Part shown: piece after piece, positions 1 to 64,000 of the stretch
How positions within the stretch are numbered: position 1 is the stretch's first letter
Layout of the letters: each line of letters opens with the position of its first letter
From: Acidobacteria bacterium bin61
GTDB lineage: Bacteria > Acidobacteriota > Vicinamibacteria > Marinacidobacterales > Marinacidobacteraceae
Direction: 5' to 3'
DNA: 64,000 nucleotides
Assembly (NCBI GenBank): GCA_002238705.1
Contig: MPMW01000002.1
Location: forward strand, 462-64,461
Notes under the pieces: model-generated
What the model saw: the letters and a program-made list of their open reading frames with translations, nothing else
What the model was told of the DNA's origin: nothing
Databases searched by the model: none
Translations under genes and position numbers: made by a program

Positions 1-271
1 GCGCCATCTGTGGCTTCGGAACAACGCCTCCACGTTCACCTCGCAGCTCGTGGACACGATTCTGGTGAATACCGTCCTGGCTTTCCTGGGGGCGGAGGAG
101 ATCACCATGGAACGGCTGCCGGTACTCATCGCCAACGGCGTGGTGTTCAAGTGGTTCGTCGCCGTCGTGGACACCCCGCTCGTCTACGGGGCGGTGTGGT
201 TCATGAAGAACCGGCTCGGTATCCAGGAAGCGCCGGTGGAGGAGAGCCGGGTACGCGGACGGATCCTCTGA
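1..271 (+). CDS. C-terminal fragment (start off-window) of a YhhQ/DUF165-family membrane protein (queuosine-precursor transporter-like)
   Basis: Frame 2 reads ...FTSQLVDTILVNTVLAFLGAEEITMERLPVLIANGVVFKWFVAVVDTPLVYGAVWFMKNRLG... up to a stop at 269-271. The hydrophobic C-terminal motif resembles YhhQ family tails. There is no start codon inside the window. Confidence 0.4.
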   Translation, partial: RHLWLRNNASTFTSQLVDTILVNTVLAFLGAEEITMERLPVLIANGVVFKWFVAVVDTPLVYGAVWFMKNRLGIQEAPVEESRVRGRIL

Positions 272-308
272 AGGCCCGCACCCGACGGGATTGCCGCGTG
301 GCCGGCGG

Positions 309-2984
<2,676 letters not shown>

Positions 2985-2994
2985 GTCTCGGAAG

Positions 2995-3552
2995 TCACGT
3001 CTCGGGGTCCGGATCGCGCTGCTCCTGAAGGGCGTGCCCGCCGGACAGTACCGCGTGGCGGGCGGCCTCCCGGGAGTACCCGCGGGAAACCAACCGGCGA
3101 AAGAGACGGGCCGCGGCTTTCCTGCGGTCGCCGTCCGGTTCCGCTCCCGCGCTCCCCGTCGCCGAATCGCCGGCCGCGGACGGCTCCAGCCGCCGCCGCG
3201 CCATCAGGGCGCGCTCGTTTTCCGCTCCTTCGGGAAACTCCGCCCGGACGGCCTCGAGCGCCAGTTCTTCAGGAATCTGGCGCCGCCGCAGGTGGGCCCG
3301 AATCTTGAGCGGCCCCTGGTGTTTCGTCCGCGCCCGGGTTCGCGCGACCGCCTGCGCCAGCGACCCGTCATCGAGATAGCGCCGTTCCCGGAGCCGGGAG
3401 ATGGCCTCTTCGACCTCGGACTCGCCGAAGTCACGGGCGAGGAGTTTCCTCCGGACCTCGCCCTCGCTGAGATCCCGCCGCTCCAGCAAACCGATCGCGG
3501 CGCCCCACGCGGTCGTGGAACGGCGGGAGGACGGCGTCGCTGCTCGGGACAT
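2995..3552 (-). CDS. recX: recombination regulator RecX
   Basis: Three-helix-repeat protein (LLERRDLSEGEVRRKLLARDF...EEAISRLRERRYLDD...) typical of RecX. It lies 10 nt upstream of alaS, as in the conserved recX-alaS pair. Start chosen at ATG 3552; an alternative is ATG 3582. Confidence 0.75.
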   Translation of the reverse strand: MSRAATPSSRRSTTAWGAAIGLLERRDLSEGEVRRKLLARDFGESEVEEAISRLRERRYLDDGSLAQAVARTRARTKHQGPLKIRAHLRRRQIPEELALEAVRAEFPEGAENERALMARRRLEPSAAGDSATGSAGAEPDGDRRKAAARLFRRLVSRGYSREAARHAVLSGGHALQEQRDPDPET

Positions 3553-3608
3553 GGGCGGGAGACTAACGCGGGAATTTGCCATTGGCCGGAACCCGACGGC
3601 AGCGGTCG

Positions 3609-4538
3609 CTAGGCCCCGCAGTGCGCGCATTCGGTTGCGTCCGGATGGCGTGGACGGCCGCAATTCCAGCAGTGCCGGGACCGCCGCTCGCCCTCCCGGA
3701 TGCGGCCCATGACCGCTTCCCGCTCTTCCGGCGCGGGGCCGAAGGAGGCTAGGTCGCGCAGGTCGCTGAGCATGTCTGCGGCGGTGGCGTAGCGCCTCGA
3801 GACGCGCGGGGCGAGTGCCTTCGCGACCACTGCATCGAGATCCTTGGACACCGCCGGAACGTGTCGTCGGGGATGTTCGTTGCCGCCGGCCTCGACGAGG
3901 GCCCGCTGCCGCTCGGGGTCCGGGTCCTGGTAGGGAAGGGCGCCGGTGAGCATTTGGTAGAACACGACTCCGACCGCATACACGTCCGAGGCAAAAACCG
4001 CCTCGGCATGGAACTGTTCGGGCGCCAGGTAGTACGGATTGCCCAGCTGGCGCGCGTCATGCTCGGCGACGTGGACCGTGCGGGCCATTCCGAAATCCGT
4101 GAGCTTGGCCAGTTCCCCGGAGAGCAGAATGTTGTCGGCGCTAATGTCGCCGTGGAGCAACTTTCGATCGTGGGCGTGCGCAATTCCGGCGAGCACCTGC
4201 CGCGTGATCCTCGTGGAGACGGTGGGCGAGAGCGGTGTTTCGTCGTCCAGCCGCCTGGCGAGTGAGGTCCCCTCCACCCACTCCATGACGACAAACAGGG
4301 TGTCCTCGTGCTCGTCGCACGCGATCAGACGAACGATGTTCGGATGCTCGAGTGCCGCCAGCAGGCGGGATTCGCGCAGGATCGCCTCACGTCCCGCGGC
4401 GGACTGGTCGTGCGGAACCTTGATGGCCCGGGGCTGCTCCAGAAACACGTCGCGGACCCGATAGACGGCCCCGAACGTACCGCGGCCGATGCTCTTCTGG
4501 ATCTCGTAGTTTCCGATCCGCTGCCCGAGCAGAAACAT
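3609..4538 (-). CDS. Ser/Thr protein kinase (Hanks type) with C-terminal CxxC...CxxC zinc ribbon
   Basis: GxGxxG-like loop IGRGTFGAVYRV, catalytic HGDISADNILL, DFGMAR and APE motifs. The C-terminus is RHCWNCGRPRHPDATECAHCGA. Start taken at the ATG encoding MFLLGQ (the ORF track's first M is a TTG). Confidence 0.8.
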   Translation of the reverse strand: MFLLGQRIGNYEIQKSIGRGTFGAVYRVRDVFLEQPRAIKVPHDQSAAGREAILRESRLLAALEHPNIVRLIACDEHEDTLFVVMEWVEGTSLARRLDDETPLSPTVSTRITRQVLAGIAHAHDRKLLHGDISADNILLSGELAKLTDFGMARTVHVAEHDARQLGNPYYLAPEQFHAEAVFASDVYAVGVVFYQMLTGALPYQDPDPERQRALVEAGGNEHPRRHVPAVSKDLDAVVAKALAPRVSRRYATAADMLSDLRDLASFGPAPEEREAVMGRIREGERRSRHCWNCGRPRHPDATECAHCGA

Positions 4539-4637
4539 CGGGCTCGATGCTAGCAACCCGGAGTCCAGGTCAGGCGCAAGTAGTCCGCACCCGGCATCCG
4601 CAGACGAACCGCTCCGGCGCCCGGGATCGGTGTCCCG

Positions 4638-5357
4638 CTACCCCCCCGTCCGGAGGAGCAGCGCGGCCGCCACGACAGCGGCCGTCCCGGTACGAAGAAC
4701 CCGTTCCCCGAGGTCCAGGCGCCGAAATCCGTGGCGATAGGCGTCCTCGAGTTCCGTGGCCGCAAAACCGCCTTCCGGGCCGACCGCAAGAACGCCGTCG
4801 CCGGACGCCACCGGATCCGGAATGGAGGACGGGATACCTCCAGCCGGCCCGGGTGAGGCGATCCACCGGTCGGGACCGCGCTGGCCCCCCAGCCAGTCCG
4901 CGAACGGGGTCGGGGCGGCGACCGTGGGCACGGTTGCCCGTCCGCACTGCCGCGTTCCGGAAAGGGCGGCCGCGCGCCAGCGGGCGAGCCGCGCCGGTGT
5001 GGTGCGGCCTTCCGAGCGCTCGGTCATCAGAGGGGCGATCGAGCTCGCTCCGAGCTCGGCCAATTGACGCACGATTGCCGTCAGCCCGTCACCCTTGGGG
5101 ACCGCGACGCCAACACCAAGACCAAACCCGGGTTCCCGGGCTGCCAGGACGGCGCCCCGCTCCACCAGGCAACGATCCTCCTTGTCCATCCCCACGAAGC
5201 GTGCCGAAAACGCATTGCCGACGCCGTCGAACACCTCGATCTCCGCGCCCGGCGAAAGACGAAGCACTCGAAGCAGGTGATGGGTTTCTGCGGCGTCCAG
5301 CCGCAGGTCGCGGCAGTCGGCCGCTTCCGGAGCGAGAAAACGGCGAGGAGCGCCCAT
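4638..5357 (-). CDS. rsmE: 16S rRNA (uracil1498-N3)-methyltransferase
   Basis: 239 aa. The N-terminal PUA-like region (HHLLRVLRL) and the C-terminal SPOUT region (GPEGGF..ELE) are characteristic of RsmE. Confidence 0.8.
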   Translation of the reverse strand: MGAPRRFLAPEAADCRDLRLDAAETHHLLRVLRLSPGAEIEVFDGVGNAFSARFVGMDKEDRCLVERGAVLAAREPGFGLGVGVAVPKGDGLTAIVRQLAELGASSIAPLMTERSEGRTTPARLARWRAAALSGTRQCGRATVPTVAAPTPFADWLGGQRGPDRWIASPGPAGGIPSSIPDPVASGDGVLAVGPEGGFAATELEDAYRHGFRRLDLGERVLRTGTAAVVAAALLLRTGG

Positions 5358-5359
5358 GA

Positions 5360-6307
5360 TCAGTGGGCGGACGCCGCCACCCCACGGTCTGGGCCGACGC
5401 CGCGACTCTCCAGGGAAGCGGCGACCCAGGTGTCGGCATCGGGAGCTTCGGGAAGTTCCAGCCGGATTTCCGCGATCCGGACCTGCCGCTGTGGGAACGA
5501 GCCCAGCACGCGCTCCGACGCACCCTGAAGAAAACCCGAGACCAGGAGCCGTCCCCCGGGCCGCAGGCAGGGTTCTGCGAAGCTCCAGACGTCCCTCAAG
5601 GCGTCAGCGGACAGATTCGCGAGGATCACGTCGAAACCGGTGGGAACGAGCGCGTGCAACCGTGCGGCCAGTGCCGGGTCTCGATAGTTGCCCTCACAGA
5701 AGGTGATTCTGCCGGCTGCCTGGTTGGCGGTGGCGGTTTCCGTCGCGGAGCGGATGGCCAGCGGGTCCACGTCGAGCGCAACGACGCGGCCGGCGCCGAG
5801 CAGCGCGGCCGCGACCGCGAGGATTCCGGAGCCGGTCCCGATGTCGAGGATCCGGCTCCGGCGGCGCCTGCGCAGGTGATCCTCCAGAGATTCCAGAACC
5901 ATCCGCGTCGTGGGATGCATGCCGGTGCCGAAGGCCGGTCCGGGCGTCAGCAGCAGCGATCTGAGCCCCGGAGTCGCGCGAACGTGCGGGGAGTGGACGA
6001 AGAACCCGCCCACCCGTACTCCACGGAAGAAGTCACGATAGGCCGCGGTCCAGTCGCGCGGCGGCTCCGGGGGCGGGCAGTGAAGTTCTCTGACACCGGG
6101 TGCGCGAGCCGATCTCCCCGCCTCGGCCGGGCTCGTGGGGGAATGGAGCAGTGAGCGGAGATCGGCGGCGACTCGTCTCCGGGCCGCTTCGGAAGCGAAC
6201 CAGAGACGGATCCGGTCGCCGGACGAAACGGTTTCCGACGCGCCAAGAAAGGCGGCCTCGCCGGTGACGACGCCTTCCCAGCCGGTGCGGCAGGCAGGGC
6301 CGTGCAA
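5360..6307 (-). CDS. prmA: ribosomal protein L11 methyltransferase
   Basis: AFGTGMHPTTRMVLESLE...ILDIGTGSGILAVAAALLGAGRVVALDVDPLAI is the PrmA SAM-methyltransferase core. The annotated start is a TTG, so the true start is uncertain. Confidence 0.8.
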   Translation of the reverse strand: MHGPACRTGWEGVVTGEAAFLGASETVSSGDRIRLWFASEAARRRVAADLRSLLHSPTSPAEAGRSARAPGVRELHCPPPEPPRDWTAAYRDFFRGVRVGGFFVHSPHVRATPGLRSLLLTPGPAFGTGMHPTTRMVLESLEDHLRRRRRSRILDIGTGSGILAVAAALLGAGRVVALDVDPLAIRSATETATANQAAGRITFCEGNYRDPALAARLHALVPTGFDVILANLSADALRDVWSFAEPCLRPGGRLLVSGFLQGASERVLGSFPQRQVRIAEIRLELPEAPDADTWVAASLESRGVGPDRGVAASAH

Positions 6308-6417
6308 GTCGAGCGGATAGCTGGGTCCGCGGGTGAACCCCCGGTCGGCGGGATCCGCGGGAGCGGCTGCGCTCGGCCCTGGCGCGAGACCGCGGGCGGG
6401 ATTGCGCGGGGATGTGC

Positions 6418-7617
6418 TCAGGAAAAGATCCGCTCGAAAAGGGACGAGCGGGATTTGTCCGCGCCGTTGCCGTCCACCCGGGACTCCTCGCGGACACCGG
6501 CGCCGTGAGGGGCCGGATCCCCGTCCGGTCTTGCCGATGACGCTCCCGGTGACTCATGGATTTCGTCGGCGAGGGCCTCGACCGCGGCTCGCGCCCGGTG
6601 ACTCATTTTCTTCGGGACTTCGACCAGAATGCGTACCAGATGACTTCCGCGGCCGCGGCCGCGGAGGGCCGGGAATCCCTTGCTCCGCAACCGGAGAATC
6701 GTGTGGGGTTGTGTACCGGGAGGGATGCGCAGCGTGTCCTCTCCCCAGATGGTGGAAATCGGGATCTCCGTGCCCAGGACAGCCTGGGGAAAGCTGATGC
6801 TGGACTCGCTAAGGACGTCGTCCTCTTCGCGCCTGAGACCCCGCGCGGGCCGGACGTGGACTCTTACGTACAGATCTCCGGGTGGCCCGCCGCGCGCGCC
6901 GGGTTCCCCTTCGCCCGGTACCCGCAGCTGGTTTCCGTCAGCGATCCCCGCGGGGAGTCGAACGGTGATTTCGCGTTCTCGCGGCGTTCTTCCGTTGCCG
7001 GCACACTCCCGGCAGGGATCCCGAACGATCTTCCCGGTCCCGCCACAGCCGGAACAGGTGCGGCTCATCATCATGAAACCGCGGGAGAAAGTCTCCTGGC
7101 CGCGCCCGCCGCACCTGCCACAGAGAATCGGCTTTTTCCCGGCCTCGATGCCGCTCCCCCGGCAGGAATCGCAAGGTTCCGCGCGCGAAACGAGGATGCG
7201 CTTGCGGCTTTCTTCCTTCGGTTCGCCGAAGTCGACGCTCAACTCGTACTGGATGTCGCGCCCGCGTGCGGGACCGTGTCGGTCGGCCCCGCCGAACATG
7301 TCGCCAAACAGGTCGAAGACACTGCCCCGCAAGATGTCCTGAAAGTCCGCGAAGATCTCGCCGTTCACCGGCTGCCCGGCGCCGCCGACCCCGGCATGGC
7401 CGAAACGGTCGTAACGGGATCTCTTTTCGGCATCGCCGAGGACTCCGTAGGCTTCCGAAGCTTCCTTGAACTGTTCCTCCGCCGACTTGTCACCGGCGTT
7501 GCGATCGGGGTGATAGCGGACCGCGAGCTTGCGGTAGGCCTTCTTGATTTCGTCCGGACTCGCGTCCCGCGCCACACCGAGGACTTCGTAGTAGTCGCGT
7601 TGGGCGGTGCCTGGCAT
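6418..7617 (-). CDS. dnaJ: molecular chaperone DnaJ
   Basis: J domain (DYYEVLGV...YHPDRN), G/F region, four CxxCxGxG zinc-finger repeats and a C-terminal domain. ATG at 7615-7617. Confidence 0.95.
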   Translation of the reverse strand: MPGTAQRDYYEVLGVARDASPDEIKKAYRKLAVRYHPDRNAGDKSAEEQFKEASEAYGVLGDAEKRSRYDRFGHAGVGGAGQPVNGEIFADFQDILRGSVFDLFGDMFGGADRHGPARGRDIQYELSVDFGEPKEESRKRILVSRAEPCDSCRGSGIEAGKKPILCGRCGGRGQETFSRGFMMMSRTCSGCGGTGKIVRDPCRECAGNGRTPREREITVRLPAGIADGNQLRVPGEGEPGARGGPPGDLYVRVHVRPARGLRREEDDVLSESSISFPQAVLGTEIPISTIWGEDTLRIPPGTQPHTILRLRSKGFPALRGRGRGSHLVRILVEVPKKMSHRARAAVEALADEIHESPGASSARPDGDPAPHGAGVREESRVDGNGADKSRSSLFERIFS

Positions 7618-7625
7618 AGGGCGCC

Positions 7626-8390
7626 TCAGGTCGGCAACGTTTCGGCGGCGGCGCCCGGAGGCGCCGTGCCGGTTGTCGGGCCGCCGGAACCCTCACCGGG
7701 GTCCTCGCCGCCAGCGGCTGGTTTGGCGTCGTCCGCATCTTCGGGGGGAGCGCTCGCGACGACCACGGTGGCGGGGCGAATCACCCGGCCGTCCAGGAGG
7801 TATCCCCGTCGCAGCACTTCCACCACGTCTCCCTCGCGCTGTCCAGGCCCCGCGGGAACTTCCTGGACGGCTTCGTGGAGCCGCGGATCGAACGGGGCGC
7901 CACCGGCTTCGATCTCGAGGAGTCCCTGACGCTTCAGGGTGTCCTGGAAACGGCGCAGGACGAGCCGGATTCCTTCGTGAAGGCCGCGGACGACGCGCTC
8001 GGCAGGATTCTCGGCGGGATGGTTGTTCTCGTCTCCGTCCCAACGCTCCGTCGTTTTCGCCACTTCGAGGGTGGCGCGGTGGAGGTCGTCCAAAACCGGA
8101 AGCAGGGCGGAGCAGACCTCTTCGGTGGCGCGGGACCGGAACTCGGCTCGTTCGTTCCGCGAGCGGCGGCGCACGTTCGCGAGGTCCGCCTGCGCGCGCC
8201 GGGCGAGATCCTTTGCGTCCGCCACTTCCTGGGTCAAAGAGGCGATCCGGCTCTGCAGGTCCTCGATCTCGGCCGGGCTTGCCGGCGCCGGGGGATCGTT
8301 CCCATCTGCCGCGTCCGGGGTCGCGGCGCCGTTCGCCCCGGAGGCTTCCGCGAGTGGCTCGGGCGGTTCTCCCTGCGAGGAATCGTTCAT
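7626..8390 (-). CDS. grpE: nucleotide exchange factor GrpE
   Basis: Long coiled-coil (LQSRIASLTQEVADAKDLARRAQADLANVRRR...) and the C-terminal GrpE core. ATG at 8388-8390 with AGGAG 6 nt upstream. The ORF-track M at 8420 is a TTG. Confidence 0.88.
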   Translation of the reverse strand: MNDSSQGEPPEPLAEASGANGAATPDAADGNDPPAPASPAEIEDLQSRIASLTQEVADAKDLARRAQADLANVRRRSRNERAEFRSRATEEVCSALLPVLDDLHRATLEVAKTTERWDGDENNHPAENPAERVVRGLHEGIRLVLRRFQDTLKRQGLLEIEAGGAPFDPRLHEAVQEVPAGPGQREGDVVEVLRRGYLLDGRVIRPATVVVASAPPEDADDAKPAAGGEDPGEGSGGPTTGTAPPGAAAETLPT

Positions 8391-8426
8391 CGATCGCTCC
8401 TGAAAAAAGTTACGGAACAAGGAAAT

Positions 8427-8605
8427 CAGCCTGGTGTGGTGTCCCGGGAATGGCGCGAGTCACCGAGAGCGGCGGGGCGCCCGGCTGACAAGGCTCGAAT
8501 CGGGAGGGATACCCAGTGTATTCCGACTGATTCGGAACGCGGAGCTTAGCGGCTCAGCCGGGATGCATCGCCGGTCGGATGCCGTGCGATCTCCGGGACA
8601 CTGCA
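8427..8605 (+). repeat. MITE-like intergenic repeat, copy A (ADE subfamily, + orientation)
   Basis: Begins cagcctggtgtggtgtcccgggaatggcgcgagtcaccgagagcggcggggcgcccggctgacaagg... It shares the core ...gaatcgggagg.ata.c..gtgtattccgactgattcggaacgc.gagc..agcggctcagccgggatg with copies D and E. It starts 7 nt upstream of the grpE start region. Its 3' part supplies the C-terminus and stop of the lipoate-ligase ORF. The right end is approximate. Confidence 0.7.
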
Positions 8606-9387
8606 CTGGCGCGCGGCTTCCAGATCCCGGCGAAACGACACGCCGAGCGCGGCCGCCACCTCACCGACCGCGGGAGGTGTCGCCTCCGGTCCGGCGAGCG
8701 GGAGTTCGGCGAGGCCGATCGCTTCCACCGGGGATTCGGGCGGCAGACCGGCGAGCGAGTTGGTGAGGGCGCGGTTCACTGTCCAGGGAATGGAGCCGTG
8801 CTGGAGGAATGCGCCGCGGCGCCAGCGCTGGGCGCCGGCCACCAGTTTCTTTCCCTGTGCGGTGATTTCGTGGCCGGTCGCCACCGCGTGACAGGGGAGA
8901 CGAGGGGCCTGGGGGTCGCGGGGCGGGGGCGCCGCCGGGGGGGAGGGGGGTCGTGGGTGTGGCGGGGCGGGGGCCCGGCGGGAGGGGGATCGAGGCGAAC
9001 GAAGCGGGCGACCGCCGTCCAGATGCATCCCATCACGCGAAAGTAGGCGCCCCGGACCCCCGGTGCGAACCCCCGGGGCGCGGCAAACGCGTAGGTGAGT
9101 TCGTCCGGCAGGTGCAAGAGGGCTCGCCCCCCGGTCGGGCGGTGAACCCAGGCAATCCCGAGAGCGGCGAGTGCGGCCGGATCCGTGGCGGTCTCGGGAG
9201 TTTGCCCATGTCCCAGGGTCAGGGTGGGCCGGGACCAGCGATAGAGACGAAGCGTTGGACCAGCGCCCATCGAGGCTCGCTCGAGCAACTCCCGATCCCG
9301 CCGCATGTTGGCCTCCCCATCCATGGGGGTTTCCCAATCCGCGAGCAGGCGAAGTCCGGTGCCCTCCTCGGGCGCGCCGGGGTTCAT
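8546..9387 (-). CDS. lipoate--protein ligase / octanoyltransferase family protein (BPL_LPL catalytic domain), reading frame disrupted
   Basis: The N-terminal half lies in one frame (MNPGAPEEGTGLRLLADWETPMDG...PTLRLYRWSRPTLTLGHGQ...). The C-terminal half lies in another (...GHEITAQGKKLVAGAQRWRRGAFLQHGSI..., the LplA/LipM-type lysine motif). The frame change maps to the G-rich low-complexity stretch around 8875-8991. The total length suits a ~280-aa single-domain ligase. Confidence 0.6.
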
Positions 9388-9401
9388 GCCCTTCGGTCCA
9401 A

Positions 9402-9570
9402 CAGCGGGTGGCGAAACCCCCGCGGCGTTCAAGCGGCGATGCATCCCGGCTGAACCTCGCCGCCGTTCGGCGCTCTGCGTTGCGTTCTGGTCCAAATACA
9501 CCTGTATTCCCCCCTTGCACGCCTTGTCAGCCGGGCGCCTCGCCGCTCACGCGGGTTTCACCACAGGCTG
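9402..9570 (-). repeat. MITE-like intergenic repeat, copy B (BC subfamily, reverse orientation)
   Basis: cagcgggtggcgaaacccccgcggcgttc...ccggctgaacc...gttgcgtt...aaatacacctgtattcc...ccttgtcagccgggcgcctcgccgctcacgcgggtttcaccacaggctg. Nearly colinear with copy C. It fills the ald-stop to ligase-start gap, ending 15 nt upstream of the ligase ATG. Confidence 0.75.
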
Positions 9571-9594
9571 GCAACGGTTCCCGGGCCGGGTCGA

Positions 9595-10710
9595 TCAGGC
9601 GATCAGTTCGTCGAGCGACTGAAATTCACGACCTTGCGATTCCGCGACGGGCCGGCAGGTGAGGCGGCCCGCATAGGTGTTCACACCGGGACGCAGGCAA
9701 CCGTCGCGGCGCACGGCCTCCTCGAATCCATGGTTGGCGATCGTGAGGGCGTACTCGAGCGTTACGTTGGTGAGCGCGTAGGTGGAGGTTCGGGGCATGG
9801 CGCCGGGCATGTTGGCGACGCAGTAGTGGACGACCCCGTCCACGACGTAGGTGGGTTTCGAGTGGGTGGTGGGCCGGGTCGTCTCGCAGCAGCCACCCTG
9901 GTCTACCGCAACGTCCACGATGACTGCACCTTCACGCATGGCGGCAATCATCTCGCGGGTGATGATGCGGGGTGCGGCCGCACCGGGAACCAGAACCGCA
10001 CCGACAACGAGGTCCGCTTCGGCGAGTGACGAGGCAAGCGTCACCGCACTCGACTTGAGGGTCGTGACGCGGCTCCCGAAGATGTCGTCGAGGTACCGCA
10101 TGCGGGCGGAACTCTTTTCCAGGATCGTGACCTCGGCGCCGATTCCGACGGCGAGCTTGGCGGCGTTGAGTCCCACGACGCCCCCGCCGACAATCACGGC
10201 TCGACCCCGGGGGACTCCCGGAACGCCGGCCAGCAGGATTCCCGAGCCTCCGCAGGAGCGGTGCAGGTGGTGCGCGCCTTCCTGGATCGCCATGCGGCCC
10301 GCTACTTCGCTCATGGGCGTCAGGAGCGGCAGGCTTCCGTCAGGCGCGGTGATGGTCTCGTAGGCGATCGCCGTCACTCCCCGGGACAGCAGTCCCTCGG
10401 TCAGTTCGGGCAGGGGAGCCAGATGGAGATAGGTGTAGAGAACCTGCCCTTCGCGGAGAAGTTCCACCTCTTCGGGCTGAGCCTCCTTGACCTTGATGAG
10501 GAGATCGCAGGTGTCGAACACCTCTTCGCGAGTCGCCGCGATCTGCGCGCCCGCGGTTGCGAATTCCTCGTCCGAGATCAGACTGCCGCGACCGGCCCCC
10601 GCTTCGACGAGCACCTCGTGGCCGGCGGCCACCAGGGTGTCGACACCTCCCGGAACCAATCCGACCCGGTTCTCGCTGTCCTTGATCTCCCGAACCGTAC
10701 CGATCCTCAT
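9595..10710 (-). CDS. ald: alanine dehydrogenase
   Basis: 371 aa. [40 protein letters not shown] and the Rossmann motif [27 protein letters not shown] match Ald (AlaDH/PNT family). Confidence 0.9.
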
Positions 10711-10751
10711 CGAACGCTCTTGTCCTTTCCTCTCCTGGTCCTGCCCTGGTC

Positions 10752-11186
10752 CTACGCTGCTCCTGCCGCGGTCCTGCCCCGCTCCTCAGTTGCCGCTCTT
10801 GTCTCCGGCGTTATCCTCGGTTCCGGTTTCGCTTCCGACTTGGCGCGGCTCCGCACGGTGCCCTCGAAGGTGGCCCCGGCATGCACGACCACCGTGGCGG
10901 CAAGAATTCCTCCGGTGAGGATCCCGGACGCGCCGATCTCCGCCTTTTCGATCGCCTCTACATCGCCTGTCATCCGGCCGTGAATGGTCACGTTCCGCGC
11001 CAGGATGGCGGCCTCGACCTGGCCGCCCTCCGGAATGAGCACCGCCGCGGTGCTCTCCACGGAGCCCTTGAGGCGACCCTGGATGCAGATGTCCTCGCGA
11101 GTCGTGATCTTGCCTTCGACACGGGTGTCCTGCCCGATCCAGGTCGAGCGGGCGCCCCGTTCGGGAGCGGGAGGCGTTTCGGTCAT
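10752..11186 (-). CDS. bactofilin family cytoskeletal protein
   Basis: 144 aa, ATG at 11186. Repetitive beta-helix signature: [29 protein letters not shown]...[29 protein letters not shown] (DUF583/bactofilin). The upstream part of the long ORF-track entry is spurious. Confidence 0.8.
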
Positions 11187-11252
11187 GAATGCCTCTTCTT
11201 CATTGGTGCGACGGAATAGGGCCATGAGACGGGACGGAACAGGGAAAGAGGA

Positions 11253-11328
11253 TGGAGCGGGCGACGGGGTTCGAACCCGCGACACCGAGCTTGGGAAGCT
11301 CGTACTCTGCCAACTGAGATACGCCCGC
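11253..11328 (-). tRNA. tRNA-Gly (anticodon CCC)
   Basis: Minus-strand sequence GCGGGCGTATCTCAGTTGGCAGAGTACGAGCTTCCCAAGCTCGGTGTCGCGGGTTCGAACCCCGTCGCCCGCTCCA folds as a cloverleaf. The 7-bp acceptor stem and GTTCGAA T-loop are present. The anticodon loop is TTCCCAA and CCA is encoded. Closely resembles canonical tRNA-Gly. The predicted 10:25 pair is U:U. Confidence 0.9.
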
Positions 11329-11344
11329 CCGGGAGCCGGTGATT

Positions 11345-12766
11345 CTACTCGGCGCGAGCCCGTGGCCGTCGCCTGGGGCTGGCTGCCGTCCGTTCGCCGG
11401 CACGCTCCAGTAGCGCCAGCAGTTCGTCGCGGCGGTCCTCGGCGAGTCCTTCGCGGTACGCCTCCAGGGTGAGCCGCATCACGGGTTCGGTGTTCGATGG
11501 CCGAAGGGTGAAGCGCCAGTCGGGAAAGTCCATCGTGAGTCCGTCCAGCGTGTCGACCCTCCCGCCCGGGAAGCTCTCGCGCACCAGGTCGAACGCGGCC
11601 GCCGGGTCGGGAACCACCCGGCTTTCCTCGTCGACAGTGAAATAGCGCCGGCGCAGGTCGCCCGCCAGCTCCGAGAGGGACCTTCCCGAGTCCCGGATAC
11701 GCTCGATCATGAGCAGGATGGGCAGCAAGGCGTTGTCCGCGTAGCCGGCGGCTCGAAAGAAGAAGTGCCCGCTGAGTTCTCCCCCGAATCGGGCGTCCTC
11801 CTGTCGCATCCGGCGCTTCAGGTAGGCGTGTCCGACACGGCCGGCGCGGGGTCGGCCGCCGGCTCGCGTCACCTCGTCCGGCACCGCCCGGGAGGACCGC
11901 AGGTCGAACACGATCGGAGTGCCCGGCTCCTTGGCGATCTCGGCAGGAGCCAGCAAGGCTGTCGTGAAGTCTCCGGGAATGTGCCCTCCCTGGTCGTCCA
12001 CGAAAACACAACGATCCGCATCCCCGTCCCACAGGACACCGAAGTCGGCGCCCTCCTCAAGGACCCGGCGCCGGAGAGGCTCCCGGTTTCGGGGATCAAG
12101 AGGGTTGGCGCCGCGGCTCGGGAAGTGGCCGTCGGGCCGGAACTGCACCGCCAGAAACTCTCCGGGGACGGCGGAGAAGACCTCGGCCGCCATGAGACCC
12201 CCCATCCCGTGGCCGGCGTCGAGCACCACGCGGAGCGCCGGGAGGGAACGGAAGTCGACCACGCTTTCCAAAAACGCCCGGTAGTCGCCGGCGATATCGC
12301 GTGGTGGTCCCGTCTCCGGGTCCTCGGGCAGGTCGGCTGGCGGCCCCGGAACTTCGTCGACGAGCCGCCGGATGTCCGGCAGTCCGTTCTCCTGGAAAAC
12401 CGGGGCGGCATCGCGCTCCACGAGCTTGATGCCGTTGTCGCCGGGCGGGTTGTGGGAGGCCGTGATCACGGCCCCGCCGTCCAGGCGGTCATGCCGGACG
12501 GCAAACCACATGGCGTCCGTCGGCAACATGCCGTAGTCGAAGATCTCGACGTTCGGCGCCTCCAGGCCCGCTCGGAACGCCCGGGCGAGCGCCGGACTGG
12601 TGAGCCGGGCGTCGCGCGCCATGCCGATTCGTCCGCCGCCAAGCCAGGTGGCGAACGCTCGGCCGACCCGCCACGCGAGTGACGGAGACAATGGCTCCGG
12701 CGCCGCCCCACGGATGTCGTAGGCCTTGAACAGCCCGGCTTCAGCGGGGTTCAGTTCTTGAGCCAT
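11345..12766 (-). CDS. phosphomannomutase/phosphoglucomutase (alpha-D-phosphohexomutase family)
   Basis: LFKAYDIRG N-terminus, active-site TASHNPPGDNGIKL, and an FGGELSGH-type sugar-binding loop. ATG at 12764-12766. Overlaps the upstream NTP-transferase gene by 16 nt. Confidence 0.85.
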   Translation of the reverse strand: MAQELNPAEAGLFKAYDIRGAAPEPLSPSLAWRVGRAFATWLGGGRIGMARDARLTSPALARAFRAGLEAPNVEIFDYGMLPTDAMWFAVRHDRLDGGAVITASHNPPGDNGIKLVERDAAPVFQENGLPDIRRLVDEVPGPPADLPEDPETGPPRDIAGDYRAFLESVVDFRSLPALRVVLDAGHGMGGLMAAEVFSAVPGEFLAVQFRPDGHFPSRGANPLDPRNREPLRRRVLEEGADFGVLWDGDADRCVFVDDQGGHIPGDFTTALLAPAEIAKEPGTPIVFDLRSSRAVPDEVTRAGGRPRAGRVGHAYLKRRMRQEDARFGGELSGHFFFRAAGYADNALLPILLMIERIRDSGRSLSELAGDLRRRYFTVDEESRVVPDPAAAFDLVRESFPGGRVDTLDGLTMDFPDWRFTLRPSNTEPVMRLTLEAYREGLAEDRRDELLALLERAGERTAASPRRRPRARAE

Positions 12767-13827
12767 GGAACGGTGCTGTGAGCGGCAACGGTGCTCTTGT
12801 CGCCGAGGACCGCCCCCGAGAGGGAGGCTCCCGGACCGATGAAACTGCTCACGCCCAGAATCGCCTCGGTCACGGTGGCGTCCTCGCTGATGCGGGTGTG
12901 CGCCCACAGGATCGAATCCCTTATGCGAGCGTTGGCCTCCACCCGCACCCGGCGCCCGAGCACCGCGTAGGGGCCGATCTCGGCTCCTTCGCGTACCTGT
13001 GTTTCGGGGCCCACCAGGGAGGGGCCGATCAGACGGGCGCCTGGGTGAACGGAGGCGGTTTCGTCCACGATGACGCCACCGGGATTGGGACGCCCGACTC
13101 CCGGAATCCGGATCTTGCCGTCGAGGGCGTCGCGGTGCGCCTGGCGGTAACGCGAGATGACCCCGATGTCCGTGAAGTAGCCCGCGTGCCGGTGCGCGGC
13201 GACCGGTCGCCCGGCCGCAACAACCGCGGGGAACACCTCGTGTTCCAGCGAGGACGCGCCCTTCCCGGGAAGGAACTCGAAGATGGCCGGGTCCATGACA
13301 TAGGCGCCCACGCTGATTTTGCCCGGCCCCGGCGAGTCCGGCTTCTCCGTGAATCTGACGACCCGCGGTGGTCCGCCGGTCGGGAGGTCTTCGGCCTCGA
13401 CGACTCCGTACGGCGACGCGTCGGCCACCTGGGTCAGCGCGAGCGTAAGGGTGGCGCGGGCGGATTCGTGACTCCCGACGAGCGCCCGAAAATCAAGATC
13501 GGTCAGTGCGTCGCCGTTCAGGCACACGAAAGGCTCGGAGAGCAGCGACTTCACGTGTCCGATGGCGCCTCCGGTACCGAGCGGTTTCGGCTCCACCGAG
13601 TAACGGAGGGACACCCCGAACGCGTTGCCGTCACCGAAGGTGGCCTCGATCCGCCGCGGGAGCGAGGCCAGGCAGAGAACGATGTCGGTGATCCCCGCCT
13701 TGCGAAGCAACTCGAACTGGGTGACGAGGAAGGGGCGGGTCAGGAGGGGGACGATCGCCTTGGGACGGCGAAAGGTCAGGGGGCGCAGCCGTAGCGCCTT
13801 CCCCCCGATGAGAATGACCGCCTTCAT
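12751..13827 (-). CDS. mannose-1-phosphate guanylyltransferase-like sugar nucleotidyltransferase with C-terminal left-handed beta-helix
   Basis: MKAVILIGGKALRLRPLTFRRPKAIVPL... is the NTP-transferase G-x-G-T-R-L motif family. C-terminal hexapeptide repeats are present. Adjacent to the PMM gene (manC/manB-like pair). Confidence 0.85.
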   Translation of the reverse strand: MKAVILIGGKALRLRPLTFRRPKAIVPLLTRPFLVTQFELLRKAGITDIVLCLASLPRRIEATFGDGNAFGVSLRYSVEPKPLGTGGAIGHVKSLLSEPFVCLNGDALTDLDFRALVGSHESARATLTLALTQVADASPYGVVEAEDLPTGGPPRVVRFTEKPDSPGPGKISVGAYVMDPAIFEFLPGKGASSLEHEVFPAVVAAGRPVAAHRHAGYFTDIGVISRYRQAHRDALDGKIRIPGVGRPNPGGVIVDETASVHPGARLIGPSLVGPETQVREGAEIGPYAVLGRRVRVEANARIRDSILWAHTRISEDATVTEAILGVSSFIGPGASLSGAVLGDKSTVAAHSTVPWLKN

Positions 13828-13930
13828 CGACAGTCGGACAGGATACTCCCCTCTTCACTGCTGCCCGCTCCTGATAGCATCCTTGGCCCGCGCTGCGGGC
13901 GCGGAGAACTCCTTCGAACGTGTGCCCGAG

Positions 13931-14464
13931 ATGAGCGTGGCGAACCGCCTCACGCTACTGCGGATATTGGTGACGCCGTTTGTCGCGGTGGCTTTGCTCG
14001 CGTCGTTCCCGGGCTGGCAGCTCGTGAGCGCCGGGCTGGTGGCCGGCGGGGCCTTGACCGATCTCCTGGATGGGCACATTGCCCGCCGCCGGAATCAGAT
14101 CACGGCGCTGGGGACACTGCTGGATCCGATCGCGGACAAGTTCTTCATTTCCACGATCTTCATATGTCTGGTGGATCGGGGGCTTTGTCCGGCCTGGGTC
14201 GCGATCGTGATCGTGGGGCGAGAGTTCGCCGTTACCGCGCTCAGGATGGTGGCGCTCCAGCGCGGCTCCAGCGTGCCGGTCAGTCTGCTCGGGAAGATCA
14301 AGATGCACGCTCAGGTGTACGCGGCGCTCCTGGTGCTGGGCGGGGCGTTCTATCCCGTTCTGGCCCCCTTCGGGGTGCTCGGCCTCTGGATCGCGGCCAT
14401 TCTGACGGCGTGGTCCGGCTTTTCCTACTTCGCCGGAGCACGGAGAGTCGCGCTCTCTGGCTGA
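13931..14464 (+). CDS. pgsA: CDP-alcohol phosphatidyltransferase (PgsA-like)
   Basis: 177 aa, ATG at 13931. Signature D-G-x2-A-R-x8-G-x3-D-x3-D: TDLLDGHIARRRNQITALGTLLDPIADK. Multiple TM segments. Confidence 0.8.
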   Translation: MSVANRLTLLRILVTPFVAVALLASFPGWQLVSAGLVAGGALTDLLDGHIARRRNQITALGTLLDPIADKFFISTIFICLVDRGLCPAWVAIVIVGREFAVTALRMVALQRGSSVPVSLLGKIKMHAQVYAALLVLGGAFYPVLAPFGVLGLWIAAILTAWSGFSYFAGARRVALSG

Positions 14465-14504
14465 ACGATCCGCCAGCGGGACGATCTTCTCCCCGCGCCG
14501 CCTG

Positions 14505-14924
14505 GTGCCCGTCCTGCCCGATGTCTTCCTGGGGGCGGACGCGGTGGCGAGCCTGGACGGATCCCGCGGGTTCCTCTACGGCGAAAAGCGTCACGGGCAG
14601 GTGGATGTCTTGGGGTTCGAGCCGGCTCCGGAAGAGTTGTGCCGGCCGGAGACGCTCGACGCTCTGGCCGCGCGGCGGCTCGACCGCTCCGAGATTCACG
14701 GATGGCGTATCGTCGGGGTCGCAGTGGAGACGGCGGACCTCGAAGGTGGTGCGAAGCCGCTACTGCAGGGCCTGGTGGCGGGTGACGTGGTGGTCGCCGG
14801 CGGGGGTGCCCGGCAGGCTTGCGGGGCCGGCAGCGATTCTGACGGGAGGGAAGAGCTCAGGATTCTGATCCATCGCGGCGACTGCCTCGCCCAGGTGCGT
14901 GCTCCGCGTCCCACCGGCTTCTAA
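14505..14924 (+). CDS. hypothetical protein
   Basis: 139-aa ORF fills the pgsA–bamD gap. No recognisable motif. Codon-position GC bias is plausible but not conclusive. Confidence 0.3.
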   Translation: MPVLPDVFLGADAVASLDGSRGFLYGEKRHGQVDVLGFEPAPEELCRPETLDALAARRLDRSEIHGWRIVGVAVETADLEGGAKPLLQGLVAGDVVVAGGGARQACGAGSDSDGREELRILIHRGDCLAQVRAPRPTGF

Positions 14925-15017
14925 GGGACTTCGAAATCGAGCCGCCGGCGGCGCCGGCCCTGGTGTCCGTGGGCCGGGCGGTGTCGTTCGGACCCCACCG
15001 GCGCCGGCTCGGCTGGT

Positions 15018-15824
15018 TCAGGTTCGGGCGAGGATCTGGCGAATGCGTTCGCGGGCCGCCTCGGTGTAAGGACTTTCCGAGTGCTCTTCCACGATCTTCT
15101 GGTAATGGACCAGAGCCTCCTGCTCGCGGCCGCATGCGGTGAGCGCCTGGCCCAATCGGTGGCGCACTTCGGCGAGACGGTCGAAGTCGGGGTAGTCCGT
15201 CAAGATCTCTTCGAGCCGGGGGATGGCGCCCCGGCACCAGTTCCGATGGTCCTGGTAGAACTCGGCCTTCAGCAGCACGGAGGTGGCGAGGTCGTTCTTG
15301 CACTCCGCCAGATGAACCCGCGCGTCCTCGGCGTAACGGGAGTTGGGATAGAGGTCGAGGAGCTTGTCGAACTCGGTGGCCGCCAACTCGGTGTCCTCCT
15401 GGTCGCGGTCGGCGCTGCGGCGCCGCTTGAAGTGTCCGAATGCGATCTGGAACTGCGCGTAATCCGCACGCGGATGGTTGGGGAAGAACGTCAGATAGTC
15501 CCGGTATTCCGTGGCCGCCAGGAGCGCGTTCTGGGCGCCGCGCTGGTTGTAGTAGGTGTCCGCGATCCCCAGGCGGGCGTCCCCGGCGAACTGGCTGCGC
15601 GGATAGCTGTCGAGCAACTGACGGAACCAGGTGCGGGCCGTCTCCCAATCACGATCCTCAAGGCTCTGTTGCCCAAGCGCCAGGAGCCGCCGGTCAGCCT
15701 GGGCACCGGTCGGAACCTCGCCGAGGGGACGGGAACTGCACGCGAGGCCCGCCAGGACGATGGCTACCGCCAGGGCCCGGGGAAGAAAGCTCCGGCGGTA
15801 GGAACCGGCGGGGTCAGAGATCAT
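15018..15824 (-). CDS. bamD: outer membrane protein assembly factor BamD (TPR lipoprotein)
   Basis: ATG at 15822-15824 gives MISDPAGSYRRSFLPRALAVAIVLAGLACSS (lipobox LAGLAC|S). TPR repeats follow (ARTWFRQLLDSYPRSQFAGDARLGIADTYY...). The ORF track extends spuriously upstream. Confidence 0.8.
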   Translation of the reverse strand: MISDPAGSYRRSFLPRALAVAIVLAGLACSSRPLGEVPTGAQADRRLLALGQQSLEDRDWETARTWFRQLLDSYPRSQFAGDARLGIADTYYNQRGAQNALLAATEYRDYLTFFPNHPRADYAQFQIAFGHFKRRRSADRDQEDTELAATEFDKLLDLYPNSRYAEDARVHLAECKNDLATSVLLKAEFYQDHRNWCRGAIPRLEEILTDYPDFDRLAEVRHRLGQALTACGREQEALVHYQKIVEEHSESPYTEAARERIRQILART

Positions 15825-15990
15825 GCAAAGAAGCGGAAAAGCCGCAGCCGGCGAAATGCTAGCGCTTGACCGGAACGCCTTCACGGGGGACCTGCCCCGA
15901 ATGGCGAGACGCCCCGGCCGTCCCCGCCCGGAGAGGCGGTCGCACTGTTCATCGCTCCGCTGCCGCCGGAAGAGCCCCGGCATTCCTCGC

Positions 15991-16431
15991 TCACACCGCG
16001 CCCGCATCGCGAGCCCGACCGTCTTCGGTGCTCCCGTCCTCTTCTCCACCGGCGGTCAGCGCGTTCCTGACCGCTTCGGGAAGCCTCCGGGCTCGACCCC
16101 CGGGCCCTACTGCCGCGTGCCGCGTCGTGGCGGTCGCCACCAGCACGCCGTCGCGAGCGCGCAGCACGCGGTATTCGAACCCGATGCCGGAGCGCCGGTA
16201 CCCGTGTGCCGTCGCTTCCACGATCAGATCGTCGTCGTAGCGGACCGGCCGCAGGTAGCGGCATCGCACCTCGATCACCGGCAGATGGACTCCGGCTGCT
16301 TCCAGCTCCCGGTAGGGGAGGGCGTGCTTTCGCAACCAACCGGTTCGCGCCACTTCGAGCCAGGGAAGGTAGGCGCCGTGATACCCCACTCCCATCTGGT
16401 CGGTCTCCGCGTAGCGCACGCGGATCGACAC
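15991..16431 (-). CDS. acyl-CoA thioesterase, YbgC/4HBT (hotdog) family
   Basis: VSIRVRYAETDQMGVGYHGAYLPWLEVARTGWL...IEVRCRYLRPVRYDDDLIVEATAH is the hotdog thioesterase signature. Start set at a GTG (no ATG is available); start uncertain. Confidence 0.7.
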   Translation of the reverse strand: MSIRVRYAETDQMGVGYHGAYLPWLEVARTGWLRKHALPYRELEAAGVHLPVIEVRCRYLRPVRYDDDLIVEATAHGYRRSGIGFEYRVLRARDGVLVATATTRHAAVGPGGRARRLPEAVRNALTAGGEEDGSTEDGRARDAGAV

Positions 16432-16567
16432 CCGCGCAGGCGGACTGGATTCCGCGGCCGGGCTCTCGGTAGGTAGCGGGTTGTCCGAAGCGGTCAAGGA
16501 CGTCGGCCCGTCCGGTCGCAAAACGGGGTGGGAGCCCCCCGGAGCCCGGCGCCGCTCGATGGATGCG

Positions 16568-17212
16568 TCACGCGGTGAGCATCTCCCGGACCGCTGCTGC
16601 CGGATCGGCGGCGCCGAACACCGCCGACCCCGCCACCGCCACGTCGGCGCCGGCTTCGCGGGCCGCCTCGATGCGGGAGGCATTGATACCGCCATCCACC
16701 ACGATTTCGAGTGATGGGTTGCATCGCTCGGCGAGCCGGCGAACCTGGCGGATCCGGTCCATGCTTCCATCGATGAAGCGCTGCCCGCCCCAACCGGGAT
16801 TGACCGACATGACGATCGCGTAATCGACGGCGCCGAGCGCCTCCTCGATGGATCCCAGCGGGGACAGTGGGTTGATGGCGAGCCCGGGGCGGACATCGAG
16901 GGCCCGCAGATCCGAAAGCGTCTTGTGGAGATGGGGTACGGCTTCGGGATGCACCGCAATCGCGTCCGCTCCGGCGTCCGCATAGGCCCTGATGTGTTCC
17001 GGGGCATTCTCGATCATCAGGTGTGCGTCGAGTGGCAGATCGGTGCAGCGGCGTACCGCCGCCACCACCATCGGCCCAAAGGTGAGGTTGGGGACGTAGT
17101 GCCCGTCCATGACGTCGAGGTGCAGCCCGTGCGCTCCCGCCTTTTCCACCGTCCGGATCTCTTCCGCCAGACGGGTGAAGTCGGCGGACAGCAGGGAAGG
17201 CGTAATCCGCAT
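16568..17212 (-). CDS. rpe: ribulose-phosphate 3-epimerase
   Basis: MRITPSLLSADFTRLAEEIRTVEKAGAHGLHLDVMDGHYVPNLTFGP...VDGGI is the canonical Rpe. ATG at 17210-17212. Confidence 0.95.
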   Translation of the reverse strand: MRITPSLLSADFTRLAEEIRTVEKAGAHGLHLDVMDGHYVPNLTFGPMVVAAVRRCTDLPLDAHLMIENAPEHIRAYADAGADAIAVHPEAVPHLHKTLSDLRALDVRPGLAINPLSPLGSIEEALGAVDYAIVMSVNPGWGGQRFIDGSMDRIRQVRRLAERCNPSLEIVVDGGINASRIEAAREAGADVAVAGSAVFGAADPAAAVREMLTA

Positions 17213-17225
17213 TCGGATCTTGAAT

Positions 17226-17990
17226 TTACCGGCTAAGCGTGAGCACGATCCGGTCGGTGCGGCTTACCTTGGCGCCCGCGGCGGGCACCTGATCCACGAC
17301 GATCCCCGCCGGGACGCCCCGGTAGGGGACCCTGCGGACGTCGCGGACGCGGACGGCGCCCCGGCTCAGGTCATCGGCGATTTCTCCGTAGCGGCGGCCA
17401 ATGAAGTCCGGCATGACGAAGGATTCGGGCTCCGACCCCGCCGAGAGAAGCACCGAAACCGACGTGTCCGGAACCGTTTCGCTGTAGGCCACCGGAGATT
17501 GGGCGATGACCCGGCCGGCGAGATAGGTGTCGCTTTCCACCTCGGCGACCCGGCCCACGGTGAGTTCCGCGGCCTCGAGCGCCCGCCGAGCCTCGGTGAG
17601 GGTGCTGCCCTCGAGTCGCGGCACCACGCGCCGGGTCGGCCCGAGGCTGCGGAACACCCGGACGGAACGGCCCCGTTTGAAGAACGCGCCCGGGGACGGC
17701 TCCTGGAAGACAATGCGACCCTCCGGAACCTGGTCATCGAAGCGCGCCTGCCCCTCCGCCAGCCGAAGCCCGACGCTGCCGAGGACAGCTTCGGCGGCGG
17801 CCACTTCGAGGCCGGTGAGGTCGGGGACCGCAGGGTCGGCGGCTGAGGAGGCGATCAGGAACGTTGCCGCGGTTGCGAAGGCAAAGGTGGCGCCGAGCAG
17901 CGAGCCGATCAGCAGGTAGTAGAGACCCCGTGACAGACGTGAAGCAGAGGGGCTTCGGCTGCGTGCCAGGCGGATCCGGAAACTGCCCAA
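17226..17990 (-). CDS. membrane-anchored PASTA-domain protein (three PASTA repeats, no kinase or PBP domain)
   Basis: One TM segment (LYYLLIGSLLGATFAFATAATFLIA) is followed by three ~65-aa repeats. Each starts V/MPDLTGL.../VPRLEGSTLTEARRALEAAELTV/MPDFIGRRYGEIADDL, typical of PASTA. The start codon is a TTG (uncertain). Confidence 0.75.
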   Translation of the reverse strand: MGSFRIRLARSRSPSASRLSRGLYYLLIGSLLGATFAFATAATFLIASSAADPAVPDLTGLEVAAAEAVLGSVGLRLAEGQARFDDQVPEGRIVFQEPSPGAFFKRGRSVRVFRSLGPTRRVVPRLEGSTLTEARRALEAAELTVGRVAEVESDTYLAGRVIAQSPVAYSETVPDTSVSVLLSAGSEPESFVMPDFIGRRYGEIADDLSRGAVRVRDVRRVPYRGVPAGIVVDQVPAAGAKVSRTDRIVLTLSR

Positions 17991-18082
17991 GTGGTACTAC
18001 CTGCCGGAAGTGTAGTGGCCCGCCCGGGGTTTCCCGAGCGACCTGCGCGGTGGTCTGGCGGGTCGGACCGCGCCCGCAGGGT

Positions 18083-19504
18083 TCAGGTGTCCGTGCGCTG
18101 CAGGAGCGCCGCGAAATAGCCGTCGGTTCCGTGCTGTTCGGGCGCTACCCGAAGCGCCCCGTCCTCGTCGATGAGCGAGGCCAGGGCGTCCGGCACGCGA
18201 TCCGCCAGGGATTTCTGGCGGAGGCCGGGCTTTTCGGCGAGCACACCGCGTACGGCGTCAGTGGTCTCCTCCGGCTCCAGTGAGCAGGCGGCATAGAGCA
18301 GCATGCCACCGGGGCTGAGGAGATCGGCCGCCGCCCGGGCGATACGGCCCCCGGTTTCGGAGAGAGCGGCGAGGCGCGCGGTCGAGGCCGTCCACTTGAT
18401 GTCGGGATTTCGCGAGAGGGTCCCGAGGCCGCTACAGGGAACGTCCAGCAGAATCCGGTCGAAAGTCGCCGCCCCGAAGGGCGGACGGGAAGCGTCGGCG
18501 GCGAGCTGCAACACGTTGCCTGCCGAGAGACGCCGGACCGTATCGCCCAGGAGCGCCACCCGGGCCGGGCGGAGGTCGGCGGCGAACAGCGGCCGCGGCT
18601 CGACGCGCTCGGCGAGAATCGTGGCTTTCCCTCCCGGCGCGGCGCACGCATCGAGACACCGGCGGGCCCCGTCCAGCGGAAGCAACCAGGCCACGAGCTG
18701 CGATCCCGCATCCTGGATGTGAAGGGCGCCCTCGCGGTACGGCGCCGTGTCCTGCGGATTGCCTCTCGTGATCCTGAGGCAGCGGGGCGCGATCGGAAAG
18801 CGTTCCGTCTCCACTCCATCGTCCCGAAGTCGCTTCCGCACTTCGTCCAGCGAGAACCGGCGGTTCACCCGCAGGAAGACCGTTGGGGAGCGGTTGTTGG
18901 CTTCGAGCCGCCGTCTCGCGCCTTCGGCTCCGAGTTGCTGCAGGTAGCGGTCCACCATCCAGTCCGGGTGTGACAGTCCGGTGCGCAGATAGAGGCCGCG
19001 GTCGCCGGCCCGGTGGGGCCACGCGTGATCGGCCCGCAGATAGGCTCGCAGGACGGCGTTGACCAGCCCCGCGGCGCCCGGTTTCGCGGAGGCGGTGGCG
19101 AGTGACACCGACTCGTGGACCGCGGCGCTGGCCGGCACCCGATCCAGGTAGCGGAGCTGATAGAGGCCGAGCCGGAGCGCGGTCCGCACCGGGAGATCGA
19201 GCTTTGCGACCGGCCGGCGCGAGTAGGTGTCGAGGGCGTAGTCGAGCGCGCGCCTCCACCGCAGGACACCGAAAACGAGTTCTCTGGCGAGCGCCCGGTC
19301 TCGGCTTCCGGGAGGCTTCCCCTGTGCGTCTTCGAGGCGGGCGATCAAGGCGTCGGGGCGTGGCGGGAGGGGCCGATCCCGGGTGGGCTCCAGCCGCAGG
19401 AGGACCGCGAAGGCGGCGCGCCGGGCCGGAGAGGCGGGACCTGCGGGCCGGGCAGGGCGCTTTTGCCCGCGCCTGCCGGTCTCTTTGCGAGGGGGCCGGG
19501 ACAT
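18083..19504 (-). CDS. rsmB: 16S rRNA (cytosine967-C5)-methyltransferase RsmB/Sun
   Basis: NusB-like N-terminus. SAM site LDACAAPGGKAT and catalytic PCSG motif (DVPCSGLGTLSRNPD). ATG at 19502-19504, abutting the GDPD stop. Confidence 0.9.
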   Translation of the reverse strand: MSRPPRKETGRRGQKRPARPAGPASPARRAAFAVLLRLEPTRDRPLPPRPDALIARLEDAQGKPPGSRDRALARELVFGVLRWRRALDYALDTYSRRPVAKLDLPVRTALRLGLYQLRYLDRVPASAAVHESVSLATASAKPGAAGLVNAVLRAYLRADHAWPHRAGDRGLYLRTGLSHPDWMVDRYLQQLGAEGARRRLEANNRSPTVFLRVNRRFSLDEVRKRLRDDGVETERFPIAPRCLRITRGNPQDTAPYREGALHIQDAGSQLVAWLLPLDGARRCLDACAAPGGKATILAERVEPRPLFAADLRPARVALLGDTVRRLSAGNVLQLAADASRPPFGAATFDRILLDVPCSGLGTLSRNPDIKWTASTARLAALSETGGRIARAAADLLSPGGMLLYAACSLEPEETTDAVRGVLAEKPGLRQKSLADRVPDALASLIDEDGALRVAPEQHGTDGYFAALLQRTDT

Positions 19505-19505
19505 G

Positions 19506-20399
19506 TCAGCGGAAGGCGGCGAGGACCGCCGCGAGCGTTGCCGGATCATCGGTGAGGATCCCGTCCACTCCCAGCCCGAGAAGGCGCTCCATGTCCTGGG
19601 CCTGGTTCACCGTCCAGACCAGCACCGGAAGTCCGGCCTGGCGGGCAGAGCGCAACAGGTGGGGCGTCACCACCCGGAGCGGTCCGCTGGTCTCGCTGAC
19701 GAGCAGCGCATCGAAGGGCGGGTCGTAGAGGCCGGCGATCCGCCCGAGCGACATGGCGAGGAAGATCACGACTTCCCGGAAGGAACCTCCCGTCGCCACT
19801 GTAGGGCAGCCGGCCCGGAAGCGGTCCAGGGATTCGCGGCCGAAAGCGGCGACCAGGGTTCGGCTTTCCCGCCCGGCGTCCCGGATCGCGCGGCAAAGCG
19901 GCTCCGCCGTTTCGGGGGTCTTCATTTCGACCACGAGACGAAGGCCCGGATGCGCCTTCTGGACTTCCTCGAAGGTCGGCACGGCAAGGCGTTCCTCCCG
20001 ATAGGGGAAGCCATTGTCCGGTCCCCGAAAGTGATGGCCGGCATTCAGGGAGCGCAACTCCTCCAGGCGGAGATCCGCGACCGCACCGCTCCCGTCGGTG
20101 GTGCGGTCCACCGTTCGGTCGTGGATGACGACGAGCGCGCCGTCTGCGCTCAGCCGGACATCCATCTCCAGGACGTCCGCCCCCGCGCTGGCGGCCGCCG
20201 CAAATGCCGCCAGGGTGGCCTCGGGAGCCAGCATGCCGCCACCGCGGTGCGCGACGTTTCGGGCGGGCGCCGCGAAGAAGTCGTGAGTCGACCTCGGGGG
20301 CCGGTTGCTCGCCACGGCGACCAGCAGTCCGTAACCCGCGGCGAGGACCGCGACCGTGCCGGCCAGGAGAAAAACGATGCGTCGCAGTTGGAGGCGCAT
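19506..20399 (-). CDS. glycerophosphodiester phosphodiesterase (GDPD family), membrane anchored
   Basis: ATG at 20397-20399 gives MRLQLRRIVFLLAGTVAVLAAGYGLLVAVA (TM anchor). Then the GDPD catalytic region VAHRGG...LEMDVRLSADGALVVIHD and C-terminal WTVN. Confidence 0.85.
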   Translation of the reverse strand: MRLQLRRIVFLLAGTVAVLAAGYGLLVAVASNRPPRSTHDFFAAPARNVAHRGGGMLAPEATLAAFAAAASAGADVLEMDVRLSADGALVVIHDRTVDRTTDGSGAVADLRLEELRSLNAGHHFRGPDNGFPYREERLAVPTFEEVQKAHPGLRLVVEMKTPETAEPLCRAIRDAGRESRTLVAAFGRESLDRFRAGCPTVATGGSFREVVIFLAMSLGRIAGLYDPPFDALLVSETSGPLRVVTPHLLRSARQAGLPVLVWTVNQAQDMERLLGLGVDGILTDDPATLAAVLAAFR

Positions 20400-20413
20400 G
20401 GATCCTGGATGGG

Positions 20414-21403
20414 CTAGGCGCCGGTCAGCCGAACTGCCTCGGCGGCGCCCGCGAACCGGCCGTTGGGCGGGATGGCGTTTCCCCGCAGGAAATCGGCGAT
20501 GGGGAGTCGCTGGCGTCCGGCCGCCTGGACCTCGAGGGGCCGGAACGTGGTGCCGGCGCCGCACGCCACCTCGAGGCACGGGGCGCGCCGGCTGCCCGAG
20601 ACCCGGAACGAACCCGGCGGAACGGTGCTCGCGGCCGATCCGCTCGCTGCTGCAGCCCGGTGTATCCGGAGCAGAGTCGCGCCCCCCGGAGTCTCCGGCT
20701 GGAATGCCGTGAAGGCGACGGGGGCGGGAGAGAAGGCCCGCACCCGGTCCGCGAGGGCCGGGGCTCCCAGATCCCAGTCCAGGGCGGCGTCGGCCTTCCG
20801 GATTCGGGGGGCGAGGGTGGCCGCGTCCTCGTCCTGGGGACGCGGAGTGATCCGCCCCCCGGCGAGCCCGGCCAGGGTCTCGATCAGGAGTTCGGCGCCC
20901 ATGGGAGCGAGGCGGGCGAGCAGCTCGCCCCCGGTCTCGGTTTCACGGATTGCGGTTTTCCGCTGCAGCAGAATCGGCCCCGTGTCGAGTCCGGCGTCCA
21001 TGAGCATGGTCGTCACCCCGGTCCGGCGGTGGCCGCGGGCCAGCGCCCAGATGGCGGGGGCGGCGCCGCGGAGTTCGGGCAGGAGCGAGGCGTGGACGTT
21101 GACGGCGCCGAGTCGTGGGACCGCCAGCAGGCGGGCAGACAGGATCTGACCGTAGTCGGCGACGACGAGGACATCGGGGACGGGGTCCGCCAGCGGTTCC
21201 CACGCACTCCGGCGGCGGATGCGTTCCGGTTGGCGGACCGGTATCCCGAGTTCCAGAGCGAGGCGTTTGATCCGGCTGACGCGCGGACGGTGACCACGGC
21301 CAGCGGGCCGATCCGGCTGTGTGACCGCCGCGAGGACCTCATGGTGGGCGTCGAGGGCCTGGAGCACCGGCTCGGCAAAGGCGGAGGTTCCCAGGAAGAC
21401 CAT
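20414..21403 (-). CDS. fmt: methionyl-tRNA formyltransferase
   Basis: [37 protein letters not shown]...[15 protein letters not shown] (formyltransferase SLLP motif). C-terminal domain present. ATG at 21401-21403. The long upstream extension in the ORF track is spurious. Confidence 0.9.
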   Translation of the reverse strand: [329 protein letters not shown]

Positions 21404-21435
21404 GCGGAGGCGCTCCCCCTCCGTCCCTCCGTCAG

Positions 21436-21490
21436 CAGCCTGTGGCGAAAGTGACGTGAGCACCGAGAATGGCAAGGCGCCCGGTCGCCG
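21436..21490 (+). repeat. 5' fragment (solo left end) of the MITE-like repeat, copy F
   Basis: cagcctgtggcgaaagtgacgtgagcaccgagaatggcaaggcgcccggtcgcc matches the first ~50 nt of the full element in + orientation (cagcctgtggtgaaacccgcgtgagcgccgaga..ggcgaggcgcccg...). It exactly fills the fmt-start to def-stop gap. Confidence 0.5.
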
Positions 21491-21495
21491 GAGCG

Positions 21496-22008
21496 CTACC
21501 AGTCGCCGCGACGCATGCGGCGGCGCAGTTTGCGAACGATGAGATCCCGCTTGAGCATTCCGAGCCGATCGAGGAACAGGCGGCCGTTGAGGTGGTCCAC
21601 CTCGTGGGCGAACGCTCTCGCCAGCAGCCCTTCCCCTTCCATTTCGTAGAACGAACCGTCGAGACGCTGGCCGCGGACGCGCACCCATTGAGCACGTCGG
21701 GTGACCCCCGAGTATCCCGGCACCGAGAGGCATCCTTCCTCTTCGGACTGGCTCCCCCGCGATTCGAGGATTTCCGGATTGGCCATCACGATTAGTTGCC
21801 CCTCGCTCTCCCCGACCGTGATGTCGATCACCGTCAGGCGCACGCCCACCCCGATCTGGGGCGCCGCGAGGCCGACCCCGGGGGCGGCGTACATGGTGGC
21901 GACCATGTCGTCCACCAGGGTCCGCCAGTCCTGATCGAAGTCCTCGATGGGCTTCGCGGGAGTGCTCAGGGGGGGAGCCCCGTAACGCAGGATCGGGCGG
22001 ACAGGCAA
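21496..22008 (-). CDS. def: peptide deformylase
   Basis: GVGLAAPQIG, EGCLS and HEVDHL metal-binding motifs. ~170-aa core. No ATG is available near the conserved N-terminus, so a TTG at 22008 is chosen (uncertain). The 261-aa ORF-track version has an implausible R/S/P-rich extension. Confidence 0.85.
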   Translation of the reverse strand: MPVRPILRYGAPPLSTPAKPIEDFDQDWRTLVDDMVATMYAAPGVGLAAPQIGVGVRLTVIDITVGESEGQLIVMANPEILESRGSQSEEEGCLSVPGYSGVTRRAQWVRVRGQRLDGSFYEMEGEGLLARAFAHEVDHLNGRLFLDRLGMLKRDLIVRKLRRRMRRGDW

Positions 22009-22118
22009 GCGGCTGGCGATTGTAGCCTCGGAGCGCCGGCGGCAACCCGGTGAGGGCCGGGGAACGGCATCGCAATCGCGCAACGCGTTCTTGAAAAATA
22101 GAATCGAACTGCGAGGGA

Positions 22119-23144
22119 ATGAGCATGAAGAAAAAAGTCGCGTTGTTTGCCGGTCCGGCGCTTGCCGTCTCCATCGGCTGGGCCGCCGGCGCTCCGGACA
22201 TTGCCGCGGAGATGATCGACCGGGCGCGTCACTTTCTGATGTCGCTCGACCCCGAGCAGAGGGCCCAGGCGACCTTCGCATTCGAGGATGAAGAGCGCTT
22301 CAACTGGCACTTCATCCCGCGGGATCGGGAGGGACTTTCCTACGGGGAGTTCACCCCGCCCCAGCGCCGGCTTGCGGATCGCCTGCTCGGGACCGTGCTC
22401 AGCCATGAGGGGATCGCCAAGGCGCTCGGCATCATGTACCTGGAGCAGATCCTCTACGAGCGCGAAGGGCGCGACATTCGGGACTCCGACCGCTACTACT
22501 TCACGGTGTTCGACGAGCCCTCTCCGTCGGAGCCCTGGGGTTGGCGCGTCGAGGGACACCATCTGTCGCTCAACGTCACGCTGAACGGCGGCGAGGTCGT
22601 GGCGACCGCGCCCGCGTTCATGGGCAGCAATCCGGCGATCGTGGAGGAAGGGAACCACACCGGCCTCGAAGTCCTCGCCGCGGAGCAGACGGTCGCAAGG
22701 GAACTGTTGGCGCTCTTCGAGGGACAAACGCGGGAGCGGGTCATCTTCGACTCCGAGGCCCCGCCCGACATCCTGACGGGCACTTCGCGGGTTGCGGAGC
22801 CGGGCGATCCGCTGGGAGTCGCACATCGAGAGATGACACGCGAGCAGGGCCAAAAACTGGTCGAGTTGATCCACGTCTATCTCGGGCGGCTACGGCTCGA
22901 CCTTGCCAAGGAGGAATTCGGCGAGATCACTTCCGCGGGCGTGGGCGATGTCCATTTCGCCTGGGCCGGCGGCGCCGAAGCGGGCGATCCCCACTACTAC
23001 CGGATTCACGGGCCGACGTTCCTCGTCGAATACGACAACACGCAGAACGACGCGAATCACATTCACTCGGTGTGGCGCGATCTGAGGGGAGACTTCGGCA
23101 GGGACTTGCTCGCGGAGCACTACGAGAACGCCCATTCGCACTGA
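22119..23144 (+). CDS. secreted DUF3500-family protein (His-rich)
   Basis: ATG at 22119 with GAGGG upstream. Signal peptide MSMKKKVALFAGPALAVSIGWAAG. Conserved HHLSLN and HYYRIHGPTFLVEYDNTQNDANHIHSVWRD blocks typical of DUF3500. Confidence 0.7.
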   Translation: MSMKKKVALFAGPALAVSIGWAAGAPDIAAEMIDRARHFLMSLDPEQRAQATFAFEDEERFNWHFIPRDREGLSYGEFTPPQRRLADRLLGTVLSHEGIAKALGIMYLEQILYEREGRDIRDSDRYYFTVFDEPSPSEPWGWRVEGHHLSLNVTLNGGEVVATAPAFMGSNPAIVEEGNHTGLEVLAAEQTVARELLALFEGQTRERVIFDSEAPPDILTGTSRVAEPGDPLGVAHREMTREQGQKLVELIHVYLGRLRLDLAKEEFGEITSAGVGDVHFAWAGGAEAGDPHYYRIHGPTFLVEYDNTQNDANHIHSVWRDLRGDFGRDLLAEHYENAHSH

Positions 23145-23190
23145 CCTAGCCGGGCGGTCCTGACCGGCCCCGCCCCCTCCCTATACTCCG

Positions 23191-25464
23191 GTGCCAACCA
23201 TGGACCGGCCTTTGCAGACACCGCCGACGCGTGCCGGCCACGCCGCGGATACGAGCTTCGACGCGCGGGTGGCCGGGATGCACTGCGCCGGCTGTGTGGC
23301 GAGCATCGAAAAGGCAGTCACCAGCCTCCCGGGGGTCGCAAGCGCCGAAGTGAGCCTGCTTACCGGGGATCTCTCGGTACGGTTTTCTGAAATCGGAGCA
23401 GCGGGCGCGGCACGCGCCGCGGAGATCGCCGGCGCCGTAGCCTCGGCCGGTCCCTACACGCTGGAGCCAACGCGGGAAACCGCTATCGAATCTTCCGGGC
23501 AGGACGGGGCAACCGGGCCGCACACACACTCGGGGGGCGGACTGCTGCCCGTCGCCGCGGCCCTCGCACTTTCCGCGGCGGCCATGGCCGTCTCGATGAG
23601 TGGCATGGGGGGGACCGCTCTCGGCCGGTGGACCGTGTTCCTGCTCGCAACGCCCGTGTGTGTGCTGTTTGGCTGGAACTTTCTGTTGGCGCTCGGAACC
23701 TCGCTCCGGAACCGGGCGTTCGGAATGGACAGCCTGATCGGGCTGGGGGCGGGGACCGCTTACGTGTCGTCGGTGGTGAGCCTGTTGGGCGCCGCCGGGG
23801 GACCCCTGTTCTTCGATACCGCCGCGATCATCGTCGCGATCGTTCGCCTCGGGCGCTGGCTCGAGGATCGCGCCCGGAACCGGGCCGCGGACGCGCTCGG
23901 AGAACTGCTCGCCTTCGCTCCCGATGAGGCGCGGGTGGTACGTGAAGGCGTTGAGGAAATGGTGGCGGTGGCGCGCGTCGAAACCGGCGAGCGGGTTCGG
24001 GTGCGCCCCGGAGAACGGGTGCCCCTCGATGGCCGCATCGTCCGCGGTGGAGCCGCGATGGACGAATCGCTGGTGAGTGGGGAGAGCGTCCCGGTGGAGC
24101 GGGCGGCGCCCGATCCGGTGGTTGCCGGGGCGATGAACCTGACCGGCGCCGTCGAAATCGAAGTGACGCGCGCCGCTTCGGAGAGCACCCTCTCGCGGAT
24201 CGCGGCGGCGGTCCGAAAGGCGCAGACCGAGAAAATCCCCCTGCAACGGGCCGCCGACCGGGTGGCCGGGGTCCTCGTCCCGGTCATCATGGTGGTCGCC
24301 GCGGTGACCGTCGGAGGTTGGCTCCTTTGGGGCGGCGCCGCCGACTTCGCGCTCGCCCGCGGGGTGGCGGTGCTGGTGGTGGCCTGTCCCTGTGCGGTCG
24401 GGTTGGCGGCCCCCATCGCGGTGCTGGTCGCGACCGGCCGGAGCGCGCGGCGGGGGATTCTGTTCCGGTCCGGGGGGGCGCTCGAGGCCCTGGCTTCCGT
24501 CCGAGCGGTCGGACTCGACAAGACCGGGACGGTCACCACGGGCGAACCCGTGGTGGTCGCGCTGGAGCCGGCTCCGCCACAGACCGCCGGGACCCTGCTG
24601 AAACTCGCGGCTTCGGCGGAACAGGGATCCGAACACCCCCTGGGAAGAGCGCTTGTCGCCCACGCGGAGAAGGAAGGGACGGGGCTCAGTACCCCGGAAC
24701 GCTTCGAGGCATTGCCCGGGCGGGGCGTGACGGCGAGCTTTGACGGCGGGAACACCACGGTGTGGGTCGGAAGCGACCGGCTGGTTCGCGAGCGGGGCCT
24801 GTCCGTGCCCGCCAGCCCGGCCAGCAGCGGGGCGTCGGGCTGGCTTCGGGTGCTGCGTGAATCGGCGGGGCGTCTCGAGTTCGCGGGTAGCATCGGGTTT
24901 CGGGATCGGCCGCGTCCGGAAGCGGCGGAACTCGTCCGCAAACTCCACGAGGACGGGCTGGCGGTGTCGCTGGTTTCCGGCGACGAACCCGCCGCGGTCA
25001 CGGCAACCGGCTCGGAGATCGGAGTTCGTAACGTTGAGGGGGGACTTCTCCCGGACCAGAAGCTCTCGGCGGTGGATCGGCTGCGGGAGCGCTACGGTCC
25101 GGTCGCCATGGTCGGGGACGGCATCAACGACGCTCCGGCTCTGACCCGCGCCGACGTTGGTATCGCTTTTGCCGAGGGGACGGAGATCGCCCGGGAGGCG
25201 GCGGCAGTGACGCTGATGCGCCCGGACCTCAGGCTCGTGAGCGAAGCCCTGCGGATCGCGCGGCGCGCACTGCGGACGATCCGGCAGAATCTGTTCTGGG
25301 CTTTCTTCTACAACGTGGTCTCGGTGCCGCTCGCGGCCGGCGTCCTGTATCCGTCGACCGGGCTGTTGTTGCCGCCGGAGGCGGCAGCCGCCGCCATGGC
25401 GCTCTCCTCACTCACGGTGGTCGGGAACGCGCTCCGCCTCAGGTTCGGAGCGGGAAGCAGCTAA
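23191..25464 (+). CDS. copA: heavy-metal (copper-type) translocating P1B-type ATPase
   Basis: N-terminal HMA domain (GMHCAGCVASIEKAV). Membrane CPC motif (VVACPCAVGLAAPIAV). Phosphorylation site DKTGTVT, HP motif and GDGINDAPAL. Confidence 0.9.
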   Translation: MPTMDRPLQTPPTRAGHAADTSFDARVAGMHCAGCVASIEKAVTSLPGVASAEVSLLTGDLSVRFSEIGAAGAARAAEIAGAVASAGPYTLEPTRETAIESSGQDGATGPHTHSGGGLLPVAAALALSAAAMAVSMSGMGGTALGRWTVFLLATPVCVLFGWNFLLALGTSLRNRAFGMDSLIGLGAGTAYVSSVVSLLGAAGGPLFFDTAAIIVAIVRLGRWLEDRARNRAADALGELLAFAPDEARVVREGVEEMVAVARVETGERVRVRPGERVPLDGRIVRGGAAMDESLVSGESVPVERAAPDPVVAGAMNLTGAVEIEVTRAASESTLSRIAAAVRKAQTEKIPLQRAADRVAGVLVPVIMVVAAVTVGGWLLWGGAADFALARGVAVLVVACPCAVGLAAPIAVLVATGRSARRGILFRSGGALEALASVRAVGLDKTGTVTTGEPVVVALEPAPPQTAGTLLKLAASAEQGSEHPLGRALVAHAEKEGTGLSTPERFEALPGRGVTASFDGGNTTVWVGSDRLVRERGLSVPASPASSGASGWLRVLRESAGRLEFAGSIGFRDRPRPEAAELVRKLHEDGLAVSLVSGDEPAAVTATGSEIGVRNVEGGLLPDQKLSAVDRLRERYGPVAMVGDGINDAPALTRADVGIAFAEGTEIAREAAAVTLMRPDLRLVSEALRIARRALRTIRQNLFWAFFYNVVSVPLAAGVLYPSTGLLLPPEAAAAAMALSSLTVVGNALRLRFGAGSS

Positions 25465-25643
25465 CAGCCTGTGGCAAAACCCCCGCGGCGTTCGACGTGC
25501 GATCCATCCCGGCTGAACCGCGCCGCTTTGCGGCGCTCATCGTTGCGTTTCGGCCGAAATACACCGGGTATTCCGGCCTCACGCGCCTTGTCAGTCGGGC
25601 GCCTCGCCCGTCTCGGCGCTCACGCGGGTTTCACCACAGGCTG
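25465..25643 (-). repeat. MITE-like intergenic repeat, copy C (BC subfamily, reverse orientation), complete with terminal inverted repeats
   Basis: 179 bp: cagcctgtggcaaaaccc...tttcggccgaaa...gggtttcaccacaggctg. The TIRs are cagcctgtgg..aaaccc / gggtttc..ccacaggctg. It lies between the copA stop (25462-25464) and the stop of the convergent DUF349 gene (25644-25646), with no spare nucleotide. Confidence 0.8.
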
Positions 25644-28574
25644 TTAATCCCGGCGCGGCCGGTTTCCGCGAGCGCGGCCGCGATTCCGGCGACCGGGTTC
25701 CTCGTCCAGCGACGGCGCCCGGGCGATGACCTTCCGGGCGAGTCCTTCGAGGCGCCCCATCGTTTCGGTCGCCGGTCCCGATAGCGCCGGACCGGCGGCA
25801 CGGGCGCGCTCGAGAATCCTGGCCGCATCCTGTGCGGCTTCCCTGAGCACGGCGCCGCGATCCGCGGCGCGCCCTGCCTGGAGGGTGCGCCTCAGGTGCT
25901 CCGCGAAGTCGATCACTCCCCCCTCGGACGCGACCGGCGCGCGAGGTCGCGCGAGCGCTTCCATCTCTTCAAGCAGGGCCGCCAGCCGCGAAACCAGTTG
26001 TTCCTGGTCCAGGCGCGTCCCCGAAAAGGAATCGGGATCACCCTCGAGTGTTTCCCGAAGGCAAGTGAGGAGGGCGCTGGTGGTTTCGCGGGCCAGGCGG
26101 TCCCCCGCGCGGGAAATGCGCCGGTAGTCGTCCCAGAGCGCGACGGCGGCGTCGCGCCGCTCTTCCGCCGCCAGGGCGAGGAGGTCCGCGATCCGACCTC
26201 GCAGATCGGCGTCGGCTTCACTGGAGGGCGTGCGCTCGGGCACCATGGTGGTTTCGGCCTTCGCGTCTCCACGGCCTTCGCGGAGCCGGTCCCGAGCCCC
26301 GTCACAGGCACTGCGGAAGTCCTCCCAGAGGCGATCGCCCTCCTTGCGCGGGACGGGCGGTGACTCTTTCCACTCCCGCATCAAGTCGCGCACCGCGTTC
26401 CGCACGGTCTCGCCGTCGGTTTGGTCGAAGAGCGCCTTGGCCCGCGCGATGAGATTCTCGCGGATCGGGACGTTCGCGGCGAACTCCGCGTAGCGCTTTT
26501 TCCTCACTGCCTTGAGTTCGCTGAAGTACTGGTCGTTTGCGGCGCGGAATCGCTTCCACAGCCGCTCCGAGCGCTTCCCGATTCCCTTGGCGCGCTCGCG
26601 CCACTCGGGCATCAGCGAGCGAATCTCGTCGGCTCGCCGCGGATCGCCGCTCTCGGCTATCTGCTCTGCCTTTTCGACGAGCGCACGAAGCGCATCCAGC
26701 TTCTCGCCCAATTCGCGCTCCGCGGCTTCCCGGAGCGGGCCGATCCGTTCGAGGAGGGTTCGGCGGACCTCACCCCATTCTTCCCAGAGTTCCTGACCCC
26801 GGTCGCGTCCCGTGTGTCGCGCCGCATGCCAGGCGCGTTCGAGGGCCGTGAGCTCGCGATCGACGCGCTGCAGATCCTCCACCTCGACCAGCGCGCCAGC
26901 CCGGCGAATGAGTTCCGCCTGTTCCTCCAGATTGGACCAGTGACGCCACTCCCGGACTTCTCTGGCCTCCCGAAGCCTGGGCATCAGGGCCGCCTGAAGA
27001 CGCTGGAAACGGGTTTGCCGCTCGGGTCCGACCTGACGCCAGACGGCTGCATCGCTTCTGAGTTTCCCAAGTTCGCGAAGGGCGACCTCGCCGTCCTCGA
27101 GGGGAAAGGACTCCGACGATTCGAGCGCGGCAAGACGTTCCTCGAGGGCGGCGATCCGTCCCTCGGTCGTGCGGACCTGGTCCTGGTGCGCGGACTCGGC
27201 CGCGCCCAGCGCGGTTTCGGCTTCTCTGGCGGCCTTCCGGAACCGCTCGGCGTCCGGGCTTTCGGGTGGCTCCAGGCGATCGAACCGGCGCCCGAGTCGG
27301 GTCAGTTCCCGGCGAGACTGTGCTATTTCCGGCCCGGAGGGACGCTTGCCGAGCGATTTCGCCAGGGAAACCGCATGATCGGCCAGTTCGCCGATCTGAA
27401 ATTCCCGGACCCGGGCCTTCTTGCGCTCCAGAGCCCGGTCTCGCGCCTTCGCCACCGCGGCGCGCAACCGGGCGCGGACCGGTTCCGTGGAGGTCAGCCC
27501 TTCCAGAAGCGTGAGGCACTCCCGTTCGGCCAGGTCCAGTTCGGCCAGACCTGGAGCGCCTTCAGGGTCTTCCAGGCGGGCAAGAATTTCTTCGACCGCC
27601 GGCGGGAGGTCGGGCGACCGCTCGGGCTCTTCGACCGGAGGGAGATCCACACCCCCGGAAGCGGTCTGTTCCTCCGGGACGAGAAGCCGCGCCGCTCGCT
27701 CGTCGCGGGATCCCCCGCCCTCAAGCCGCACGCGCAGTTCTTCGAGCCGCGCGGTGAGTTCAGCTCCTACCGGCCCGGAGGCGAGGACGGCGTCGGCCTC
27801 CTCAAGCAGGCCCGCGTTCCGGTCGGGAGCCGCCGGATCGGCGTCGGCAAGGCGCTCCAACAAACCGCCCAGGGTTTTTTCCCGAAGCTGCACGCGTTCC
27901 GGATGATCTGGAGGCAGCCGTTCGTCGGCGCGGCGCCGGGCAAGCCGGCGCACGCTCTTCGAGGTCGCGCCGGTTGCCGCGGCGAGCAGCAATCCCGGGT
28001 CGTCCAGCCGCCGGACGGCAGCTTGGGCGGTCTCGCGGTGCTCTGCCGAAACCGCCACCTGAAGGAGGCCGTCCGGGCTGCGGATTGCCTCGAGGGCGTG
28101 GCTCCGGAGGGCCGGCTCCGCGGCTTTTCCAGCCACCGTGGCGAGGGCGGTATCGCGGTCGGCCTCGCCCGCGGGGACACTGGTCAACCGTGCGAGTGCC
28201 TCGGTGCGAATCGGGCCGAAATGGGCCCGGCACGCCACCTCGGCGACTGCCCGCAGCGCGCCGAGGAGTCCGAGCGCCCGCCGCGACTCATCCTCGTCCC
28301 GGTCGTCGGCCGCGATCTTGACGAGGAGTGCCTCGCCTCGGGAGCGGGCCAGCCGGCGGGCGCTCTCGTCGCCCGCGGTATCCGTCAGTTCGAGCAGCAC
28401 CCGGGGTGCTTCGAGGCGCCGCACGGCCTCTTTCCGGACGCGCGAGTCGGGATCCGAGCGCGCGAGATCGGCCAGCGTTTGCGTGTCCTCCGGCGGGTGT
28501 TTCTGGACCGCCTTGAGGCGGACGGCGGCGTCCCGGCTGCGGATCGGAGAAACGAATCGTTCGAGAACGGACAT
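25644..28574 (-). CDS. large DUF349-repeat protein with N-terminal HEAT-like repeats
   Basis: 976 aa from ATG 28574 (MSVLERF...). Repeated ~75-aa helical units end in LMPEWRERAKGIGKRSERLWKRFRAANDQYF and LMREWKESPPVPRKEGDRLWEDFRSACDGARD (DUF349 W..G.V.....LW.RF..ACD signature). The N-terminus has RVRKEAVRRL-type HEAT repeats. An upstream AT-rich stretch (gaatatagatgc) looks promoter-like. Confidence 0.7.
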   Translation of the reverse strand: MSVLERFVSPIRSRDAAVRLKAVQKHPPEDTQTLADLARSDPDSRVRKEAVRRLEAPRVLLELTDTAGDESARRLARSRGEALLVKIAADDRDEDESRRALGLLGALRAVAEVACRAHFGPIRTEALARLTSVPAGEADRDTALATVAGKAAEPALRSHALEAIRSPDGLLQVAVSAEHRETAQAAVRRLDDPGLLLAAATGATSKSVRRLARRRADERLPPDHPERVQLREKTLGGLLERLADADPAAPDRNAGLLEEADAVLASGPVGAELTARLEELRVRLEGGGSRDERAARLLVPEEQTASGGVDLPPVEEPERSPDLPPAVEEILARLEDPEGAPGLAELDLAERECLTLLEGLTSTEPVRARLRAAVAKARDRALERKKARVREFQIGELADHAVSLAKSLGKRPSGPEIAQSRRELTRLGRRFDRLEPPESPDAERFRKAAREAETALGAAESAHQDQVRTTEGRIAALEERLAALESSESFPLEDGEVALRELGKLRSDAAVWRQVGPERQTRFQRLQAALMPRLREAREVREWRHWSNLEEQAELIRRAGALVEVEDLQRVDRELTALERAWHAARHTGRDRGQELWEEWGEVRRTLLERIGPLREAAERELGEKLDALRALVEKAEQIAESGDPRRADEIRSLMPEWRERAKGIGKRSERLWKRFRAANDQYFSELKAVRKKRYAEFAANVPIRENLIARAKALFDQTDGETVRNAVRDLMREWKESPPVPRKEGDRLWEDFRSACDGARDRLREGRGDAKAETTMVPERTPSSEADADLRGRIADLLALAAEERRDAAVALWDDYRRISRAGDRLARETTSALLTCLRETLEGDPDSFSGTRLDQEQLVSRLAALLEEMEALARPRAPVASEGGVIDFAEHLRRTLQAGRAADRGAVLREAAQDAARILERARAAGPALSGPATETMGRLEGLARKVIARAPSLDEEPGRRNRGRARGNRPRRD

Positions 28575-28719
28575 CTTCAGGGAGGCGCGAGAATATAGAT
28601 GCTTGGAGTGGGAGCCGACCGGGGGAAATCCCCGAGAGGGTGGTTGCACCGGGAACTTCGAGCCTCGAACGAACTGCTCACAGGCGGGAATTGTGGCGGA
28701 TCCGGCGTGCGGACGGCAG

Positions 28720-29943
28720 GTGAAAGGTAGCCTTCGCTCCTTGACGAGTCGTCCGGAAACCGCCTCCTTCGTCTGGCCCGGCGCGGTGCTGGGCGCGGTG
28801 ATTGCCGTGGGGTTGCTGGACCAACAGGTGATCACGCCGCTGATCGCGGCTCTCGCCGGCGGCCTCGGGGTCGGCGTCGCCGACATTGGCCTTGCCATTT
28901 CGGCCTATTCCTTTGCGGCCGCTCTGGCGGCCCTGGTCATGGGCCCGCTGTCCGACTCGCGTGGCCGCCGCCCCTACCTGCTTCTCGCCGTCACGCTGAT
29001 CCTGGTGTCCGCCGTGGTGATCTCCCTGGCGTCGAGCTATGCCGCGTTCGTGGTGGCGCGGGTCGCCGCCGGATTTGCTGGCGGTACCGTCGCGGCGCTC
29101 GCGGTGGCCTGGATCGCCGACTTGGTGCCGTACCGCCGGCGCGGCAAGGTGATGGCGGTCCTCATGGGCGGAGCGATGGGAACGGCAATCCTGGGTCAGG
29201 TCGGGGCGGCCTTCGCGGCCGGTCGTTTTGGACACCCGAGTGTCTATTTGGTGATCGCGCTCCTTGCGGTCCTGGCGCTGGCGACGCTGCGGGCGCTCCC
29301 GGAGACGCGGTCGCGGCCGGCGGTCTCGGACTCGCTTCGGCAGAGCCTCGCCGGACATCTGGAGTTTGTGAAGAGTCCGGTTCACCGGACGGCGGCGTTC
29401 GCCGCGTTTTTCATGTCCGGAAGTCTGGTGGGAATCTCCGCCTACGCCTCGGGTTGGGTGCAGGAGGCGCGTGGGTTTTCGCTGGAGCAGGTCGGTTTGC
29501 TCTACGGGGGTCTGGGAGCCGCCATCATGGCCGCGCAGCTCATCGCCGGGCCGCTCTCCGACCGGATCGGAAAGCGTCGATTCACCGTGCTGGTCTCCAT
29601 GGCCGTCGCCGCCATGACTCCGCTGTTGCCCTCACTCACGAGCATCGCGCTGGTCGCCGCCCTGCTTCTGTTCGGGTGCCTGGCGGTGGCGCGCATCGCG
29701 GCGTTCACCGCTCTTCGCAGCGAGCTGGTTCCGAAGGCCCGCAGGGCCGGCTTCCTGGGCTTTTGCAACGTCTTCTCGCAGCTCGGCATCGCGGCCGCGG
29801 TGGCGGCCGGAGGGTTGCTCTATCCGTACGGGTTCGAGCCCGTCTGCTGGCTCATGGCCGGCCTCGGTGGACTCGCGGTGGTCCTCATCATGCGGGTCCC
29901 CGAACCCGGATTCCGGGAGGGGACCGAGTCCGCGGCAGGATGA
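28720..29943 (+). CDS. MFS transporter
   Basis: 12 predicted TM segments. The MFS loop motif GPLSDSRGRR lies between TM2 and TM3. Start set at GTG 28720 (an alternative TTG is at 28741). Diverges from the DUF349 gene. Confidence 0.8.
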   Translation: MKGSLRSLTSRPETASFVWPGAVLGAVIAVGLLDQQVITPLIAALAGGLGVGVADIGLAISAYSFAAALAALVMGPLSDSRGRRPYLLLAVTLILVSAVVISLASSYAAFVVARVAAGFAGGTVAALAVAWIADLVPYRRRGKVMAVLMGGAMGTAILGQVGAAFAAGRFGHPSVYLVIALLAVLALATLRALPETRSRPAVSDSLRQSLAGHLEFVKSPVHRTAAFAAFFMSGSLVGISAYASGWVQEARGFSLEQVGLLYGGLGAAIMAAQLIAGPLSDRIGKRRFTVLVSMAVAAMTPLLPSLTSIALVAALLLFGCLAVARIAAFTALRSELVPKARRAGFLGFCNVFSQLGIAAAVAAGGLLYPYGFEPVCWLMAGLGGLAVVLIMRVPEPGFREGTESAAG

Positions 29944-30911
29944 CTCCTGCCGGAAGTCGCCGCCGGAGGACGCGGCGGGTCCTTTGCTGGTTGGCGGCAG
30001 TCCTCCTGCTCGTCGCCTTGTCGATCCCGACGGCGATCGGGGTGCTTCTCGCGAGCTTTTCGGGCACCCGCCCCCAGGACCGGGCGGATCGCGCGACTCC
30101 CGGAGACTACGGAGCCTCGTACCGAACCGTTTACCTGGAGAGCGAAGATGGGGTGCGGCTTGCTTCCTGGTTGCTTCGCGCCCGGGATCCGGAGGGTTGT
30201 TCCGTGGTTCTCGCTCACGGCCTGTTCCGGTCGCGGCGTGAGGTTCTGAAGCGCGCTGCGTATCTGTCGGGGCGCGGGTGCAATGCCCTGACCCTTGATC
30301 TCAGGCGCCACGGCGACAGCGGCGGGACCCGTACGAGCCTCGGTTTCTTCGAGGGCCTCGATGTGTTGGCCGGAGCCCGGTTCCTCCGGCGTGAGTTCCC
30401 GGGGGACCGTCTCTACCTGCTCGGCGTCTCGATGGGAGGGGCGGCAGCCGCGCGCGCGGGAGTCGCGATCGTGGACGACATCTCGGGGGTGGTCCTCGAC
30501 AGCACCTTCAGGAACGTTCCCCAGGTGATCGATCGCTATGCCGATCTGCTGGTTGGCCTCCCGCCTTTTCCGGCCGGTGACCTGACCCTGCTCGGGCTCC
30601 GCCTTGCCGCCGGCTTCGAACCGCGGGAAATGGACGTGGAGAGGTTCTCCGCCCGCCTGGGGGCAGTTGGGGTCCCGATCCTGGTCATTGCCGGCGATGC
30701 GGACCGAAGGGCTCCACTCCAGGTGCAGGAAGCGGTGTTCGGGGCGAACGGTCACCCCGACAGCCTGATGATCGTGGTCGAGGGCGCCACGCATGGGCGC
30801 CCGTGCATCCTGAAACCCAGCGCGTGCCGAATGGCGCTCGCGGATTTCCTCGATCTCGCGCCGGAGGACGCCGGCAGTTCAGGGAAACTGCTCTACGATC
30901 CCGGGATATGA
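29940..30911 (+). CDS. alpha/beta hydrolase with N-terminal membrane anchor
   Basis: ATG at 29940 overlaps the MFS stop (ATGA). TM anchor VLCWLAAVLLLVALSIPTAIGVLLA. Nucleophile elbow GVSMGG. Downstream Asp and His (ATHGRP) complete a catalytic triad. Confidence 0.8.
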   Translation: MTPAGSRRRRTRRVLCWLAAVLLLVALSIPTAIGVLLASFSGTRPQDRADRATPGDYGASYRTVYLESEDGVRLASWLLRARDPEGCSVVLAHGLFRSRREVLKRAAYLSGRGCNALTLDLRRHGDSGGTRTSLGFFEGLDVLAGARFLRREFPGDRLYLLGVSMGGAAAARAGVAIVDDISGVVLDSTFRNVPQVIDRYADLLVGLPPFPAGDLTLLGLRLAAGFEPREMDVERFSARLGAVGVPILVIAGDADRRAPLQVQEAVFGANGHPDSLMIVVEGATHGRPCILKPSACRMALADFLDLAPEDAGSSGKLLYDPGI

Positions 30912-32338
30912 GGGGAAACGGCGCTCCCGACCTGAACCTCGAGAGAAGCGTTCAGGGCCTGGTTCATGAAGCGGCGCGGGCACTGCAGCTTCCGGAGGGG
31001 CTCCTCCAACAGATCTGTGTCACCGATTCGATCTACTACACGCGTTTTCCGGTCAAGTTCGGGAATCGCGTGGAGGTGTTTTCCGGCTGGCGGGCGGAGC
31101 ACAGTCATCATCGCCATCCCCTGAAGGGCGGGCTCCGCTACAGCCCGCTCGTGAACCAGCAGGAGATCAGTGCGCTTTCGGCGTTGATGACCTACAAGTG
31201 CGCCATCGTCAACGTGCCCTTTGGCGGTTCGAAGGGCGGAATCGCTCTTGATCCGCGCCGTTACAGCGCGGAGCAGGTGGAGCGCATCACCCGTCGCTAC
31301 ACGGCCGAGCTGATCCGGAAGAACTTCATCGGTCCCGGCGTCAATGTCCCGGCGCCCGACCTCGGCACCGGAGCGCGTGAAATGGCCTGGATCGCGGACA
31401 CCTACGACGCGATGCACCCGGGCGGGATCGACAATTTCGCCAGTGTCACCGGCAAGCCGGTGACCCAGGGCGGAATTCGTGGGCGCGAGGACGCCACCGG
31501 ACGCGGCGTCGTGCTCGGCCTGGCCCGCGGCCTCGACTTCGTCGAAGACTTCCCCGGTACCGGCCTGACCCGCGGGCTGCCGGGCAAACGGGTGGCCATT
31601 CAGGGGTTCGGGAACGTCGGCTTCCACACCGCCGACATCCTCGTTCGGCGCGGCGCCAAGGTGGTCGCCATCGGCGAGTGGGACACCACCATTGTGGCGC
31701 GGTCCGGCTCGGGTATTTCGGTGCCGGATGTCGTGGAGTGGCGCCGGGTACACGGCACGATCAAGGGGTTCCCCGACGCGGAAGAAGAGTTGCCCTCCGA
31801 AGCGATCCTGACCGTGGAGTGCGACGTCCTGATCCCGGCGGCGGTGGAAAACGTGATTCACGCCGGAACCGCCCCGCTGGTCAAGGCAAAGCTGGTTGCC
31901 GAGGCGGCGAACGGGCCGACCACGCCGGAGGGTGACCGTATCCTCCGGGAGCGTGGCATTCCGGTGATCCCGGACGTCTATCTGAACGCCGGAGGGGTCG
32001 TCGTCTCCTATTTCGAGTGGGCGCGAAATCTCTCTCACATGCGATTCGGCCTGCTCGAGAAACGACTTGAAATCGCCAATACGAACGCGTTGCTGAATGC
32101 CGCCGAGACACTTTCCGGAAAGCGGTTGAGTATGGAGATGCGCCGGAACCTGGTTACCCAGTCCGACGAAAAGGAACTCGTGGTCAGCGGGCTCGAAGAG
32201 AAAATGACGCGCGCCTACGACGAAATCCGCGACGCCCGAACCCGATTCCCGGAATGCGGCACCCTGCGGACCGCGGCCTACATCGTGGCCCTCGAAAAGA
32301 TTCGACGTTCGTACGAGGAACTCGGGATATTCCCCTAG
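30908..32338 (+). CDS. gdhA: glutamate dehydrogenase (Glu/Leu/Phe/Val dehydrogenase family)
   Basis: Active-site region KCAIVNVPFGGSKGGI. NAD(P) Rossmann GFGNVG. ATG at 30908 overlaps the hydrolase stop (ATGA). Confidence 0.9.
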   Translation: MRGNGAPDLNLERSVQGLVHEAARALQLPEGLLQQICVTDSIYYTRFPVKFGNRVEVFSGWRAEHSHHRHPLKGGLRYSPLVNQQEISALSALMTYKCAIVNVPFGGSKGGIALDPRRYSAEQVERITRRYTAELIRKNFIGPGVNVPAPDLGTGAREMAWIADTYDAMHPGGIDNFASVTGKPVTQGGIRGREDATGRGVVLGLARGLDFVEDFPGTGLTRGLPGKRVAIQGFGNVGFHTADILVRRGAKVVAIGEWDTTIVARSGSGISVPDVVEWRRVHGTIKGFPDAEEELPSEAILTVECDVLIPAAVENVIHAGTAPLVKAKLVAEAANGPTTPEGDRILRERGIPVIPDVYLNAGGVVVSYFEWARNLSHMRFGLLEKRLEIANTNALLNAAETLSGKRLSMEMRRNLVTQSDEKELVVSGLEEKMTRAYDEIRDARTRFPECGTLRTAAYIVALEKIRRSYEELGIFP

Positions 32339-32366
32339 TTCCGATGGGCCTCGAGACCCTCGCCTG

Positions 32367-32900
32367 ATGACGATTGCCAATCAACTCACCGTTCTCCGGC
32401 TGCTGCTGGCTCCGGTTGTCGTCATCTGCGTCCTCTACGGGCGCTTCGGGCTGGCGCTGGGAGCGCTCGTGCTGGCCGGGTTGACCGACATGATGGACGG
32501 GGCGCTTGCCCGCCGTCTCGGGGAGAACAGCGACCTCGGAGCGCTCCTCGATCCTCTCGCCGACAAGGTGCTGATCGTTTCGGCGGTGGTGACGCTGGCG
32601 GCGCCGATCGAGGCCGTGTCGGTACGTATTCCGGCCTGGGTAGCGATCATGGTGTTGTCCCGGGACGCCACGATTCTGTTCGTGGCCGGGGCCTACAACC
32701 TGGCGGTCGAGCGACGGTATTTCGCTCCCAGCCGGCTGGGCAAGGCGGCGACGGTGATCAACGTGGTCGGGATTCTGTGGTTCCTGGTGGCCAACCTCTA
32801 CCGGGTGGACAGCATTGTTACGCCGCTGCTGCTGGCGTCCATGGTGACCCTGACGGTGATCACCTCGCTCCAGTACCTCTGGCGCGTCCGCCTTCTCTAG
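32367..32900 (+). CDS. CDP-alcohol phosphatidyltransferase (second PgsA-like paralog)
   Basis: 177 aa. Motif TDMMDGALARRLGENSDLGALLDPLADK. Lies 28 nt downstream of gdh. Confidence 0.8.
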   Translation: MTIANQLTVLRLLLAPVVVICVLYGRFGLALGALVLAGLTDMMDGALARRLGENSDLGALLDPLADKVLIVSAVVTLAAPIEAVSVRIPAWVAIMVLSRDATILFVAGAYNLAVERRYFAPSRLGKAATVINVVGILWFLVANLYRVDSIVTPLLLASMVTLTVITSLQYLWRVRLL

Positions 32901-32928
32901 TCGCTGCGAAGAGAGTGCGGAGTTCGCA

Positions 32929-34734
32929 CTACTTGCGGCTCCGCAGTTGAGGAAGCAGGCCGAGCAGCGCGAGTCCGGCGCCCGCCAGCCGAAGCAGGGA
33001 ATCCGGGAATAGCAGGAGCAGCGCCGCGGCGGCGAGAACCAGGCGTCCGGCCCGGGAGACGGAGCGAAAACCGTGTCCGTACAAGGCAAGCGCCGTCGCC
33101 CCCATGGCGAGCAGGCCGCTGAGGAAGGCCAGACCCTGGGCGGGACCCAGGGGCTCGCCCGCACCCGGGAGCAGCGGGGTATACGCCATGAGCAACGGAA
33201 CCATGAAGAGACCGGCGGCGAGCCGCACCGCCTGGAAGGCGGTCGGCATGGGGCGGCCCCCGGCGACGCCCGCCCCCGCGAAGGCGGCAAGCGCGATGGG
33301 TGGGGTCACGTTGGAGGTCTGGGACAGCCAGAAGAGGATGAGGTGCGCCGTCAGCAGGGGGACCCCGAGGCCGGTCAGCGCGGGAGCGGCAACCACGGCG
33401 ACGACGATGTAGGCCGCGGTCACGGGGAGACCCATCCCCAGAATCAGCGCGACGAGCGCGGAGAGGCCCAGGGCGGGAAGAAGCGCTCCCTGGGAAGCGC
33501 TCAGCAGCAGCTCGGCGAACTGGAGCCCCACGCCCGTCTGCCCGATCACCCCGACCACGATTCCGGCAGCCGCGCAGGCAAGCGACACCGGGACGGCGGT
33601 GACGGCGCCCTGCGCCAGCCCCTCGAGCAGTTGCCTCGGTCCCACCCGCGTCCGCCGCCGGAGCGCGCCGGTCACGACGACGGCGAGACACCCCGCGGCG
33701 CCTACGAGCGGCGGCGAGTAGTTCATGAGGAGCAGGGCCACGACCACGGCGACCGCGGCGAGAAAGTGCGCGCCCTCGGCGAGGGTGGCGAGAACCCGGG
33801 GGCGCGAGGGCATGGCCTCGATCCCGCGCCGCACCGCGAGTCCGTGGACGAAAAAGAGGGTTCCGGCGAAGAACAGCACCGCGGGCAGGAGCGACACCAG
33901 GACGATCCGCGGATACGGAGTGTTGGTGAGTTCGGCCATCAGGAAGGCGCCCGCTCCCATGATCGGCGGCATCAGTTGGCCCCCCGTGGAGGCGGCTGCC
34001 TCGATTCCGCCGGCCTCCTCGCGCGAGAAGCCGAGGCGCTTCATCATGGGGATCGTGAGCGCCCCGGTCGTTACCGTGTTGGCGATGGCGGAGCCGGAAA
34101 CCGAGCCGAGCGCCGCGGAGGCCACCACCGCCGCCTTCGCTGGCCCGCCTCGCGCTCTCCCCGCGGCGGCGAAGGCCAGGTTGATGAAGAACCGGCCGCC
34201 GCCCGTGCATTCGAGCAGGGCGCCGAAGAGGACGAACACGAAGACCGTGCTGCTCGCCACCCCGATGGGAAGCCCGAAGAGTCCGGCTCCGGTGAAGACC
34301 TCGAAGCGCACGATCCGCTCGAGTTCGAAACCGCGGTGCGCCAGGATGCCGGGAAGGGAGGCGCCGAAGGCGTTGTAGGCGAGGAAGACGACGACCACCG
34401 AGGTCATGACCGCGCCCACCCGCCGGCGGGTGGCTTCGAGCAGCAGCCCGATCAGAGCGACGCCGGCGGCAAGGTCGGCGGGGTTCAGCCCGTAGAGAAT
34501 GTGGTCGATCCCCTGGCGGTCGAAACGGATGACCATGATTCCGGCGGCGACGGAAAGCCCGGCCAGCAGGAGATCGGCGGTGCGTTCCCGCCGCGGCCGG
34601 CCGGCAGCGCTGGCCAGGAAGCCGAGCGCCAGGATCCAGGTCAGGTGGATCGGCCGCATCCAGGTAGCGCCGAGGGTGCCGAAAACGGCCTGCCAGAGCT
34701 GAAACAGCGAGAGGGCGGCCCCGGTCAGCAGCAC
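32929..34734 (-). CDS. TRAP transporter fused permease (TAXI-type DctQM-like)
   Basis: 601 aa, highly hydrophobic, with the many-TM architecture and GxxG loops of fused TRAP permeases. Lies downstream of the TAXI receptor. The start is a GTG. The alternative-frame 670-aa ORF on the same strand is spurious. Confidence 0.85.
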   Translation of the reverse strand: MLLTGAALSLFQLWQAVFGTLGATWMRPIHLTWILALGFLASAAGRPRRERTADLLLAGLSVAAGIMVIRFDRQGIDHILYGLNPADLAAGVALIGLLLEATRRRVGAVMTSVVVVFLAYNAFGASLPGILAHRGFELERIVRFEVFTGAGLFGLPIGVASSTVFVFVLFGALLECTGGGRFFINLAFAAAGRARGGPAKAAVVASAALGSVSGSAIANTVTTGALTIPMMKRLGFSREEAGGIEAAASTGGQLMPPIMGAGAFLMAELTNTPYPRIVLVSLLPAVLFFAGTLFFVHGLAVRRGIEAMPSRPRVLATLAEGAHFLAAVAVVVALLLMNYSPPLVGAAGCLAVVVTGALRRRTRVGPRQLLEGLAQGAVTAVPVSLACAAAGIVVGVIGQTGVGLQFAELLLSASQGALLPALGLSALVALILGMGLPVTAAYIVVAVVAAPALTGLGVPLLTAHLILFWLSQTSNVTPPIALAAFAGAGVAGGRPMPTAFQAVRLAAGLFMVPLLMAYTPLLPGAGEPLGPAQGLAFLSGLLAMGATALALYGHGFRSVSRAGRLVLAAAALLLLFPDSLLRLAGAGLALLGLLPQLRSRK

Positions 34735-34802
34735 CGGGAGGGAGAGCGCGACCCGGGGCTCCTCGGGGAGGGAAACGGTCCCGGCGGAACCCGGAGGGCC
34801 GT

Positions 34803-35786
34803 TCAGGGGAGGCTCCCGGGCGCCGTTCCGCCTCGTTCCCGCGCTTCCTCGTAGAGGGCCTCCGCTCCCGGATGGAGCGGTAGCTCGCCGATCTCACCCA
34901 GGCTTTCAAGCTGGATGAAATCCGCGTTCCGGGTGACGGAGCGGAACTCGTCGCGCCCCGTGAGGAGCGATTCCGCCAACTGTCTCGCGATGTCGGCGGG
35001 AAGATCGCGATGCACGAAGAGCATGTTCCAGAGCGAGGGGGTCAGCGTGGGCGCGTCCACCCCCCGATAGACCCCCGGCGGGACCTCGATGCCCTGGTAG
35101 GCGGCATTGGCCGTCTCGACGGCGGCGATCTCCTCCCGGGTGAACGGCACCAGGATCAGGTCTCGGGTGAGGCCGAGCTCAACCACCGATGACACCCCCA
35201 GACCCGCGGCCAGGAACACGGCGTCCACGGTACCGTCCTTGAGACCGTTGATGCTCTGGTTGTAGTTCATTTGCCGCACCCGGAATTCCTCTTCCGCGAT
35301 CCCCACCGCGCGGAGCACGTTGCGCGCGGTCACTTCATTCCCGGATCCGGGAGGCCCGAGCGAGACCCGCTTCCCCCTGAGGTCGGCCACCGACCGCACG
35401 TCCCGTCCCTCGACGCTCAGGAGATGGACGATGTTCGGATAGATGCGGCCGAGAACCGCCAGGGGCAGCGGTGCCGGAAAACGGCCCGTGCCCCGGAAGG
35501 CGTCAGCGACGGCGTCCGCCTGGCCGAACCCGATGTCGCTCTCGCCGTTGGCCACCTGAATCAGGTTCGTTACGGAACCGGCGCTGACCTCCGCCTTGAC
35601 CACGAGCCCGGGAAGGTCGCGGGTCCAACGGCTCGCCATCGCGCCTCCGAGCGGGTAGTACACGCCGGCCGTGGTCCCGGTGGCGAGCGCCAGGGGCCGG
35701 GGGTGGTCGCCTCCGCACCCCGAGAGCAAGGCGACTCCCGCCGTGACGGCGGCCACGGTCAGCGGGCGGCGCCGGCTCGTCAACAC
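34803..35786 (-). CDS. TAXI-family TRAP transporter solute receptor (lipoprotein)
   Basis: GTG at 35786 with AGGTG 8 nt upstream. Lipoprotein signal MTSRRRPLTVAAVTAGVALLSGC. The body (GVYYPLGGAMA...RVSLGPPGSGNEVTARNVLRAVGI...) is the typical TAXI/Imp receptor. The upstream 740 aa of the ORF-track entry are spurious (that stretch is MutS in another frame). Confidence 0.8.
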   Translation of the reverse strand: MLTSRRRPLTVAAVTAGVALLSGCGGDHPRPLALATGTTAGVYYPLGGAMASRWTRDLPGLVVKAEVSAGSVTNLIQVANGESDIGFGQADAVADAFRGTGRFPAPLPLAVLGRIYPNIVHLLSVEGRDVRSVADLRGKRVSLGPPGSGNEVTARNVLRAVGIAEEEFRVRQMNYNQSINGLKDGTVDAVFLAAGLGVSSVVELGLTRDLILVPFTREEIAAVETANAAYQGIEVPPGVYRGVDAPTLTPSLWNMLFVHRDLPADIARQLAESLLTGRDEFRSVTRNADFIQLESLGEIGELPLHPGAEALYEEARERGGTAPGSLP

Positions 35787-35827
35787 GATCTGCGCACCTG
35801 AGTTTATGGGGGGGATGTCCGCGCCCG

Positions 35828-38587
35828 TCACCCGGACGGTGTTCCGGACTCCTCGGTCTCCACCCCACGATCGCCGTCGCCGCCGGTTCCCGCGGGTTCC
35901 AGTTGCCGCCGAAGACGATAGAGAAGATCGAGCGCCTCCCGGGGGCTGAGCCGGTCCGGATCGCAGGTTCGGATCGCCTCCGCCACCTGGTTCTCGGCAG
36001 GCTCGAGCAGCGAGTACGGACCGCCCGGCTCGGGCACGGGCAGTTTGGCCCCGCGCCCGTCGAGTCCGCCGGTGAGGCCCTCGAGGACCTCGTGCGCCCG
36101 ATGGACGACCGAACGCGGGACCCCGGCGAGTCGCGCCACCTGAATGCCGTAGCTGCGGTTCGTTCCGCCGGGAGCGACGCGGTGCAGCAACACGATCTCG
36201 TTTTGGTGTTCGCGCGCCTCGACGTGGAAGTTGACAACCCCGGTCTCGGCGCTCGCCAGTGCCGTCAGCTCGTGATAGTGGGTTGCGAAGAGCGTTTTCA
36301 TCCTGAGGCCGGGGTTGCGCGCGATGTGTTCGACGATGGCCCAGGCCAGCGAGAGGCCGTCGTAGGTGGCGGTACCGCGGCCTACCTCGTCGAGCAACAC
36401 CAGGCTGCGACTCGTGGCGTGGTGGAGGATGTGGGCTGTCTCCTCCATCTCCGTGAGAAACGTGGAGCGGCCGCGGGACAGATCGTCGGACGCTCCGACG
36501 CGCGCGAACACCCGGTCCACCACCGGCAGGCGGGCCGATTCCGCCGGAACGAACGACCCCATCTGGGCCATCACCGCGTGGAGCGCCGTCTGCCGGAGGA
36601 AGGTGGACTTTCCGCCCATGTTGGGCCCGGTCAGAATCATCAGGAAGCGGTCGGCGCCGAGACGCAGGTCGTTGGGGACGAACTCTCCGCTGGAGAGCGC
36701 CTCGACCACCGGGTGTCTTCCGGCGCGGACCTCGATCTCGAACTCCTCGTGGATCTCGGGCTTCACGTAACGATGGCTGATGGCGGTCTCGGCGAGACCC
36801 GCCGCGACATCCGCCTCCGCGAGGGCGCCCCCCGTGTCCAGAATCTCGCGGGTGGCGTCCCCGATGTCGTCTTCGAGGGACTGGAAGAGGGTGGTTTCGA
36901 GTTCGGAGATCTTCTCGTCGGCAGACGCAACCCGCGCCTCGAACTCCTTCAGTTCCTCCGTGACGTAGCGCTCCGCGCCGACGAGCGTCTGGCGGCGCAC
37001 GTAGTCCGGGGGCACGCGGCCGGCTTGCGCCTTCGGAACCTCGATCGTGTATCCGAAGACCTGGTTGTGCCTGATCTTGAGCGAGGCGATTCCGGTCCGC
37101 TGTTTCTCGCTCGTCTCCATGTTGCGGATGCACTCGCGGCCGTGAAACCGGAGTCGCCGCCGCTCGTCGAGCTCGGGAGAAAACCCTTCGCGGATGACGC
37201 CGCCGTCGCGCGCCAGGACCGGGGCCTCGGGGGAAACCGTTTGCTGGATGCGCTCGAGCGGCCCGGGGAGTTCCCGGATCCGGTCGCCGATGCTCCTGAC
37301 CGCCGGTGCGTCGGTGGCCCGGAGGGCGGCGCGCATTGCGGACGCGGTCCTGAGCCCCTCGGCGAGGCGGAGGTATTCCCGGGGGCCGGCGATCCGCAGC
37401 GCCACCCGGGAAGCGAGCCGTTCGAGGTCGGGACAGCTCGCGAGTTCCCGGGCGACGTCCTGACGCAGGTCCCGGTCGCGGGTGAACGCCTCCACCGCGA
37501 GGTGACGTTCGCGGATCCGATCCGGATCGAGGAGGGGGTGGGCGATGCGTCGCCGCAGCAGGCGGGCGCCCATCGCGGTGGCGGTCCGGTCGAGGGTCTC
37601 GACGAGAGTGGCGCCCGGCGGGCCGCCGGAATCGGCCGCCAGCGAGCGGAACAGCTCCAGATTCCGCTGGGTGACGTGGTCGATCTGCATGCGCCCGGAG
37701 GTGTCGAGGCGCTTGAGGCTGCCGATGTGGTGCAACTGGCCGCGTTGCGTCTCGGCCAGGTAGCTGATCGCGGCCCCCGCCGCGCCAATGGCGGCGGGCA
37801 TGCTCTCGATCCCGAACGATTCGAGCGAGAGCGTCCCGAAGTGACGGCGCAGCGTGTCGCGCGCGTGGTCGAACGTGAACCAGAGGTCGGGACGCACCGT
37901 GAGCAGCGGGGAATCTTCGAGGACCGGCAGGAGGCCCTGGGGTGGGTCGCCTTCCGCGACCAGCAGTTCGCGGGGCCGGAAGCCGGCCATCGCTTCGGCG
38001 CACTCACGTTGCCGGTTTGGTGAAGTGAACTCCGCGGCGGTGAAGTCTCCGGTGGAAAGGTCAACCCACGCCGCCCCCAGCCGGGGTGCGCTCCGGGTTC
38101 CGGATTCGGCTACGACCATCAGGTAGGCAGCCTCCGATCCCGCCAGATAGGCTGGATCGAGATATGTCGAAGGGGTGGCGACCCGGACGATCTCCCGCCG
38201 GACGGGTCCCTTTGACAGGCCGGGAGGCTCCACCTGTTCACAAACCGCCACCCGGACCCCGGCGCGGACGAGGCGTGCGATGTACCCCTCGGCAGCGTGG
38301 TGGGGAACCCCCGCCATCGGAATTGCCTTCCCGTCGGCATCGTTTTGCCGGGAAGTGACCGCGATCCCCAGGAGTTCGCCGGCCTGTTTGGCGTCCTCGA
38401 AGAACACTTCGTAGAAGTCCCCCATCCGGAAGAACAGCATCGCGTCTCCGGCCTCCTGCTTGATGTCGAGGTACTGCTGCATCGCGGGCGAAACGCCGCG
38501 CCCTTTCGCTTTTTCCCGCCGCGAGCGGGTGGTTGCCTCGGCCCGTGGCGGCTCGAAATCGGGGAAGAGCCGCGGGACCGTGGTCAC
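35828..38587 (-). CDS. mutS: DNA mismatch repair protein MutS
   Basis: MQQYLDIKQ...LFFRMGDFYEVFFEDA mismatch-binding N-terminus. Walker A GPNMGGKSTFLRQ. C-terminal HTH. The longest start is a GTG at 38587; an alternative is ATG 38482 at MQQYL. Confidence 0.9.
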   Translation of the reverse strand: MTTVPRLFPDFEPPRAEATTRSRREKAKGRGVSPAMQQYLDIKQEAGDAMLFFRMGDFYEVFFEDAKQAGELLGIAVTSRQNDADGKAIPMAGVPHHAAEGYIARLVRAGVRVAVCEQVEPPGLSKGPVRREIVRVATPSTYLDPAYLAGSEAAYLMVVAESGTRSAPRLGAAWVDLSTGDFTAAEFTSPNRQRECAEAMAGFRPRELLVAEGDPPQGLLPVLEDSPLLTVRPDLWFTFDHARDTLRRHFGTLSLESFGIESMPAAIGAAGAAISYLAETQRGQLHHIGSLKRLDTSGRMQIDHVTQRNLELFRSLAADSGGPPGATLVETLDRTATAMGARLLRRRIAHPLLDPDRIRERHLAVEAFTRDRDLRQDVARELASCPDLERLASRVALRIAGPREYLRLAEGLRTASAMRAALRATDAPAVRSIGDRIRELPGPLERIQQTVSPEAPVLARDGGVIREGFSPELDERRRLRFHGRECIRNMETSEKQRTGIASLKIRHNQVFGYTIEVPKAQAGRVPPDYVRRQTLVGAERYVTEELKEFEARVASADEKISELETTLFQSLEDDIGDATREILDTGGALAEADVAAGLAETAISHRYVKPEIHEEFEIEVRAGRHPVVEALSSGEFVPNDLRLGADRFLMILTGPNMGGKSTFLRQTALHAVMAQMGSFVPAESARLPVVDRVFARVGASDDLSRGRSTFLTEMEETAHILHHATSRSLVLLDEVGRGTATYDGLSLAWAIVEHIARNPGLRMKTLFATHYHELTALASAETGVVNFHVEAREHQNEIVLLHRVAPGGTNRSYGIQVARLAGVPRSVVHRAHEVLEGLTGGLDGRGAKLPVPEPGGPYSLLEPAENQVAEAIRTCDPDRLSPREALDLLYRLRRQLEPAGTGGDGDRGVETEESGTPSG

Positions 38588-38716
38588 GCGGCGATTGTGT
38601 CGCGGAGTCGACTGTTCTTGAAAGGGAAAACGCCCTGCCGTGCCGGTTCATCCTGTCGCGCCGGAAACGGCCACTGCCGATATCCGGCGAATGCCGGGAG
38701 TAGGATTGGGGTCGCC

Positions 38717-39454
38717 TTGCCAGAGCTCGAGTCCGAACCCGTCGCGGGAGCGCGGATCACCGGGCCGGTACTGGCGCTCGACACCACGGGCACGCTGGGC
38801 AGCGTAGCTCTGGGGCTGGCCGGGGTGGACGGCGCCGTTGCCGGGGAGGTTGTCGAGACATTCGGACCCTCGAACCTTCACTCGCGGAGTCTCCTGCCTG
38901 CGATCCGGAGAGTGATGGGCGAGGCAGGGGTCGAAACCGGGGACCTGGCCCTGCTGGTAGCGACCCGGGGACCGGGTTCCTTCACCGGCCTCCGGATTGG
39001 TCTCGCGACCGCTCAGGGGTTTGCGCTGGCCGCGGGAACTCGGGCAGCGGGGATCTCGAGTCTCGACGCCGCGGCCCTCGCCGACGCGGCTGCAGACGGT
39101 TCCCGGCTCCGCCGCCTGGTGGTCGTGGACGCGCTGCGGGGCGAACTCTTCGCGGCCCTCTACGACGGGATGGGCCCGGAGAAGCTCGTTTCCGGACCCT
39201 GCCGCCTGTTGCCGAAGGACAGCGTGCGCCGGGCAACGGAGCACGGCGCCGCGAGGATTTGCGGTCCGGGTGTGCTCCGCTACCGCAGCGCCATGGTTTC
39301 CCCGGAGGTGGACATCGAGATCGTGGAAGACCGGCGCGCGCTGGCCCCGGCGGCGCTTCGGCTGGGACTTCAGGCGGCCCGGCGCGGCGAACCTGCGCTC
39401 GAGCCGCTGTATCTCCGGGAGCCGGACATTCACGACCGTTCCGTTACCCTATAG
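38717..39454 (+). CDS. tsaB: tRNA threonylcarbamoyladenosine biosynthesis protein TsaB (inactive Kae1/YeaZ homolog)
   Basis: VLALDTTGTLGSVAL...LLVATRGPGSFTGLRIGLATAQGFALA is the YeaZ signature. Start set at a TTG (uncertain). The upstream part of the ORF-track entry overlaps mutS and is spurious. Confidence 0.75.
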   Translation: MPELESEPVAGARITGPVLALDTTGTLGSVALGLAGVDGAVAGEVVETFGPSNLHSRSLLPAIRRVMGEAGVETGDLALLVATRGPGSFTGLRIGLATAQGFALAAGTRAAGISSLDAAALADAAADGSRLRRLVVVDALRGELFAALYDGMGPEKLVSGPCRLLPKDSVRRATEHGAARICGPGVLRYRSAMVSPEVDIEIVEDRRALAPAALRLGLQAARRGEPALEPLYLREPDIHDRSVTL

Positions 39455-39754
39455 GCCTAGTGTGGTGTCCCGGAAATGGTGCGAGCCACCGAGAGCGGCG
39501 AGGCGCCCGGCTGACAAGACGCGAATCGGGAGGAATGCCGAGCGTATTCCGACTGATTCGGAACGCCGAGCGCAGCGGGTCAGCCGGACTCACACCGGGA
39601 GAAACGGGCATCGCCGCTCGCTTCCGGAGCGGGGCGAGAGCCCCGCGGAGACCCCTTGAGCGCGAGGGACGGAGGTTGGCGCCCAGCCAACCTCCATTCC
39701 TCGTGGCTCGGGCATGCCGTACCATTTCCGGGACACTGCACGGGCAGCCTGTGG
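39455..39754 (+). repeat. MITE-like intergenic repeat, copy D (ADE subfamily, + orientation, with ~130-bp internal insertion)
   Basis: Starts immediately after the tsaB TAG. Left TIR gcctagtgtggtgtcccggaaatgg. Right TIR ccatttccgggacactgcacgggcagcctgtgg. Core ...cccggctgacaagacgcgaatcgggaggaatgccgagcgtattccgactgattcggaacgccgagcgcagcgggtcagccgg... Confidence 0.8.
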
Positions 39755-39898
39755 AAAACATCGCCGGTCAGCGGGCCCACCGGGAGAACCCGGCCTCGCC
39801 ATTCTCGTTGCTCACTTCACTTGCTCAACGGGCTGCTTGTTGATGATTTTCCGAAGCGGTTCCGGACGTGGAAACCGGACAGCTTCCTGGAGGCGTTC

Positions 39899-40144
39899 AT
39901 GAAACAAGAAGATCAGATCGAGACGGCTACCCGCCCTGCAGCCCCTCCGGAACCGGCTGCGTCATCCGCGGCAATGCCCGATCTTGAGGAACTGATCCGG
40001 CAGCATCGGGAACTCGACGAACAACTGCAGGAACTCGCCGGGTCCGGTCACCTTTCCCCCCTCCAGCAGCACGAAGCTGCGGTGATGAAGAAGCGCAAGT
40101 TGGCCCTCAAGGACCGGATCGCCGTCCTCGCTGCCTCCTCGTGA
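39899..40144 (+). CDS. DUF465/YdcH-family small protein
   Basis: 81 aa from ATG 39899. HRELDEQLQEL...LSPLQQHEAAVMKKRKLALKDRIAVL matches the YdcH pattern. Confidence 0.6.
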   Translation: MKQEDQIETATRPAAPPEPAASSAAMPDLEELIRQHRELDEQLQELAGSGHLSPLQQHEAAVMKKRKLALKDRIAVLAASS

Positions 40145-40197
40145 CGGCCTGCAACCCCTGACCTGACGCGTTACGCGGCACCCGGCCGCCGAGGTAC

Positions 40198-40842
40198 ATG
40201 AGACTGCCGATCGCTCCGGAGGGCAGGAGGTTCGTGGCGGCGCCCCTCACGCTGGCGTTGCTGGCACTCGCGGTGGCCGGCGTTGCCGGCGGCGAGTTCC
40301 TTGTCTGGTGCGGCTGGGCGCTGCTCTTCGGAGCTGCCTTCTGCGCGTTCTTCTTCCGAGACCCGGAGCGGCGCCCTCCGGGTGACCGATCGGCGCTCCT
40401 CGCGCCGGCGGACGGCCGGGTCACCGAGGTAGGACCCGCGGGAGAAGGCGAGCCTGGAACCCAGCGCGTGAGCATTTTCCTGTCGATCTTCGATGTCCAC
40501 ATCAACCGGGCGCCGGCCGCCGGGGAGGTACGGGCGGTGCGCTATCGTCAGGGGGCGTTCAAGGCGGCCTTCCGGAAGGACGCGGCCGACCGGAACGAGC
40601 GCAACGAGCTGGAGATGACGACTGAGCGGGGCATGATCCGGATTCGTCAGATCGCCGGAGTCGTCGCCCGCCGGATCGTTTGCCGCGTCCGGACGGGGGA
40701 CCGCTTGGCGCTGGGTGAACGCTTCGGACTCATCCGTTTCGGATCCCGGACCGATCTCCTGCTTCCCGGGAGTGTTCGGGTGACCGTCCGGCCCGGGGAT
40801 CGCGTGCGCGGCGGGCTCACCGTGATCGGCAAATGGGAATGA
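40198..40842 (+). CDS. psd: phosphatidylserine decarboxylase proenzyme (short form)
   Basis: FLSIFDVHINRAP block. Autocleavage-site-like FGSRT near the C-terminus. N-terminal TM segments. Overlaps pssA by 10 nt. Confidence 0.85.
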   Translation: MRLPIAPEGRRFVAAPLTLALLALAVAGVAGGEFLVWCGWALLFGAAFCAFFFRDPERRPPGDRSALLAPADGRVTEVGPAGEGEPGTQRVSIFLSIFDVHINRAPAAGEVRAVRYRQGAFKAAFRKDAADRNERNELEMTTERGMIRIRQIAGVVARRIVCRVRTGDRLALGERFGLIRFGSRTDLLLPGSVRVTVRPGDRVRGGLTVIGKWE

Positions 40843-41654
40843 AGCGGCAGCGACTCCGGACGCGGGGTGGTGTCTTCCTGCTTCCGGCGGTCTTCACGGT
40901 CGCCAACATATTTCTCGGGTTCTTTTCCATCGTCCAGAGCTTTCGCGGGGAGTTCGGGAGCGCCGGATTGATCATCGGTTTTGCCATCCTGGCGGACGTG
41001 GTGGACGGTCGGGTGGCCCGGTTCGCCGGCGCAACCAGCGAGTTCGGCCGCGAACTGGATTCGCTCGCGGACGTGGTTTCGTTCGGGGTGGCGCCCGCGG
41101 TGCTCGCCTACGCGTGGGTCCTCCTTCGCTGGCCGCAGATCGGGTGGCTGGTGGCCGCGCTCTTCACCATCTGTGCTGCGGTCCGCCTCGCCCGCTTCAA
41201 CGTGGGGCGACTCGACGCGGACCCGCGCTACTACACGGGAATGTCCTCGCCAGCCGCGGCCGCCGTGGTCGGGGCGGTCACCTACTGGCATCCGGCACCT
41301 CCGGAGAACTCGCTGGCGGCGGCCGTGTGCCTTTTCGGAACCCTGGGGCTCGCCCTGCTGATGAACAGCCCCGTGCGCTATCCGAGCTTCAAGAGTCAGA
41401 CGGGACGGAGACCGCAGTCCCATCGGACGCTGGTCGTGCTGGCGGTGTTCATCGTGGCCACGATTGCGGAGCCGGTCGCGATGTTCCTGGTTCTTTCCTT
41501 CGGATATGCGGCCGCGCCCCTGATCCGTGGGCTCCGCGGATTGGGCGGGCGCCTCATCGGGTCGCCCTCGGGCGCCCCTGGGAAGGAGGACCGGGTGGCG
41601 CTGGGGCGCGAGAGCGCGGCTGCGAGCAGCGACCGGCCGGCGGACACTCCATAG
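40833..41654 (+). CDS. pssA: CDP-diacylglycerol--serine O-phosphatidyltransferase
   Basis: CDP-alcohol PT motif DVVDGRVARFAGATSEFGRELDSLADVVSFGVAP. Multi-TM. Directly follows psd. Confidence 0.85.
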   Translation: MGMKRQRLRTRGGVFLLPAVFTVANIFLGFFSIVQSFRGEFGSAGLIIGFAILADVVDGRVARFAGATSEFGRELDSLADVVSFGVAPAVLAYAWVLLRWPQIGWLVAALFTICAAVRLARFNVGRLDADPRYYTGMSSPAAAAVVGAVTYWHPAPPENSLAAAVCLFGTLGLALLMNSPVRYPSFKSQTGRRPQSHRTLVVLAVFIVATIAEPVAMFLVLSFGYAAAPLIRGLRGLGGRLIGSPSGAPGKEDRVALGRESAAASSDRPADTP

Positions 41655-41697
41655 ACAGCCCGGCGGCACGGCCGCCCGCAGCGCTCGGGGTGTGCTG

Positions 41698-42192
41698 CTA
41701 CTGCGTCCAGGCGGTGAACTCGCGAATCTGCCAGCGGGGTTGCGGGTTTCCCGCGGGTCCCGGGGCAACCTGTTCCAGCCCGATTCGGAAGGCCTCCACC
41801 ACGTAGCGGTCGGTGCCGGTCGCCATACTGGTCCACTCCGGCACGAAGAGAACGTATCCGCCGTCGGCCGCACGGCGGATGGAGCGCGGCCGCTCGGCGT
41901 AGCGGATGGGCGTCCGATCACGGAAGAACCGCTCCAGCCCGCGCCGCAACTCCTCTCCGGAGGCGCTTCGCCGGGATTCACCGGCGAACGCCACGAGGGC
42001 CCAACCCGGCGGATAGAGGCCTTCGAGATGGCTGGCGTCGGCCTCTTCGAACGCCCGCCGGAACCGTCCCAGGACCTCCTCGAGATCTTCGGGCGGTGAG
42101 GGGGCGGGAGCGCAGAGAGCGGATCCCAGAATCGTTCCGGCAAGCAGGAAAACGGCCCAGCGAGGGTTCCTCGATCCGCCGGCGGTGCTCAT
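41698..42192 (-). CDS. secreted NTF2-like (DUF4440/SnoaL-like) hypothetical protein
   Basis: ATG at 42190-42192 overlaps the histidine-kinase stop (TGATG). Signal peptide MSTAGGSRNPRWAVFLLAGTILGSALCAPAPS. The ~130-aa body has the FRRAFEEADASHLEGLY pattern. Confidence 0.55.
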   Translation of the reverse strand: MSTAGGSRNPRWAVFLLAGTILGSALCAPAPSPPEDLEEVLGRFRRAFEEADASHLEGLYPPGWALVAFAGESRRSASGEELRRGLERFFRDRTPIRYAERPRSIRRAADGGYVLFVPEWTSMATGTDRYVVEAFRIGLEQVAPGPAGNPQPRWQIREFTAWTQ

Positions 42193-45100
42193 CACGCTTC
42201 CCTCTTCCGCGGACCTGCTGTCGGGAGCTCCACGGTGAGGAGCAGCCCTGACCTTCCATCGGCGCGCGGGCCGGCGCTCACTCTCCCGCCGTGGGCCTCG
42301 GTGAAGCGGCGGGCATTGGCGAGACCGAGACCCGATCCGCGGGTCCTCGTCGAGAAGGCGGCGTCGAAGATCCTCTCCCGGAGCCCCTTCGGGACGCCGG
42401 GCCCGTTGTCCTCGACCTCGACGTGAACCCACCGGTCACGGCGTACCGGGAACACCCGCACCGAAACCTCCGCCTCGTCGGACGTTAGTTCCGGAAAGTC
42501 ATGGGTGGCCTCCAGCGCGTTTTGCAGCAGGTTCTCGACGATTCGGGCGACGATCTCGGGATCGACGCGTGCTGCCGGCGTCGGTGAGCCCGCAAAACTG
42601 ACGCGGGGGCGAACGTTGGGCCGGCGATACGGGCCCACCGTCTCCTCGACCAGCTTCGTGACGTCCGTTTCTTCGAGCCGGAGGGGCGCTCCGAGCGCGG
42701 AGAACTCCGACGAAATACGGCGGAGACGTTCAACCTGGTCGAGGATCTCGGAGACGCTCTCGTCTACCGCCCGCTGCGGATCCTCGCCCCGCGGCTCCCG
42801 CTGTACCCTTTGGATGTAGTCCGCCGCGAGTCCGATGGGAGCCAGCGCGTTCTTGATGTCGTGGGCGACCCGGCGGGCGAGATCAGCTGCCGCTTCCTCC
42901 CGCATCCGCCGGCGGACGTCGGGGATTCGCCGCACCAGCCGTTCCACGCTCGCCGCGAGCAACCGCAGCTCGGTCAGCGTGCCATGGACGGGAACGCGGG
43001 CCTGGAGATCGCCGTCGGCAATCCGGCCGGTTGCCCGCGCCAGCCCCCGAACCGGCGCGGCGAGCCGCCGGGCGACGAGTGCGGGCAACACGATGGCGAA
43101 GATCAGCGCCAGGGAACCGCTCCCGAGGATGAGCGTGCGCTGAATGGCCCGGACGCTCTCGAGACGGGCGGCCTCATCCGCCGGCAGGGGAACGGCGAGA
43201 AGCAACGGACCGTGCAGGCGGGTGGGAGCGTCCAACCGGATCCACACGATGCGGTACCGGAGTGAGCCGGCGTCCTGAATGCTCAGGAAGGGTTCGGGGG
43301 AGGGCGAGGGAAGGATGGCCGCCGGAGGAGGGCGTGGCGGGAGGAGCCCGGTCTGTGCCAGTTCGGGGCGGCTCACCGCGACCAGTTCCCCGCCGTTGTA
43401 GAGCGCGGCATCCGTATCCAGCTGATCCGCCGCCTGGGCGAGGCGCAATGCGAGTTCCTCCCGCGCCACCAGGGGATCGAGTGCGGCAAGTTCCTGCGCC
43501 ACCCGCTGTACCGAGAAGGATCGCGAGATCGCTTCCCGGTCGCTGGTTGACTGCAACAGGACCCCGAGCCGTTGTTGCGCGAAGACCGCCACGCCGAGAA
43601 TCGCGATGAGTACCGCCGCCGCCAGGGTTTCCGTCAACTGCATCTGGAAACTGCGTCTCCGTAGACGGCCTCCGCCATGCGGAAAGAGGAGGCGGGTGCG
43701 CGCCCCTACCGCCACGAGCAGGGCCATCAGAGCGGCGAGAAAGCCCCAGCCGAGGAGCGCCGCGGCGTGGTCGGCGAGGCTCGTCCGCCGCCAGGAGACC
43801 ACGAAGGGCTCGCCGTGCACCAGTACCCCGAAACCAACCCGCTGCTCCTCCCGCTCGGCGGGCAGGCTGGAGCGGCGACCGAGCCGGAGGTCTCTTCCGC
43901 GGAACACGGCCAGCGCCGCGTCGCCGCGCAGCAGAAAGTGATCGGCGATCCCCGCTGCCCGGGGCAGGAAAGGGATCTCCGACGCGCGGTCGGCGACCCG
44001 CAGCGTCACGCTCAACCCGGAGGGGAACTGGCGTTCGGTTGCGAGGACCGCTTCGATGCCGGGGTTCGCCTCGCATCCCGGGACGGGGCTCCAGCGGGGC
44101 GGGGAGGGCGCTGAAGAGGGAGGATCAGGCCGGCGGGGGAGGCCCACGGCGAATCGTGAGCGCCCGCCACCCGGCCCCCAAACTTCCAATTCGCTCGCGA
44201 CCGTCAGGCGCGGGAGCCCCGTTGCGAGCCACAGCCGGTACGCGGTGTCCGGGCGGAGTCGCAAGAGCGAAGAGGCTTCGCCATCGAGTGTGCGCGTGGC
44301 CTCCTCGAGCGCGTGGCAGACTGCAAAGCGGTGCCTCAGGGTCTGGACGGGGACCGCGTCCAGCGCGTAACGCTGGCGCACGTTGTCCTCGTGCCACACC
44401 ATCGCGGGATAGAGAAGGACGGGAGGGACGGCGAAAAGCAGGAAAGCGACGAGGAAAGAGAAACCCGGTTCATGCGTGACCAGCGGTCGCCTGAGATGCC
44501 GGAGGGACAGCCGTCCACGGCGCCAGAAGACCACGGCGGTGCCCGCCAGGAGAGGGAGTCCGGCGAACAGGAACGACCCCCCGGGCAGAACTGCGACGGA
44601 AACGGCAATGACCGCGGCCGCAGCCACCATTACCGGGATCTCCGGCCGCAGGAGGCTCTGGAGAAGCAGAAGCAATCCGGCCAGAGCGAGAAGCAGGGCT
44701 ACCCAGCCGAGCACCTCCGGCCACCGGGTGTGGAGGGCCCAGGTAGGGGTAAGCGGTGCGCCCCCCGCAAATCCCGCGCTCCGGACGAGAGCGGCGGCGG
44801 CCACCGCCGTCCCGCCCGCGCCGAGGCCGCGCAGGAGTGCGTGGACGCCTCCTGCCGTCTTGCTTCTGGAGCCGGGGCGGAGCCGGGTCGCGACGATTCG
44901 CGCCGAAACCAGCAGGGCTGCCGCCGTCACGGCCGCCATGAGCGGCGAGTCGCCAAGTACCGGCAGGAGGGGCGTGTCCGAGAGGAAGGCCGGAAGCGCG
45001 GCGCCCGGGCCCGAGGGCAGGGTGCCGAACAGTGCCGAGAGACTGAATCTCAGAGTCCAGATCGCCGCGAGCCTCCCGAGGTCTCCCGAGCGCCAGAGCC

Positions 45101-46145
45101 CGGGAAGAGCGGCGAGAGTACCGAGCAGAAGCGCCAGAGTCGCGTAGAGAGCGGCTTCCGCTTCCCGTTCCGCGCGGCGCGCCGCGACGGGCGCGACGGC
45201 GGTGCTGGCGGCGCCGAGCAGTTGACCGTCGTACGCCCGGAGGGCGAAGTAGTACCGCTGCCCGTCGGCAGCACCGTCGAGAAAGCGGTCGCCGCGCCGC
45301 TCGAAGAGCTGAGCCAGGGCTTCGAAGTCCTCGGCTCCGTCCAGAAACTGCGTTTCGAGGCCCCGTCCGGCCGCGGATTCGAGCGCCGAGAGCGGAGCGG
45401 CGCCGGAGGAGGGAGGGGACGCTTCCCGGAGGGGCACTTCGACCGTGACGAGACCGAGGAGATTCCGGGTGCATTCCGCGGCAGCCAGGTAGTTGCGCCG
45501 GCCTCCCTCGCTATAGACGAAGAGCGGAAACGCCGGATCCGGACAGTGTTCCTCCCGGACGCCGTCGGGAAAGACCTCCCCGAGCGACGCCTCGAAATCC
45601 GGGTTCCCGCCGGACCAGGCGACCGGCCGCAGTTGCCGGTCATAGAGCGTTGCCCCGGCGTCGCCGATCCCGGTTCCGGGAAGCACCCACTCGGCGAGAG
45701 CACGGAAGGCCTGGGACTCGGTATCCCCGGCGTCCGAGCCCTCGAGCGCGGCGGCCACCTCCGGAGTCCGAGCCACCAGGTAGGCGGAATCGCCTACCTC
45801 CCGGGTGAGGTCGGCCAGAAAGCCGTCTACCCGGTCTGCCGCCCGGGCAGCCGATTCCGGACCTGCCGTGATCGTTCGACTCAGCGGGATGCGGCAACCG
45901 AGGGCCAGGAGTGCCGCCCCGGCCACGATCACGACGGTGCGCCGGGTACCGGAGCTCAGGAGATCGCGCCGGATCAGGGGGACGATCACCACCACCGCCG
46001 CACCCGCGGCCAGGATGGCGTGAACAGCCCCGGGCAAGGCGGTGAACCGGTTCGCGGCGTCGGCAAGCCCGGCCGCGAACAGCGCGAAGGCTCCCGCGAC
46101 CATCAGGAAAGGCGGCAGACGACGCGTCTTCATGCCTCGATTCAC
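42192..46145 (-). CDS. large multi-TM sensor histidine kinase (HAMP–HisKA–HATPase_c), no adjacent response regulator
   Basis: 1317 aa. ~10 hydrophobic segments and two large extracytoplasmic loops. Then HAMP (RLAAPVRGLARATGRIADGDL), H-box VAHDIKNALAPI, N/G1/G2 boxes (LQNALEAT...VEDNGPGVP...GSGLGLA). Confidence 0.85.
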   Translation of the reverse strand: MNRGMKTRRLPPFLMVAGAFALFAAGLADAANRFTALPGAVHAILAAGAAVVVIVPLIRRDLLSSGTRRTVVIVAGAALLALGCRIPLSRTITAGPESAARAADRVDGFLADLTREVGDSAYLVARTPEVAAALEGSDAGDTESQAFRALAEWVLPGTGIGDAGATLYDRQLRPVAWSGGNPDFEASLGEVFPDGVREEHCPDPAFPLFVYSEGGRRNYLAAAECTRNLLGLVTVEVPLREASPPSSGAAPLSALESAAGRGLETQFLDGAEDFEALAQLFERRGDRFLDGAADGQRYYFALRAYDGQLLGAASTAVAPVAARRAEREAEAALYATLALLLGTLAALPGLWRSGDLGRLAAIWTLRFSLSALFGTLPSGPGAALPAFLSDTPLLPVLGDSPLMAAVTAAALLVSARIVATRLRPGSRSKTAGGVHALLRGLGAGGTAVAAAALVRSAGFAGGAPLTPTWALHTRWPEVLGWVALLLALAGLLLLLQSLLRPEIPVMVAAAAVIAVSVAVLPGGSFLFAGLPLLAGTAVVFWRRGRLSLRHLRRPLVTHEPGFSFLVAFLLFAVPPVLLYPAMVWHEDNVRQRYALDAVPVQTLRHRFAVCHALEEATRTLDGEASSLLRLRPDTAYRLWLATGLPRLTVASELEVWGPGGGRSRFAVGLPRRPDPPSSAPSPPRWSPVPGCEANPGIEAVLATERQFPSGLSVTLRVADRASEIPFLPRAAGIADHFLLRGDAALAVFRGRDLRLGRRSSLPAEREEQRVGFGVLVHGEPFVVSWRRTSLADHAAALLGWGFLAALMALLVAVGARTRLLFPHGGGRLRRRSFQMQLTETLAAAVLIAILGVAVFAQQRLGVLLQSTSDREAISRSFSVQRVAQELAALDPLVAREELALRLAQAADQLDTDAALYNGGELVAVSRPELAQTGLLPPRPPPAAILPSPSPEPFLSIQDAGSLRYRIVWIRLDAPTRLHGPLLLAVPLPADEAARLESVRAIQRTLILGSGSLALIFAIVLPALVARRLAAPVRGLARATGRIADGDLQARVPVHGTLTELRLLAASVERLVRRIPDVRRRMREEAAADLARRVAHDIKNALAPIGLAADYIQRVQREPRGEDPQRAVDESVSEILDQVERLRRISSEFSALGAPLRLEETDVTKLVEETVGPYRRPNVRPRVSFAGSPTPAARVDPEIVARIVENLLQNALEATHDFPELTSDEAEVSVRVFPVRRDRWVHVEVEDNGPGVPKGLRERIFDAAFSTRTRGSGLGLANARRFTEAHGGRVSAGPRADGRSGLLLTVELPTAGPRKREA

Positions 46146-46236
46146 AGGCTGCTAGGGTAAAGGTTCGTCTGGCTCCCCCCGGTCGCCGGCCTGCCCTCCG
46201 CATGCAGAATGCGGGCCAGGCGAACCACACGAAAAG

Positions 46237-47805
46237 GTGCGCGCGCGTCCCCGTCGAAACGCTCCGGCGAGCAGCCTCTTCGCTGCGGCCGCGGGGTTCC
46301 TGACCGTGGTGTTGGTCGTCGGCTCGGGCGTGGCCCGCGCTGGGCAAGGTCCTTTCTCGGAGCCGGCGGTGGCCGCGCCCCGCTGGCAGCCGCCCGAACA
46401 GCCGCCTGCTCAACCTCCCGAGCCGCAACCGCCGGGAGAAGAGGAGGAAGCTGAAGCACCGGAGGCGCCGGCCGAGGCCGAATCTCCCACCGAGGAGTCG
46501 GTCTCGGATGAGACCCCCGCCGGGGAAGCCCCCGGCGAAGCGGCGCCGGAGGGCGGCGAAACGGAGGGAGAAGAGCCCGAGGAAGACGGTGGGGGTTCGG
46601 GAAGGCGAGCGCCGGAGGTCGTTGCCGCGCCGGCGGGAATCCTCCCCGGCCGCATGATGGCGGCTCCGGCGCCCGCTCCGGGGGCCTCGGTCATCGGGAT
46701 GATCCTGGAAGACGACGGATTCCTCCTGCACGCGGCGAGCGGCGAGGTCATCGCCTACGAACCCGACGGGCAGGCCGCCCGGTGGGGCCTTCCCGAAGCC
46801 GGCGCGGCCTTCGTCGCGAGAGATTCCGAGACGGTCGTGCTGCTCGACAGGAACGGTGACGTGGCGCTGCGCCGCATCTCGGACGGAGTCCGGGTCGGAG
46901 GATTCTCCAGCGGATTCGTGCCCGATCACGCGAGCCTTGCCGGGTCGCTGCCCGAATCGGAGTCCGCATCGGAGCCCGAATGGGAGCCCGCATCGGAGCC
47001 GGGATCGGAGCCCGTATCGGAACTCGGTCCGGCGCCGGCCGCGCTGGCGGACGGGGTGCTCTACTGGGTATCGGCCGGAACCCTCCGGGGATTCCGGATT
47101 CCGGCCGGCAATCCGGTCCTGGAAGTGGAGCTTCCCGACGGGGAGGCGTCCAGCGTGGTGGTGGCGCCGGCCGGCGACGCGTCCGCGGAAGCCCACTTTC
47201 CACTCCTGCTGGTCTCCCTCGGCAGTGGTGGTCTGGTGGCGGTGGCGTCATCCCCGGGAACGACCGGCGGTGTGGTCCGCTGGCAGGCGGCGGGGGCGGG
47301 CCCGGTGACCGGTCCCGCCCTGGTGTTTCCCGCCGAACAGTTGGCGTTCTTCGGAGACGAGGGAGGGGATCTCACCGCGGTGCATCTGGAAACCGGCCGG
47401 CAGCGGTGGCGCTGGAGACTCGCGGAAGGCTTTCACCATCCGCCGCTGCTGAGTCGCGGGCGCCTCTACGCGGCCACGAAGGCAAACAGCCTCTATTGCT
47501 TCGACGCCAAACGAGGGGGCGAGCGTTGGCGCGCGGCGCTTCCGGGGCGGCCGGCGGCGTCCCCGCTCCGGATCGCCGGCGCCGTCGTAGTGGTCACGCA
47601 GGACGGGTTGCTGGTCGAGGTGAACGCGGAGACGGGCGCGCGGATCGGCCGTCCTCGCGATCTCGATGCCGAAGTCCTGGGGGTGGTGCGCCGGCTGGGG
47701 GACGGCGCCAGCGAGGAGGGATGGCGTGAACGCCGCCTCTTTCTGGGCCTCCGCGACGGGCGGCTGGCTGTTTTCGGCCCACGGATCGGCGGCGAAGCCC
47801 CCTGA
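46237..47805 (+). CDS. secreted PQQ-like beta-propeller repeat protein with acidic low-complexity linker
   Basis: Signal peptide. A ~90-aa E/P/A-rich linker ([36 protein letters not shown]...). C-terminal repeats with [14 protein letters not shown] / GRQRWRWRL of the PQQ/BamB-like type. Confidence 0.7.
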
Positions 47806-48027
47806 CCGGCGACGGGCCGGACGCGGGTTCCTCGGACAGAGGGCGAGGGACGGCCGGCGGCCTCGGGAAGGCGCCCGGCAGCGACGCAATCGGATGCGGG
47901 GATTCGTCCCTGCGAGAAGGCTGGCGGGCTTACAATTCGGACGAATGGCGCCCCCCGTTCTCCGACCCGAAGAATGGGCCAGGACCCTCCGCCCGGATGG
48001 CGGCGGGTTTCGGGTGGTGGAGCCCTG

Positions 48028-49613
48028 ATGGCGCCGGCGGAGTCGCTCCTCGTCCTCGACTTCGGCTCGCAGTACACGCAGCTGATCGCCCGCCGGCTCC
48101 GCGAAATGGGGGTGTACTGCGAGATCCTGCCGTGCACCACGCCGGACCGGGAGATCTGGGCGCGGAAACCGATCGGCGTGATTCTCTCCGGGGGGCCGGA
48201 GAGTGTCTATGGGGACGGTGCCCCCGTGGCTCCCGACGGCGTTCTCGCCCCGCCGGTTCCGGTGCTGGGGGTGTGCTACGGGATGCAGCTCCTCGCGCGC
48301 GAGAGCGGCGGGGGGGGGGGGCCGGGGCGCCCGGCGGCCTCCCGGCCGGCCGCGGGGATGTGCGGCCGGCGCCCCGGCGTTCCTACGGTCGGGCGGAGCT
48401 CGAACACAACGGGAACGGGCGGCTTTTTTCGGGGGTTCCCGAACGGTTCCGGGCCTGGGCGAGCCACGGTGACCTCGTGCACGCGCTGCCGGACGGGTTT
48501 CACCGAACGGCAGGCACCCGGCAGGCGCGGATTGCGGCGTTCGAAAGCCCCGAGCGCCGTCTGTACGGGCTGCAGTTCCATCCCGAGGTCGTCCACACCG
48601 AGCACGGCGCGGCCATCCTCCGGAATTTCGCTTTTGAGGTGTGTGGAGCGCGGGGCGGCTGGAGCCCCCGCTCGCACGCGGAGCGGACGATTGCCGCCAT
48701 CCGGGCCCAGGTGGGAGACGGCCAGGTGGTCTGCGGGGCGTCGGGCGGGGTGGACTCGACGGTCACCGCGATGCTCGTTCACCGGGCGATCGGAGAGCGC
48801 CTCCACTGCATCTTCGTGGATAACGGGGTGCTCCGGAAAGACGAAGCCGAAAGCGTCAGGTCTTCATTCGAGGAGGCTCTTGGCATCCCGCTCCAAGTGG
48901 TGGACGCCCGGGAGCGCTTTCTCACCCGGCTCAAGGGGGTGCGCAGTCCCGAGCGCAAAAGGAAGATCATCGGGCGCGAGTTCATTCGGGTCTTCGAGGA
49001 GGCGTCCCGGGAACTCCCGGACGTCCGCTTCCTGGCGCAGGGGACGCTCTATCCGGACGTCATCGAGAGCGTTTCGGTGAAGGGCCCCTCGGCCGTGATC
49101 AAGAGCCATCACAACGTGGGCGGTTTGCCGAAGCGAATGCGCCTCAAACTCATCGAACCGCTGCGGGAACTCTTCAAGGACGAAGTGCGGGTCTTGGGAC
49201 GGCAGTTGGGGGCTCCCGACGGACTCGTGGGGCGCCATCCCTTTCCAGGGCCCGGTCTGGCCGTTCGCATGCTGGGTACCGTCGAGAAGGACGGCCTCGA
49301 CGTCCTCCGCGAGGCAGATGCGATCCTCGAGGAGGAAATCCGGTCCGCCGGCTGCTACGACCGCATCTGGCAGGCGTTCGTGGTGCTCCTGCCCCTTCGT
49401 ACGGTAGGGGTGATGGGGGACGCGCGCACGTACGAGCGGGTTGCGGTCATCCGCGCGGTGGAGAGCCGCGACGGAATGACTGCCGATTGGGCCGCGTTGC
49501 CCCACGAACTCCTGGTCCGGGTGTCGAACCGGATTACCGGCGAGGTGCGGGGGGTGAATCGGGTCGTTCTCGACATCACCTCCAAGCCGCCGGGCACGAT
49601 CGAGTGGGAGTGA
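48028..49613 (+). CDS. guaA: GMP synthase (glutamine-hydrolysing), reading frame broken by a poly-G run
   Basis: The GATase domain ([17 protein letters not shown]...[17 protein letters not shown]) is in one frame up to ~48300. After ggcgggggggggggggcc the rest ([10 protein letters not shown]...[10 protein letters not shown]...KPPGTIEWE) continues in a second frame to the stop at 49611-49613. Confidence 0.8.
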
Positions 49614-49620
49614 GGCTCCC

Positions 49621-52600
49621 GTGAGCGGCGCCGGTTCCGGGGCCGGGAGGAACCGCCCGTTCGTTCATCTCCACACGCACACCGAGTACTCGCTGCTCGA
49701 CGGGATGAGCCGCCTTTCCGACGTTGTCGAGCTGGCCGCGCAGGAGGGGATGCCGGCGGTGGCGATTACGGATCACGGGAATCTCATCGGCGCCCTCAAG
49801 TTCCACGAAGCTGCCGGAAAGGTGGGCGTGAAGCCCATTCTCGGGTGCGAGGCCTATGTCGCGCCGGGAAGCCGGCGTGACCAAAACCCGGATTCGGAGA
49901 ACCAGCATCTGGTTCTGCTCGCGAAGAACCGCATCGGTTTCCGGAACCTCATGCGGCTCAGCTCGATCGCCTACTCCGAGGGGTTCTATTTCAAGCCGCG
50001 GATGGACTTCGATCTCCTGGCGGAACACCACGAAGGGCTGATCGCGCTCTCGGCGTGTCCCAAGGGAATCGTGCCGCGCGAAGTGATCACCGGCGGAGAT
50101 CCCGTGGAGTGGGCCGGCCGCTACCAGGAAGTCTTCGGCAAGGACAACTACTACCTCGAGATCATGGATCACACCCCGCCGGGAGGGGCCACTCCGGAAG
50201 GCGCCCGCCTTTCCGATCTGGAGCAGCGGATTCGGACCGGAGTGGTCGAGGTCGCCCGGAAGACCGGGATCCCGCTCGTGGGCACGAACGACTCGCACTA
50301 CGCCTCGGCCGGGGACGCGGATGCCCACGACCTGCGCCTGTGCATCAGCACGAACCGGCCGGTCCGGGATCCCCGGCGCCTGAAGTTCCATTCGGACCAG
50401 TTCTTCTTCAAGACGTCCGACCAGATGAAGACGGTCTTCGACGATTGCCCCGACGCCTACCGGAACACGCTCGAAATCGCGGAGCAGGTCGAGAGTTTCG
50501 CTCTGGTCGACGAACACAGCCTGCTGCCCGATTTCGAGGTGCCCGCGGGAAGCACGCTGGACGGCCATTTCGAGGAGAATGCCCGCCAGGGTCTGGAGCG
50601 GCGGCTCGCATCCCCCGAGGTGCACGGTTCCCGGCCGCCGCGTTCCGACTACGAGGAGCGCCTCGGCGTGGAACTTGACGTCATTCGGCGGACCGGGTAC
50701 TCGGCCTATTTCCTCATCGTGCAGGACTTCGTGCGCTTCGCCCAGGATCGGCAGATCCCGGTGGGCCCGGGGCGCGGTTCGGCGGCGGGCAGCCTCGTCG
50801 CCTACGCCTTGGGCATCACCGACATCGACCCGCTCGCTCACGGTCTGCTGTTCGAGCGGTTCCTCAATTCGGAACGGATCAGCCCGCCGGACATCGATGT
50901 GGACTTTTGCGAGATTCGGCGCGAAGAGGTGCTCGACTACGTGACCGAGGCCTACGGCAGCGACCGGGTGGCGCAGATCATGACGCTCGGGACCATGCAG
51001 GCGAAGCTGGTGGTCCGCGACGTGGGCCGGATGCTCGAGTTGCCGCCGCCACAGGTGGATCGTCTCGCCAAGCTGATCCCCGACGGAATGAGCCTCGGGC
51101 AGGCGGTGGAGAGCGTGTCGGAGCTTCGGGAGGCGCGCCGCGCGCCCCAGTTCGCGCGGCTCTTCGAACTCGCCGGGAGACTCGAGGGGTTGCCGCGCAG
51201 CGTCGGGACCCACGCCGCCGGGGTGGTCATTGCCCCGCACCCGCTCGAGGACATTCTGCCGCTCTACCGCGATGTGGAGACGAAGCGTACGGGATCCGGC
51301 AGGGCCGCGGCGGCGTCCGGTCAGGCGGTGACCGTTCGCCGCCGCACACAGTGGGACATGACGGACTGCGAGAGCGCCGGGCTCTTCAAGATGGACTTCC
51401 TCGGCCTGAGGAATCTCACCCAGATCGAGGACTGCGCCCGCCGGGTGCAAGAGGACCCGAACACGTCCCGGACTGCCGAGGAAGCGGAGGCGCTCGTGCT
51501 CATCCGCGCCGGGCACTTCGAGAAGGTGCCCCCCGATCCCGAGACCTTCGGGCTGTTTGCGCGGGCGGACACCGACGGGATCTTCCAGTTCGAGAGTCCC
51601 GGGATGCGCGATCTGCTGTCCCGGTACAAACCCGAAGACCTGGACGACCTGGCCGCCATGAACGCGCTCTACCGCCCCGGCCCGCTTGAGAGCGGGATGG
51701 CGGACGACTTCGTGGCGGCAAAGAAGAAGGGCCGTCTTTCCGACAAGCTGGACCCGCGGGTGCGCAAGCTCGTCCCGGAAACGCGGGGGCTGATCGTCTA
51801 TCAGGAACAGGTCATGCTGGTGGCGCAGAAACTCGCCGGCTTTTCGCTGAACCGGGCGGACGGACTGCGGAAGGCGATGGGGAAGAAGGACCCCGAGGCC
51901 ATGGCCAAGGAGGAAGGGGGCTTCGTCGAGGGGGCAGTGGCCGGCGGCCTGTCCCGCGATGTCGCGCAGGAGACGTTCCAGCAGATCGCGAAGTTCGCCG
52001 GTTACGGATTCAACCGTTCGCACGCCGTCGGCTACGCGCTGGTCGCCTACGTGGCGGGTTGGCTCAAGACCCACTTCCCATTGCACTTCCTGGCCTCACT
52101 GCTCACCGCCCAGCACCGTTCCGGAGACAAGGACGAACGGATCGCGAGGATCCGGCAGAGCGCCGAGGCGGCGGGGATTCAGGTCTTGCCGCCCGATATC
52201 CAGCAAAGCGGCGCCGAGGCCCTGGTCGAGGGGAACGCGGTCCGCTACGGACTCGGGGCCATCAAGCAGGTGGGGGAGCGCGCCGCGCGGGAGATCGAGC
52301 GGGCGCGTCGCGCGTGCGGCCGGTTCGAGTCGCTCAGGCACTTTCTCGAGGCCGTAGAGCCGAAGGCGCTCAACCGGGGCGTCGTGGAGTCGCTTTGTTG
52401 TGCGGGAGCTCTCGATTTCCTCGGGGTTCCCCGCTGGCGGATCCTCCCGGCGATCCGGGAGGCCCTCGAAGCCGCGCACCGGGCCCGCGGCCGCAAGGAG
52501 GCCGGAGTCCAATCGCTGTTCGGGGGCAAGGCCGCGACTCCCGTGGACGTTTTTCCGGAGGCGCCCGCGTGGGTCGATGCGGAGCGCCTGCGGCGCGAAC

Positions 52601-53244
52601 GCGAGGCGCTCGGCTTTTACTGGGAAGGACATCCCGCCACGGAATACCGGGCGGCGCTCGAAACCATCGTCACGGGGCCGGTGAAGGCGGCGCTCAATGC
52701 GAAGCCGAAGGCGGCGGCGGGGGTCGTCGGCCTCGTGCGCGAATTGCGGAAGCGGACGACGAGAGGCGGGCGGCCGATGGGCCAGTTCACCCTGGAGGAC
52801 GAAACGGGAACGGTCGGGGTCGTGGTTTTTCCCGATCTGTGGGAAGGCTGCCCTTCTCTTGACGGCGAGCCGGTCGTGGTGGTCCAGGGAAACCTCAGGG
52901 GAGACGCCACGGGGAGTTCGGGCGGGGGCCGCCGTGGCCAGCGGGGTGAACTGGCCGCTTCCGAGATCCTGCTCGCGGACGAAGCGCCCTACCTGCTGGC
53001 CCACCGGGTGGAACTGTTGGTGGAGGAGCCGGAACGGTTGGGCAACGATCTAAGAGACCTGATCCGAGAGCACCCCGGGCAAAAACCCCTGCTCCTGCGG
53101 GTTCAGGTTCGCGGAGTCGAGGTCCTGCTCGAAACCGCAACTCCGATCCGGCCAAGCCGGGCCTTTGCCCGCGCCGCCCGGGAACTCCTGGGGCCGGACA
53201 CGTTGCTCCTCGACGGTCGAGCGCCCCCTTCCTTCGCGCACTAA
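49621..53244 (+). CDS. dnaE: DNA polymerase III subunit alpha
   Basis: 1207 aa. PHP domain HLHTHTEYSLLDG. Palm, fingers and OB-fold regions. GTG start at 49621. Confidence 0.95.
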   Translation: MSGAGSGAGRNRPFVHLHTHTEYSLLDGMSRLSDVVELAAQEGMPAVAITDHGNLIGALKFHEAAGKVGVKPILGCEAYVAPGSRRDQNPDSENQHLVLLAKNRIGFRNLMRLSSIAYSEGFYFKPRMDFDLLAEHHEGLIALSACPKGIVPREVITGGDPVEWAGRYQEVFGKDNYYLEIMDHTPPGGATPEGARLSDLEQRIRTGVVEVARKTGIPLVGTNDSHYASAGDADAHDLRLCISTNRPVRDPRRLKFHSDQFFFKTSDQMKTVFDDCPDAYRNTLEIAEQVESFALVDEHSLLPDFEVPAGSTLDGHFEENARQGLERRLASPEVHGSRPPRSDYEERLGVELDVIRRTGYSAYFLIVQDFVRFAQDRQIPVGPGRGSAAGSLVAYALGITDIDPLAHGLLFERFLNSERISPPDIDVDFCEIRREEVLDYVTEAYGSDRVAQIMTLGTMQAKLVVRDVGRMLELPPPQVDRLAKLIPDGMSLGQAVESVSELREARRAPQFARLFELAGRLEGLPRSVGTHAAGVVIAPHPLEDILPLYRDVETKRTGSGRAAAASGQAVTVRRRTQWDMTDCESAGLFKMDFLGLRNLTQIEDCARRVQEDPNTSRTAEEAEALVLIRAGHFEKVPPDPETFGLFARADTDGIFQFESPGMRDLLSRYKPEDLDDLAAMNALYRPGPLESGMADDFVAAKKKGRLSDKLDPRVRKLVPETRGLIVYQEQVMLVAQKLAGFSLNRADGLRKAMGKKDPEAMAKEEGGFVEGAVAGGLSRDVAQETFQQIAKFAGYGFNRSHAVGYALVAYVAGWLKTHFPLHFLASLLTAQHRSGDKDERIARIRQSAEAAGIQVLPPDIQQSGAEALVEGNAVRYGLGAIKQVGERAAREIERARRACGRFESLRHFLEAVEPKALNRGVVESLCCAGALDFLGVPRWRILPAIREALEAAHRARGRKEAGVQSLFGGKAATPVDVFPEAPAWVDAERLRREREALGFYWEGHPATEYRAALETIVTGPVKAALNAKPKAAAGVVGLVRELRKRTTRGGRPMGQFTLEDETGTVGVVVFPDLWEGCPSLDGEPVVVVQGNLRGDATGSSGGGRRGQRGELAASEILLADEAPYLLAHRVELLVEEPERLGNDLRDLIREHPGQKPLLLRVQVRGVEVLLETATPIRPSRAFARAARELLGPDTLLLDGRAPPSFAH

Positions 53245-53330
53245 CCGCCCGGACTTCCAGTCCTTGCGTCACGCTCCGCGCGTGCGCTGGTACGGGATTT
53301 GCCTGACTGCGCCTCGCTACACTTCCAATC

Positions 53331-54386
53331 GTGCAACGCGAGTTCCTCGACTTCGAAGCCGATATTCAGGCGATCGTCCAGCGCATCGAAGCACTTACCG
53401 GATATCCGGATGGCCACCGGGCGGAAATCGCCGGCCTGGAGCGGGAACTGCTGCGGCGGCGCCAGCGAACCTACGCCGGACTGACACCGTGGCAACGAGT
53501 GCGGGTGGCGCGGCATCCGGAGCGTCCCTACTCGCTCGACTATGTGGCCCGCATCTTCACCGGTTTCACGGAGATTCACGGGGATCGGCGCTACGCGGAC
53601 GATCCGGCCGTCATCGGGGGGCCGGCGTGGCTGGCTGGTCAGCCCGTCATGGTGATCGGACAACAGAAGGGGCGTGACACGGCAGAACGAATTCATCGCA
53701 ACTACGGCATGCCTCGTCCCGAGGGGTACCGCAAGGCTCTTCGTCTCATGAAGATGGCGGAAAAGTTCGGCCGGCCGATCATCACGCTCGTGGACACCCC
53801 GGGGGCATTCCCGGGCATCGAAGCCGAAGAACGGGGCCAAGCGGAGGCCATCGCTTGCAATTTGCGCGAAATGGCCCGGCTCGAGGTTCCGGTGGTGGTG
53901 GCCATCATCGGCGAGGGAGGCAGTGGCGGCGCGCTCGGGATCGCCGTGGGCGACCGGGTCCTGATGTTGGAGAACGCCATCTATTCCGTGATTTCTCCGG
54001 AAGGGTGTGCCGCGATCCTGTGGAAAGACCCGGAGCGGGCTTACGCGGCGACGGAAGAGGCGGCCGCGCGAATGCGCATCACCGCTCCGGAACATCTCCG
54101 AAACGGCCTGATTGACGAGATCGTTCCCGAGCCAGCCGGAGGGGCTCACGCGGATCACGACGCCGCGGCGGCGCTCCTCGGAGAAAAGCTGCGCCTTGCC
54201 GTGCGGGCGCTTTCGGAACTCTCCGCGTCGGACCGCCGGGAAGCGCGTTATCGGAAGTTCCGGAGCATGGGGAACGTCGGGCTTGAGGACGCCCCGTCCT
54301 CGACGCCCGGGGATCTGTCGCCCCCGACCGACAAGGGGGCGGGGCCGAGCGGGTCCACCGGCTTCCGGCCGGCTCACGCGGGCTGA
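53331..54386 (+). CDS. accA: acetyl-CoA carboxylase carboxyltransferase subunit alpha
   Basis: (V)[21 protein letters not shown]... follows E. coli AccA ([22 protein letters not shown]) closely. GGSGGALG is present. GTG start. Follows dnaE as in E. coli. Confidence 0.9.
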
Positions 54387-54391
54387 TTCCG

Positions 54392-56551
54392 ATGTCCGCA
54401 CGATCCCGCACCCGCTCCGGCGCGTCCTCCGGAAAAGGCTCGGGCCTTTCGAAGTGGATTGCTCCGGCGGTCACGGTGCTCGCGTTCGCGGGCTTCACGG
54501 TCTTCCTGGTTCTGCGCCTTCAGGAGGGATTCGAGAGGAGGGCGGGGGAATGGTTCGGGGCCGCCGATGAGGTGCCGGTCGAGCCGGAGGAAGTGGTCTC
54601 GATGGAGGTCGAGTTCTCCCGGTTCGACGAACACGGCCGGCTGGTTCTCGAAGGCCGGGCGGAGCAGGCCCTCGGCCGCAGTGACGGCCAGCAGCGGTTT
54701 CTGGAGGTCGAAGTGCGGCTGGTCGGGGTCTTCGCCGATGGAGATGCCGTGGTTGCCGCCGACGAACTCCTTCTCGACCCACAGACCGAGGCGGTTGAGT
54801 TCATCGGCAATGCCCTGTTGCGTGTTGAGGGTCTGGAACTCTCGGGGCCGCATCTGTACTTCCGGCGTGCACCGGACCGCCTCTGGTCGCGTGACCCGGT
54901 GCAGTTCCAGAGTGACGACTTCGTCGGGATCGCCGCTTCGATGCAGTTCGAGATCGTTGCCGGGGACGTCTCCTTGCAGGGCGTGGTGGCGTTGCCCGCG
55001 GCGGGTGGGGGGTTCGCAGTGATTGCGGAGCGGGTGCGGTTCGATGGAAACACGTCCGACACCTCACTCTTCGGAGACGTGGAGATCGCGTCGGATGAGC
55101 TCACCCTTTTCTCGGAAGAGTCGGTGATCGCCCGTCGGGACCTGGAGCGAAACCGGATGCGCTCCATCGAAGCCGGGTTCGGAACGGAGCTTGTATTCCT
55201 GGATCCGCCTGGTGAGGCGGGAGACGTTCGCGTGGACGAGGCGGTCGAAGAGCGACTGGTGCTGCGCGGAGACAAACTGGAGATCGACCTGGAGGAGGGA
55301 CGGATTCCCCGCCGGATCCGAGTCGAGGAGAACCCCCTGCTGCGGAGGGGCGCGGGGGTCGAACTCCGCGGCGACGCGGCTATGTTTGCCCTTGATTCCG
55401 AGGGCACCCCGGAACGCCTCAGCATGACCGGAGAGGTCAGGTCCCGCCTTCCCGGCGGTCCGGGCCGGCAATACCTCGTTTCGGTTGAGTCGGCCGGTCT
55501 GGCGGTGGAGTTCGATCCCTCCGGGAACATCACCGAGGCGTCTTTCCAGGGGCAGGTAGAAGCGCGCCACGGTCGAGCGTCCGCCACCGCGGACAACGCC
55601 CGTTGGGACGGTGTGGACACGCTCGTGCTGGAGGGGAATCCACGGCTTGTGGATTCGTCCCTCGTCGAACTCGAGAGTGGCGATCTACGGCTGGTCATTG
55701 GAGCGCCGAGCCGCATCGAGGCAGCCGCTGCGGTGACCGCCCGCTTCCTTCCGGCCCGTCTCGACTGGCTCCCCGGGGAGTTCGAAGGCGTGGTACTGAC
55801 TGGAGAGTCGGCGGTCCTGGAGGCGGGCAGCGGGCAAGGCGTCTTCACCGGAGCGGTGCGGCTGCTGTTCGGCAAGAACCGGCTGCTGTCCGACGAAGTC
55901 AGCGTGGACGCGGAAGGGAGAACGCTGGAAGCCACGGGGCAGGTGGTCACGTCGCTGGAGCTCGAAATCCCGGCCCCTGATGCCGAGGCCGGCGCCGGAG
56001 TTGACGCCGAAGCGGGCCTTCCGGATGCGGACGCCCTTCCGGCGGAGGCCGAACCCGGCGCCGCCCGAAGCGTGGTCGTGGGTGCGGGTGATCCCGCGGC
56101 CGCCGGCGCGTCCCCCGCTTCGCCGTTCGTGTTTACCGCCCGGGCCGAGCGATTTCGCTACGACGCGAACGCTTCGCGCCTGTCGTACGGAGGATCCCCG
56201 GAACTGGAACGCCAGGGGCCATCGGGGGAGCCCAGTCGACTCGTTGCTGGAAAAATCGAGGCCGAACTGACGCCAACGGGATCTCTCGGAGCGCTGCGAG
56301 GTGTCCAGGGAGCGCGTTTCGAACGCGGCGACAACCTGGTGCGGGGATTCCGGATCCGCTACGAGCCCGGGGCCGACATTCTGCTGGCCTGGGGGGCGCC
56401 GGCCGTCGTGCAGGTGGATGGAAGAACCTCGGAGGGAGGGCTCCTGGAACTGGCGCTGGCAGACAACCGAACGAAGATCCATCCGACCCGGGTCAGGCGC
56501 GCCATCACGCGCGCCCGCATCACCAGGAGGGAAGAGCCCTCCCGCCGCTGA
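54392..56551 (+). CDS. membrane-anchored LptC/LptA (OstA-like) multi-domain protein
   Basis: N-terminal TM anchor ([23 protein letters not shown]). About 690 aa of repeated beta-rich units in the LptC/LptA style (...[21 protein letters not shown]..., ...[21 protein letters not shown]..., ...[24 protein letters not shown]...). Sits immediately upstream of lptB–rpoN, where lptC and lptA normally sit. Assigned by position and repeat character only. Confidence 0.55.
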
Positions 56552-56558
56552 GCACGTC

Positions 56559-57452
56559 GTGACCGATTCCGCACCGGGCCTGCCCGTGTCGCCCCCGACG
56601 GGTGATCCGCCGGTCGCCTCGCCGGCGGGCGCCTCGCCGGCGGGGGGCGCGGCCGCGGGGGCCGGGGCGGCGGCCTCGCCGGGGGGCGCCGAGCCGGCGG
56701 TAGCCGAGCAGGAGTCCGGCGCCGGACATGTCCTCGCCTGTCAAGACCTGATCAAGACCTACGGAATGCGCCGGGTCGTGAATGAGGTGACGGTCCGGGT
56801 GCAAAGCGGCGAAGTGGTCGGCCTGCTGGGTCCGAACGGAGCGGGGAAGACCACTACGTTTCGCATGATCGTCGGATCGATCCAGCCTGATCACGGCACC
56901 GTGTTCCTCGATGATCGGGATCTCACCGGCCTCGCCATGCATCGCCGCGCCCGTTCGGGAATCGGATACCTCCCGCAGGAGCCATCCATCTTCCGTGGAC
57001 TCACGGTCGAAGAGAACGTGCTGGCAATCCTCGAACAGGTGCCACGGATGGGGCGGCGGGAACGGCGCGAGCGGGCCGAGGAGCTGCTTCGGGAATTCGG
57101 CCTCACCGAGCGCCGGCGCAACCTGGGACATTCCCTCTCCGGCGGCGAACGGCGGCGGGCTGAAATCGCCCGGGCCCTCGCGCCTGATCCGCGGTTCCTG
57201 TTGCTCGACGAACCATTCGCCGCGATCGATCCGATCGCGGTCTCCGAGTTGCAAGGGATCGTCGGGAGTCTGCGCGACCGGGGGCTCGGCGTGCTCGTGA
57301 CCGACCACAGCGTTCGCGAAACGCTCCGGGTAACCGACCGGGCCTACATCATCGAGGAGGGCCGGATTCTGTTTGAGGGCACCCCCGGGGAGCTCGTCCG
57401 CAGTTCCGAGGTACGCCGCGCCTACCTCGGCGAGGACTTCGAGTGGCAGTGA
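56559..57452 (+). CDS. lptB: LPS export ABC transporter ATP-binding protein LptB, with a P/A/G-rich N-terminal extension
   Basis: Walker [10 protein letters not shown], signature LSGGERRR, Walker B LLLDEP. Aligns with E. coli LptB from [12 protein letters not shown]. The only in-frame start upstream of that block is GTG 56559, which gives a ~55-aa low-complexity leader. Confidence 0.8.
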
Positions 57453-58939
57453 GCACCAAGTCCGGGACCCGAACCGAACTGCGAGTCGGCGTTCGCCAGC
57501 AGCAACGCCTCACCTTGACGCCACAGGTAAGGCAGACCATCGAGATGCTCGTGCTGCCGCTTACGGAACTCCGGGTTCGGGTGCAACAGGAGTTGCTCCA
57601 GAACCCGGCGCTCGAAGAGGTGGCCGAAGAGGAGGAGGAGTCCGAATCCGAAGAGGCGGAGGCCGGGGAGGAGAACGAAACGGACGACAGTGCGCCGGAT
57701 GACGAGCCCGACCCGATGGCGGAGATCGAAGCCGAGGACTTTTTCCAGGAAAACCAGGACAACACCGGGGGGCTCGCCCTCGGCGAGGAACCGCCCGCCC
57801 TCGAGCGGACCCTGGCCGCCGGACGCACCCTCGCCCTGCATCTGATCGAGCAACTCGGTCCGTCCGTCGAGACGGAACTCGAGCGAACGATCGGCCTGGA
57901 AATCATCGGAAACCTCGACGAGAGGGGGTATCTCGATGCCTCGGTCCCGGAGATTGCCGGCAGCCTGGGTGTCGCGGAAGAGCAAGTCGAGTCGATGCGG
58001 AGGCGTATCCTGCGTTTCGATCCCACCGGCGTCGCCGCTCTGGATCTGGGGGAATGCCTGCTCGCGCAGCTCGAGGCGGCCGGCCAGTCCGGTGGGCCGC
58101 TCGGCAGAATCGTGCGGGAACATCTGGATCTCGTCATCCGGGAACGCTTTCGGGAACTTGCCAGCGTCATGGGCAGCGATATTTCGGTCGTGATGCGCTG
58201 GGTTCGCCGCATCGGGGAGCTGGACTTTCGTCCGGGCACTCAGTTTTCGCCGGGTCCGGAGCAAGTCGTGGTGCCGGATGCCCGGGCGTACCAGTTCAAC
58301 GGGGAATGGCGCGTCGAAATGAGTGACGGGATCCCGAAGCTCCGCACCAGTCCGGCCTACCGGGTGGTGCTGAAGACTCCCGACCGGCACACGCCTGAGG
58401 AACAGGCCTTTGCGCGCGATGCCTGGGTCCGCGCCAAGGGATTCCAGCGCTCGGTGCAGCAACGCCAGGAGACCGTTCGACTCGTCGCCGAGGACATCGT
58501 GCACAAGCAGACCGATTTCCTGAATCGCGGAATCGCCCATATCCGGCCGCTGGTCCTGAACGACGTCGCACAGGACATCGGACGGGCGGAGTCCACGGTG
58601 TCGCGCGTCGTGAGCAACAAGTTCCTGGAGACTCCCCGTGGAGTGATCCCCTTCCGGCGGTTCTTTCACAGCGCCCTCTCCCTTCGCGACGGACGTCAGG
58701 TGTCGTCGGAGGCGGTCCGGGCCCGGGTTCAGCGGATCGTGGAACGCGAAGATCCGCAGCACCCACTGGCGGACGACCAGATCGTTCAGCTCCTCGACCG
58801 CGAGGGGATCATGATCGCCCGCCGTACAGTGGCCAAGTACCGCAAATCCCTCAAGATTCCGTCTTCCAACGAACGGCGCGCCCGCTATCGCAACCGTGCT
58901 CCCGGACGGATTCCCGGCTGGGGACCCGCCAGGAGTTGA
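57443..58939 (+). CDS. rpoN: RNA polymerase sigma-54 factor
   Basis: Region I ([16 protein letters not shown]), acidic region II, and the C-terminal RpoN box [20 protein letters not shown] start overlaps the lptB stop. Confidence 0.95.
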
Positions 58940-58972
58940 CCGGCAGCGGCGGCTCCCCGATACTGCCCGGCG

Positions 58973-59464
58973 ATGATCGGTATTGTCGTTGTCACCCACG
59001 GGCAATTGGCGCGGGAACTCGTTGCTGCCGCCGAAATGATCACCGGCGAGGACATTCCCAACGCCACCAGCGTTTCCATCGGTTGGCACGACGCGCCGGA
59101 CGATGCGCAGCGAGCCATCGTGACGGCGGTCGAACGGGTCTCCGGAAAGGAGGGGGCCGTGATCCTCACGGACATGTTCGGCGGCACGCCGTCCAATCTC
59201 GCCCTCAGTCTGCTCAAGGAGGGTCAGGTTGAAGTTGTGACGGGAGTCAACCTGCCCATGCTGATCCGCCTCGTCTCGATCCGCGAGGAGGAGCGGGTCG
59301 GACCCGCCGAAGCGGCGCGGGCGGCGCTTTTTCAGGGCAAGGAGAACATCTATCTCGCCTCCGAATTGCTCGGTGGCGGGCTTGGCGCAGTTCCGGCGGC
59401 GGAGGAGTCCGAGGAAGCGGCCGAGACGGCCGTGGAGAATCAGGTCGGGCCGGGCCAGGACTAG
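58973..59464 (+). CDS. PTS EIIA component, mannose/sorbose class (PTS_EIIA_4)
   Basis: MIGIVVVTHGQLARELVAAAEMITG...VILTDMFGGTPSN is the ManX-N/EIIA-Man fold with the active-site His in the VTHG context. Confidence 0.8.
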   Translation: MIGIVVVTHGQLARELVAAAEMITGEDIPNATSVSIGWHDAPDDAQRAIVTAVERVSGKEGAVILTDMFGGTPSNLALSLLKEGQVEVVTGVNLPMLIRLVSIREEERVGPAEAARAALFQGKENIYLASELLGGGLGAVPAAEESEEAAETAVENQVGPGQD

Positions 59465-59851
59465 TGTGGTGTCCCGTAAATCGTGCGAGTCACCGAGAGC
59501 GGCCCAGTTGCTATGGAAGAACGAACTCTGTCTTACATGTGGCGGGGTGAGCGGACGGACCGATCATGGACATTTCTCCCGGTGGGGGCGGCGCCCGGCT
59601 GACCCAGTTCTCCCGGTCGGGGCGGCGCGAATCGGGAGGAATACCGGGTGTATTCCGACTGATTCGGAACGCCGAGCGCAGCGGTTCAGCCGGGATGAAA
59701 CGCAAGGTCGCTTCGAAGCGGTACCCGCTGCATTCCCGCTGGCCCCCACCGGGAGACCCAGCCTGTCCTCCCGGTGGGGGTCAGCGAGGCCCGGCGGGCT
59801 CAGTTCTCCCGGTGAGGGCTCCGGGGCTCACGCCGGTTGCACCACAGGCTG
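59461..59851 (+). repeat. MITE-like intergenic repeat, copy E (ADE subfamily, + orientation, two internal insertions)
   Basis: Starts on the EIIA TAG: ctagtgtggtgtcccgtaaatcgtgcgagtcaccgagagcggc... Core gaatcgggaggaataccgggtgtattccgactgattcggaacgccgagcgcagcggttcagccgggatg. Right TIR ggttgcaccacaggctg ends at 59851, 33 nt upstream of the HPr start. Confidence 0.8.
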
Positions 59852-59883
59852 CTGACTCCCGAAGGCGTCGTCAGGAAGGGAGC

Positions 59884-60192
59884 GTGCCGGAGCGGGTCGT
59901 CCTGGTCAGGAACCAGTTGGGTATGCACGCGCGGGCGGCGGCGCGCTTCGTGAAGACGGCGGCGCGTTACGACGCGGTGGTGACCGTCACCCGGGGTGAG
60001 ACCACCATTGACGGGAAGAGCATTCTGGGACTTCTGTTTCTCGCGGCGGCCAAGGGCAGCCGGTTGCGGATCCACACTTCGGGGCGCGAGGCGGAGCCGG
60101 CGCTCGAAGCGCTGGCCCGGCTGGTCAACGACGGAATCGGAGAGCCGTCCCAGGCGGGGACCGACGGGGCCCACCCGGGTGACGGACGATGA
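59884..60192 (+). CDS. ptsH: phosphocarrier protein HPr
   Basis: GTG at 59884 with GGAAGGGAG upstream. VLVRNQLGMHARAAARFVKTA... carries the HPr active-site His in GMHAR. The upstream part of the ORF-track entry is a translation of repeat E. Confidence 0.8.
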   Translation: MPERVVLVRNQLGMHARAAARFVKTAARYDAVVTVTRGETTIDGKSILGLLFLAAAKGSRLRIHTSGREAEPALEALARLVNDGIGEPSQAGTDGAHPGDGR

Positions 60193-61961
60193 TCGCGTCT
60201 GCCTCCCGGAGTGATGCCGGGCGGCCCCGTGGGGGAGAGAGCGTCCTGCGCGGTGAGCCCGCGGCGCCCGGAATCTCGGTAGCGCCCACGATCGTTTTCG
60301 AACGGCGCGCCGTTCCCGTTTTTCGGGTGGAAATCAGCAGGCGGGAAATCGGCCGGGAAATCCGCCGGTTCACGAACGCCCGCGACCGGGCCGCGGAACA
60401 ACTCCGCGAGATCCGCGAATCCACCCGGCGCGCGCTGGGTCAGGACCGGGCGTATCTCTTCGAGGCGCAGCGACTCATGCTCGCCGATCCTCTCCTGGTC
60501 GACCGCGTCCAGGAGGTGATCCGTTCGGAACGCGTCAATGCGGAATGGGGTGTCCGGACGGTGCTTCGCGAACTCGAAGCCGTCTTCGACGGGCTTGCGG
60601 ACGATTACCTGCGCCAGCGAAAGGGCGACATCGCGGATGTCGGGGGACGGTTGCTCCAAAACCTGGGTGGAGCCACCCGCCCGTCGCTCGAGCGCTGGGA
60701 ACGCCGGCATGTTGTGGCCGCGGACGATCTGCGTCCTTCCGATACCGCCGAACTGGACTGGACCAAGATCCGGGGAGTCATCATGGAGGCGGGCGGGCCC
60801 ACCTACCACACGGCCATCCTGGCGCGCACCCACGATGTGCCGTGCGTTACGGGGATTCCCGGCCTCCTGGACCACATTCACACGGATCTCCCGGTAGTCG
60901 TGGATGGCTCCGAGGGGATCGTGGTCGTGAATCCGACCCCGGAGACGGTTGCCGAGTATCGAAGGAAGCGGGAGCGGGAACGGGAGCGCCGCCGTCGCCT
61001 GCTGGCCGCGACCGCCTCCCAGGCGCGGACCAGCGACGGCGAGCGGGTCGTGTTGATGGCCAACATGGATGAGCCGGGGGAGATCGAGTTGGTTCGCCGT
61101 AACGGAGCGGAGGGCGTCGGCCTCTTTCGAACGGAGCGGATTGCCGTCCAGGAAATCCCCTCCGAGGAGGAGCAGTTCCGGATCTACCGGGATTTGGCCC
61201 AGGCTCTCGATCCGCATCCGCTGGTAATCCGCGCGTTCGATCTCACGGCGACCGACATCGGCCGAGCGCCGGAACTGAATCCGGCGCTCGGCCTGCGCGG
61301 TGCGCGGTTGCTGGTGATGGCGTCGGGGATATTCGAGACCCAGATTCGGGCCGTCCTGCGGGCGGCCGCATACGGGAAGGTTCAGCTGATGTTCCCGATG
61401 GTGGGCGGGCTCGAAGAGTTCCGGGCCGCGCGGACGCATGTCCGGGCGGCGGTCCGGGCGCTGCGCTACCGGGATGCGCCGTTTCGGGAAGTGCCGGTCG
61501 GCGCCATGCTGGAGGTGCCTTCCGCGGCGGCCACGGCGGATCTGTTGGGGCAGGAGGCAGAGTTCCTCAGCATCGGGACGAACGATCTGATGCAGTATCT
61601 GTTCGGAGTGGATCGCGCGAACGAACGGGTGGCGCACTTCAGCGATCCGCTCCATCCGGCGCTTCTGCGCACGATCCGCTTCGTGACCCGCGTCGCCCGC
61701 CGCAGTGGGCTGCCGCTCGCCGTTTGCGGAGAAGTGGCCGCCGAGCCGCTCATGCTCCCCTTGCTGCTCGGCTTCGGGGTGCGGACGTTCTCGATGAGTC
61801 CCAATGCGATTCCGGAAATGAAACGCCTGATTGCGGCTCAAGACACCCGAAGAGCGGAGGAGATCGCGCAGCAGAGCGTTCGGTTGACCACCTCACGGCG
61901 GGTACGTGCCCGGGTGCTGCGGGCCGAGCGGGAAAGGAGTTCGGGCGGGGAATCGGGATAG
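60189..61961 (+). CDS. ptsI: phosphoenolpyruvate--protein phosphotransferase (PTS Enzyme I)
   Basis: 590 aa. Phospho-His domain (GGPTYHTAILARTHDVPCVTG). PEP-utilising C-terminus (GTNDLMQYLF...CGE). ATG overlaps the HPr stop (ATGA). Confidence 0.9.
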   Translation: MIASASRSDAGRPRGGESVLRGEPAAPGISVAPTIVFERRAVPVFRVEISRREIGREIRRFTNARDRAAEQLREIRESTRRALGQDRAYLFEAQRLMLADPLLVDRVQEVIRSERVNAEWGVRTVLRELEAVFDGLADDYLRQRKGDIADVGGRLLQNLGGATRPSLERWERRHVVAADDLRPSDTAELDWTKIRGVIMEAGGPTYHTAILARTHDVPCVTGIPGLLDHIHTDLPVVVDGSEGIVVVNPTPETVAEYRRKRERERERRRRLLAATASQARTSDGERVVLMANMDEPGEIELVRRNGAEGVGLFRTERIAVQEIPSEEEQFRIYRDLAQALDPHPLVIRAFDLTATDIGRAPELNPALGLRGARLLVMASGIFETQIRAVLRAAAYGKVQLMFPMVGGLEEFRAARTHVRAAVRALRYRDAPFREVPVGAMLEVPSAAATADLLGQEAEFLSIGTNDLMQYLFGVDRANERVAHFSDPLHPALLRTIRFVTRVARRSGLPLAVCGEVAAEPLMLPLLLGFGVRTFSMSPNAIPEMKRLIAAQDTRRAEEIAQQSVRLTTSRRVRARVLRAERERSSGGESG

Positions 61962-62052
61962 CCACCTTCGCTCGGCGGTTCCGGTCCGGCGTCGGGAACC
62001 GGTTCGCGGGAAAAGGGTTCCAAACCCGTTGCGGCGCCCGGCGCCGTACCCC

Positions 62053-64000
62053 TCAGTGAAAGTCCCGGCTGGGAATCTCGGGGGGAGCAACTGTTTTGGA
62101 GATCTCCGGATGGAAGAGCTGGTCCACCACGATGTGGGTGGTGCCCTGTTCCGCCTGAACCCTTCCCGAGACCCCGAGAAATGAAAAGGTCTGGGCCAGA
62201 TGACGGTGTGCTTCGAAGACGTCCGGCCACAAAACGAGATTCACGAACCCGGTTTCGTCTTCAAGGGTCATGAACACCACCCCGGAGGCGGTTCCCGGCC
62301 GTTGCCGGCAAATTACGATCCCCGCGTACCGTGCGCGCGTTCCGTTCCGCAGCTTCGATACCTCACAGGCAGTAGGGAGTCCTGCGGCAGCCAGCCGGCC
62401 GCGGAGCGGCAACAGCGGATGTCCCCGGGTGCTGCTGCCGGTCGTCCGGTGATCCCACGCAATCGTTTCGAAGCTGTCGAGCGGGGCAAAGCCGGGGATG
62501 GCTTCCTCGAGGAGCGGCGGTTCTTTCGGCGCCAGGGCAAGGGTCTGCCAGACGGCTTCGCGGCGGGTTTTCGGCCCCAGGTTCCGGAGCGCGTCCGCCT
62601 CGGCAAGCGCCACCATCGCTTTCCTCCCGAGACCGGTACGGCGCGCCAGGGCGGCGATGGAAGGAAAGGGGGATTCCCGGCGGGCCGCGATGATCTTCTC
62701 TCCATCGGCGGAGCCGAGTCCCTTCACGTAGCGAAGCCCGATGCGAACCCTGGGTTTTGCGGTTTTGGTTGAAAATGTGGAGGCTGGAACCAGAGAACAG
62801 TCCCAGGCGCTTTTCGTCACATCCACCGGAAGAAAGCGCACGCCCCGCCGCTTGGCGTCCTCGATGATCGTTGCCGGGGAATAAAACCCCATCGGCTGCG
62901 CATTCAGCAGCGCACAGGCGAACTCCGCCGGGTAGTGCCGGAGCAAAAACGCGCCGGCATAGCTGATGAGGGCGAAGCTGGCGGCGTGGCTTTCGGGGAA
63001 GCCGTACTCCCCAAATCCCTGAATCTGCTCGAACACCCGTTTGGCGAATTCGGGAGCGATCCCCTTCGCGCACATACGCGAAAGCAGGCGGCCTCGATGC
63101 CGTTCCATGCGTCCCGTGCGCCGCCAGGCAGCCATGTCACGGCGGAGCTGATCGGCTTCGCCGGGGGTGTAGTCGGCAGCAACCACCGCGAGTCGCATGA
63201 CCTGTTCCTGAAAGAGCGGCACCCCGAGGGTCTTCTCCAGAACGGGCCGGAGCGAGGGATGTGGGTATTCCACGGCTTCTTCACCTCGGCGGCGGCGAAG
63301 GTAGGGGTGCACCATGCCCCCGGCGATGGGCCCGGGCCGCACGATGCTCACTTCGATCACCAGGTCGTAGTAGTTCTGCGGTTCGAGCCGCGGCAGCATG
63401 GCCATTTGCGCCCGGCTTTCGATCTGGAAAACCCCGACGGTTGCCGCCTTCCGGATCATTGCGAAGGTTTCGGGATCGTCGGCGGGAATGGTGGCCATGG
63501 ACAATTGGGTGTCCCGGGACTCCTTGAGCAGCCGGAAACAAAGATCCAATTGGGTAAGGGCGCCGAGCCCCAGCAGATCCACCTTGAAAAGCCCCAACTC
63601 CTCGATGTCGTCCTTGTTCCACTGAATGACCGTTCTTCCCTCCATCGCGGCGTTTTCGACCGGCACGATGTGGGACACCGGCTCTTCTCCGAGGAGGAAC
63701 CCGCCGGGATGGATGGAGAGGTGCCGGGGAAATCCCTGGATTTCGTTCGCAAGACGGAGAAAGTGCCGGATCGCCGGACCCTCCGCAGTCCAGCCGGCAG
63801 CGGTCAGGCGGTCGTTTGAAAGTGGTTCGTAGTGGGAGAAGGCGCGGGCCAGTCGATCCACGGCGCGCTCGGAAAATCCAAGCGCCTTGCCCACGTCCCG
63901 GATTGCGGATCGCGTCCGGTAGCAAACGGTGTTGGCCACCATGGCAGCGCGTCCTTCGCCATATCGGCGATACACGAACTGGATGACCTCCTCCCGGCGC
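62053..64000 (-). CDS. dnaE2: error-prone DNA polymerase DnaE2/ImuC, C-terminal ~650 aa (N-terminus beyond the window end)
   Basis: Pol III alpha-like fingers/thumb/OB regions (GFYSPATIIEDAKRRGVRFLPVDV..., LFQEQVMRLAVVAAD...). Stop at 62053. The ORF is open to the window edge. Confidence 0.85.
   Translation of the reverse strand, partial: RREEVIQFVYRRYGEGRAAMVANTVCYRTRSAIRDVGKALGFSERAVDRLARAFSHYEPLSNDRLTAAGWTAEGPAIRHFLRLANEIQGFPRHLSIHPGGFLLGEEPVSHIVPVENAAMEGRTVIQWNKDDIEELGLFKVDLLGLGALTQLDLCFRLLKESRDTQLSMATIPADDPETFAMIRKAATVGVFQIESRAQMAMLPRLEPQNYYDLVIEVSIVRPGPIAGGMVHPYLRRRRGEEAVEYPHPSLRPVLEKTLGVPLFQEQVMRLAVVAADYTPGEADQLRRDMAAWRRTGRMERHRGRLLSRMCAKGIAPEFAKRVFEQIQGFGEYGFPESHAASFALISYAGAFLLRHYPAEFACALLNAQPMGFYSPATIIEDAKRRGVRFLPVDVTKSAWDCSLVPASTFSTKTAKPRVRIGLRYVKGLGSADGEKIIAARRESPFPSIAALARRTGLGRKAMVALAEADALRNLGPKTRREAVWQTLALAPKEPPLLEEAIPGFAPLDSFETIAWDHRTTGSSTRGHPLLPLRGRLAAAGLPTACEVSKLRNGTRARYAGIVICRQRPGTASGVVFMTLEDETGFVNLVLWPDVFEAHRHLAQTFSFLGVSGRVQAEQGTTHIVVDQLFHPEISKTVAPPEIPSRDFH

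Follow-up and report, generated by a model that had tools for sequence, protein, structure and literature searches.

Repeats and neighbouring genes in the window

The window, the whole 64-kb stretch of DNA analysed here, carries five core-bearing copies of a repeat (A to E) and two fragments (F and D2). A sequence-only reading had placed related elements at six loci, and nhmmer, BLAST and alignment found related sequence at all six; the boundaries of A, C and D given below replace those first proposed, and D2 and the composite nature of E are additions. The nhmmer E-values were 9.7e-54 for C, 3.1e-48 for B, 1.7e-42 for A, 3.3e-24 for D, 4.5e-18 for E and 2.4e-06 for F. A covariance-model scan of the whole window with filters off returned C (195.8 bits), B (123.9), A (120.3), D (45.6) and E (41.1), and no copy beyond these.

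Copy A (8434-8606, plus strand) is a 173-nt element in which IS630-type terminal repeats, GTGTGGTGTCCCGG…CCGGGACACTGCAC, surround the conserved core, here without the P6 hairpin. Its neighbours, two minus-strand genes, are grpE and an lplA-like gene; TG is duplicated on either side (8432-8433 and 8607-8608). The lplA-like ORF has its stop at 8546-8548, about 60 nt within the copy, and the proposal that the repeats lie always between genes is thus nearly but not strictly true. The ‘cagcc’ at 8427-8431 belongs to the native flank and stands likewise in the orthologous, unfilled site of a relative, L105. That site reads GTGC[TA]GTCTGATT when empty and GCGC[CA]-A-[CA]GGCTGATT when filled, where A is the element; the A site is unoccupied in CAXXLQ. 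Copy B (9401-9571, minus strand), which has the lplA-like start (9388) on one side and the ald stop (9595) on the other, was delimited by nhmmer, the covariance model and hmmalign as an IS1182-like-type element that has lost 10 nt internally and whose ends (CCACCCGCTG) have decayed; CA flanks it on either side (9399-9400 and 9572-9573). Fragment F (21436-21484, plus strand) is a 5′ arm (model columns 1-48) of the IS1182-like type and the AAAGTGAC subfamily, related by BLAST to C, D2 and E; it occupies the gap between def and fmt, both assigned by Pfam and both on the minus strand.

Copy C (25464-25644, minus strand), at 181 nt the canonical form, reads A-CAGCCTGTGG…CCACAGGCTG-T between duplicated TA dinucleotides (25462-3 and 25645-6). 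Its end bases together with TA form the TAA stops of a P-type ATPase gene (25462-4, plus strand) and a DUF349 gene (25644-6, minus strand). The gap between these two genes is also filled in L107 and L068; it is occupied in three species, in two orientations. Copy D (39460-39741, plus strand; BLAST, with the covariance-model match to its core at 39496-39597) is of the IS630 type, with TA at 39458-9. Of the copies described as flush with stop codons, C and E are so, but D begins 5 nt past the tsaB TAG (39452-4). Two inserts split the core of D, a module-like one of 20 nt (39588-39607, CACACCGGGAGAAACGG) and another of 92 nt (39621-39712). Adjoining D in the opposite orientation is D2 (39745-39836, minus strand), a 92-nt internally deleted IS1182-like-type derivative recovered by BLAST, which holds one copy of an 18-nt module (39776-39793) and is 84% identical to fragment F over 45 nt (BLAST E 1.9e-07). 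Short units resembling D2 are present in L043, L099 and L089.

Locus E, within the EIIA-HPr-ptsI gene row, is a composite. Its left part (59464-59704, plus strand; nhmmer and covariance model) comprises an IS630-type left terminal repeat and core, and the EIIA stop TAG (59462-4) is made up of the TA target and the first G of the copy. A middle part (59705-59780) holds two more diverged module copies, one reversed (59743-59759) and one at 59762-59780. The right part (59781-59852, minus strand; BLAST) is an inverted, truncated 5′ arm of the IS1182-like type with an 18-nt module at 59800-59817, ending …CCACAGGCTG-C and then TG. Nested in the left part are an 84-nt IS110-family remnant (59504-59587) and a further 18-nt module (59604-59621). 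In the sibling contig L245 a full IS110-family element, with DEDD_Tnp_IS110 and Transposase_20 domains, stands at the exact spot of the remnant and splits the module between CCAGTT and CTCCCGGTGGGG. IS110-family elements and remnants sit at the module inside the repeats, and short deletion derivatives recur at this spot, both in the window and in other genomes. REP elements are the targets of IS621 and of IS110 members from Pseudomonas, with a bridge RNA as guide. The situation here is similar in that an IS110-family element is nested in a repeated extragenic sequence, although the comparison concerns the nested passenger and not the repeat itself; Rfam held no bridge-RNA match for the element.

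Ends, targets and parent elements

The search for copies in related MAGs, suggested with the first description, gave 186 nhmmer matches in 880 kb sampled, all from 15 Acidobacteriota assemblies, while 24 loci of other phyla (chance pattern matches) gave none; another search gave more than 112 stretches, a lower bound. The family is dispersed among MAGs of the class Vicinamibacteria. Copies are about 173-181 nt long, non-coding, and bounded by terminal inverted repeats and a duplicated dinucleotide. The canonical 181-nt form is R-CAGCCTGTGG…CCACAGGCTG-Y, with duplicated TA within YTAR on either side; most copies have this TA, and A and B of the window have CA or TG instead. TA was found on both sides in 66 of 124 full copies, and in 59 of these 66 the TA-adjacent bases were complementary between the two ends (G-C 33, A-T 26; G·T in 5). 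Tandem copies have a single TA in common.

The insertion target is the TA dinucleotide, often exactly at a stop codon: an element end coincided with a gene stop in about 38 of 300 cases in related genomes. Just inside the TA the element opens with a purine that pairs with its final base; landing on the TA of a stop codon therefore rebuilds TAA or TAG, which leaves copies flush with stop codons. The genome is 69% G+C, and TA is rare there.

The terminal motifs noticed by the sequence-only reading are real, but they belong to two distinct terminal-repeat classes and are not layers of one terminus. B, C, F and D2 have 16-18-nt terminal repeats in common with 1.5-kb IS elements that encode a DUF772+DDE_Tnp_1 transposase. 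The terminal repeats of A, D and E, flanked by TA, are of the IS630 family (GTGTGGTGTCCCGGAAAT), and a third class was found in other genomes. One parent of the first class, L008:183-1698, is CAGCCTGTGGTGAAAC…CCACAGGCTG between two TTAA, with a 484-aa ORF (DUF772 1.8e-16, DDE_Tnp_1 1.1e-10, best NCBIfam model IS1182 at 1.7e-43); L119 (transposase 91% identical) and L120 (63%) have the same termini. For the second class, L214:410-1551 carries the termini seen in A, and its ORF matches transpos_IS630 at 273 bits, where the cutoff is 100. The window holds no transposase of either family, the parents being known from other contigs, and MITE and parent IS have only 18 terminal nucleotides in common.

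With their length, single ORF, inverted repeats of about 16 bp and IS1182 as best NCBIfam model, L008, L119 and L120 resemble the IS1182 family. They fall below the curated cutoff, the IS1182 assignment scoring 149 bits where 270 are required, so it is no finer than ‘IS1182/IS5-like’. A 4-bp repeat suits the flanks of the MITEs less well than does a TA duplication of 2 bp joined to a paired terminal base. ISPse1, an IS1182-family element obtained by trapping, is 1653 bp long with 16-bp inverted repeats and 4-bp direct repeats (PMC3281130, Table 2); together with the TTAG on both sides of the L119 copy, this makes a 4-bp duplication possible for the IS itself. A literature search found no description of IS1182-family MITE derivatives in Acidobacteria.

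The repeats are real miniature transposons (MITEs), as first proposed, on the grounds of inverted repeats at their termini, duplication of the dinucleotide TA at the target, no coding capacity, many dispersed copies, an empty orthologous site in a relative and autonomous IS elements with the same termini. The suggested IS200/IS605-TnpB parent found no support. The ends around the same core come from two unrelated transposase families, IS1182/IS5-like and IS630. RUP, a MITE of Streptococcus pneumoniae, has ends of the IS630 type; the IS630-Spn1 transposase is presumed to mobilise it, with duplication of TA. Copies A, D and E are like it in their IS630-family terminal repeats, CTAG-like TA targets, length of about 170 nt and lack of coding sequence. 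Unlike RUP, to which they are unrelated in sequence, they have a three-way-junction interior in common with elements of another transposase family. Most other metagenome MITEs with the same IS630-type ends have unrelated interiors.

A strand-specific fold in the core

Alignment showed a core of about 135 nt enclosed by all end classes. The fold, confined to one strand, consists of a long closing helix of 27 bp and a three-way junction, and the whole element pairs from first to last base, ends included. Of the features in the earlier reading, the central hairpin, the pairing of cccggctga with tcagccggg at long range and the division into two ‘core’ subfamilies are all real. Junction sequences are almost invariant, and the stems vary by compensatory and G·T steps. 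RNAalifold predicted 60 pairs, 20 of them changed on both sides. Counts were made on a structure of 63 pairs, obtained from the RNAalifold prediction by pairing the P6 hairpin throughout. In it 97.2% of cells were paired, against 90.8% in shuffles and 32-41% when the structure was slid; cells changed on both sides numbered 205 where 55 were expected, a value reached by 0 of 500 shuffles. The top strand was the more stable in 59 of 59 copies. As RNA, copy A folds at -101.8 kcal/mol (z -7.0; other strand -76.4) and copy C at -112.1 (z -8.5; other strand -98.6), and C scores only 34.5 bits with the covariance model on its opposite strand.

The occurrence of one core between the ends of two unrelated transposase families suggests, from sequence comparison, that the core itself is under selection. 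We weighed this against the possibility that the elements are plain selfish MITEs, with a roleless core and a fold that follows simply from recent copying and a palindromic origin. Several observations favour this. Private mutations take no account of pairing (in a small sample of 39 events, 23 break pairs and 9 give G·T against 6 giving A·C), and private changes amount to about 0.6% between copies, so that recency accounts for much of the conservation. Variants whose P5 helix is disrupted by the 18-20-nt module still multiplied, and covariation in the outer 19 bp partly tracks the terminal-repeat variants of different IS copies rather than folding. However, double-stranded symmetry or neutral decay predicts parity between G·T and A·C, and the pair cells hold 303 G·T against 16 A·C (179 against 10 outside the terminal repeats). 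Ten covarying pairs also lie outside the terminal repeats, with repeated compensatory switches, the same core recurs within three end classes, and nothing is common to core and parent IS. We therefore consider a roleless core rather improbable.

Orientation and the likely role of the core

To an alternative in which the structured strand works at the replication fork in the form of single-stranded DNA, folding back to aid excision or integration or fixing the surviving orientation through hairpin stability, we give the same low weight as to a roleless core. Pairing throughout the element would suit it, as would the strong fold with DNA parameters (-62.6 kcal/mol, z -6.9) and the frequent P6 loop GCGAAGC, which we take to be a very stable DNA mini-hairpin. 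In OZ244986 (p=0.006) and in OZ252286 (p=0.024) the orientations divide the chromosome into two arcs, but no regional pattern was seen in CAXXLQ or CBDHFO, and replication direction is inseparable from gene direction in these data. IS630 and IS5/IS1182-type DDE enzymes act on double-stranded DNA, and it is unlikely that two unrelated enzymes of this kind would need the same single-stranded core.

Less probable again is a service to the host at the level of transcripts, with the repeats, as RNA, terminating them, stabilising mRNA or offering RNase III sites. Many copies occupy stop-flush 3′ UTR positions, some lie inside gene rows (def-fmt; EIIA-HPr), and the closing helix would suit RNase III-type cleavage. 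Yet the better-folding strand was antisense at 45 of 65 loci; separate counts gave 15 sense against 31 antisense in co-directional contexts and 14 against 24 at stop-flush ends. All orientation counts depend on crude GC3-based gene calls at loci chosen for holding a repeat. The stems are not purged of post-insertion mutations, and the empty orthologous site indicates that the neighbouring genes do not need the element. The repeats contained neither an intrinsic terminator (a hairpin followed by a T-run) nor a sigma-70-like promoter, and the suggested Rfam comparison gave no family match; with the antisense lean, this leaves the proposed terminator- or Correia-like role without support. Correia elements, ERIC and BOX are small, abundant, intergenic and form long hairpins when transcribed; Correia elements of Neisseria duplicate TA, and BOX is modular. 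The present family is likewise small, intergenic and abundant, with a TA duplication as in Correia and, in its 18-nt module, a modularity as in BOX. It differs in having no sequence relation to them, in having its likely cognate transposases identified, and in its strand-specific covarying fold and antisense lean.

Assembly chimerism or conserved coding sequence, the two sources of error named at the outset, can be set aside as practically negligible: the only point in their favour is that the window comes from a metagenome assembly, but more than 10 independent assemblies, built on samples from ENA and JGI, show the same arrangement, the family is also carried by complete long-read MAG chromosomes, and there is no conserved reading frame, the variation following the pattern of paired stems.

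Taken together, the repeats are most likely non-autonomous MITEs of a marine or sponge-associated Vicinamibacteria lineage, presumably mobilised in trans, whose core would be a selected passenger module. Copies would be moved by IS1182/IS5-like and IS630 transposases through cut-and-paste. The core would not be a sense-strand signal in host mRNAs; it would instead be a passenger selected in single-stranded form, more likely as RNA than as single-stranded DNA, with selection acting on the lineages that propagate and not on each inserted copy.

Copies in the window and across related genomes

The six loci that the sequence-only reading had grouped as repeats are one related set, linked by repeat detection, alignment and BLAST. 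An nhmmer profile made from copies A, B and C recovered all six, with E-values from 9.7e-54 (C) to 2.4e-06 (F), and covariance-model scores were 195.8 bits for C, 123.9 for B, 120.3 for A, 45.6 for the D core and 41.1 for the E core. A covariance-model scan of the window with filters off returned no further copy in the 64 kb. Close sequence reading kept the loci first listed and shifted some of their boundaries: A lies at 8434-8606, B at 9401-9571, C at 25464-25644 and D at 39460-39741. E is a composite of 59464-59704 and 59781-59852, the second part being an inverted partial arm, F is a 5′ arm only (21436-21484), and a 92-nt deletion derivative in the opposite orientation, D2 (39745-39836), had been missed.

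Pfam matches, together with a precomputed annotation, place these copies among the genes of a window with 68.7% G+C. Three minus-strand genes, grpE, an lplA-like gene and ald, have the lplA-like gene in the middle and A and B on either side of it; F sits in the gap between def and fmt, the P-type ATPase and DUF349 genes converge on C, D comes after tsaB, and EIIA-man and HPr-ptsI flank E. The lplA-like gene also holds a G-rich 44-nt tandem duplication, found by repeat detection (8894-8981), which on the coding strand gives a run rich in proline with little conservation in the orthologue from CAXXLQ01, a related metagenome-assembled genome (MAG). At 46142-46155, in a divergent gap beside the start of a 1317-aa gene, TCACAGGCTG abuts CTAG; this may be a lone terminal repeat or a 10-mer that matches by chance, and it was left out of the copy count because about four such near-matches are expected per 64 kb by our own estimate.

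The search of related genomes that had been suggested revealed many copies beyond the window. Scanning one genome per species for an exact pattern gave at least 112 stretches, and a profile search of these (880 kb) gave at least 186 copies, all in 15 Acidobacteriota assemblies; related genomes were sampled as repeat-bearing 8-kb slices, and per-genome copy numbers are lower bounds. Among the matches listed, the host assemblies were Vicinamibacteria, ‘Ca. Marinacidobacterium’ and MAGs with sponge-suggesting names, and no profile copy occurred in the 24 loci, from Actinomycetes and other phyla, that the pattern had matched by chance. Contigs from several metagenomes of ENA and JGI encode proteins identical to those of the window’s organism, and its Ald is 91% identical to that of CAXXLQ01. 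The host is of a little-studied, uncultured acidobacterial lineage that, judged solely by the names of related MAGs, is probably sponge- or marine-associated. Viral contigs scanned with an invariant 22-mer gave 0 matches, and no phage carriage was seen; our literature search turned up no paper that deals with MITEs in Vicinamibacteria or ‘Marinacidobacterium’.

Insertion sites, parent elements and nested passengers

The elements are 173-181 nt long, carry the terminal repeats CAGCCTGTGGTGAAAC / GTTTCACCACAGGCTG or GTGTGGTGTCCCGG / CCGGGACACYRCAC, and hold no conserved reading frame; their variation tracks the stems. Exactly 181 nt was the length of 60 of 125 full copies, and these show the flank pattern yTA/R-CAGCCTGTGG…CCACAGGCTG-Y/TAr, where slashes mark the element’s ends. 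Of 124 full copies, 66 have TA at either side, and in 59 of those 66 the base just inside each TA was complementary between the two ends (G-C 33, A-T 26, G·T 5). Across the same 66 copies, flanking 4-mers matched as direct repeats less often than the end bases paired. The paired end bases imply an element of R+179+Y nt, with TA duplicated in a YTAR target; one TA is common to tandem neighbours. A 4-bp YTAR duplication fits the MITE less well than a 2-bp TA with a paired end base, and was dropped because it would need mutated repeats in about one-third of copies against a private divergence of about 0.6%.

Comparison of filled and empty sites fixes the 2-bp duplication for A: the empty lplA-grpE junction of CAXXLQ01 reads GTGC[TA]GTCTGATT, and the filled site in the window reads GCGC[CA]-element-[CA]GGCTGATT. 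The target-site duplication, which had been left to be defined, is 2 bp, from the flank counts (TA) together with this comparison. Elsewhere, the B site in CAXXLQ01 holds a decayed remnant only, and the DUF349/ATPase gap is occupied in three species, each time at the DUF349 stop codon, with the copy inverted in one species and of a different subfamily in the window. Nested and tandem copies also occur.

Because the end base is a purine, TA plus R makes a stop codon on either side of an element. The earlier remark that C and E are flush with stop codons was borne out, since the ATPase and DUF349 genes both end on C’s duplicated TA and EIIA ends on E’s. Of 300 element ends in related genomes, about 38 fall exactly on the stop codon of a predicted gene, a count that rests on heuristic gene calls. 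Rebuilding of the stop codon explains why insertions are tolerated within compact gene rows, and also why gene callers extend ORFs into elements, as they do for the lplA-like gene. That ORF runs about 60 nt into copy A (8546-8606, minus strand), and the CAXXLQ01 orthologue stops at the empty-site TAG; the lplA-like protein gained a C-terminal tail and a stop codon encoded by copy A.

Parent insertion sequences (IS) are known from loci outside the window’s own genome. A 1516-bp element at L008:183-1698 has the same 16-18-nt termini as the MITEs, TTAA flanks, and a single 484-aa ORF matching DUF772 (1.8e-16) and DDE_Tnp_1 (1.1e-10); among NCBIfam models IS1182 matches it best (1.7e-43) but under that family’s cutoff, and we therefore call it IS1182/IS5-like. 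Two more loci, L119 and L120, carry transposases (91% and 63% identical) with the same termini, and one adjoins a MITE. The L119 element has TTAG on both sides, and ISPse1, a trapped IS1182 member, makes 4-bp repeats (PMC3281130, Table 2); the IS1182-like parent itself may duplicate 2 or 4 bp. Outside the terminal 18 nt, the MITE consensus has no similarity to the parent IS, which rules out the core, the ~135-nt non-coding interior, as a piece of the parent’s interior.

Unlike the ends of B and C, those of A, D and E read GTGTGGTGTCCCGGAAAT…. A metagenome scan for this terminus gave more than 120 stretches, most of them flanking short TA-bounded MITEs with unrelated interiors, and at L214 termini of this type surround a 1142-bp IS whose 364-aa ORF matches transpos_IS630 at 273 bits (cutoff 100). 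A third end class, TA/GGAGYCTGTCCCGGTAAT…ATTACCGGGACAGGCTCC/TA, brackets the same core in five copies found in other genomes (L064:4879-5049, L002:5773-5942, L063:1238-1408, L030:4687-4857 and L001:6622-6792); in these the sequence of the P5 hairpin is changed in a compensatory way. Among 152 core-spanning matches, 124 had IS1182-like ends on both sides and 5 had the third class, and a few were IS630-type or chimeric.

The elements are MITEs, as the sequence-only reading held: small, non-coding and dispersed, with inverted terminal repeats, a 2-bp target-site duplication, an empty site attesting movement, and IS parents that have the same termini. The suggested IS200/IS605-TnpB parentage gave way to DDE parents, being incompatible with the inverted repeats, the duplication and those parents. 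PATEs, the IS200/IS605-derived elements linked to TnpB and omega-RNA, lack inverted termini and duplication, insert 3′ of a fixed tetra- or pentanucleotide and have subterminal hairpins, and differ from these MITEs on each of the first two counts as well as in parentage. REP/BIME elements are RAYT-linked palindromes of 20-40 nt with a conserved GTAG/CGTC head, whereas the MITE unit is 181 nt, forms a three-way junction and has no tetranucleotide head. In their workings A, D and E are like IS630 derivatives of the RUP type, and B and C like derivatives of an IS1182/IS5-like element. No resemblance is known to the Correia, ERIC or RUP consensus sequences, and these families are taken as functional analogues only.

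Non-canonical elements of 199, 217, 235 and 253 nt rise in steps of 18 nt, owing to an embedded 18-nt module, CCAGTTCTCCCGGTGGGG. It occurs in either orientation and sometimes in tandem, with hot spots at model columns ~35, 43, 75, 109-119 and 154, and is also found in other repeats; module and remnant sites in the window are 59504-59587, 59604-59621, 59800-59817, 39776-39793 and 39588-39607. Larger inserts of 84-370 nt start CCAGTT… and end …TTTCTCCCGGTGGGG. Where E holds an 84-nt insert, a sibling contig of the window’s organism (L245:2920-4692) holds a full IS110-family element (DEDD_Tnp_IS110 plus Transposase_20, 419 aa), bounded by CCAGTT and CTCCCGGTGGGG, the two parts into which it splits the module. 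This is the sole autonomous copy found of the nested second family; the sampled genome loci gave none. On the simplest reading, the module probably serves as the target at which an IS110-family element of the bridge-RNA type lands, perhaps with TT as its core, and the shorter inserts are what internal deletion has left of that element. Guide-like matches between the 18-mer and the region upstream of the IS110 gene reach 6 nt only.

Other arrangements of the module were also seen. Mini-units of 71 nt, made up of a terminal repeat, the 18-nt module and a short 3′-arm piece, form tandem head-to-tail arrays of up to six units (L099:6740-7100, L043:1009-1150, L089:7100-7240, L080:2113-2280). Other repeat families, often with the module, lie at L107:3290-3540, L049, L053, L012 and other loci, for example …GGAACGCCGACCTCCGGTCGGCAC… and …CGCCGGCC[module]TTCAGACCGGCATCGCC….

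A conserved, strand-specific fold in the core

In a gap-free alignment of 59 canonical copies, columns 40-103 and 125-145 are near-invariant across species and variation is concentrated in stems. In the RNAalifold structure, whose 60 pairs include 20 with changes on both sides, two hairpins belong to a three-way junction, and there are three helices besides: a long closing one, a second, and one that is invariant (CGCCCG-GCUGA / UCAGC-CGGGAUG). Counted on a 63-pair version in which the P6 hairpin is fully paired, 97.2% of cells were paired, compared with 90.8% in shuffles and 32-41% when the structure was slid, and double-change cells numbered 205 against 55 expected, a total reached in 0 of 500 shuffles. 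Some of the covariation in the outer helix tracks terminal-repeat variants of different IS copies; outside the terminal repeats, 10 pairs covary.

The fold also distinguishes the strands. G·T cells outnumbered A·C cells by 303 to 16 in the 59 copies (179 to 10 outside the terminal repeats), and seven pairs had at least 10% G·T while none had at least 10% A·C. All 59 copies fold more stably on the top strand (mean -112 versus -92.5 kcal/mol). Copies in the window agree, at -112.1 (z -8.5) against -98.6 for C and -101.8 against -76.4 for A. In A-type copies the architecture is the same, but P4 differs in sequence and P6 is missing. Together these data show that the core fold is conserved, strand-specific and covarying.

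Private mutations behave differently from inherited ones. The 60 singletons in the 59 copies are spread evenly over paired and unpaired columns, and 23 of the 39 in paired columns break pairs (G·T 9, A·C 6). Singletons are thus indifferent to pairing, which places the structural constraint in inherited variation and not after insertion.

An Rfam search, proposed earlier, matched the elements to no described RNA family: Rfam 15 at the gathering threshold gave tRNA-Gly as its sole match in the whole window, and permissive scans of A/B and C gave sub-threshold chance matches only (E 0.28 or worse). The elements are members of no named repeat or RNA family among those tested.

Strand orientation and the role of the core

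Relative to genes, on crude GC3-based calls, the structured strand was sense in 15 contexts and antisense in 31, with another 25 contexts convergent and 16 divergent (p=0.026), and the element majority opposed the gene majority in 45 of 65 loci (p=0.003). Three features of the core are unusual: a near-invariant, covariation-supported, strand-asymmetric fold lies between ends serving two unrelated transposases, its constraint is seen in inherited and not private variation, and the strand that it favours is, more often than not, the one opposite to the mRNA. Taken jointly, they suggest that some single-stranded stage or product is important to the element, a need that DDE elements moving by cut-and-paste are not known to have.

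We tentatively suggest, judging it somewhat short of probable, that the core is a functional structured RNA/ssDNA module of an undescribed kind, a passenger of at least three end sets from two unrelated DDE families (IS1182/IS5-like and IS630), whose strand-specific fold, and not the transposase-binding ends, decides which lineages multiply in these Acidobacteriota. MITE copies are probably mobilised in trans by cut-and-paste, the rarity of TA in a high-G+C genome combined with the rebuilding of stops probably channels surviving insertions to gene ends, and the core is probably a passenger selected in single-stranded form during propagation.

For that form we rank RNA above ssDNA, because two unrelated transposases acting on double strands are unlikely to need the same ssDNA fold. 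A core acting as an ssDNA fold is nevertheless a reading we keep alive in view of a regional orientation pattern: over loci L006-L109, permutation detected two arcs in the complete chromosomes OZ244986 (p=0.006) and OZ252286 (p=0.024), and no regional pattern in CAXXLQ01 or CBDHFO01. Either the direction of replication or a bias in gene strand could underlie the two arcs; in 8-kb loci, local GC skew was too noisy to stand in for replication and was dropped.

The least supported reading is a host-serving role on the sense strand, like that of Correia or ERIC elements or a terminator, which had been proposed from sequence and is opposed by the antisense-leaning counts, on which a sense-strand cis function was rejected, and by the absence of terminators and sigma-70-like promoters from A, B and C. 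An intrinsic terminator is a G+C-rich hairpin followed directly by a T/U run, and these elements differ: they end …GGCTG-Y-TA with no T run, and 0 hairpins with a T-run were found on either strand of 8300-9700 and 25300-25800.

MITEs are common, and as transposons these copies are ordinary, as is the bare finding of them. What is new here is the folded core common to several end classes, together with the strand asymmetry of its fold. If the core is indeed a selected passenger, the family would give a clean natural setting in which to ask why some MITEs succeed, and this little-studied, uncultured acidobacterial lineage would gain a structured RNA that is both new and abundant.

Follow-up and report, generated by a model that had tools for sequence, protein, structure and literature searches.

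Bacterial MITEs are shorter than 200 bp, carry TA termini, are flanked by target-site duplications, and give rise to transcripts that form long stem-loops (PMC2229807). For RUP, insertion at TA targets has been attributed to IS630-type transposases (PMC2229807). Transposition of a single DNA strand can be coupled to the replication fork (PMC5027513), and integron attC sites in stable arrays have their folding strand on the leading-strand template (PMC5371416).

We analyzed a 64,000-nt stretch of DNA from Acidobacteria bacterium bin61 (hereafter the window), in which a non-coding, interspersed, multi-copy element of about 185 nt is found in five copies, A to E. Correia/NEMIS of Neisseria, ERIC/IRU of enterobacteria, and RUP of pneumococcus are likewise under 200 bp, non-coding, multi-copy, and intergenic, and they share with the element inverted termini with 5'-TA-3' ends, duplication-like flanks, and a long stem-loop formed by the whole element. 

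Results

A repeat family in Acidobacteriota

Repeat comparison and nhmmer identified copies A to E as true members of one repeat family. The window contains the following copies, fragments, and nested repeats:

8431..8609, plus strand: copy A, intact, terminus type ii (TA/TG followed by GTGTGGTGTCCCGG...), CTGG at both flanks
9398..9574, minus strand: copy B, decayed, terminus type i, 5' arm shortened by a 10-nt deletion, apical hairpin broken
21431..21484, plus strand: solo 5' fragment, type i, comprising the 5' strands of P1 and P2 and the start of P3
25461..25647, minus strand: copy C, intact, type i, flanks TTAA (5') and TTAG (3')
39457..39745, plus strand: copy D, type ii, beginning 2 nt past the stop codon of the upstream gene
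59461..59704, plus strand: copy E, type ii 5' arm and core, matching 3' arm lost
59511..59574, unstranded: IS110-family remnant of 64 nt, splitting a mini-repeat into CCCAGTT and TTCTCCCGGTGGGGG
59570..59818, unstranded: mini-repeat cluster, five copies of a 19-nt repeat (CCAGTTCTCCCGGTGGGGG), in and after copy E
59817..59855, plus strand: solo 3'-arm fragment, type i, repeat family D5

Three of the five copies lie on the plus strand and two on the minus strand. Copies A (-112.5 kcal/mol, z -6.07; nhmmer E 1.7e-34) and C (-116.4 kcal/mol, z -7.50) are the intact ones, and copy B has the weakest fold (z -2.96; nhmmer E 3.6e-42). Both flanks of copy C contain stop codons, those of its two convergent neighbor genes, and the CTAG of copy E holds the stop codon of a PTS EIIA gene. 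Copy D, which belongs to repeat family D6, carries about 125 nt of nested inserts (39588-39713) between its core and 3' arm, and nhmmer covers only 39458-39587 of it. Copy E has been invaded by the mini-repeats and the IS110 remnant. The solo 5' fragment matches profile positions 6-59 (nhmmer E 8e-09).

A genome scan yielded at least 111 loci, all in Acidobacteriota MAGs among the matches listed, and the nhmmer profile gave 248 matches across 944 kb. Of 168 full-length copies, just 2 fall within called genes, and the family is mostly intergenic. The family is abundant in Vicinamibacteria-like Acidobacteriota, which are uncultured and are marine and sponge-associated. Three terminus types occur on one common inner module of about 140 nt, a pattern that carries an ascertainment bias because the loci were fetched with the core pattern. 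The center of the sequence is conserved and the ends differ between subtypes.

One strand of the whole element is selected to fold

We found that one strand of the whole element folds into a rod of about 55 bp (P1-P3) with a three-way junction cap and two hairpins. Across 94 aligned copies, 96.6% of the cells in the full fold pair, compared with 32-40% in slid controls, and double changes occur in 38 of its 65 pairs, which was reached by 0 of 500 shuffles. P1 is 97.5% paired, with the element ends pairing over more than 20 nt, and compensations also appear in P3 when the search pattern leaves it free to vary. On the folding strand, G.U/U.G cells number 525 and A.C/C.A cells 33, an approximately 16-fold difference, and the sense strand is the more stable one in 94 of 94 copies with RNA and DNA parameters alike. 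Private changes comprise 72 G.U versus 26 A.C, and among private double changes 28 keep the pair and 4 break it. A C>T mutational bias at unpaired sites was absent (5 C>T versus 32 G>A). We conclude that the repeat is not neutral: selection acts on its secondary structure in a single strand, and compensatory and G.U-type changes preserve the fold. Maintenance does not extend to every copy, B, D, E, and a relic in the related locus L090 being degraded.

Covariation supports a different core hairpin from the one first proposed

The conserved local structure in the core is GGAAUAC-loop-GUAUUYC plus further pairs. The first-pass annotation had instead named a 6-bp hairpin, UUCCGA/UCGGAA in copies A, D, and E, and had proposed that compensatory changes in copy C preserve its pairing. 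The two hairpins overlap and are mutually exclusive:

8496..8534, plus strand: supported apical hairpin of copy A, CGAAUCGG-GA-GGGAUAC-loop-GUAUUCC-GA-CUGAUUCG, present in the minimum-energy fold
25552..25578, minus strand: supported apical hairpin of copy C, GGCCGGAAUAC-loop-GUAUUUCGGCC, core fold -24.2 kcal/mol
8521..8537, 39547..39563, and 59653..59669, plus strand: hairpin named earlier in copies A, D, and E, located by string search
25545..25562, minus strand: palindrome in copy C, located by string search

The core of copy A folds at -23.0 kcal/mol, and in the A/D/E subfamily the apical hairpin is 93.7% paired with five pairs changed on both sides. A sequence search of the window confirmed that the strings quoted earlier are present where they were placed: TTCCGACTGATTCGGAA occurs exactly three times, all on the plus strand, with none expected in shuffles, GTATTTCGGCCGAAACGC occurs once, in copy C, and copy B reads gtatttggaccagaacgca. 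The compensatory change read from these strings is refuted. In the alignment, the A/D/E stem joins columns 108-113 with 119-124 and the "stem" of copy C joins columns 108-111 with 116-119, so that the two stand in different registers and their pairs are non-homologous. Nor do A, D, and E provide three separate observations, because their identical 17-mer reflects membership of one subfamily. The palindrome of copy C is loopless and forms at best 4 bp with a 4-nt loop (-0.2 kcal/mol, compared with -6.0 kcal/mol for the hairpin in A, D, and E), and copy B, which had been taken for an intermediate, is a decayed copy.

In the alignment of 94 copies the proposed hairpin is without covariation. The A/D/E register is 68% paired with a score no better than shuffles, and at two of the six positions the bases do not pair in 87 and 84 of the copies; the copy C register is 84% paired, has zero double changes, and has one pair broken in 36 of 94. 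Within the A/D/E subfamily of 16 copies, the hairpin is 92.7% paired. It has 0 compensatory changes, the one partner that varies in it breaks the pair in 7 of the 16, and covariation links its "loop" bases to the 5' strand of the competing 16-bp hairpin. We conclude that the 6-bp hairpin is not part of the whole-element fold. The earlier proposal of selection on structure is thus borne out for one-strand folding of a non-neutral repeat, and fails for the hairpin offered as its evidence.

Termini, target sites, and empty sites

The inverted termini are about 20 nt long and in type i read TA-RCAGCCKGTGG...CCACMGGCTGY-TA. The flanking TA lies inside YTAR (CTAG or TTAA), often the stop codon of a neighbor, and where a gene end abuts an element, its stop codon falls within the flank in about 37% of cases. 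With TA on both sides, 53 of 56 copies have a complementary inner flank base, as would be expected from a TA duplication, and with palindromic targets a TA duplication, a 4-nt duplication, or stem-extension flanks give the same pattern.

Related genomes have one YTAR at empty sites and two at filled sites. At 32898-32900 the window has a single CTAG where L063 has CTAG-element-CTAG. In L090, the site orthologous to copy A is empty, with a single ACTAG, and the site of copy B holds a relic decayed further than B itself. More filled and empty pairs come from L037/L049, L027/L032, and L101. The intergenic site of copy C has been filled independently in three genomes, in L093 by another subtype in the same orientation and in L059 with the orientation reversed. 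Within the window's own population, no presence/absence differences were seen.

Nested and chimeric copies are present in the family. A search with the termini only returned, from other metagenomes, 3 of 9 elements with the same inverted termini of at least 19 nt and TA flanks around unrelated interiors. No recurrent or multi-copy transposase cluster or autonomous partner was found among 756 ORFs near elements. Three terminus types on one core fit poorly with recognition by the termini alone. The family behaves as one of structured, non-autonomous, MITE-like mobile elements.

Small repeat modules also nest and combine here, as seen for the 19-nt mini-repeat, a second module of about 95 nt, and chimeric copies. 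The mini-repeat has five matches in the window compared with 0.08 expected, and about 170 exact copies in related loci. At the point where the IS110 remnant splits it, population contig L116 carries a full IS with a 419-aa transposase (PF01548 and PF02371).

Orientation relative to genes and chromosome arcs

Of the copies that lie between co-oriented genes, 65 run antisense and 29 sense to them (p 3e-4), and relative to the dominant gene direction the overall ratio is 54:21 in favor of antisense. In OZ244986, 33 of 37 elements fit a pattern of two chromosome arcs, as do 31 of 38 in OZ252286 (permutation p <0.003 and 0.01), with replication direction inferred from gene-strand bias, the GC skew of 8-kb loci being powerless. 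The arc pattern is lacking in the other two of the four chromosomes. When arc and local gene direction conflict, the split is only 8:4. Replication-linked orientation bias is also present in many IS families, with other causes (PMC3971601).

Discussion

A potential model for these observations has two parts. A transposase, probably of the TA-duplicating IS630/Tc1-mariner type, would move the element via its termini, and the fold would help the element to propagate itself in ssDNA form at the replication fork. With the folding strand on the lagging-strand template, folding and excision could be easier, which would leave the opposite orientation overrepresented among the survivors. Such a loss of copies that fold on the lagging-strand template would explain an orientation that follows the arcs and is mostly antisense, and on the basis of that orientation we favor a role of ssDNA in mobility over a host regulatory RNA. 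The tolerance of G.U pairs is at least as compatible with RNA as with ssDNA. We hold the whole explanation, a MITE-like mobile family whose single-strand fold is tied to the replication fork, with moderate confidence.

The family could also be a classical double-stranded cut-and-paste MITE of the Correia/ERIC/RUP type, with inverted termini and an IS630-like transposase, in which the hairpin matters only as a co-transcribed RNA stem-loop that is cleaved or stabilizes mRNA, and in which the greater harm of sense insertions in operons produces the bias. The size, TA termini, duplication-like flanks, and long stem-loop match published bacterial MITEs (PMC2229807), the same termini enclose unrelated interiors, G.U pairs are typical for RNA helices, and many copies directly follow stop codons. 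However, about 70% of copies between co-oriented genes would be transcribed as the strand with A.C mismatches, so that selection on a sense-strand RNA would have no obvious source, and a harmful sense RNA would not be expected to keep a conserved fold. Individual copies also decay, and a cognate IS was not found among the neighboring ORFs. We regard this explanation as rather unlikely.

With more doubt, we consider that the module of about 140 nt, rod and three-way junction together, might be the working part of an undescribed structure-guided mobile element, one that acts as a single folded strand, either ssDNA at the fork or an intermediate made of RNA, on interchangeable termini, and in which the strand would set whether a copy is mobile or locked. 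If this holds, a dispersed repeat would be using a bacterial counterpart of attC-like folded-strand recombination.

We think it very unlikely that the element is a host-functional structured RNA, whether a cis-regulatory 3'-UTR element or a multiplied small RNA gene. Consistent with such a role are the strong covariation, the conservation of unpaired core bases to the same degree as paired ones (private change rates of 2.9% and 2.7%), the inner module common to three terminus types, and the position of four of the five window copies 3' of a same-strand gene. However, the sole match at gathering score to the Rfam 15 covariance models was a tRNA, which leaves the element without a family, and at E <= 10 copies A and B gave nothing beyond chance matches. 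No promoter-like sites were detected at the elements examined, 0 sites resembling an intrinsic terminator (a G+C-rich hairpin followed by a U tract) were found around A, B, and C, and the elements end 3' in GGCTGYTAR without a U tract. Family-wide, the orientation is mainly antisense to genes, and neighbors of the copies are unrelated housekeeping genes such as ald, grpE, and the PTS EIIA gene. Presence, absence, and orientation differ at orthologous sites, and copies are decayed, nested, and interrupted. With these results and the hallmarks of mobility, the trans-encoded or cis-regulatory RNA suggested by the first-pass annotation is without support.

Finally, it is scarcely credible that the UUCCGA/UCGGAA hairpin is a real alternative conformer, or switch, of the A/D/E subfamily: 9 of the 16 copies can form all six pairs, and a G variant at the third pair makes that pair and breaks the terminal pair of the competing helix, but most of the family cannot form the hairpin, it shows no compensatory change, covariation places its loop bases in pairs of the competing helix (e.g. 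AU:9/UA:7), its -6.0 kcal/mol stands against -22 to -30 kcal/mol for core folds on that helix, and the best folds that include it are 6-13 kcal/mol worse.

The proposed hairpin illustrates how plausible covariation drawn from few copies can pick the wrong helix, and that about 100 aligned copies resolve the matter. As a structured repeat the family is well supported and very abundant, and its lineage is uncultured and has been little studied. Because it combines a strong signal of pairing on one strand with insertion at stop codons, modular nesting, and an arc-following orientation, it is a good system in which to ask whether small bacterial repeats are shaped by ssDNA folding in replication and not by RNA function. 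There are practical effects as well: the repeats break assemblies, offer target sites to an IS110-family element, and mislead gene callers, which call start codons and C-terminal extensions within them.

Compared with Correia, ERIC, and RUP, which are A+T-rich, the Acidobacteriota element is G+C-rich, and its partner IS was not found among the 756 neighboring ORFs. It also differs from them in an interior that is a conserved three-way-junction module with covarying stems and three terminus types, in the roughly 16-fold excess of G.U over A.C on one strand, and in its chromosome-scale orientation bias. Strand-specific hairpins, and perhaps an orientation linked to replication, may be shared with IS200/IS605-derived palindrome-associated elements and REP/RAYT (PMC5027513, PMC6006769), and the tetranucleotide conserved in the flanks might represent a site of targeting or cleavage. 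Those groups have separate subterminal hairpins and no inverted termini, whereas the ends of the element are complementary over their full length and form one stem, and a Y1 (HUH) transposase was not seen at the loci analyzed. Unlike in IS608, the folding strand appears to lie on the leading-strand template, if genes co-orient with replication. Integron attC sites are similar in being imperfect hairpins that work as a folded DNA strand with structure conserved over sequence (PMC5371416). The element is nonetheless not an attC site, as it lacks cassette arrays, an integrase context, and R''/R' core sites and is scattered beside housekeeping genes in both orientations. Its center is conserved and its ends vary, the reverse of attC. 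BIMEs of E. coli, and NIMEs with dRS3 repeats of Neisseria, are mosaic intergenic repeats in which small modules nest and combine and a short repeat is the target of an IS110-family element, as here. Their sequences and hosts differ from those of the element, whose main module is a long, branched hairpin.

Copies of the element in the window and its family

Repeat finding and alignment placed five copies (A to E) of the ~185-nt non-coding element in the window, where two fragments also occur.

Copies and fragments of the element (window positions)
8431-8609, + strand, copy A
9398-9574, - strand, copy B
25461-25647, - strand, copy C
39457-39745, + strand, copy D, split by an insert of ~125 nt
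59461-59704, + strand, copy E, strongly rearranged
21431-21484, 5' fragment
59817-59855, 3'-arm fragment

Searching a genome collection with a pattern for the conserved core recovered at least 111 loci with the element, and among the matches listed all were Acidobacteriota MAGs (Vicinamibacteria, 'Candidatus Marinacidobacterium' and sponge-associated bins). With a profile made from 94 clean copies, 944 kb of sequence gave 248 matches, of which 168 were near full length. Rfam returned nothing relevant at the gathering score for the whole window or at E<=10 for copies A and B, and the family is without an Rfam entry. The element had no match in viral contigs, and we found no literature on repeats of this Acidobacteriota lineage.

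Several further repeat arrangements were observed. Tandem arrays of the element's 3' part (period ~71 nt, up to six units) lie in L085:6713-7138, L061:6691-6834 and L038:1005-1146, and a composite with one element inside another at profile position 137/138 recurs with identical junctions across many loci. Copy D holds a nested module of ~95 nt (CTTCCGGAGCGGGGCGAGAGCCCCGCGGAGACCCC...GGAGGTTGGCGCCCAGCCAACCTCC..., 39610-39713) that adds two hairpins and occupies the same element position in L020, L071 and L099. Window genes were called with a codon log-odds caller; within one of them, predicted at 46237-47805 (+), six units of a GAGCCCGAATCG-like repeat with a 12-nt period span 46938-47033.

Structure is under selection, in a helix other than the one first proposed

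The first-pass annotation had read compensatory change into a 6-bp stem in the repeat core. Its strings and their places were correct: TTCCGACTGATTCGGAA occurs three times in the window, starting at 8521, 39547 and 59653, all on the plus strand and with no occurrence expected by chance, GTATTTCGGCCGAAACGC occurs once, at 25545-25562 on the minus strand, and gtatttggaccagaacgca is the corresponding string in copy B. The strings and the repeat copies stand, and the compensatory hairpin does not. The local hairpin in the folds of the copies is GGAAUAC-loop-GUAUUYC plus further pairs, and it excludes the 6-bp hairpin because both use the same bases. In the isolated core, folds with the long hairpin reach -22 to -30 kcal/mol. 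For the 6-bp hairpin the values are -6.0 kcal/mol (A, D and E) and -0.2 (C, whose palindrome has no room for a loop), and the best folds forced to include it were 6-13 kcal/mol worse.

Across the 94 copies, the stem as positioned in A, D and E was 68% paired and scored no better than shuffles, with two of its six positions unpaired in 87/94 and 84/94 copies. As positioned in C it was 84% paired, had zero double changes, and one pair was broken in 36/94 copies. Since the two registers differ, the original comparison was between non-homologous pairs. Within the subfamily of A, D and E (n = 16) the 6-bp hairpin can usually form; compensatory changes never occur, and a variable partner breaks a pair in 7/16. 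The long hairpin in this subfamily has five doubly changed pairs (e.g. AU:9/UA:7), including bases that had been read as loop. We conclude that the 6-bp stem does not covary, either across the 94 copies or in the 16-copy subfamily.

Every copy forms a single long, imperfect hairpin, and the z-scores were -6.1 for A, -3.0 for B, -7.5 for C and -10.9 for D including inserts. The 94-copy alignment resolved it into six helices, a rod (P1-P3) followed by a three-way junction.

Helices of the full fold (columns of the 94-copy alignment)
P1, 19-48 with 177-205
P2, 53-61 with 165-173
P3, 65-75 with 151-162
P4, 82-85 with 119-122
P5, 89-99 with 105-115
P6, 131-137 with 141-147

Across the 94 copies the fold left 96.6% of cells paired, and sliding the partners by 1-3 columns brought pairing down to 32-40%. 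P3 was invariant in the alignment because the search pattern had fixed it; copies found without the pattern carried P3 compensations (C71-G155, G73-C153, U67-A159 and a CCUCGCUGA/UCAGCGAGA variant). When each copy was compared with its three nearest relatives, the private changes included 28 pair-keeping double changes vs 4 pair-breaking ones, and among core bases the unpaired were as conserved as the paired. The proposed selection on structure is real, given double-sided changes in 38 of the 65 pairs of the full fold (471 cells), which 0 of 500 shuffles reached. The helix that had been named was wrong, and the regulatory RNA suggested with it is unlikely (see below).

Pairing is kept on one strand. 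Stem cells held G.U or U.G 525 times vs 33 for A.C or C.A, and private changes gave 72 G.U vs 26 A.C. The aligned strand folded better than its complement in 94/94 copies (means of -116 vs -96 kcal/mol with RNA parameters and -61 vs -52 with DNA parameters). Strand-biased C>T mutation was considered as the source of the G.U excess and rejected: unpaired sites showed 5 C>T vs 32 G>A changes, so the excess is no mutational artefact.

The element is mobile and flanked by TA

The ends of type i elements, one of three terminus types, read RCAGCCKGTGG...CCACMGGCTGY, with a flanking TA that lies within CTAG or TTAA. Of the 56 copies that have TA at both ends, 53 have complementary inner flanking bases and 38 complementary outer ones. 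This pattern appears to fit duplication of TA at N-TA-N targets that are preferably palindromic. At window 32898-32900 a single CTAG, the stop codon of gene 32367-32900, is an empty site that in L063 reads CTAG-element(s)-CTAG. In L090 the copy A site is empty, a single ACTAG; copy A itself has CTGG on both sides. Further filled and empty pairs were L037/L049, L027/L032 and a paralogous pair in L101; flank-against-flank searching for empty sites was swamped by repeats, and few clean cases were usable.

At copy C, the stop codons of two convergent genes (25462-25464 and 25644-25646) lie in the element's TTAG/TTAA flanks. This would fit insertion into a TTAA with overlapping stop codons, the duplication preserving both. 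The same site is filled by a different subtype in L093 and in the opposite orientation in L059, and the three fillings were independent insertions. A stop codon lies within the flank for ~37% of gene ends abutting an element, and stop codons may be a natural supply of TA-containing targets in this 69% G+C genome.

Copies also decay (copy B, and a relic at its site in L090), are interrupted (D and E), and nest within one another or fuse at a common CAGCCGG. Within the window's population we saw no polymorphism of the element around A/B and E, and exact-protein look-ups for the neighbours of copies C and D returned no record. A metagenome search with the termini only returned nine elements. The core was the same or compensated in 6/9, and 3/9 had the same inverted termini of at least 19 nt and TA flanks around unrelated interiors, as expected if a transposase recognises the termini. 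A search for a recurrent transposase near elements found none.

Elements with these TA-flanked inverted termini (ACAGCCTGTGGTGAAAGT...) and unrelated interiors richer in A+T lie at L130:2314-2482, L134:1984-2173 and L137:560-729, with REP-like GGCACGA...TCGTGCC hairpins in the first two. These elements point to a broader family that its termini would define.

Sequences next to copies A, B and E

A lipoate-protein-ligase-like (LplA-like) gene (PF21948) lies at 8590-9444 on the - strand. It is frameshifted by a 44-nt tandem duplication (8894-8981) that does not occur in six contigs of the same population (L120-L124, L126); this version is a pseudogene or a strain variant, or else results from an assembly error. 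Its final ~19 codons (QCSVPEIARHPTGDASRLSR*) come from the antisense of copy A (8546-8610, - strand). The flank is CTGG at copy A vs CTAG at the empty L090 site; the gene thus seems to have lost its original stop codon and to read on into the copy. In the population contigs the gene caller set the gene's start within copy B.

Within and after copy E a 19-nt mini-repeat, CCAGTTCTCCCGGTGGGGG, occurs at 59570-59588, 59604-59622, 59743-59761 (-), 59762-59780 and 59800-59818. It has ~170 exact copies in L001-L111, the loci fetched with the core pattern, and is nested at no fewer than five fixed element positions (P2 5' strand, P3 5' strand, apical hairpin, P6 and 3' arm) in either orientation, sometimes in tandem. 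In a population variant of this region, an IS110-family IS (L116:2936-4692; 419-aa transposase, PF01548 + PF02371) sits exactly within the mini-repeat and is bordered by TT at either end (CCAGTT|IS|TTCTCCC), and at that same point window 59511-59574 is a 64-nt remnant of one end of such an IS. By its position the IS thus looks to have the mini-repeat as its specific target. The interior of the IS110 copy does not resemble the element.

Orientation of the copies and the role of the fold

Between co-oriented genes the folding strand was antisense in 65 copies vs sense in 29 (p = 3e-4; 49:22 with one copy per locus). Using chromosome coordinates of loci L005-L111, we found that two arcs accounted for the orientation of 33/37 elements in OZ244986.1 and 31/38 in OZ252286.1 (permutation p <0.003 and 0.01, respectively); the pattern was absent in two other assemblies, CAXXLQ010000004.1 and CBDHFO010000017.1. 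Element orientation opposed the dominant gene direction 54:21, and cases in which arc and local genes disagreed split only 8:4. With genes themselves divided 206:188, a GC-skew test of orientation was without power.

A host RNA role for each copy, the regulatory RNA of the first-pass annotation, is disfavoured because scans for promoter-like and terminator-like sites were empty, copies decay, and the antisense bias runs against it. We infer, with the replication direction itself likewise inferred, that the fold serves the element's own propagation as a single strand. Most simply, single-stranded DNA would be exposed on the lagging-strand template; copies with their folding strand there would fold and excise more readily, and surviving copies would therefore accumulate in the opposite orientation. 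Alternatively, the RNA may act on flanking mRNAs in a Correia/ERIC-like way, or the inner module may have a genuine function for the host; that module is common to three terminus types in loci that were themselves fetched with the core pattern, an ascertainment caveat. A TnpB/omega-RNA system was rejected (the genes upstream of B, D and E encode Ald, a TsaD-like protein and PTS EIIA, not TnpB). A hammerhead-like CUGACAA...GAAAC was rejected on inspection: P3 pairs its CUGA, an A stands in place of the catalytic G8, and its helices do not follow the hammerhead order.

Taken together, we conclude that the element is a structured, TA-flanked, MITE-like repeat, unusual in its strong selection for pairing on one strand, in the conservation of its three-way-junction module and in its replichore-scale orientation. 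It matches published bacterial MITEs in size (under 200 bp), TA termini, duplication-like flanks and a long stem-loop, which in those MITEs is found in transcripts (PMC2229807). Transposons that move as single strands are linked to the replication fork (PMC5027513), but IS families often have a biased orientation, for various reasons (PMC3971601). The accumulation in one orientation that we propose for the surviving copies has a parallel in sedentary integron arrays, in which the leading-strand template carries the folding strand of attC (PMC5371416).
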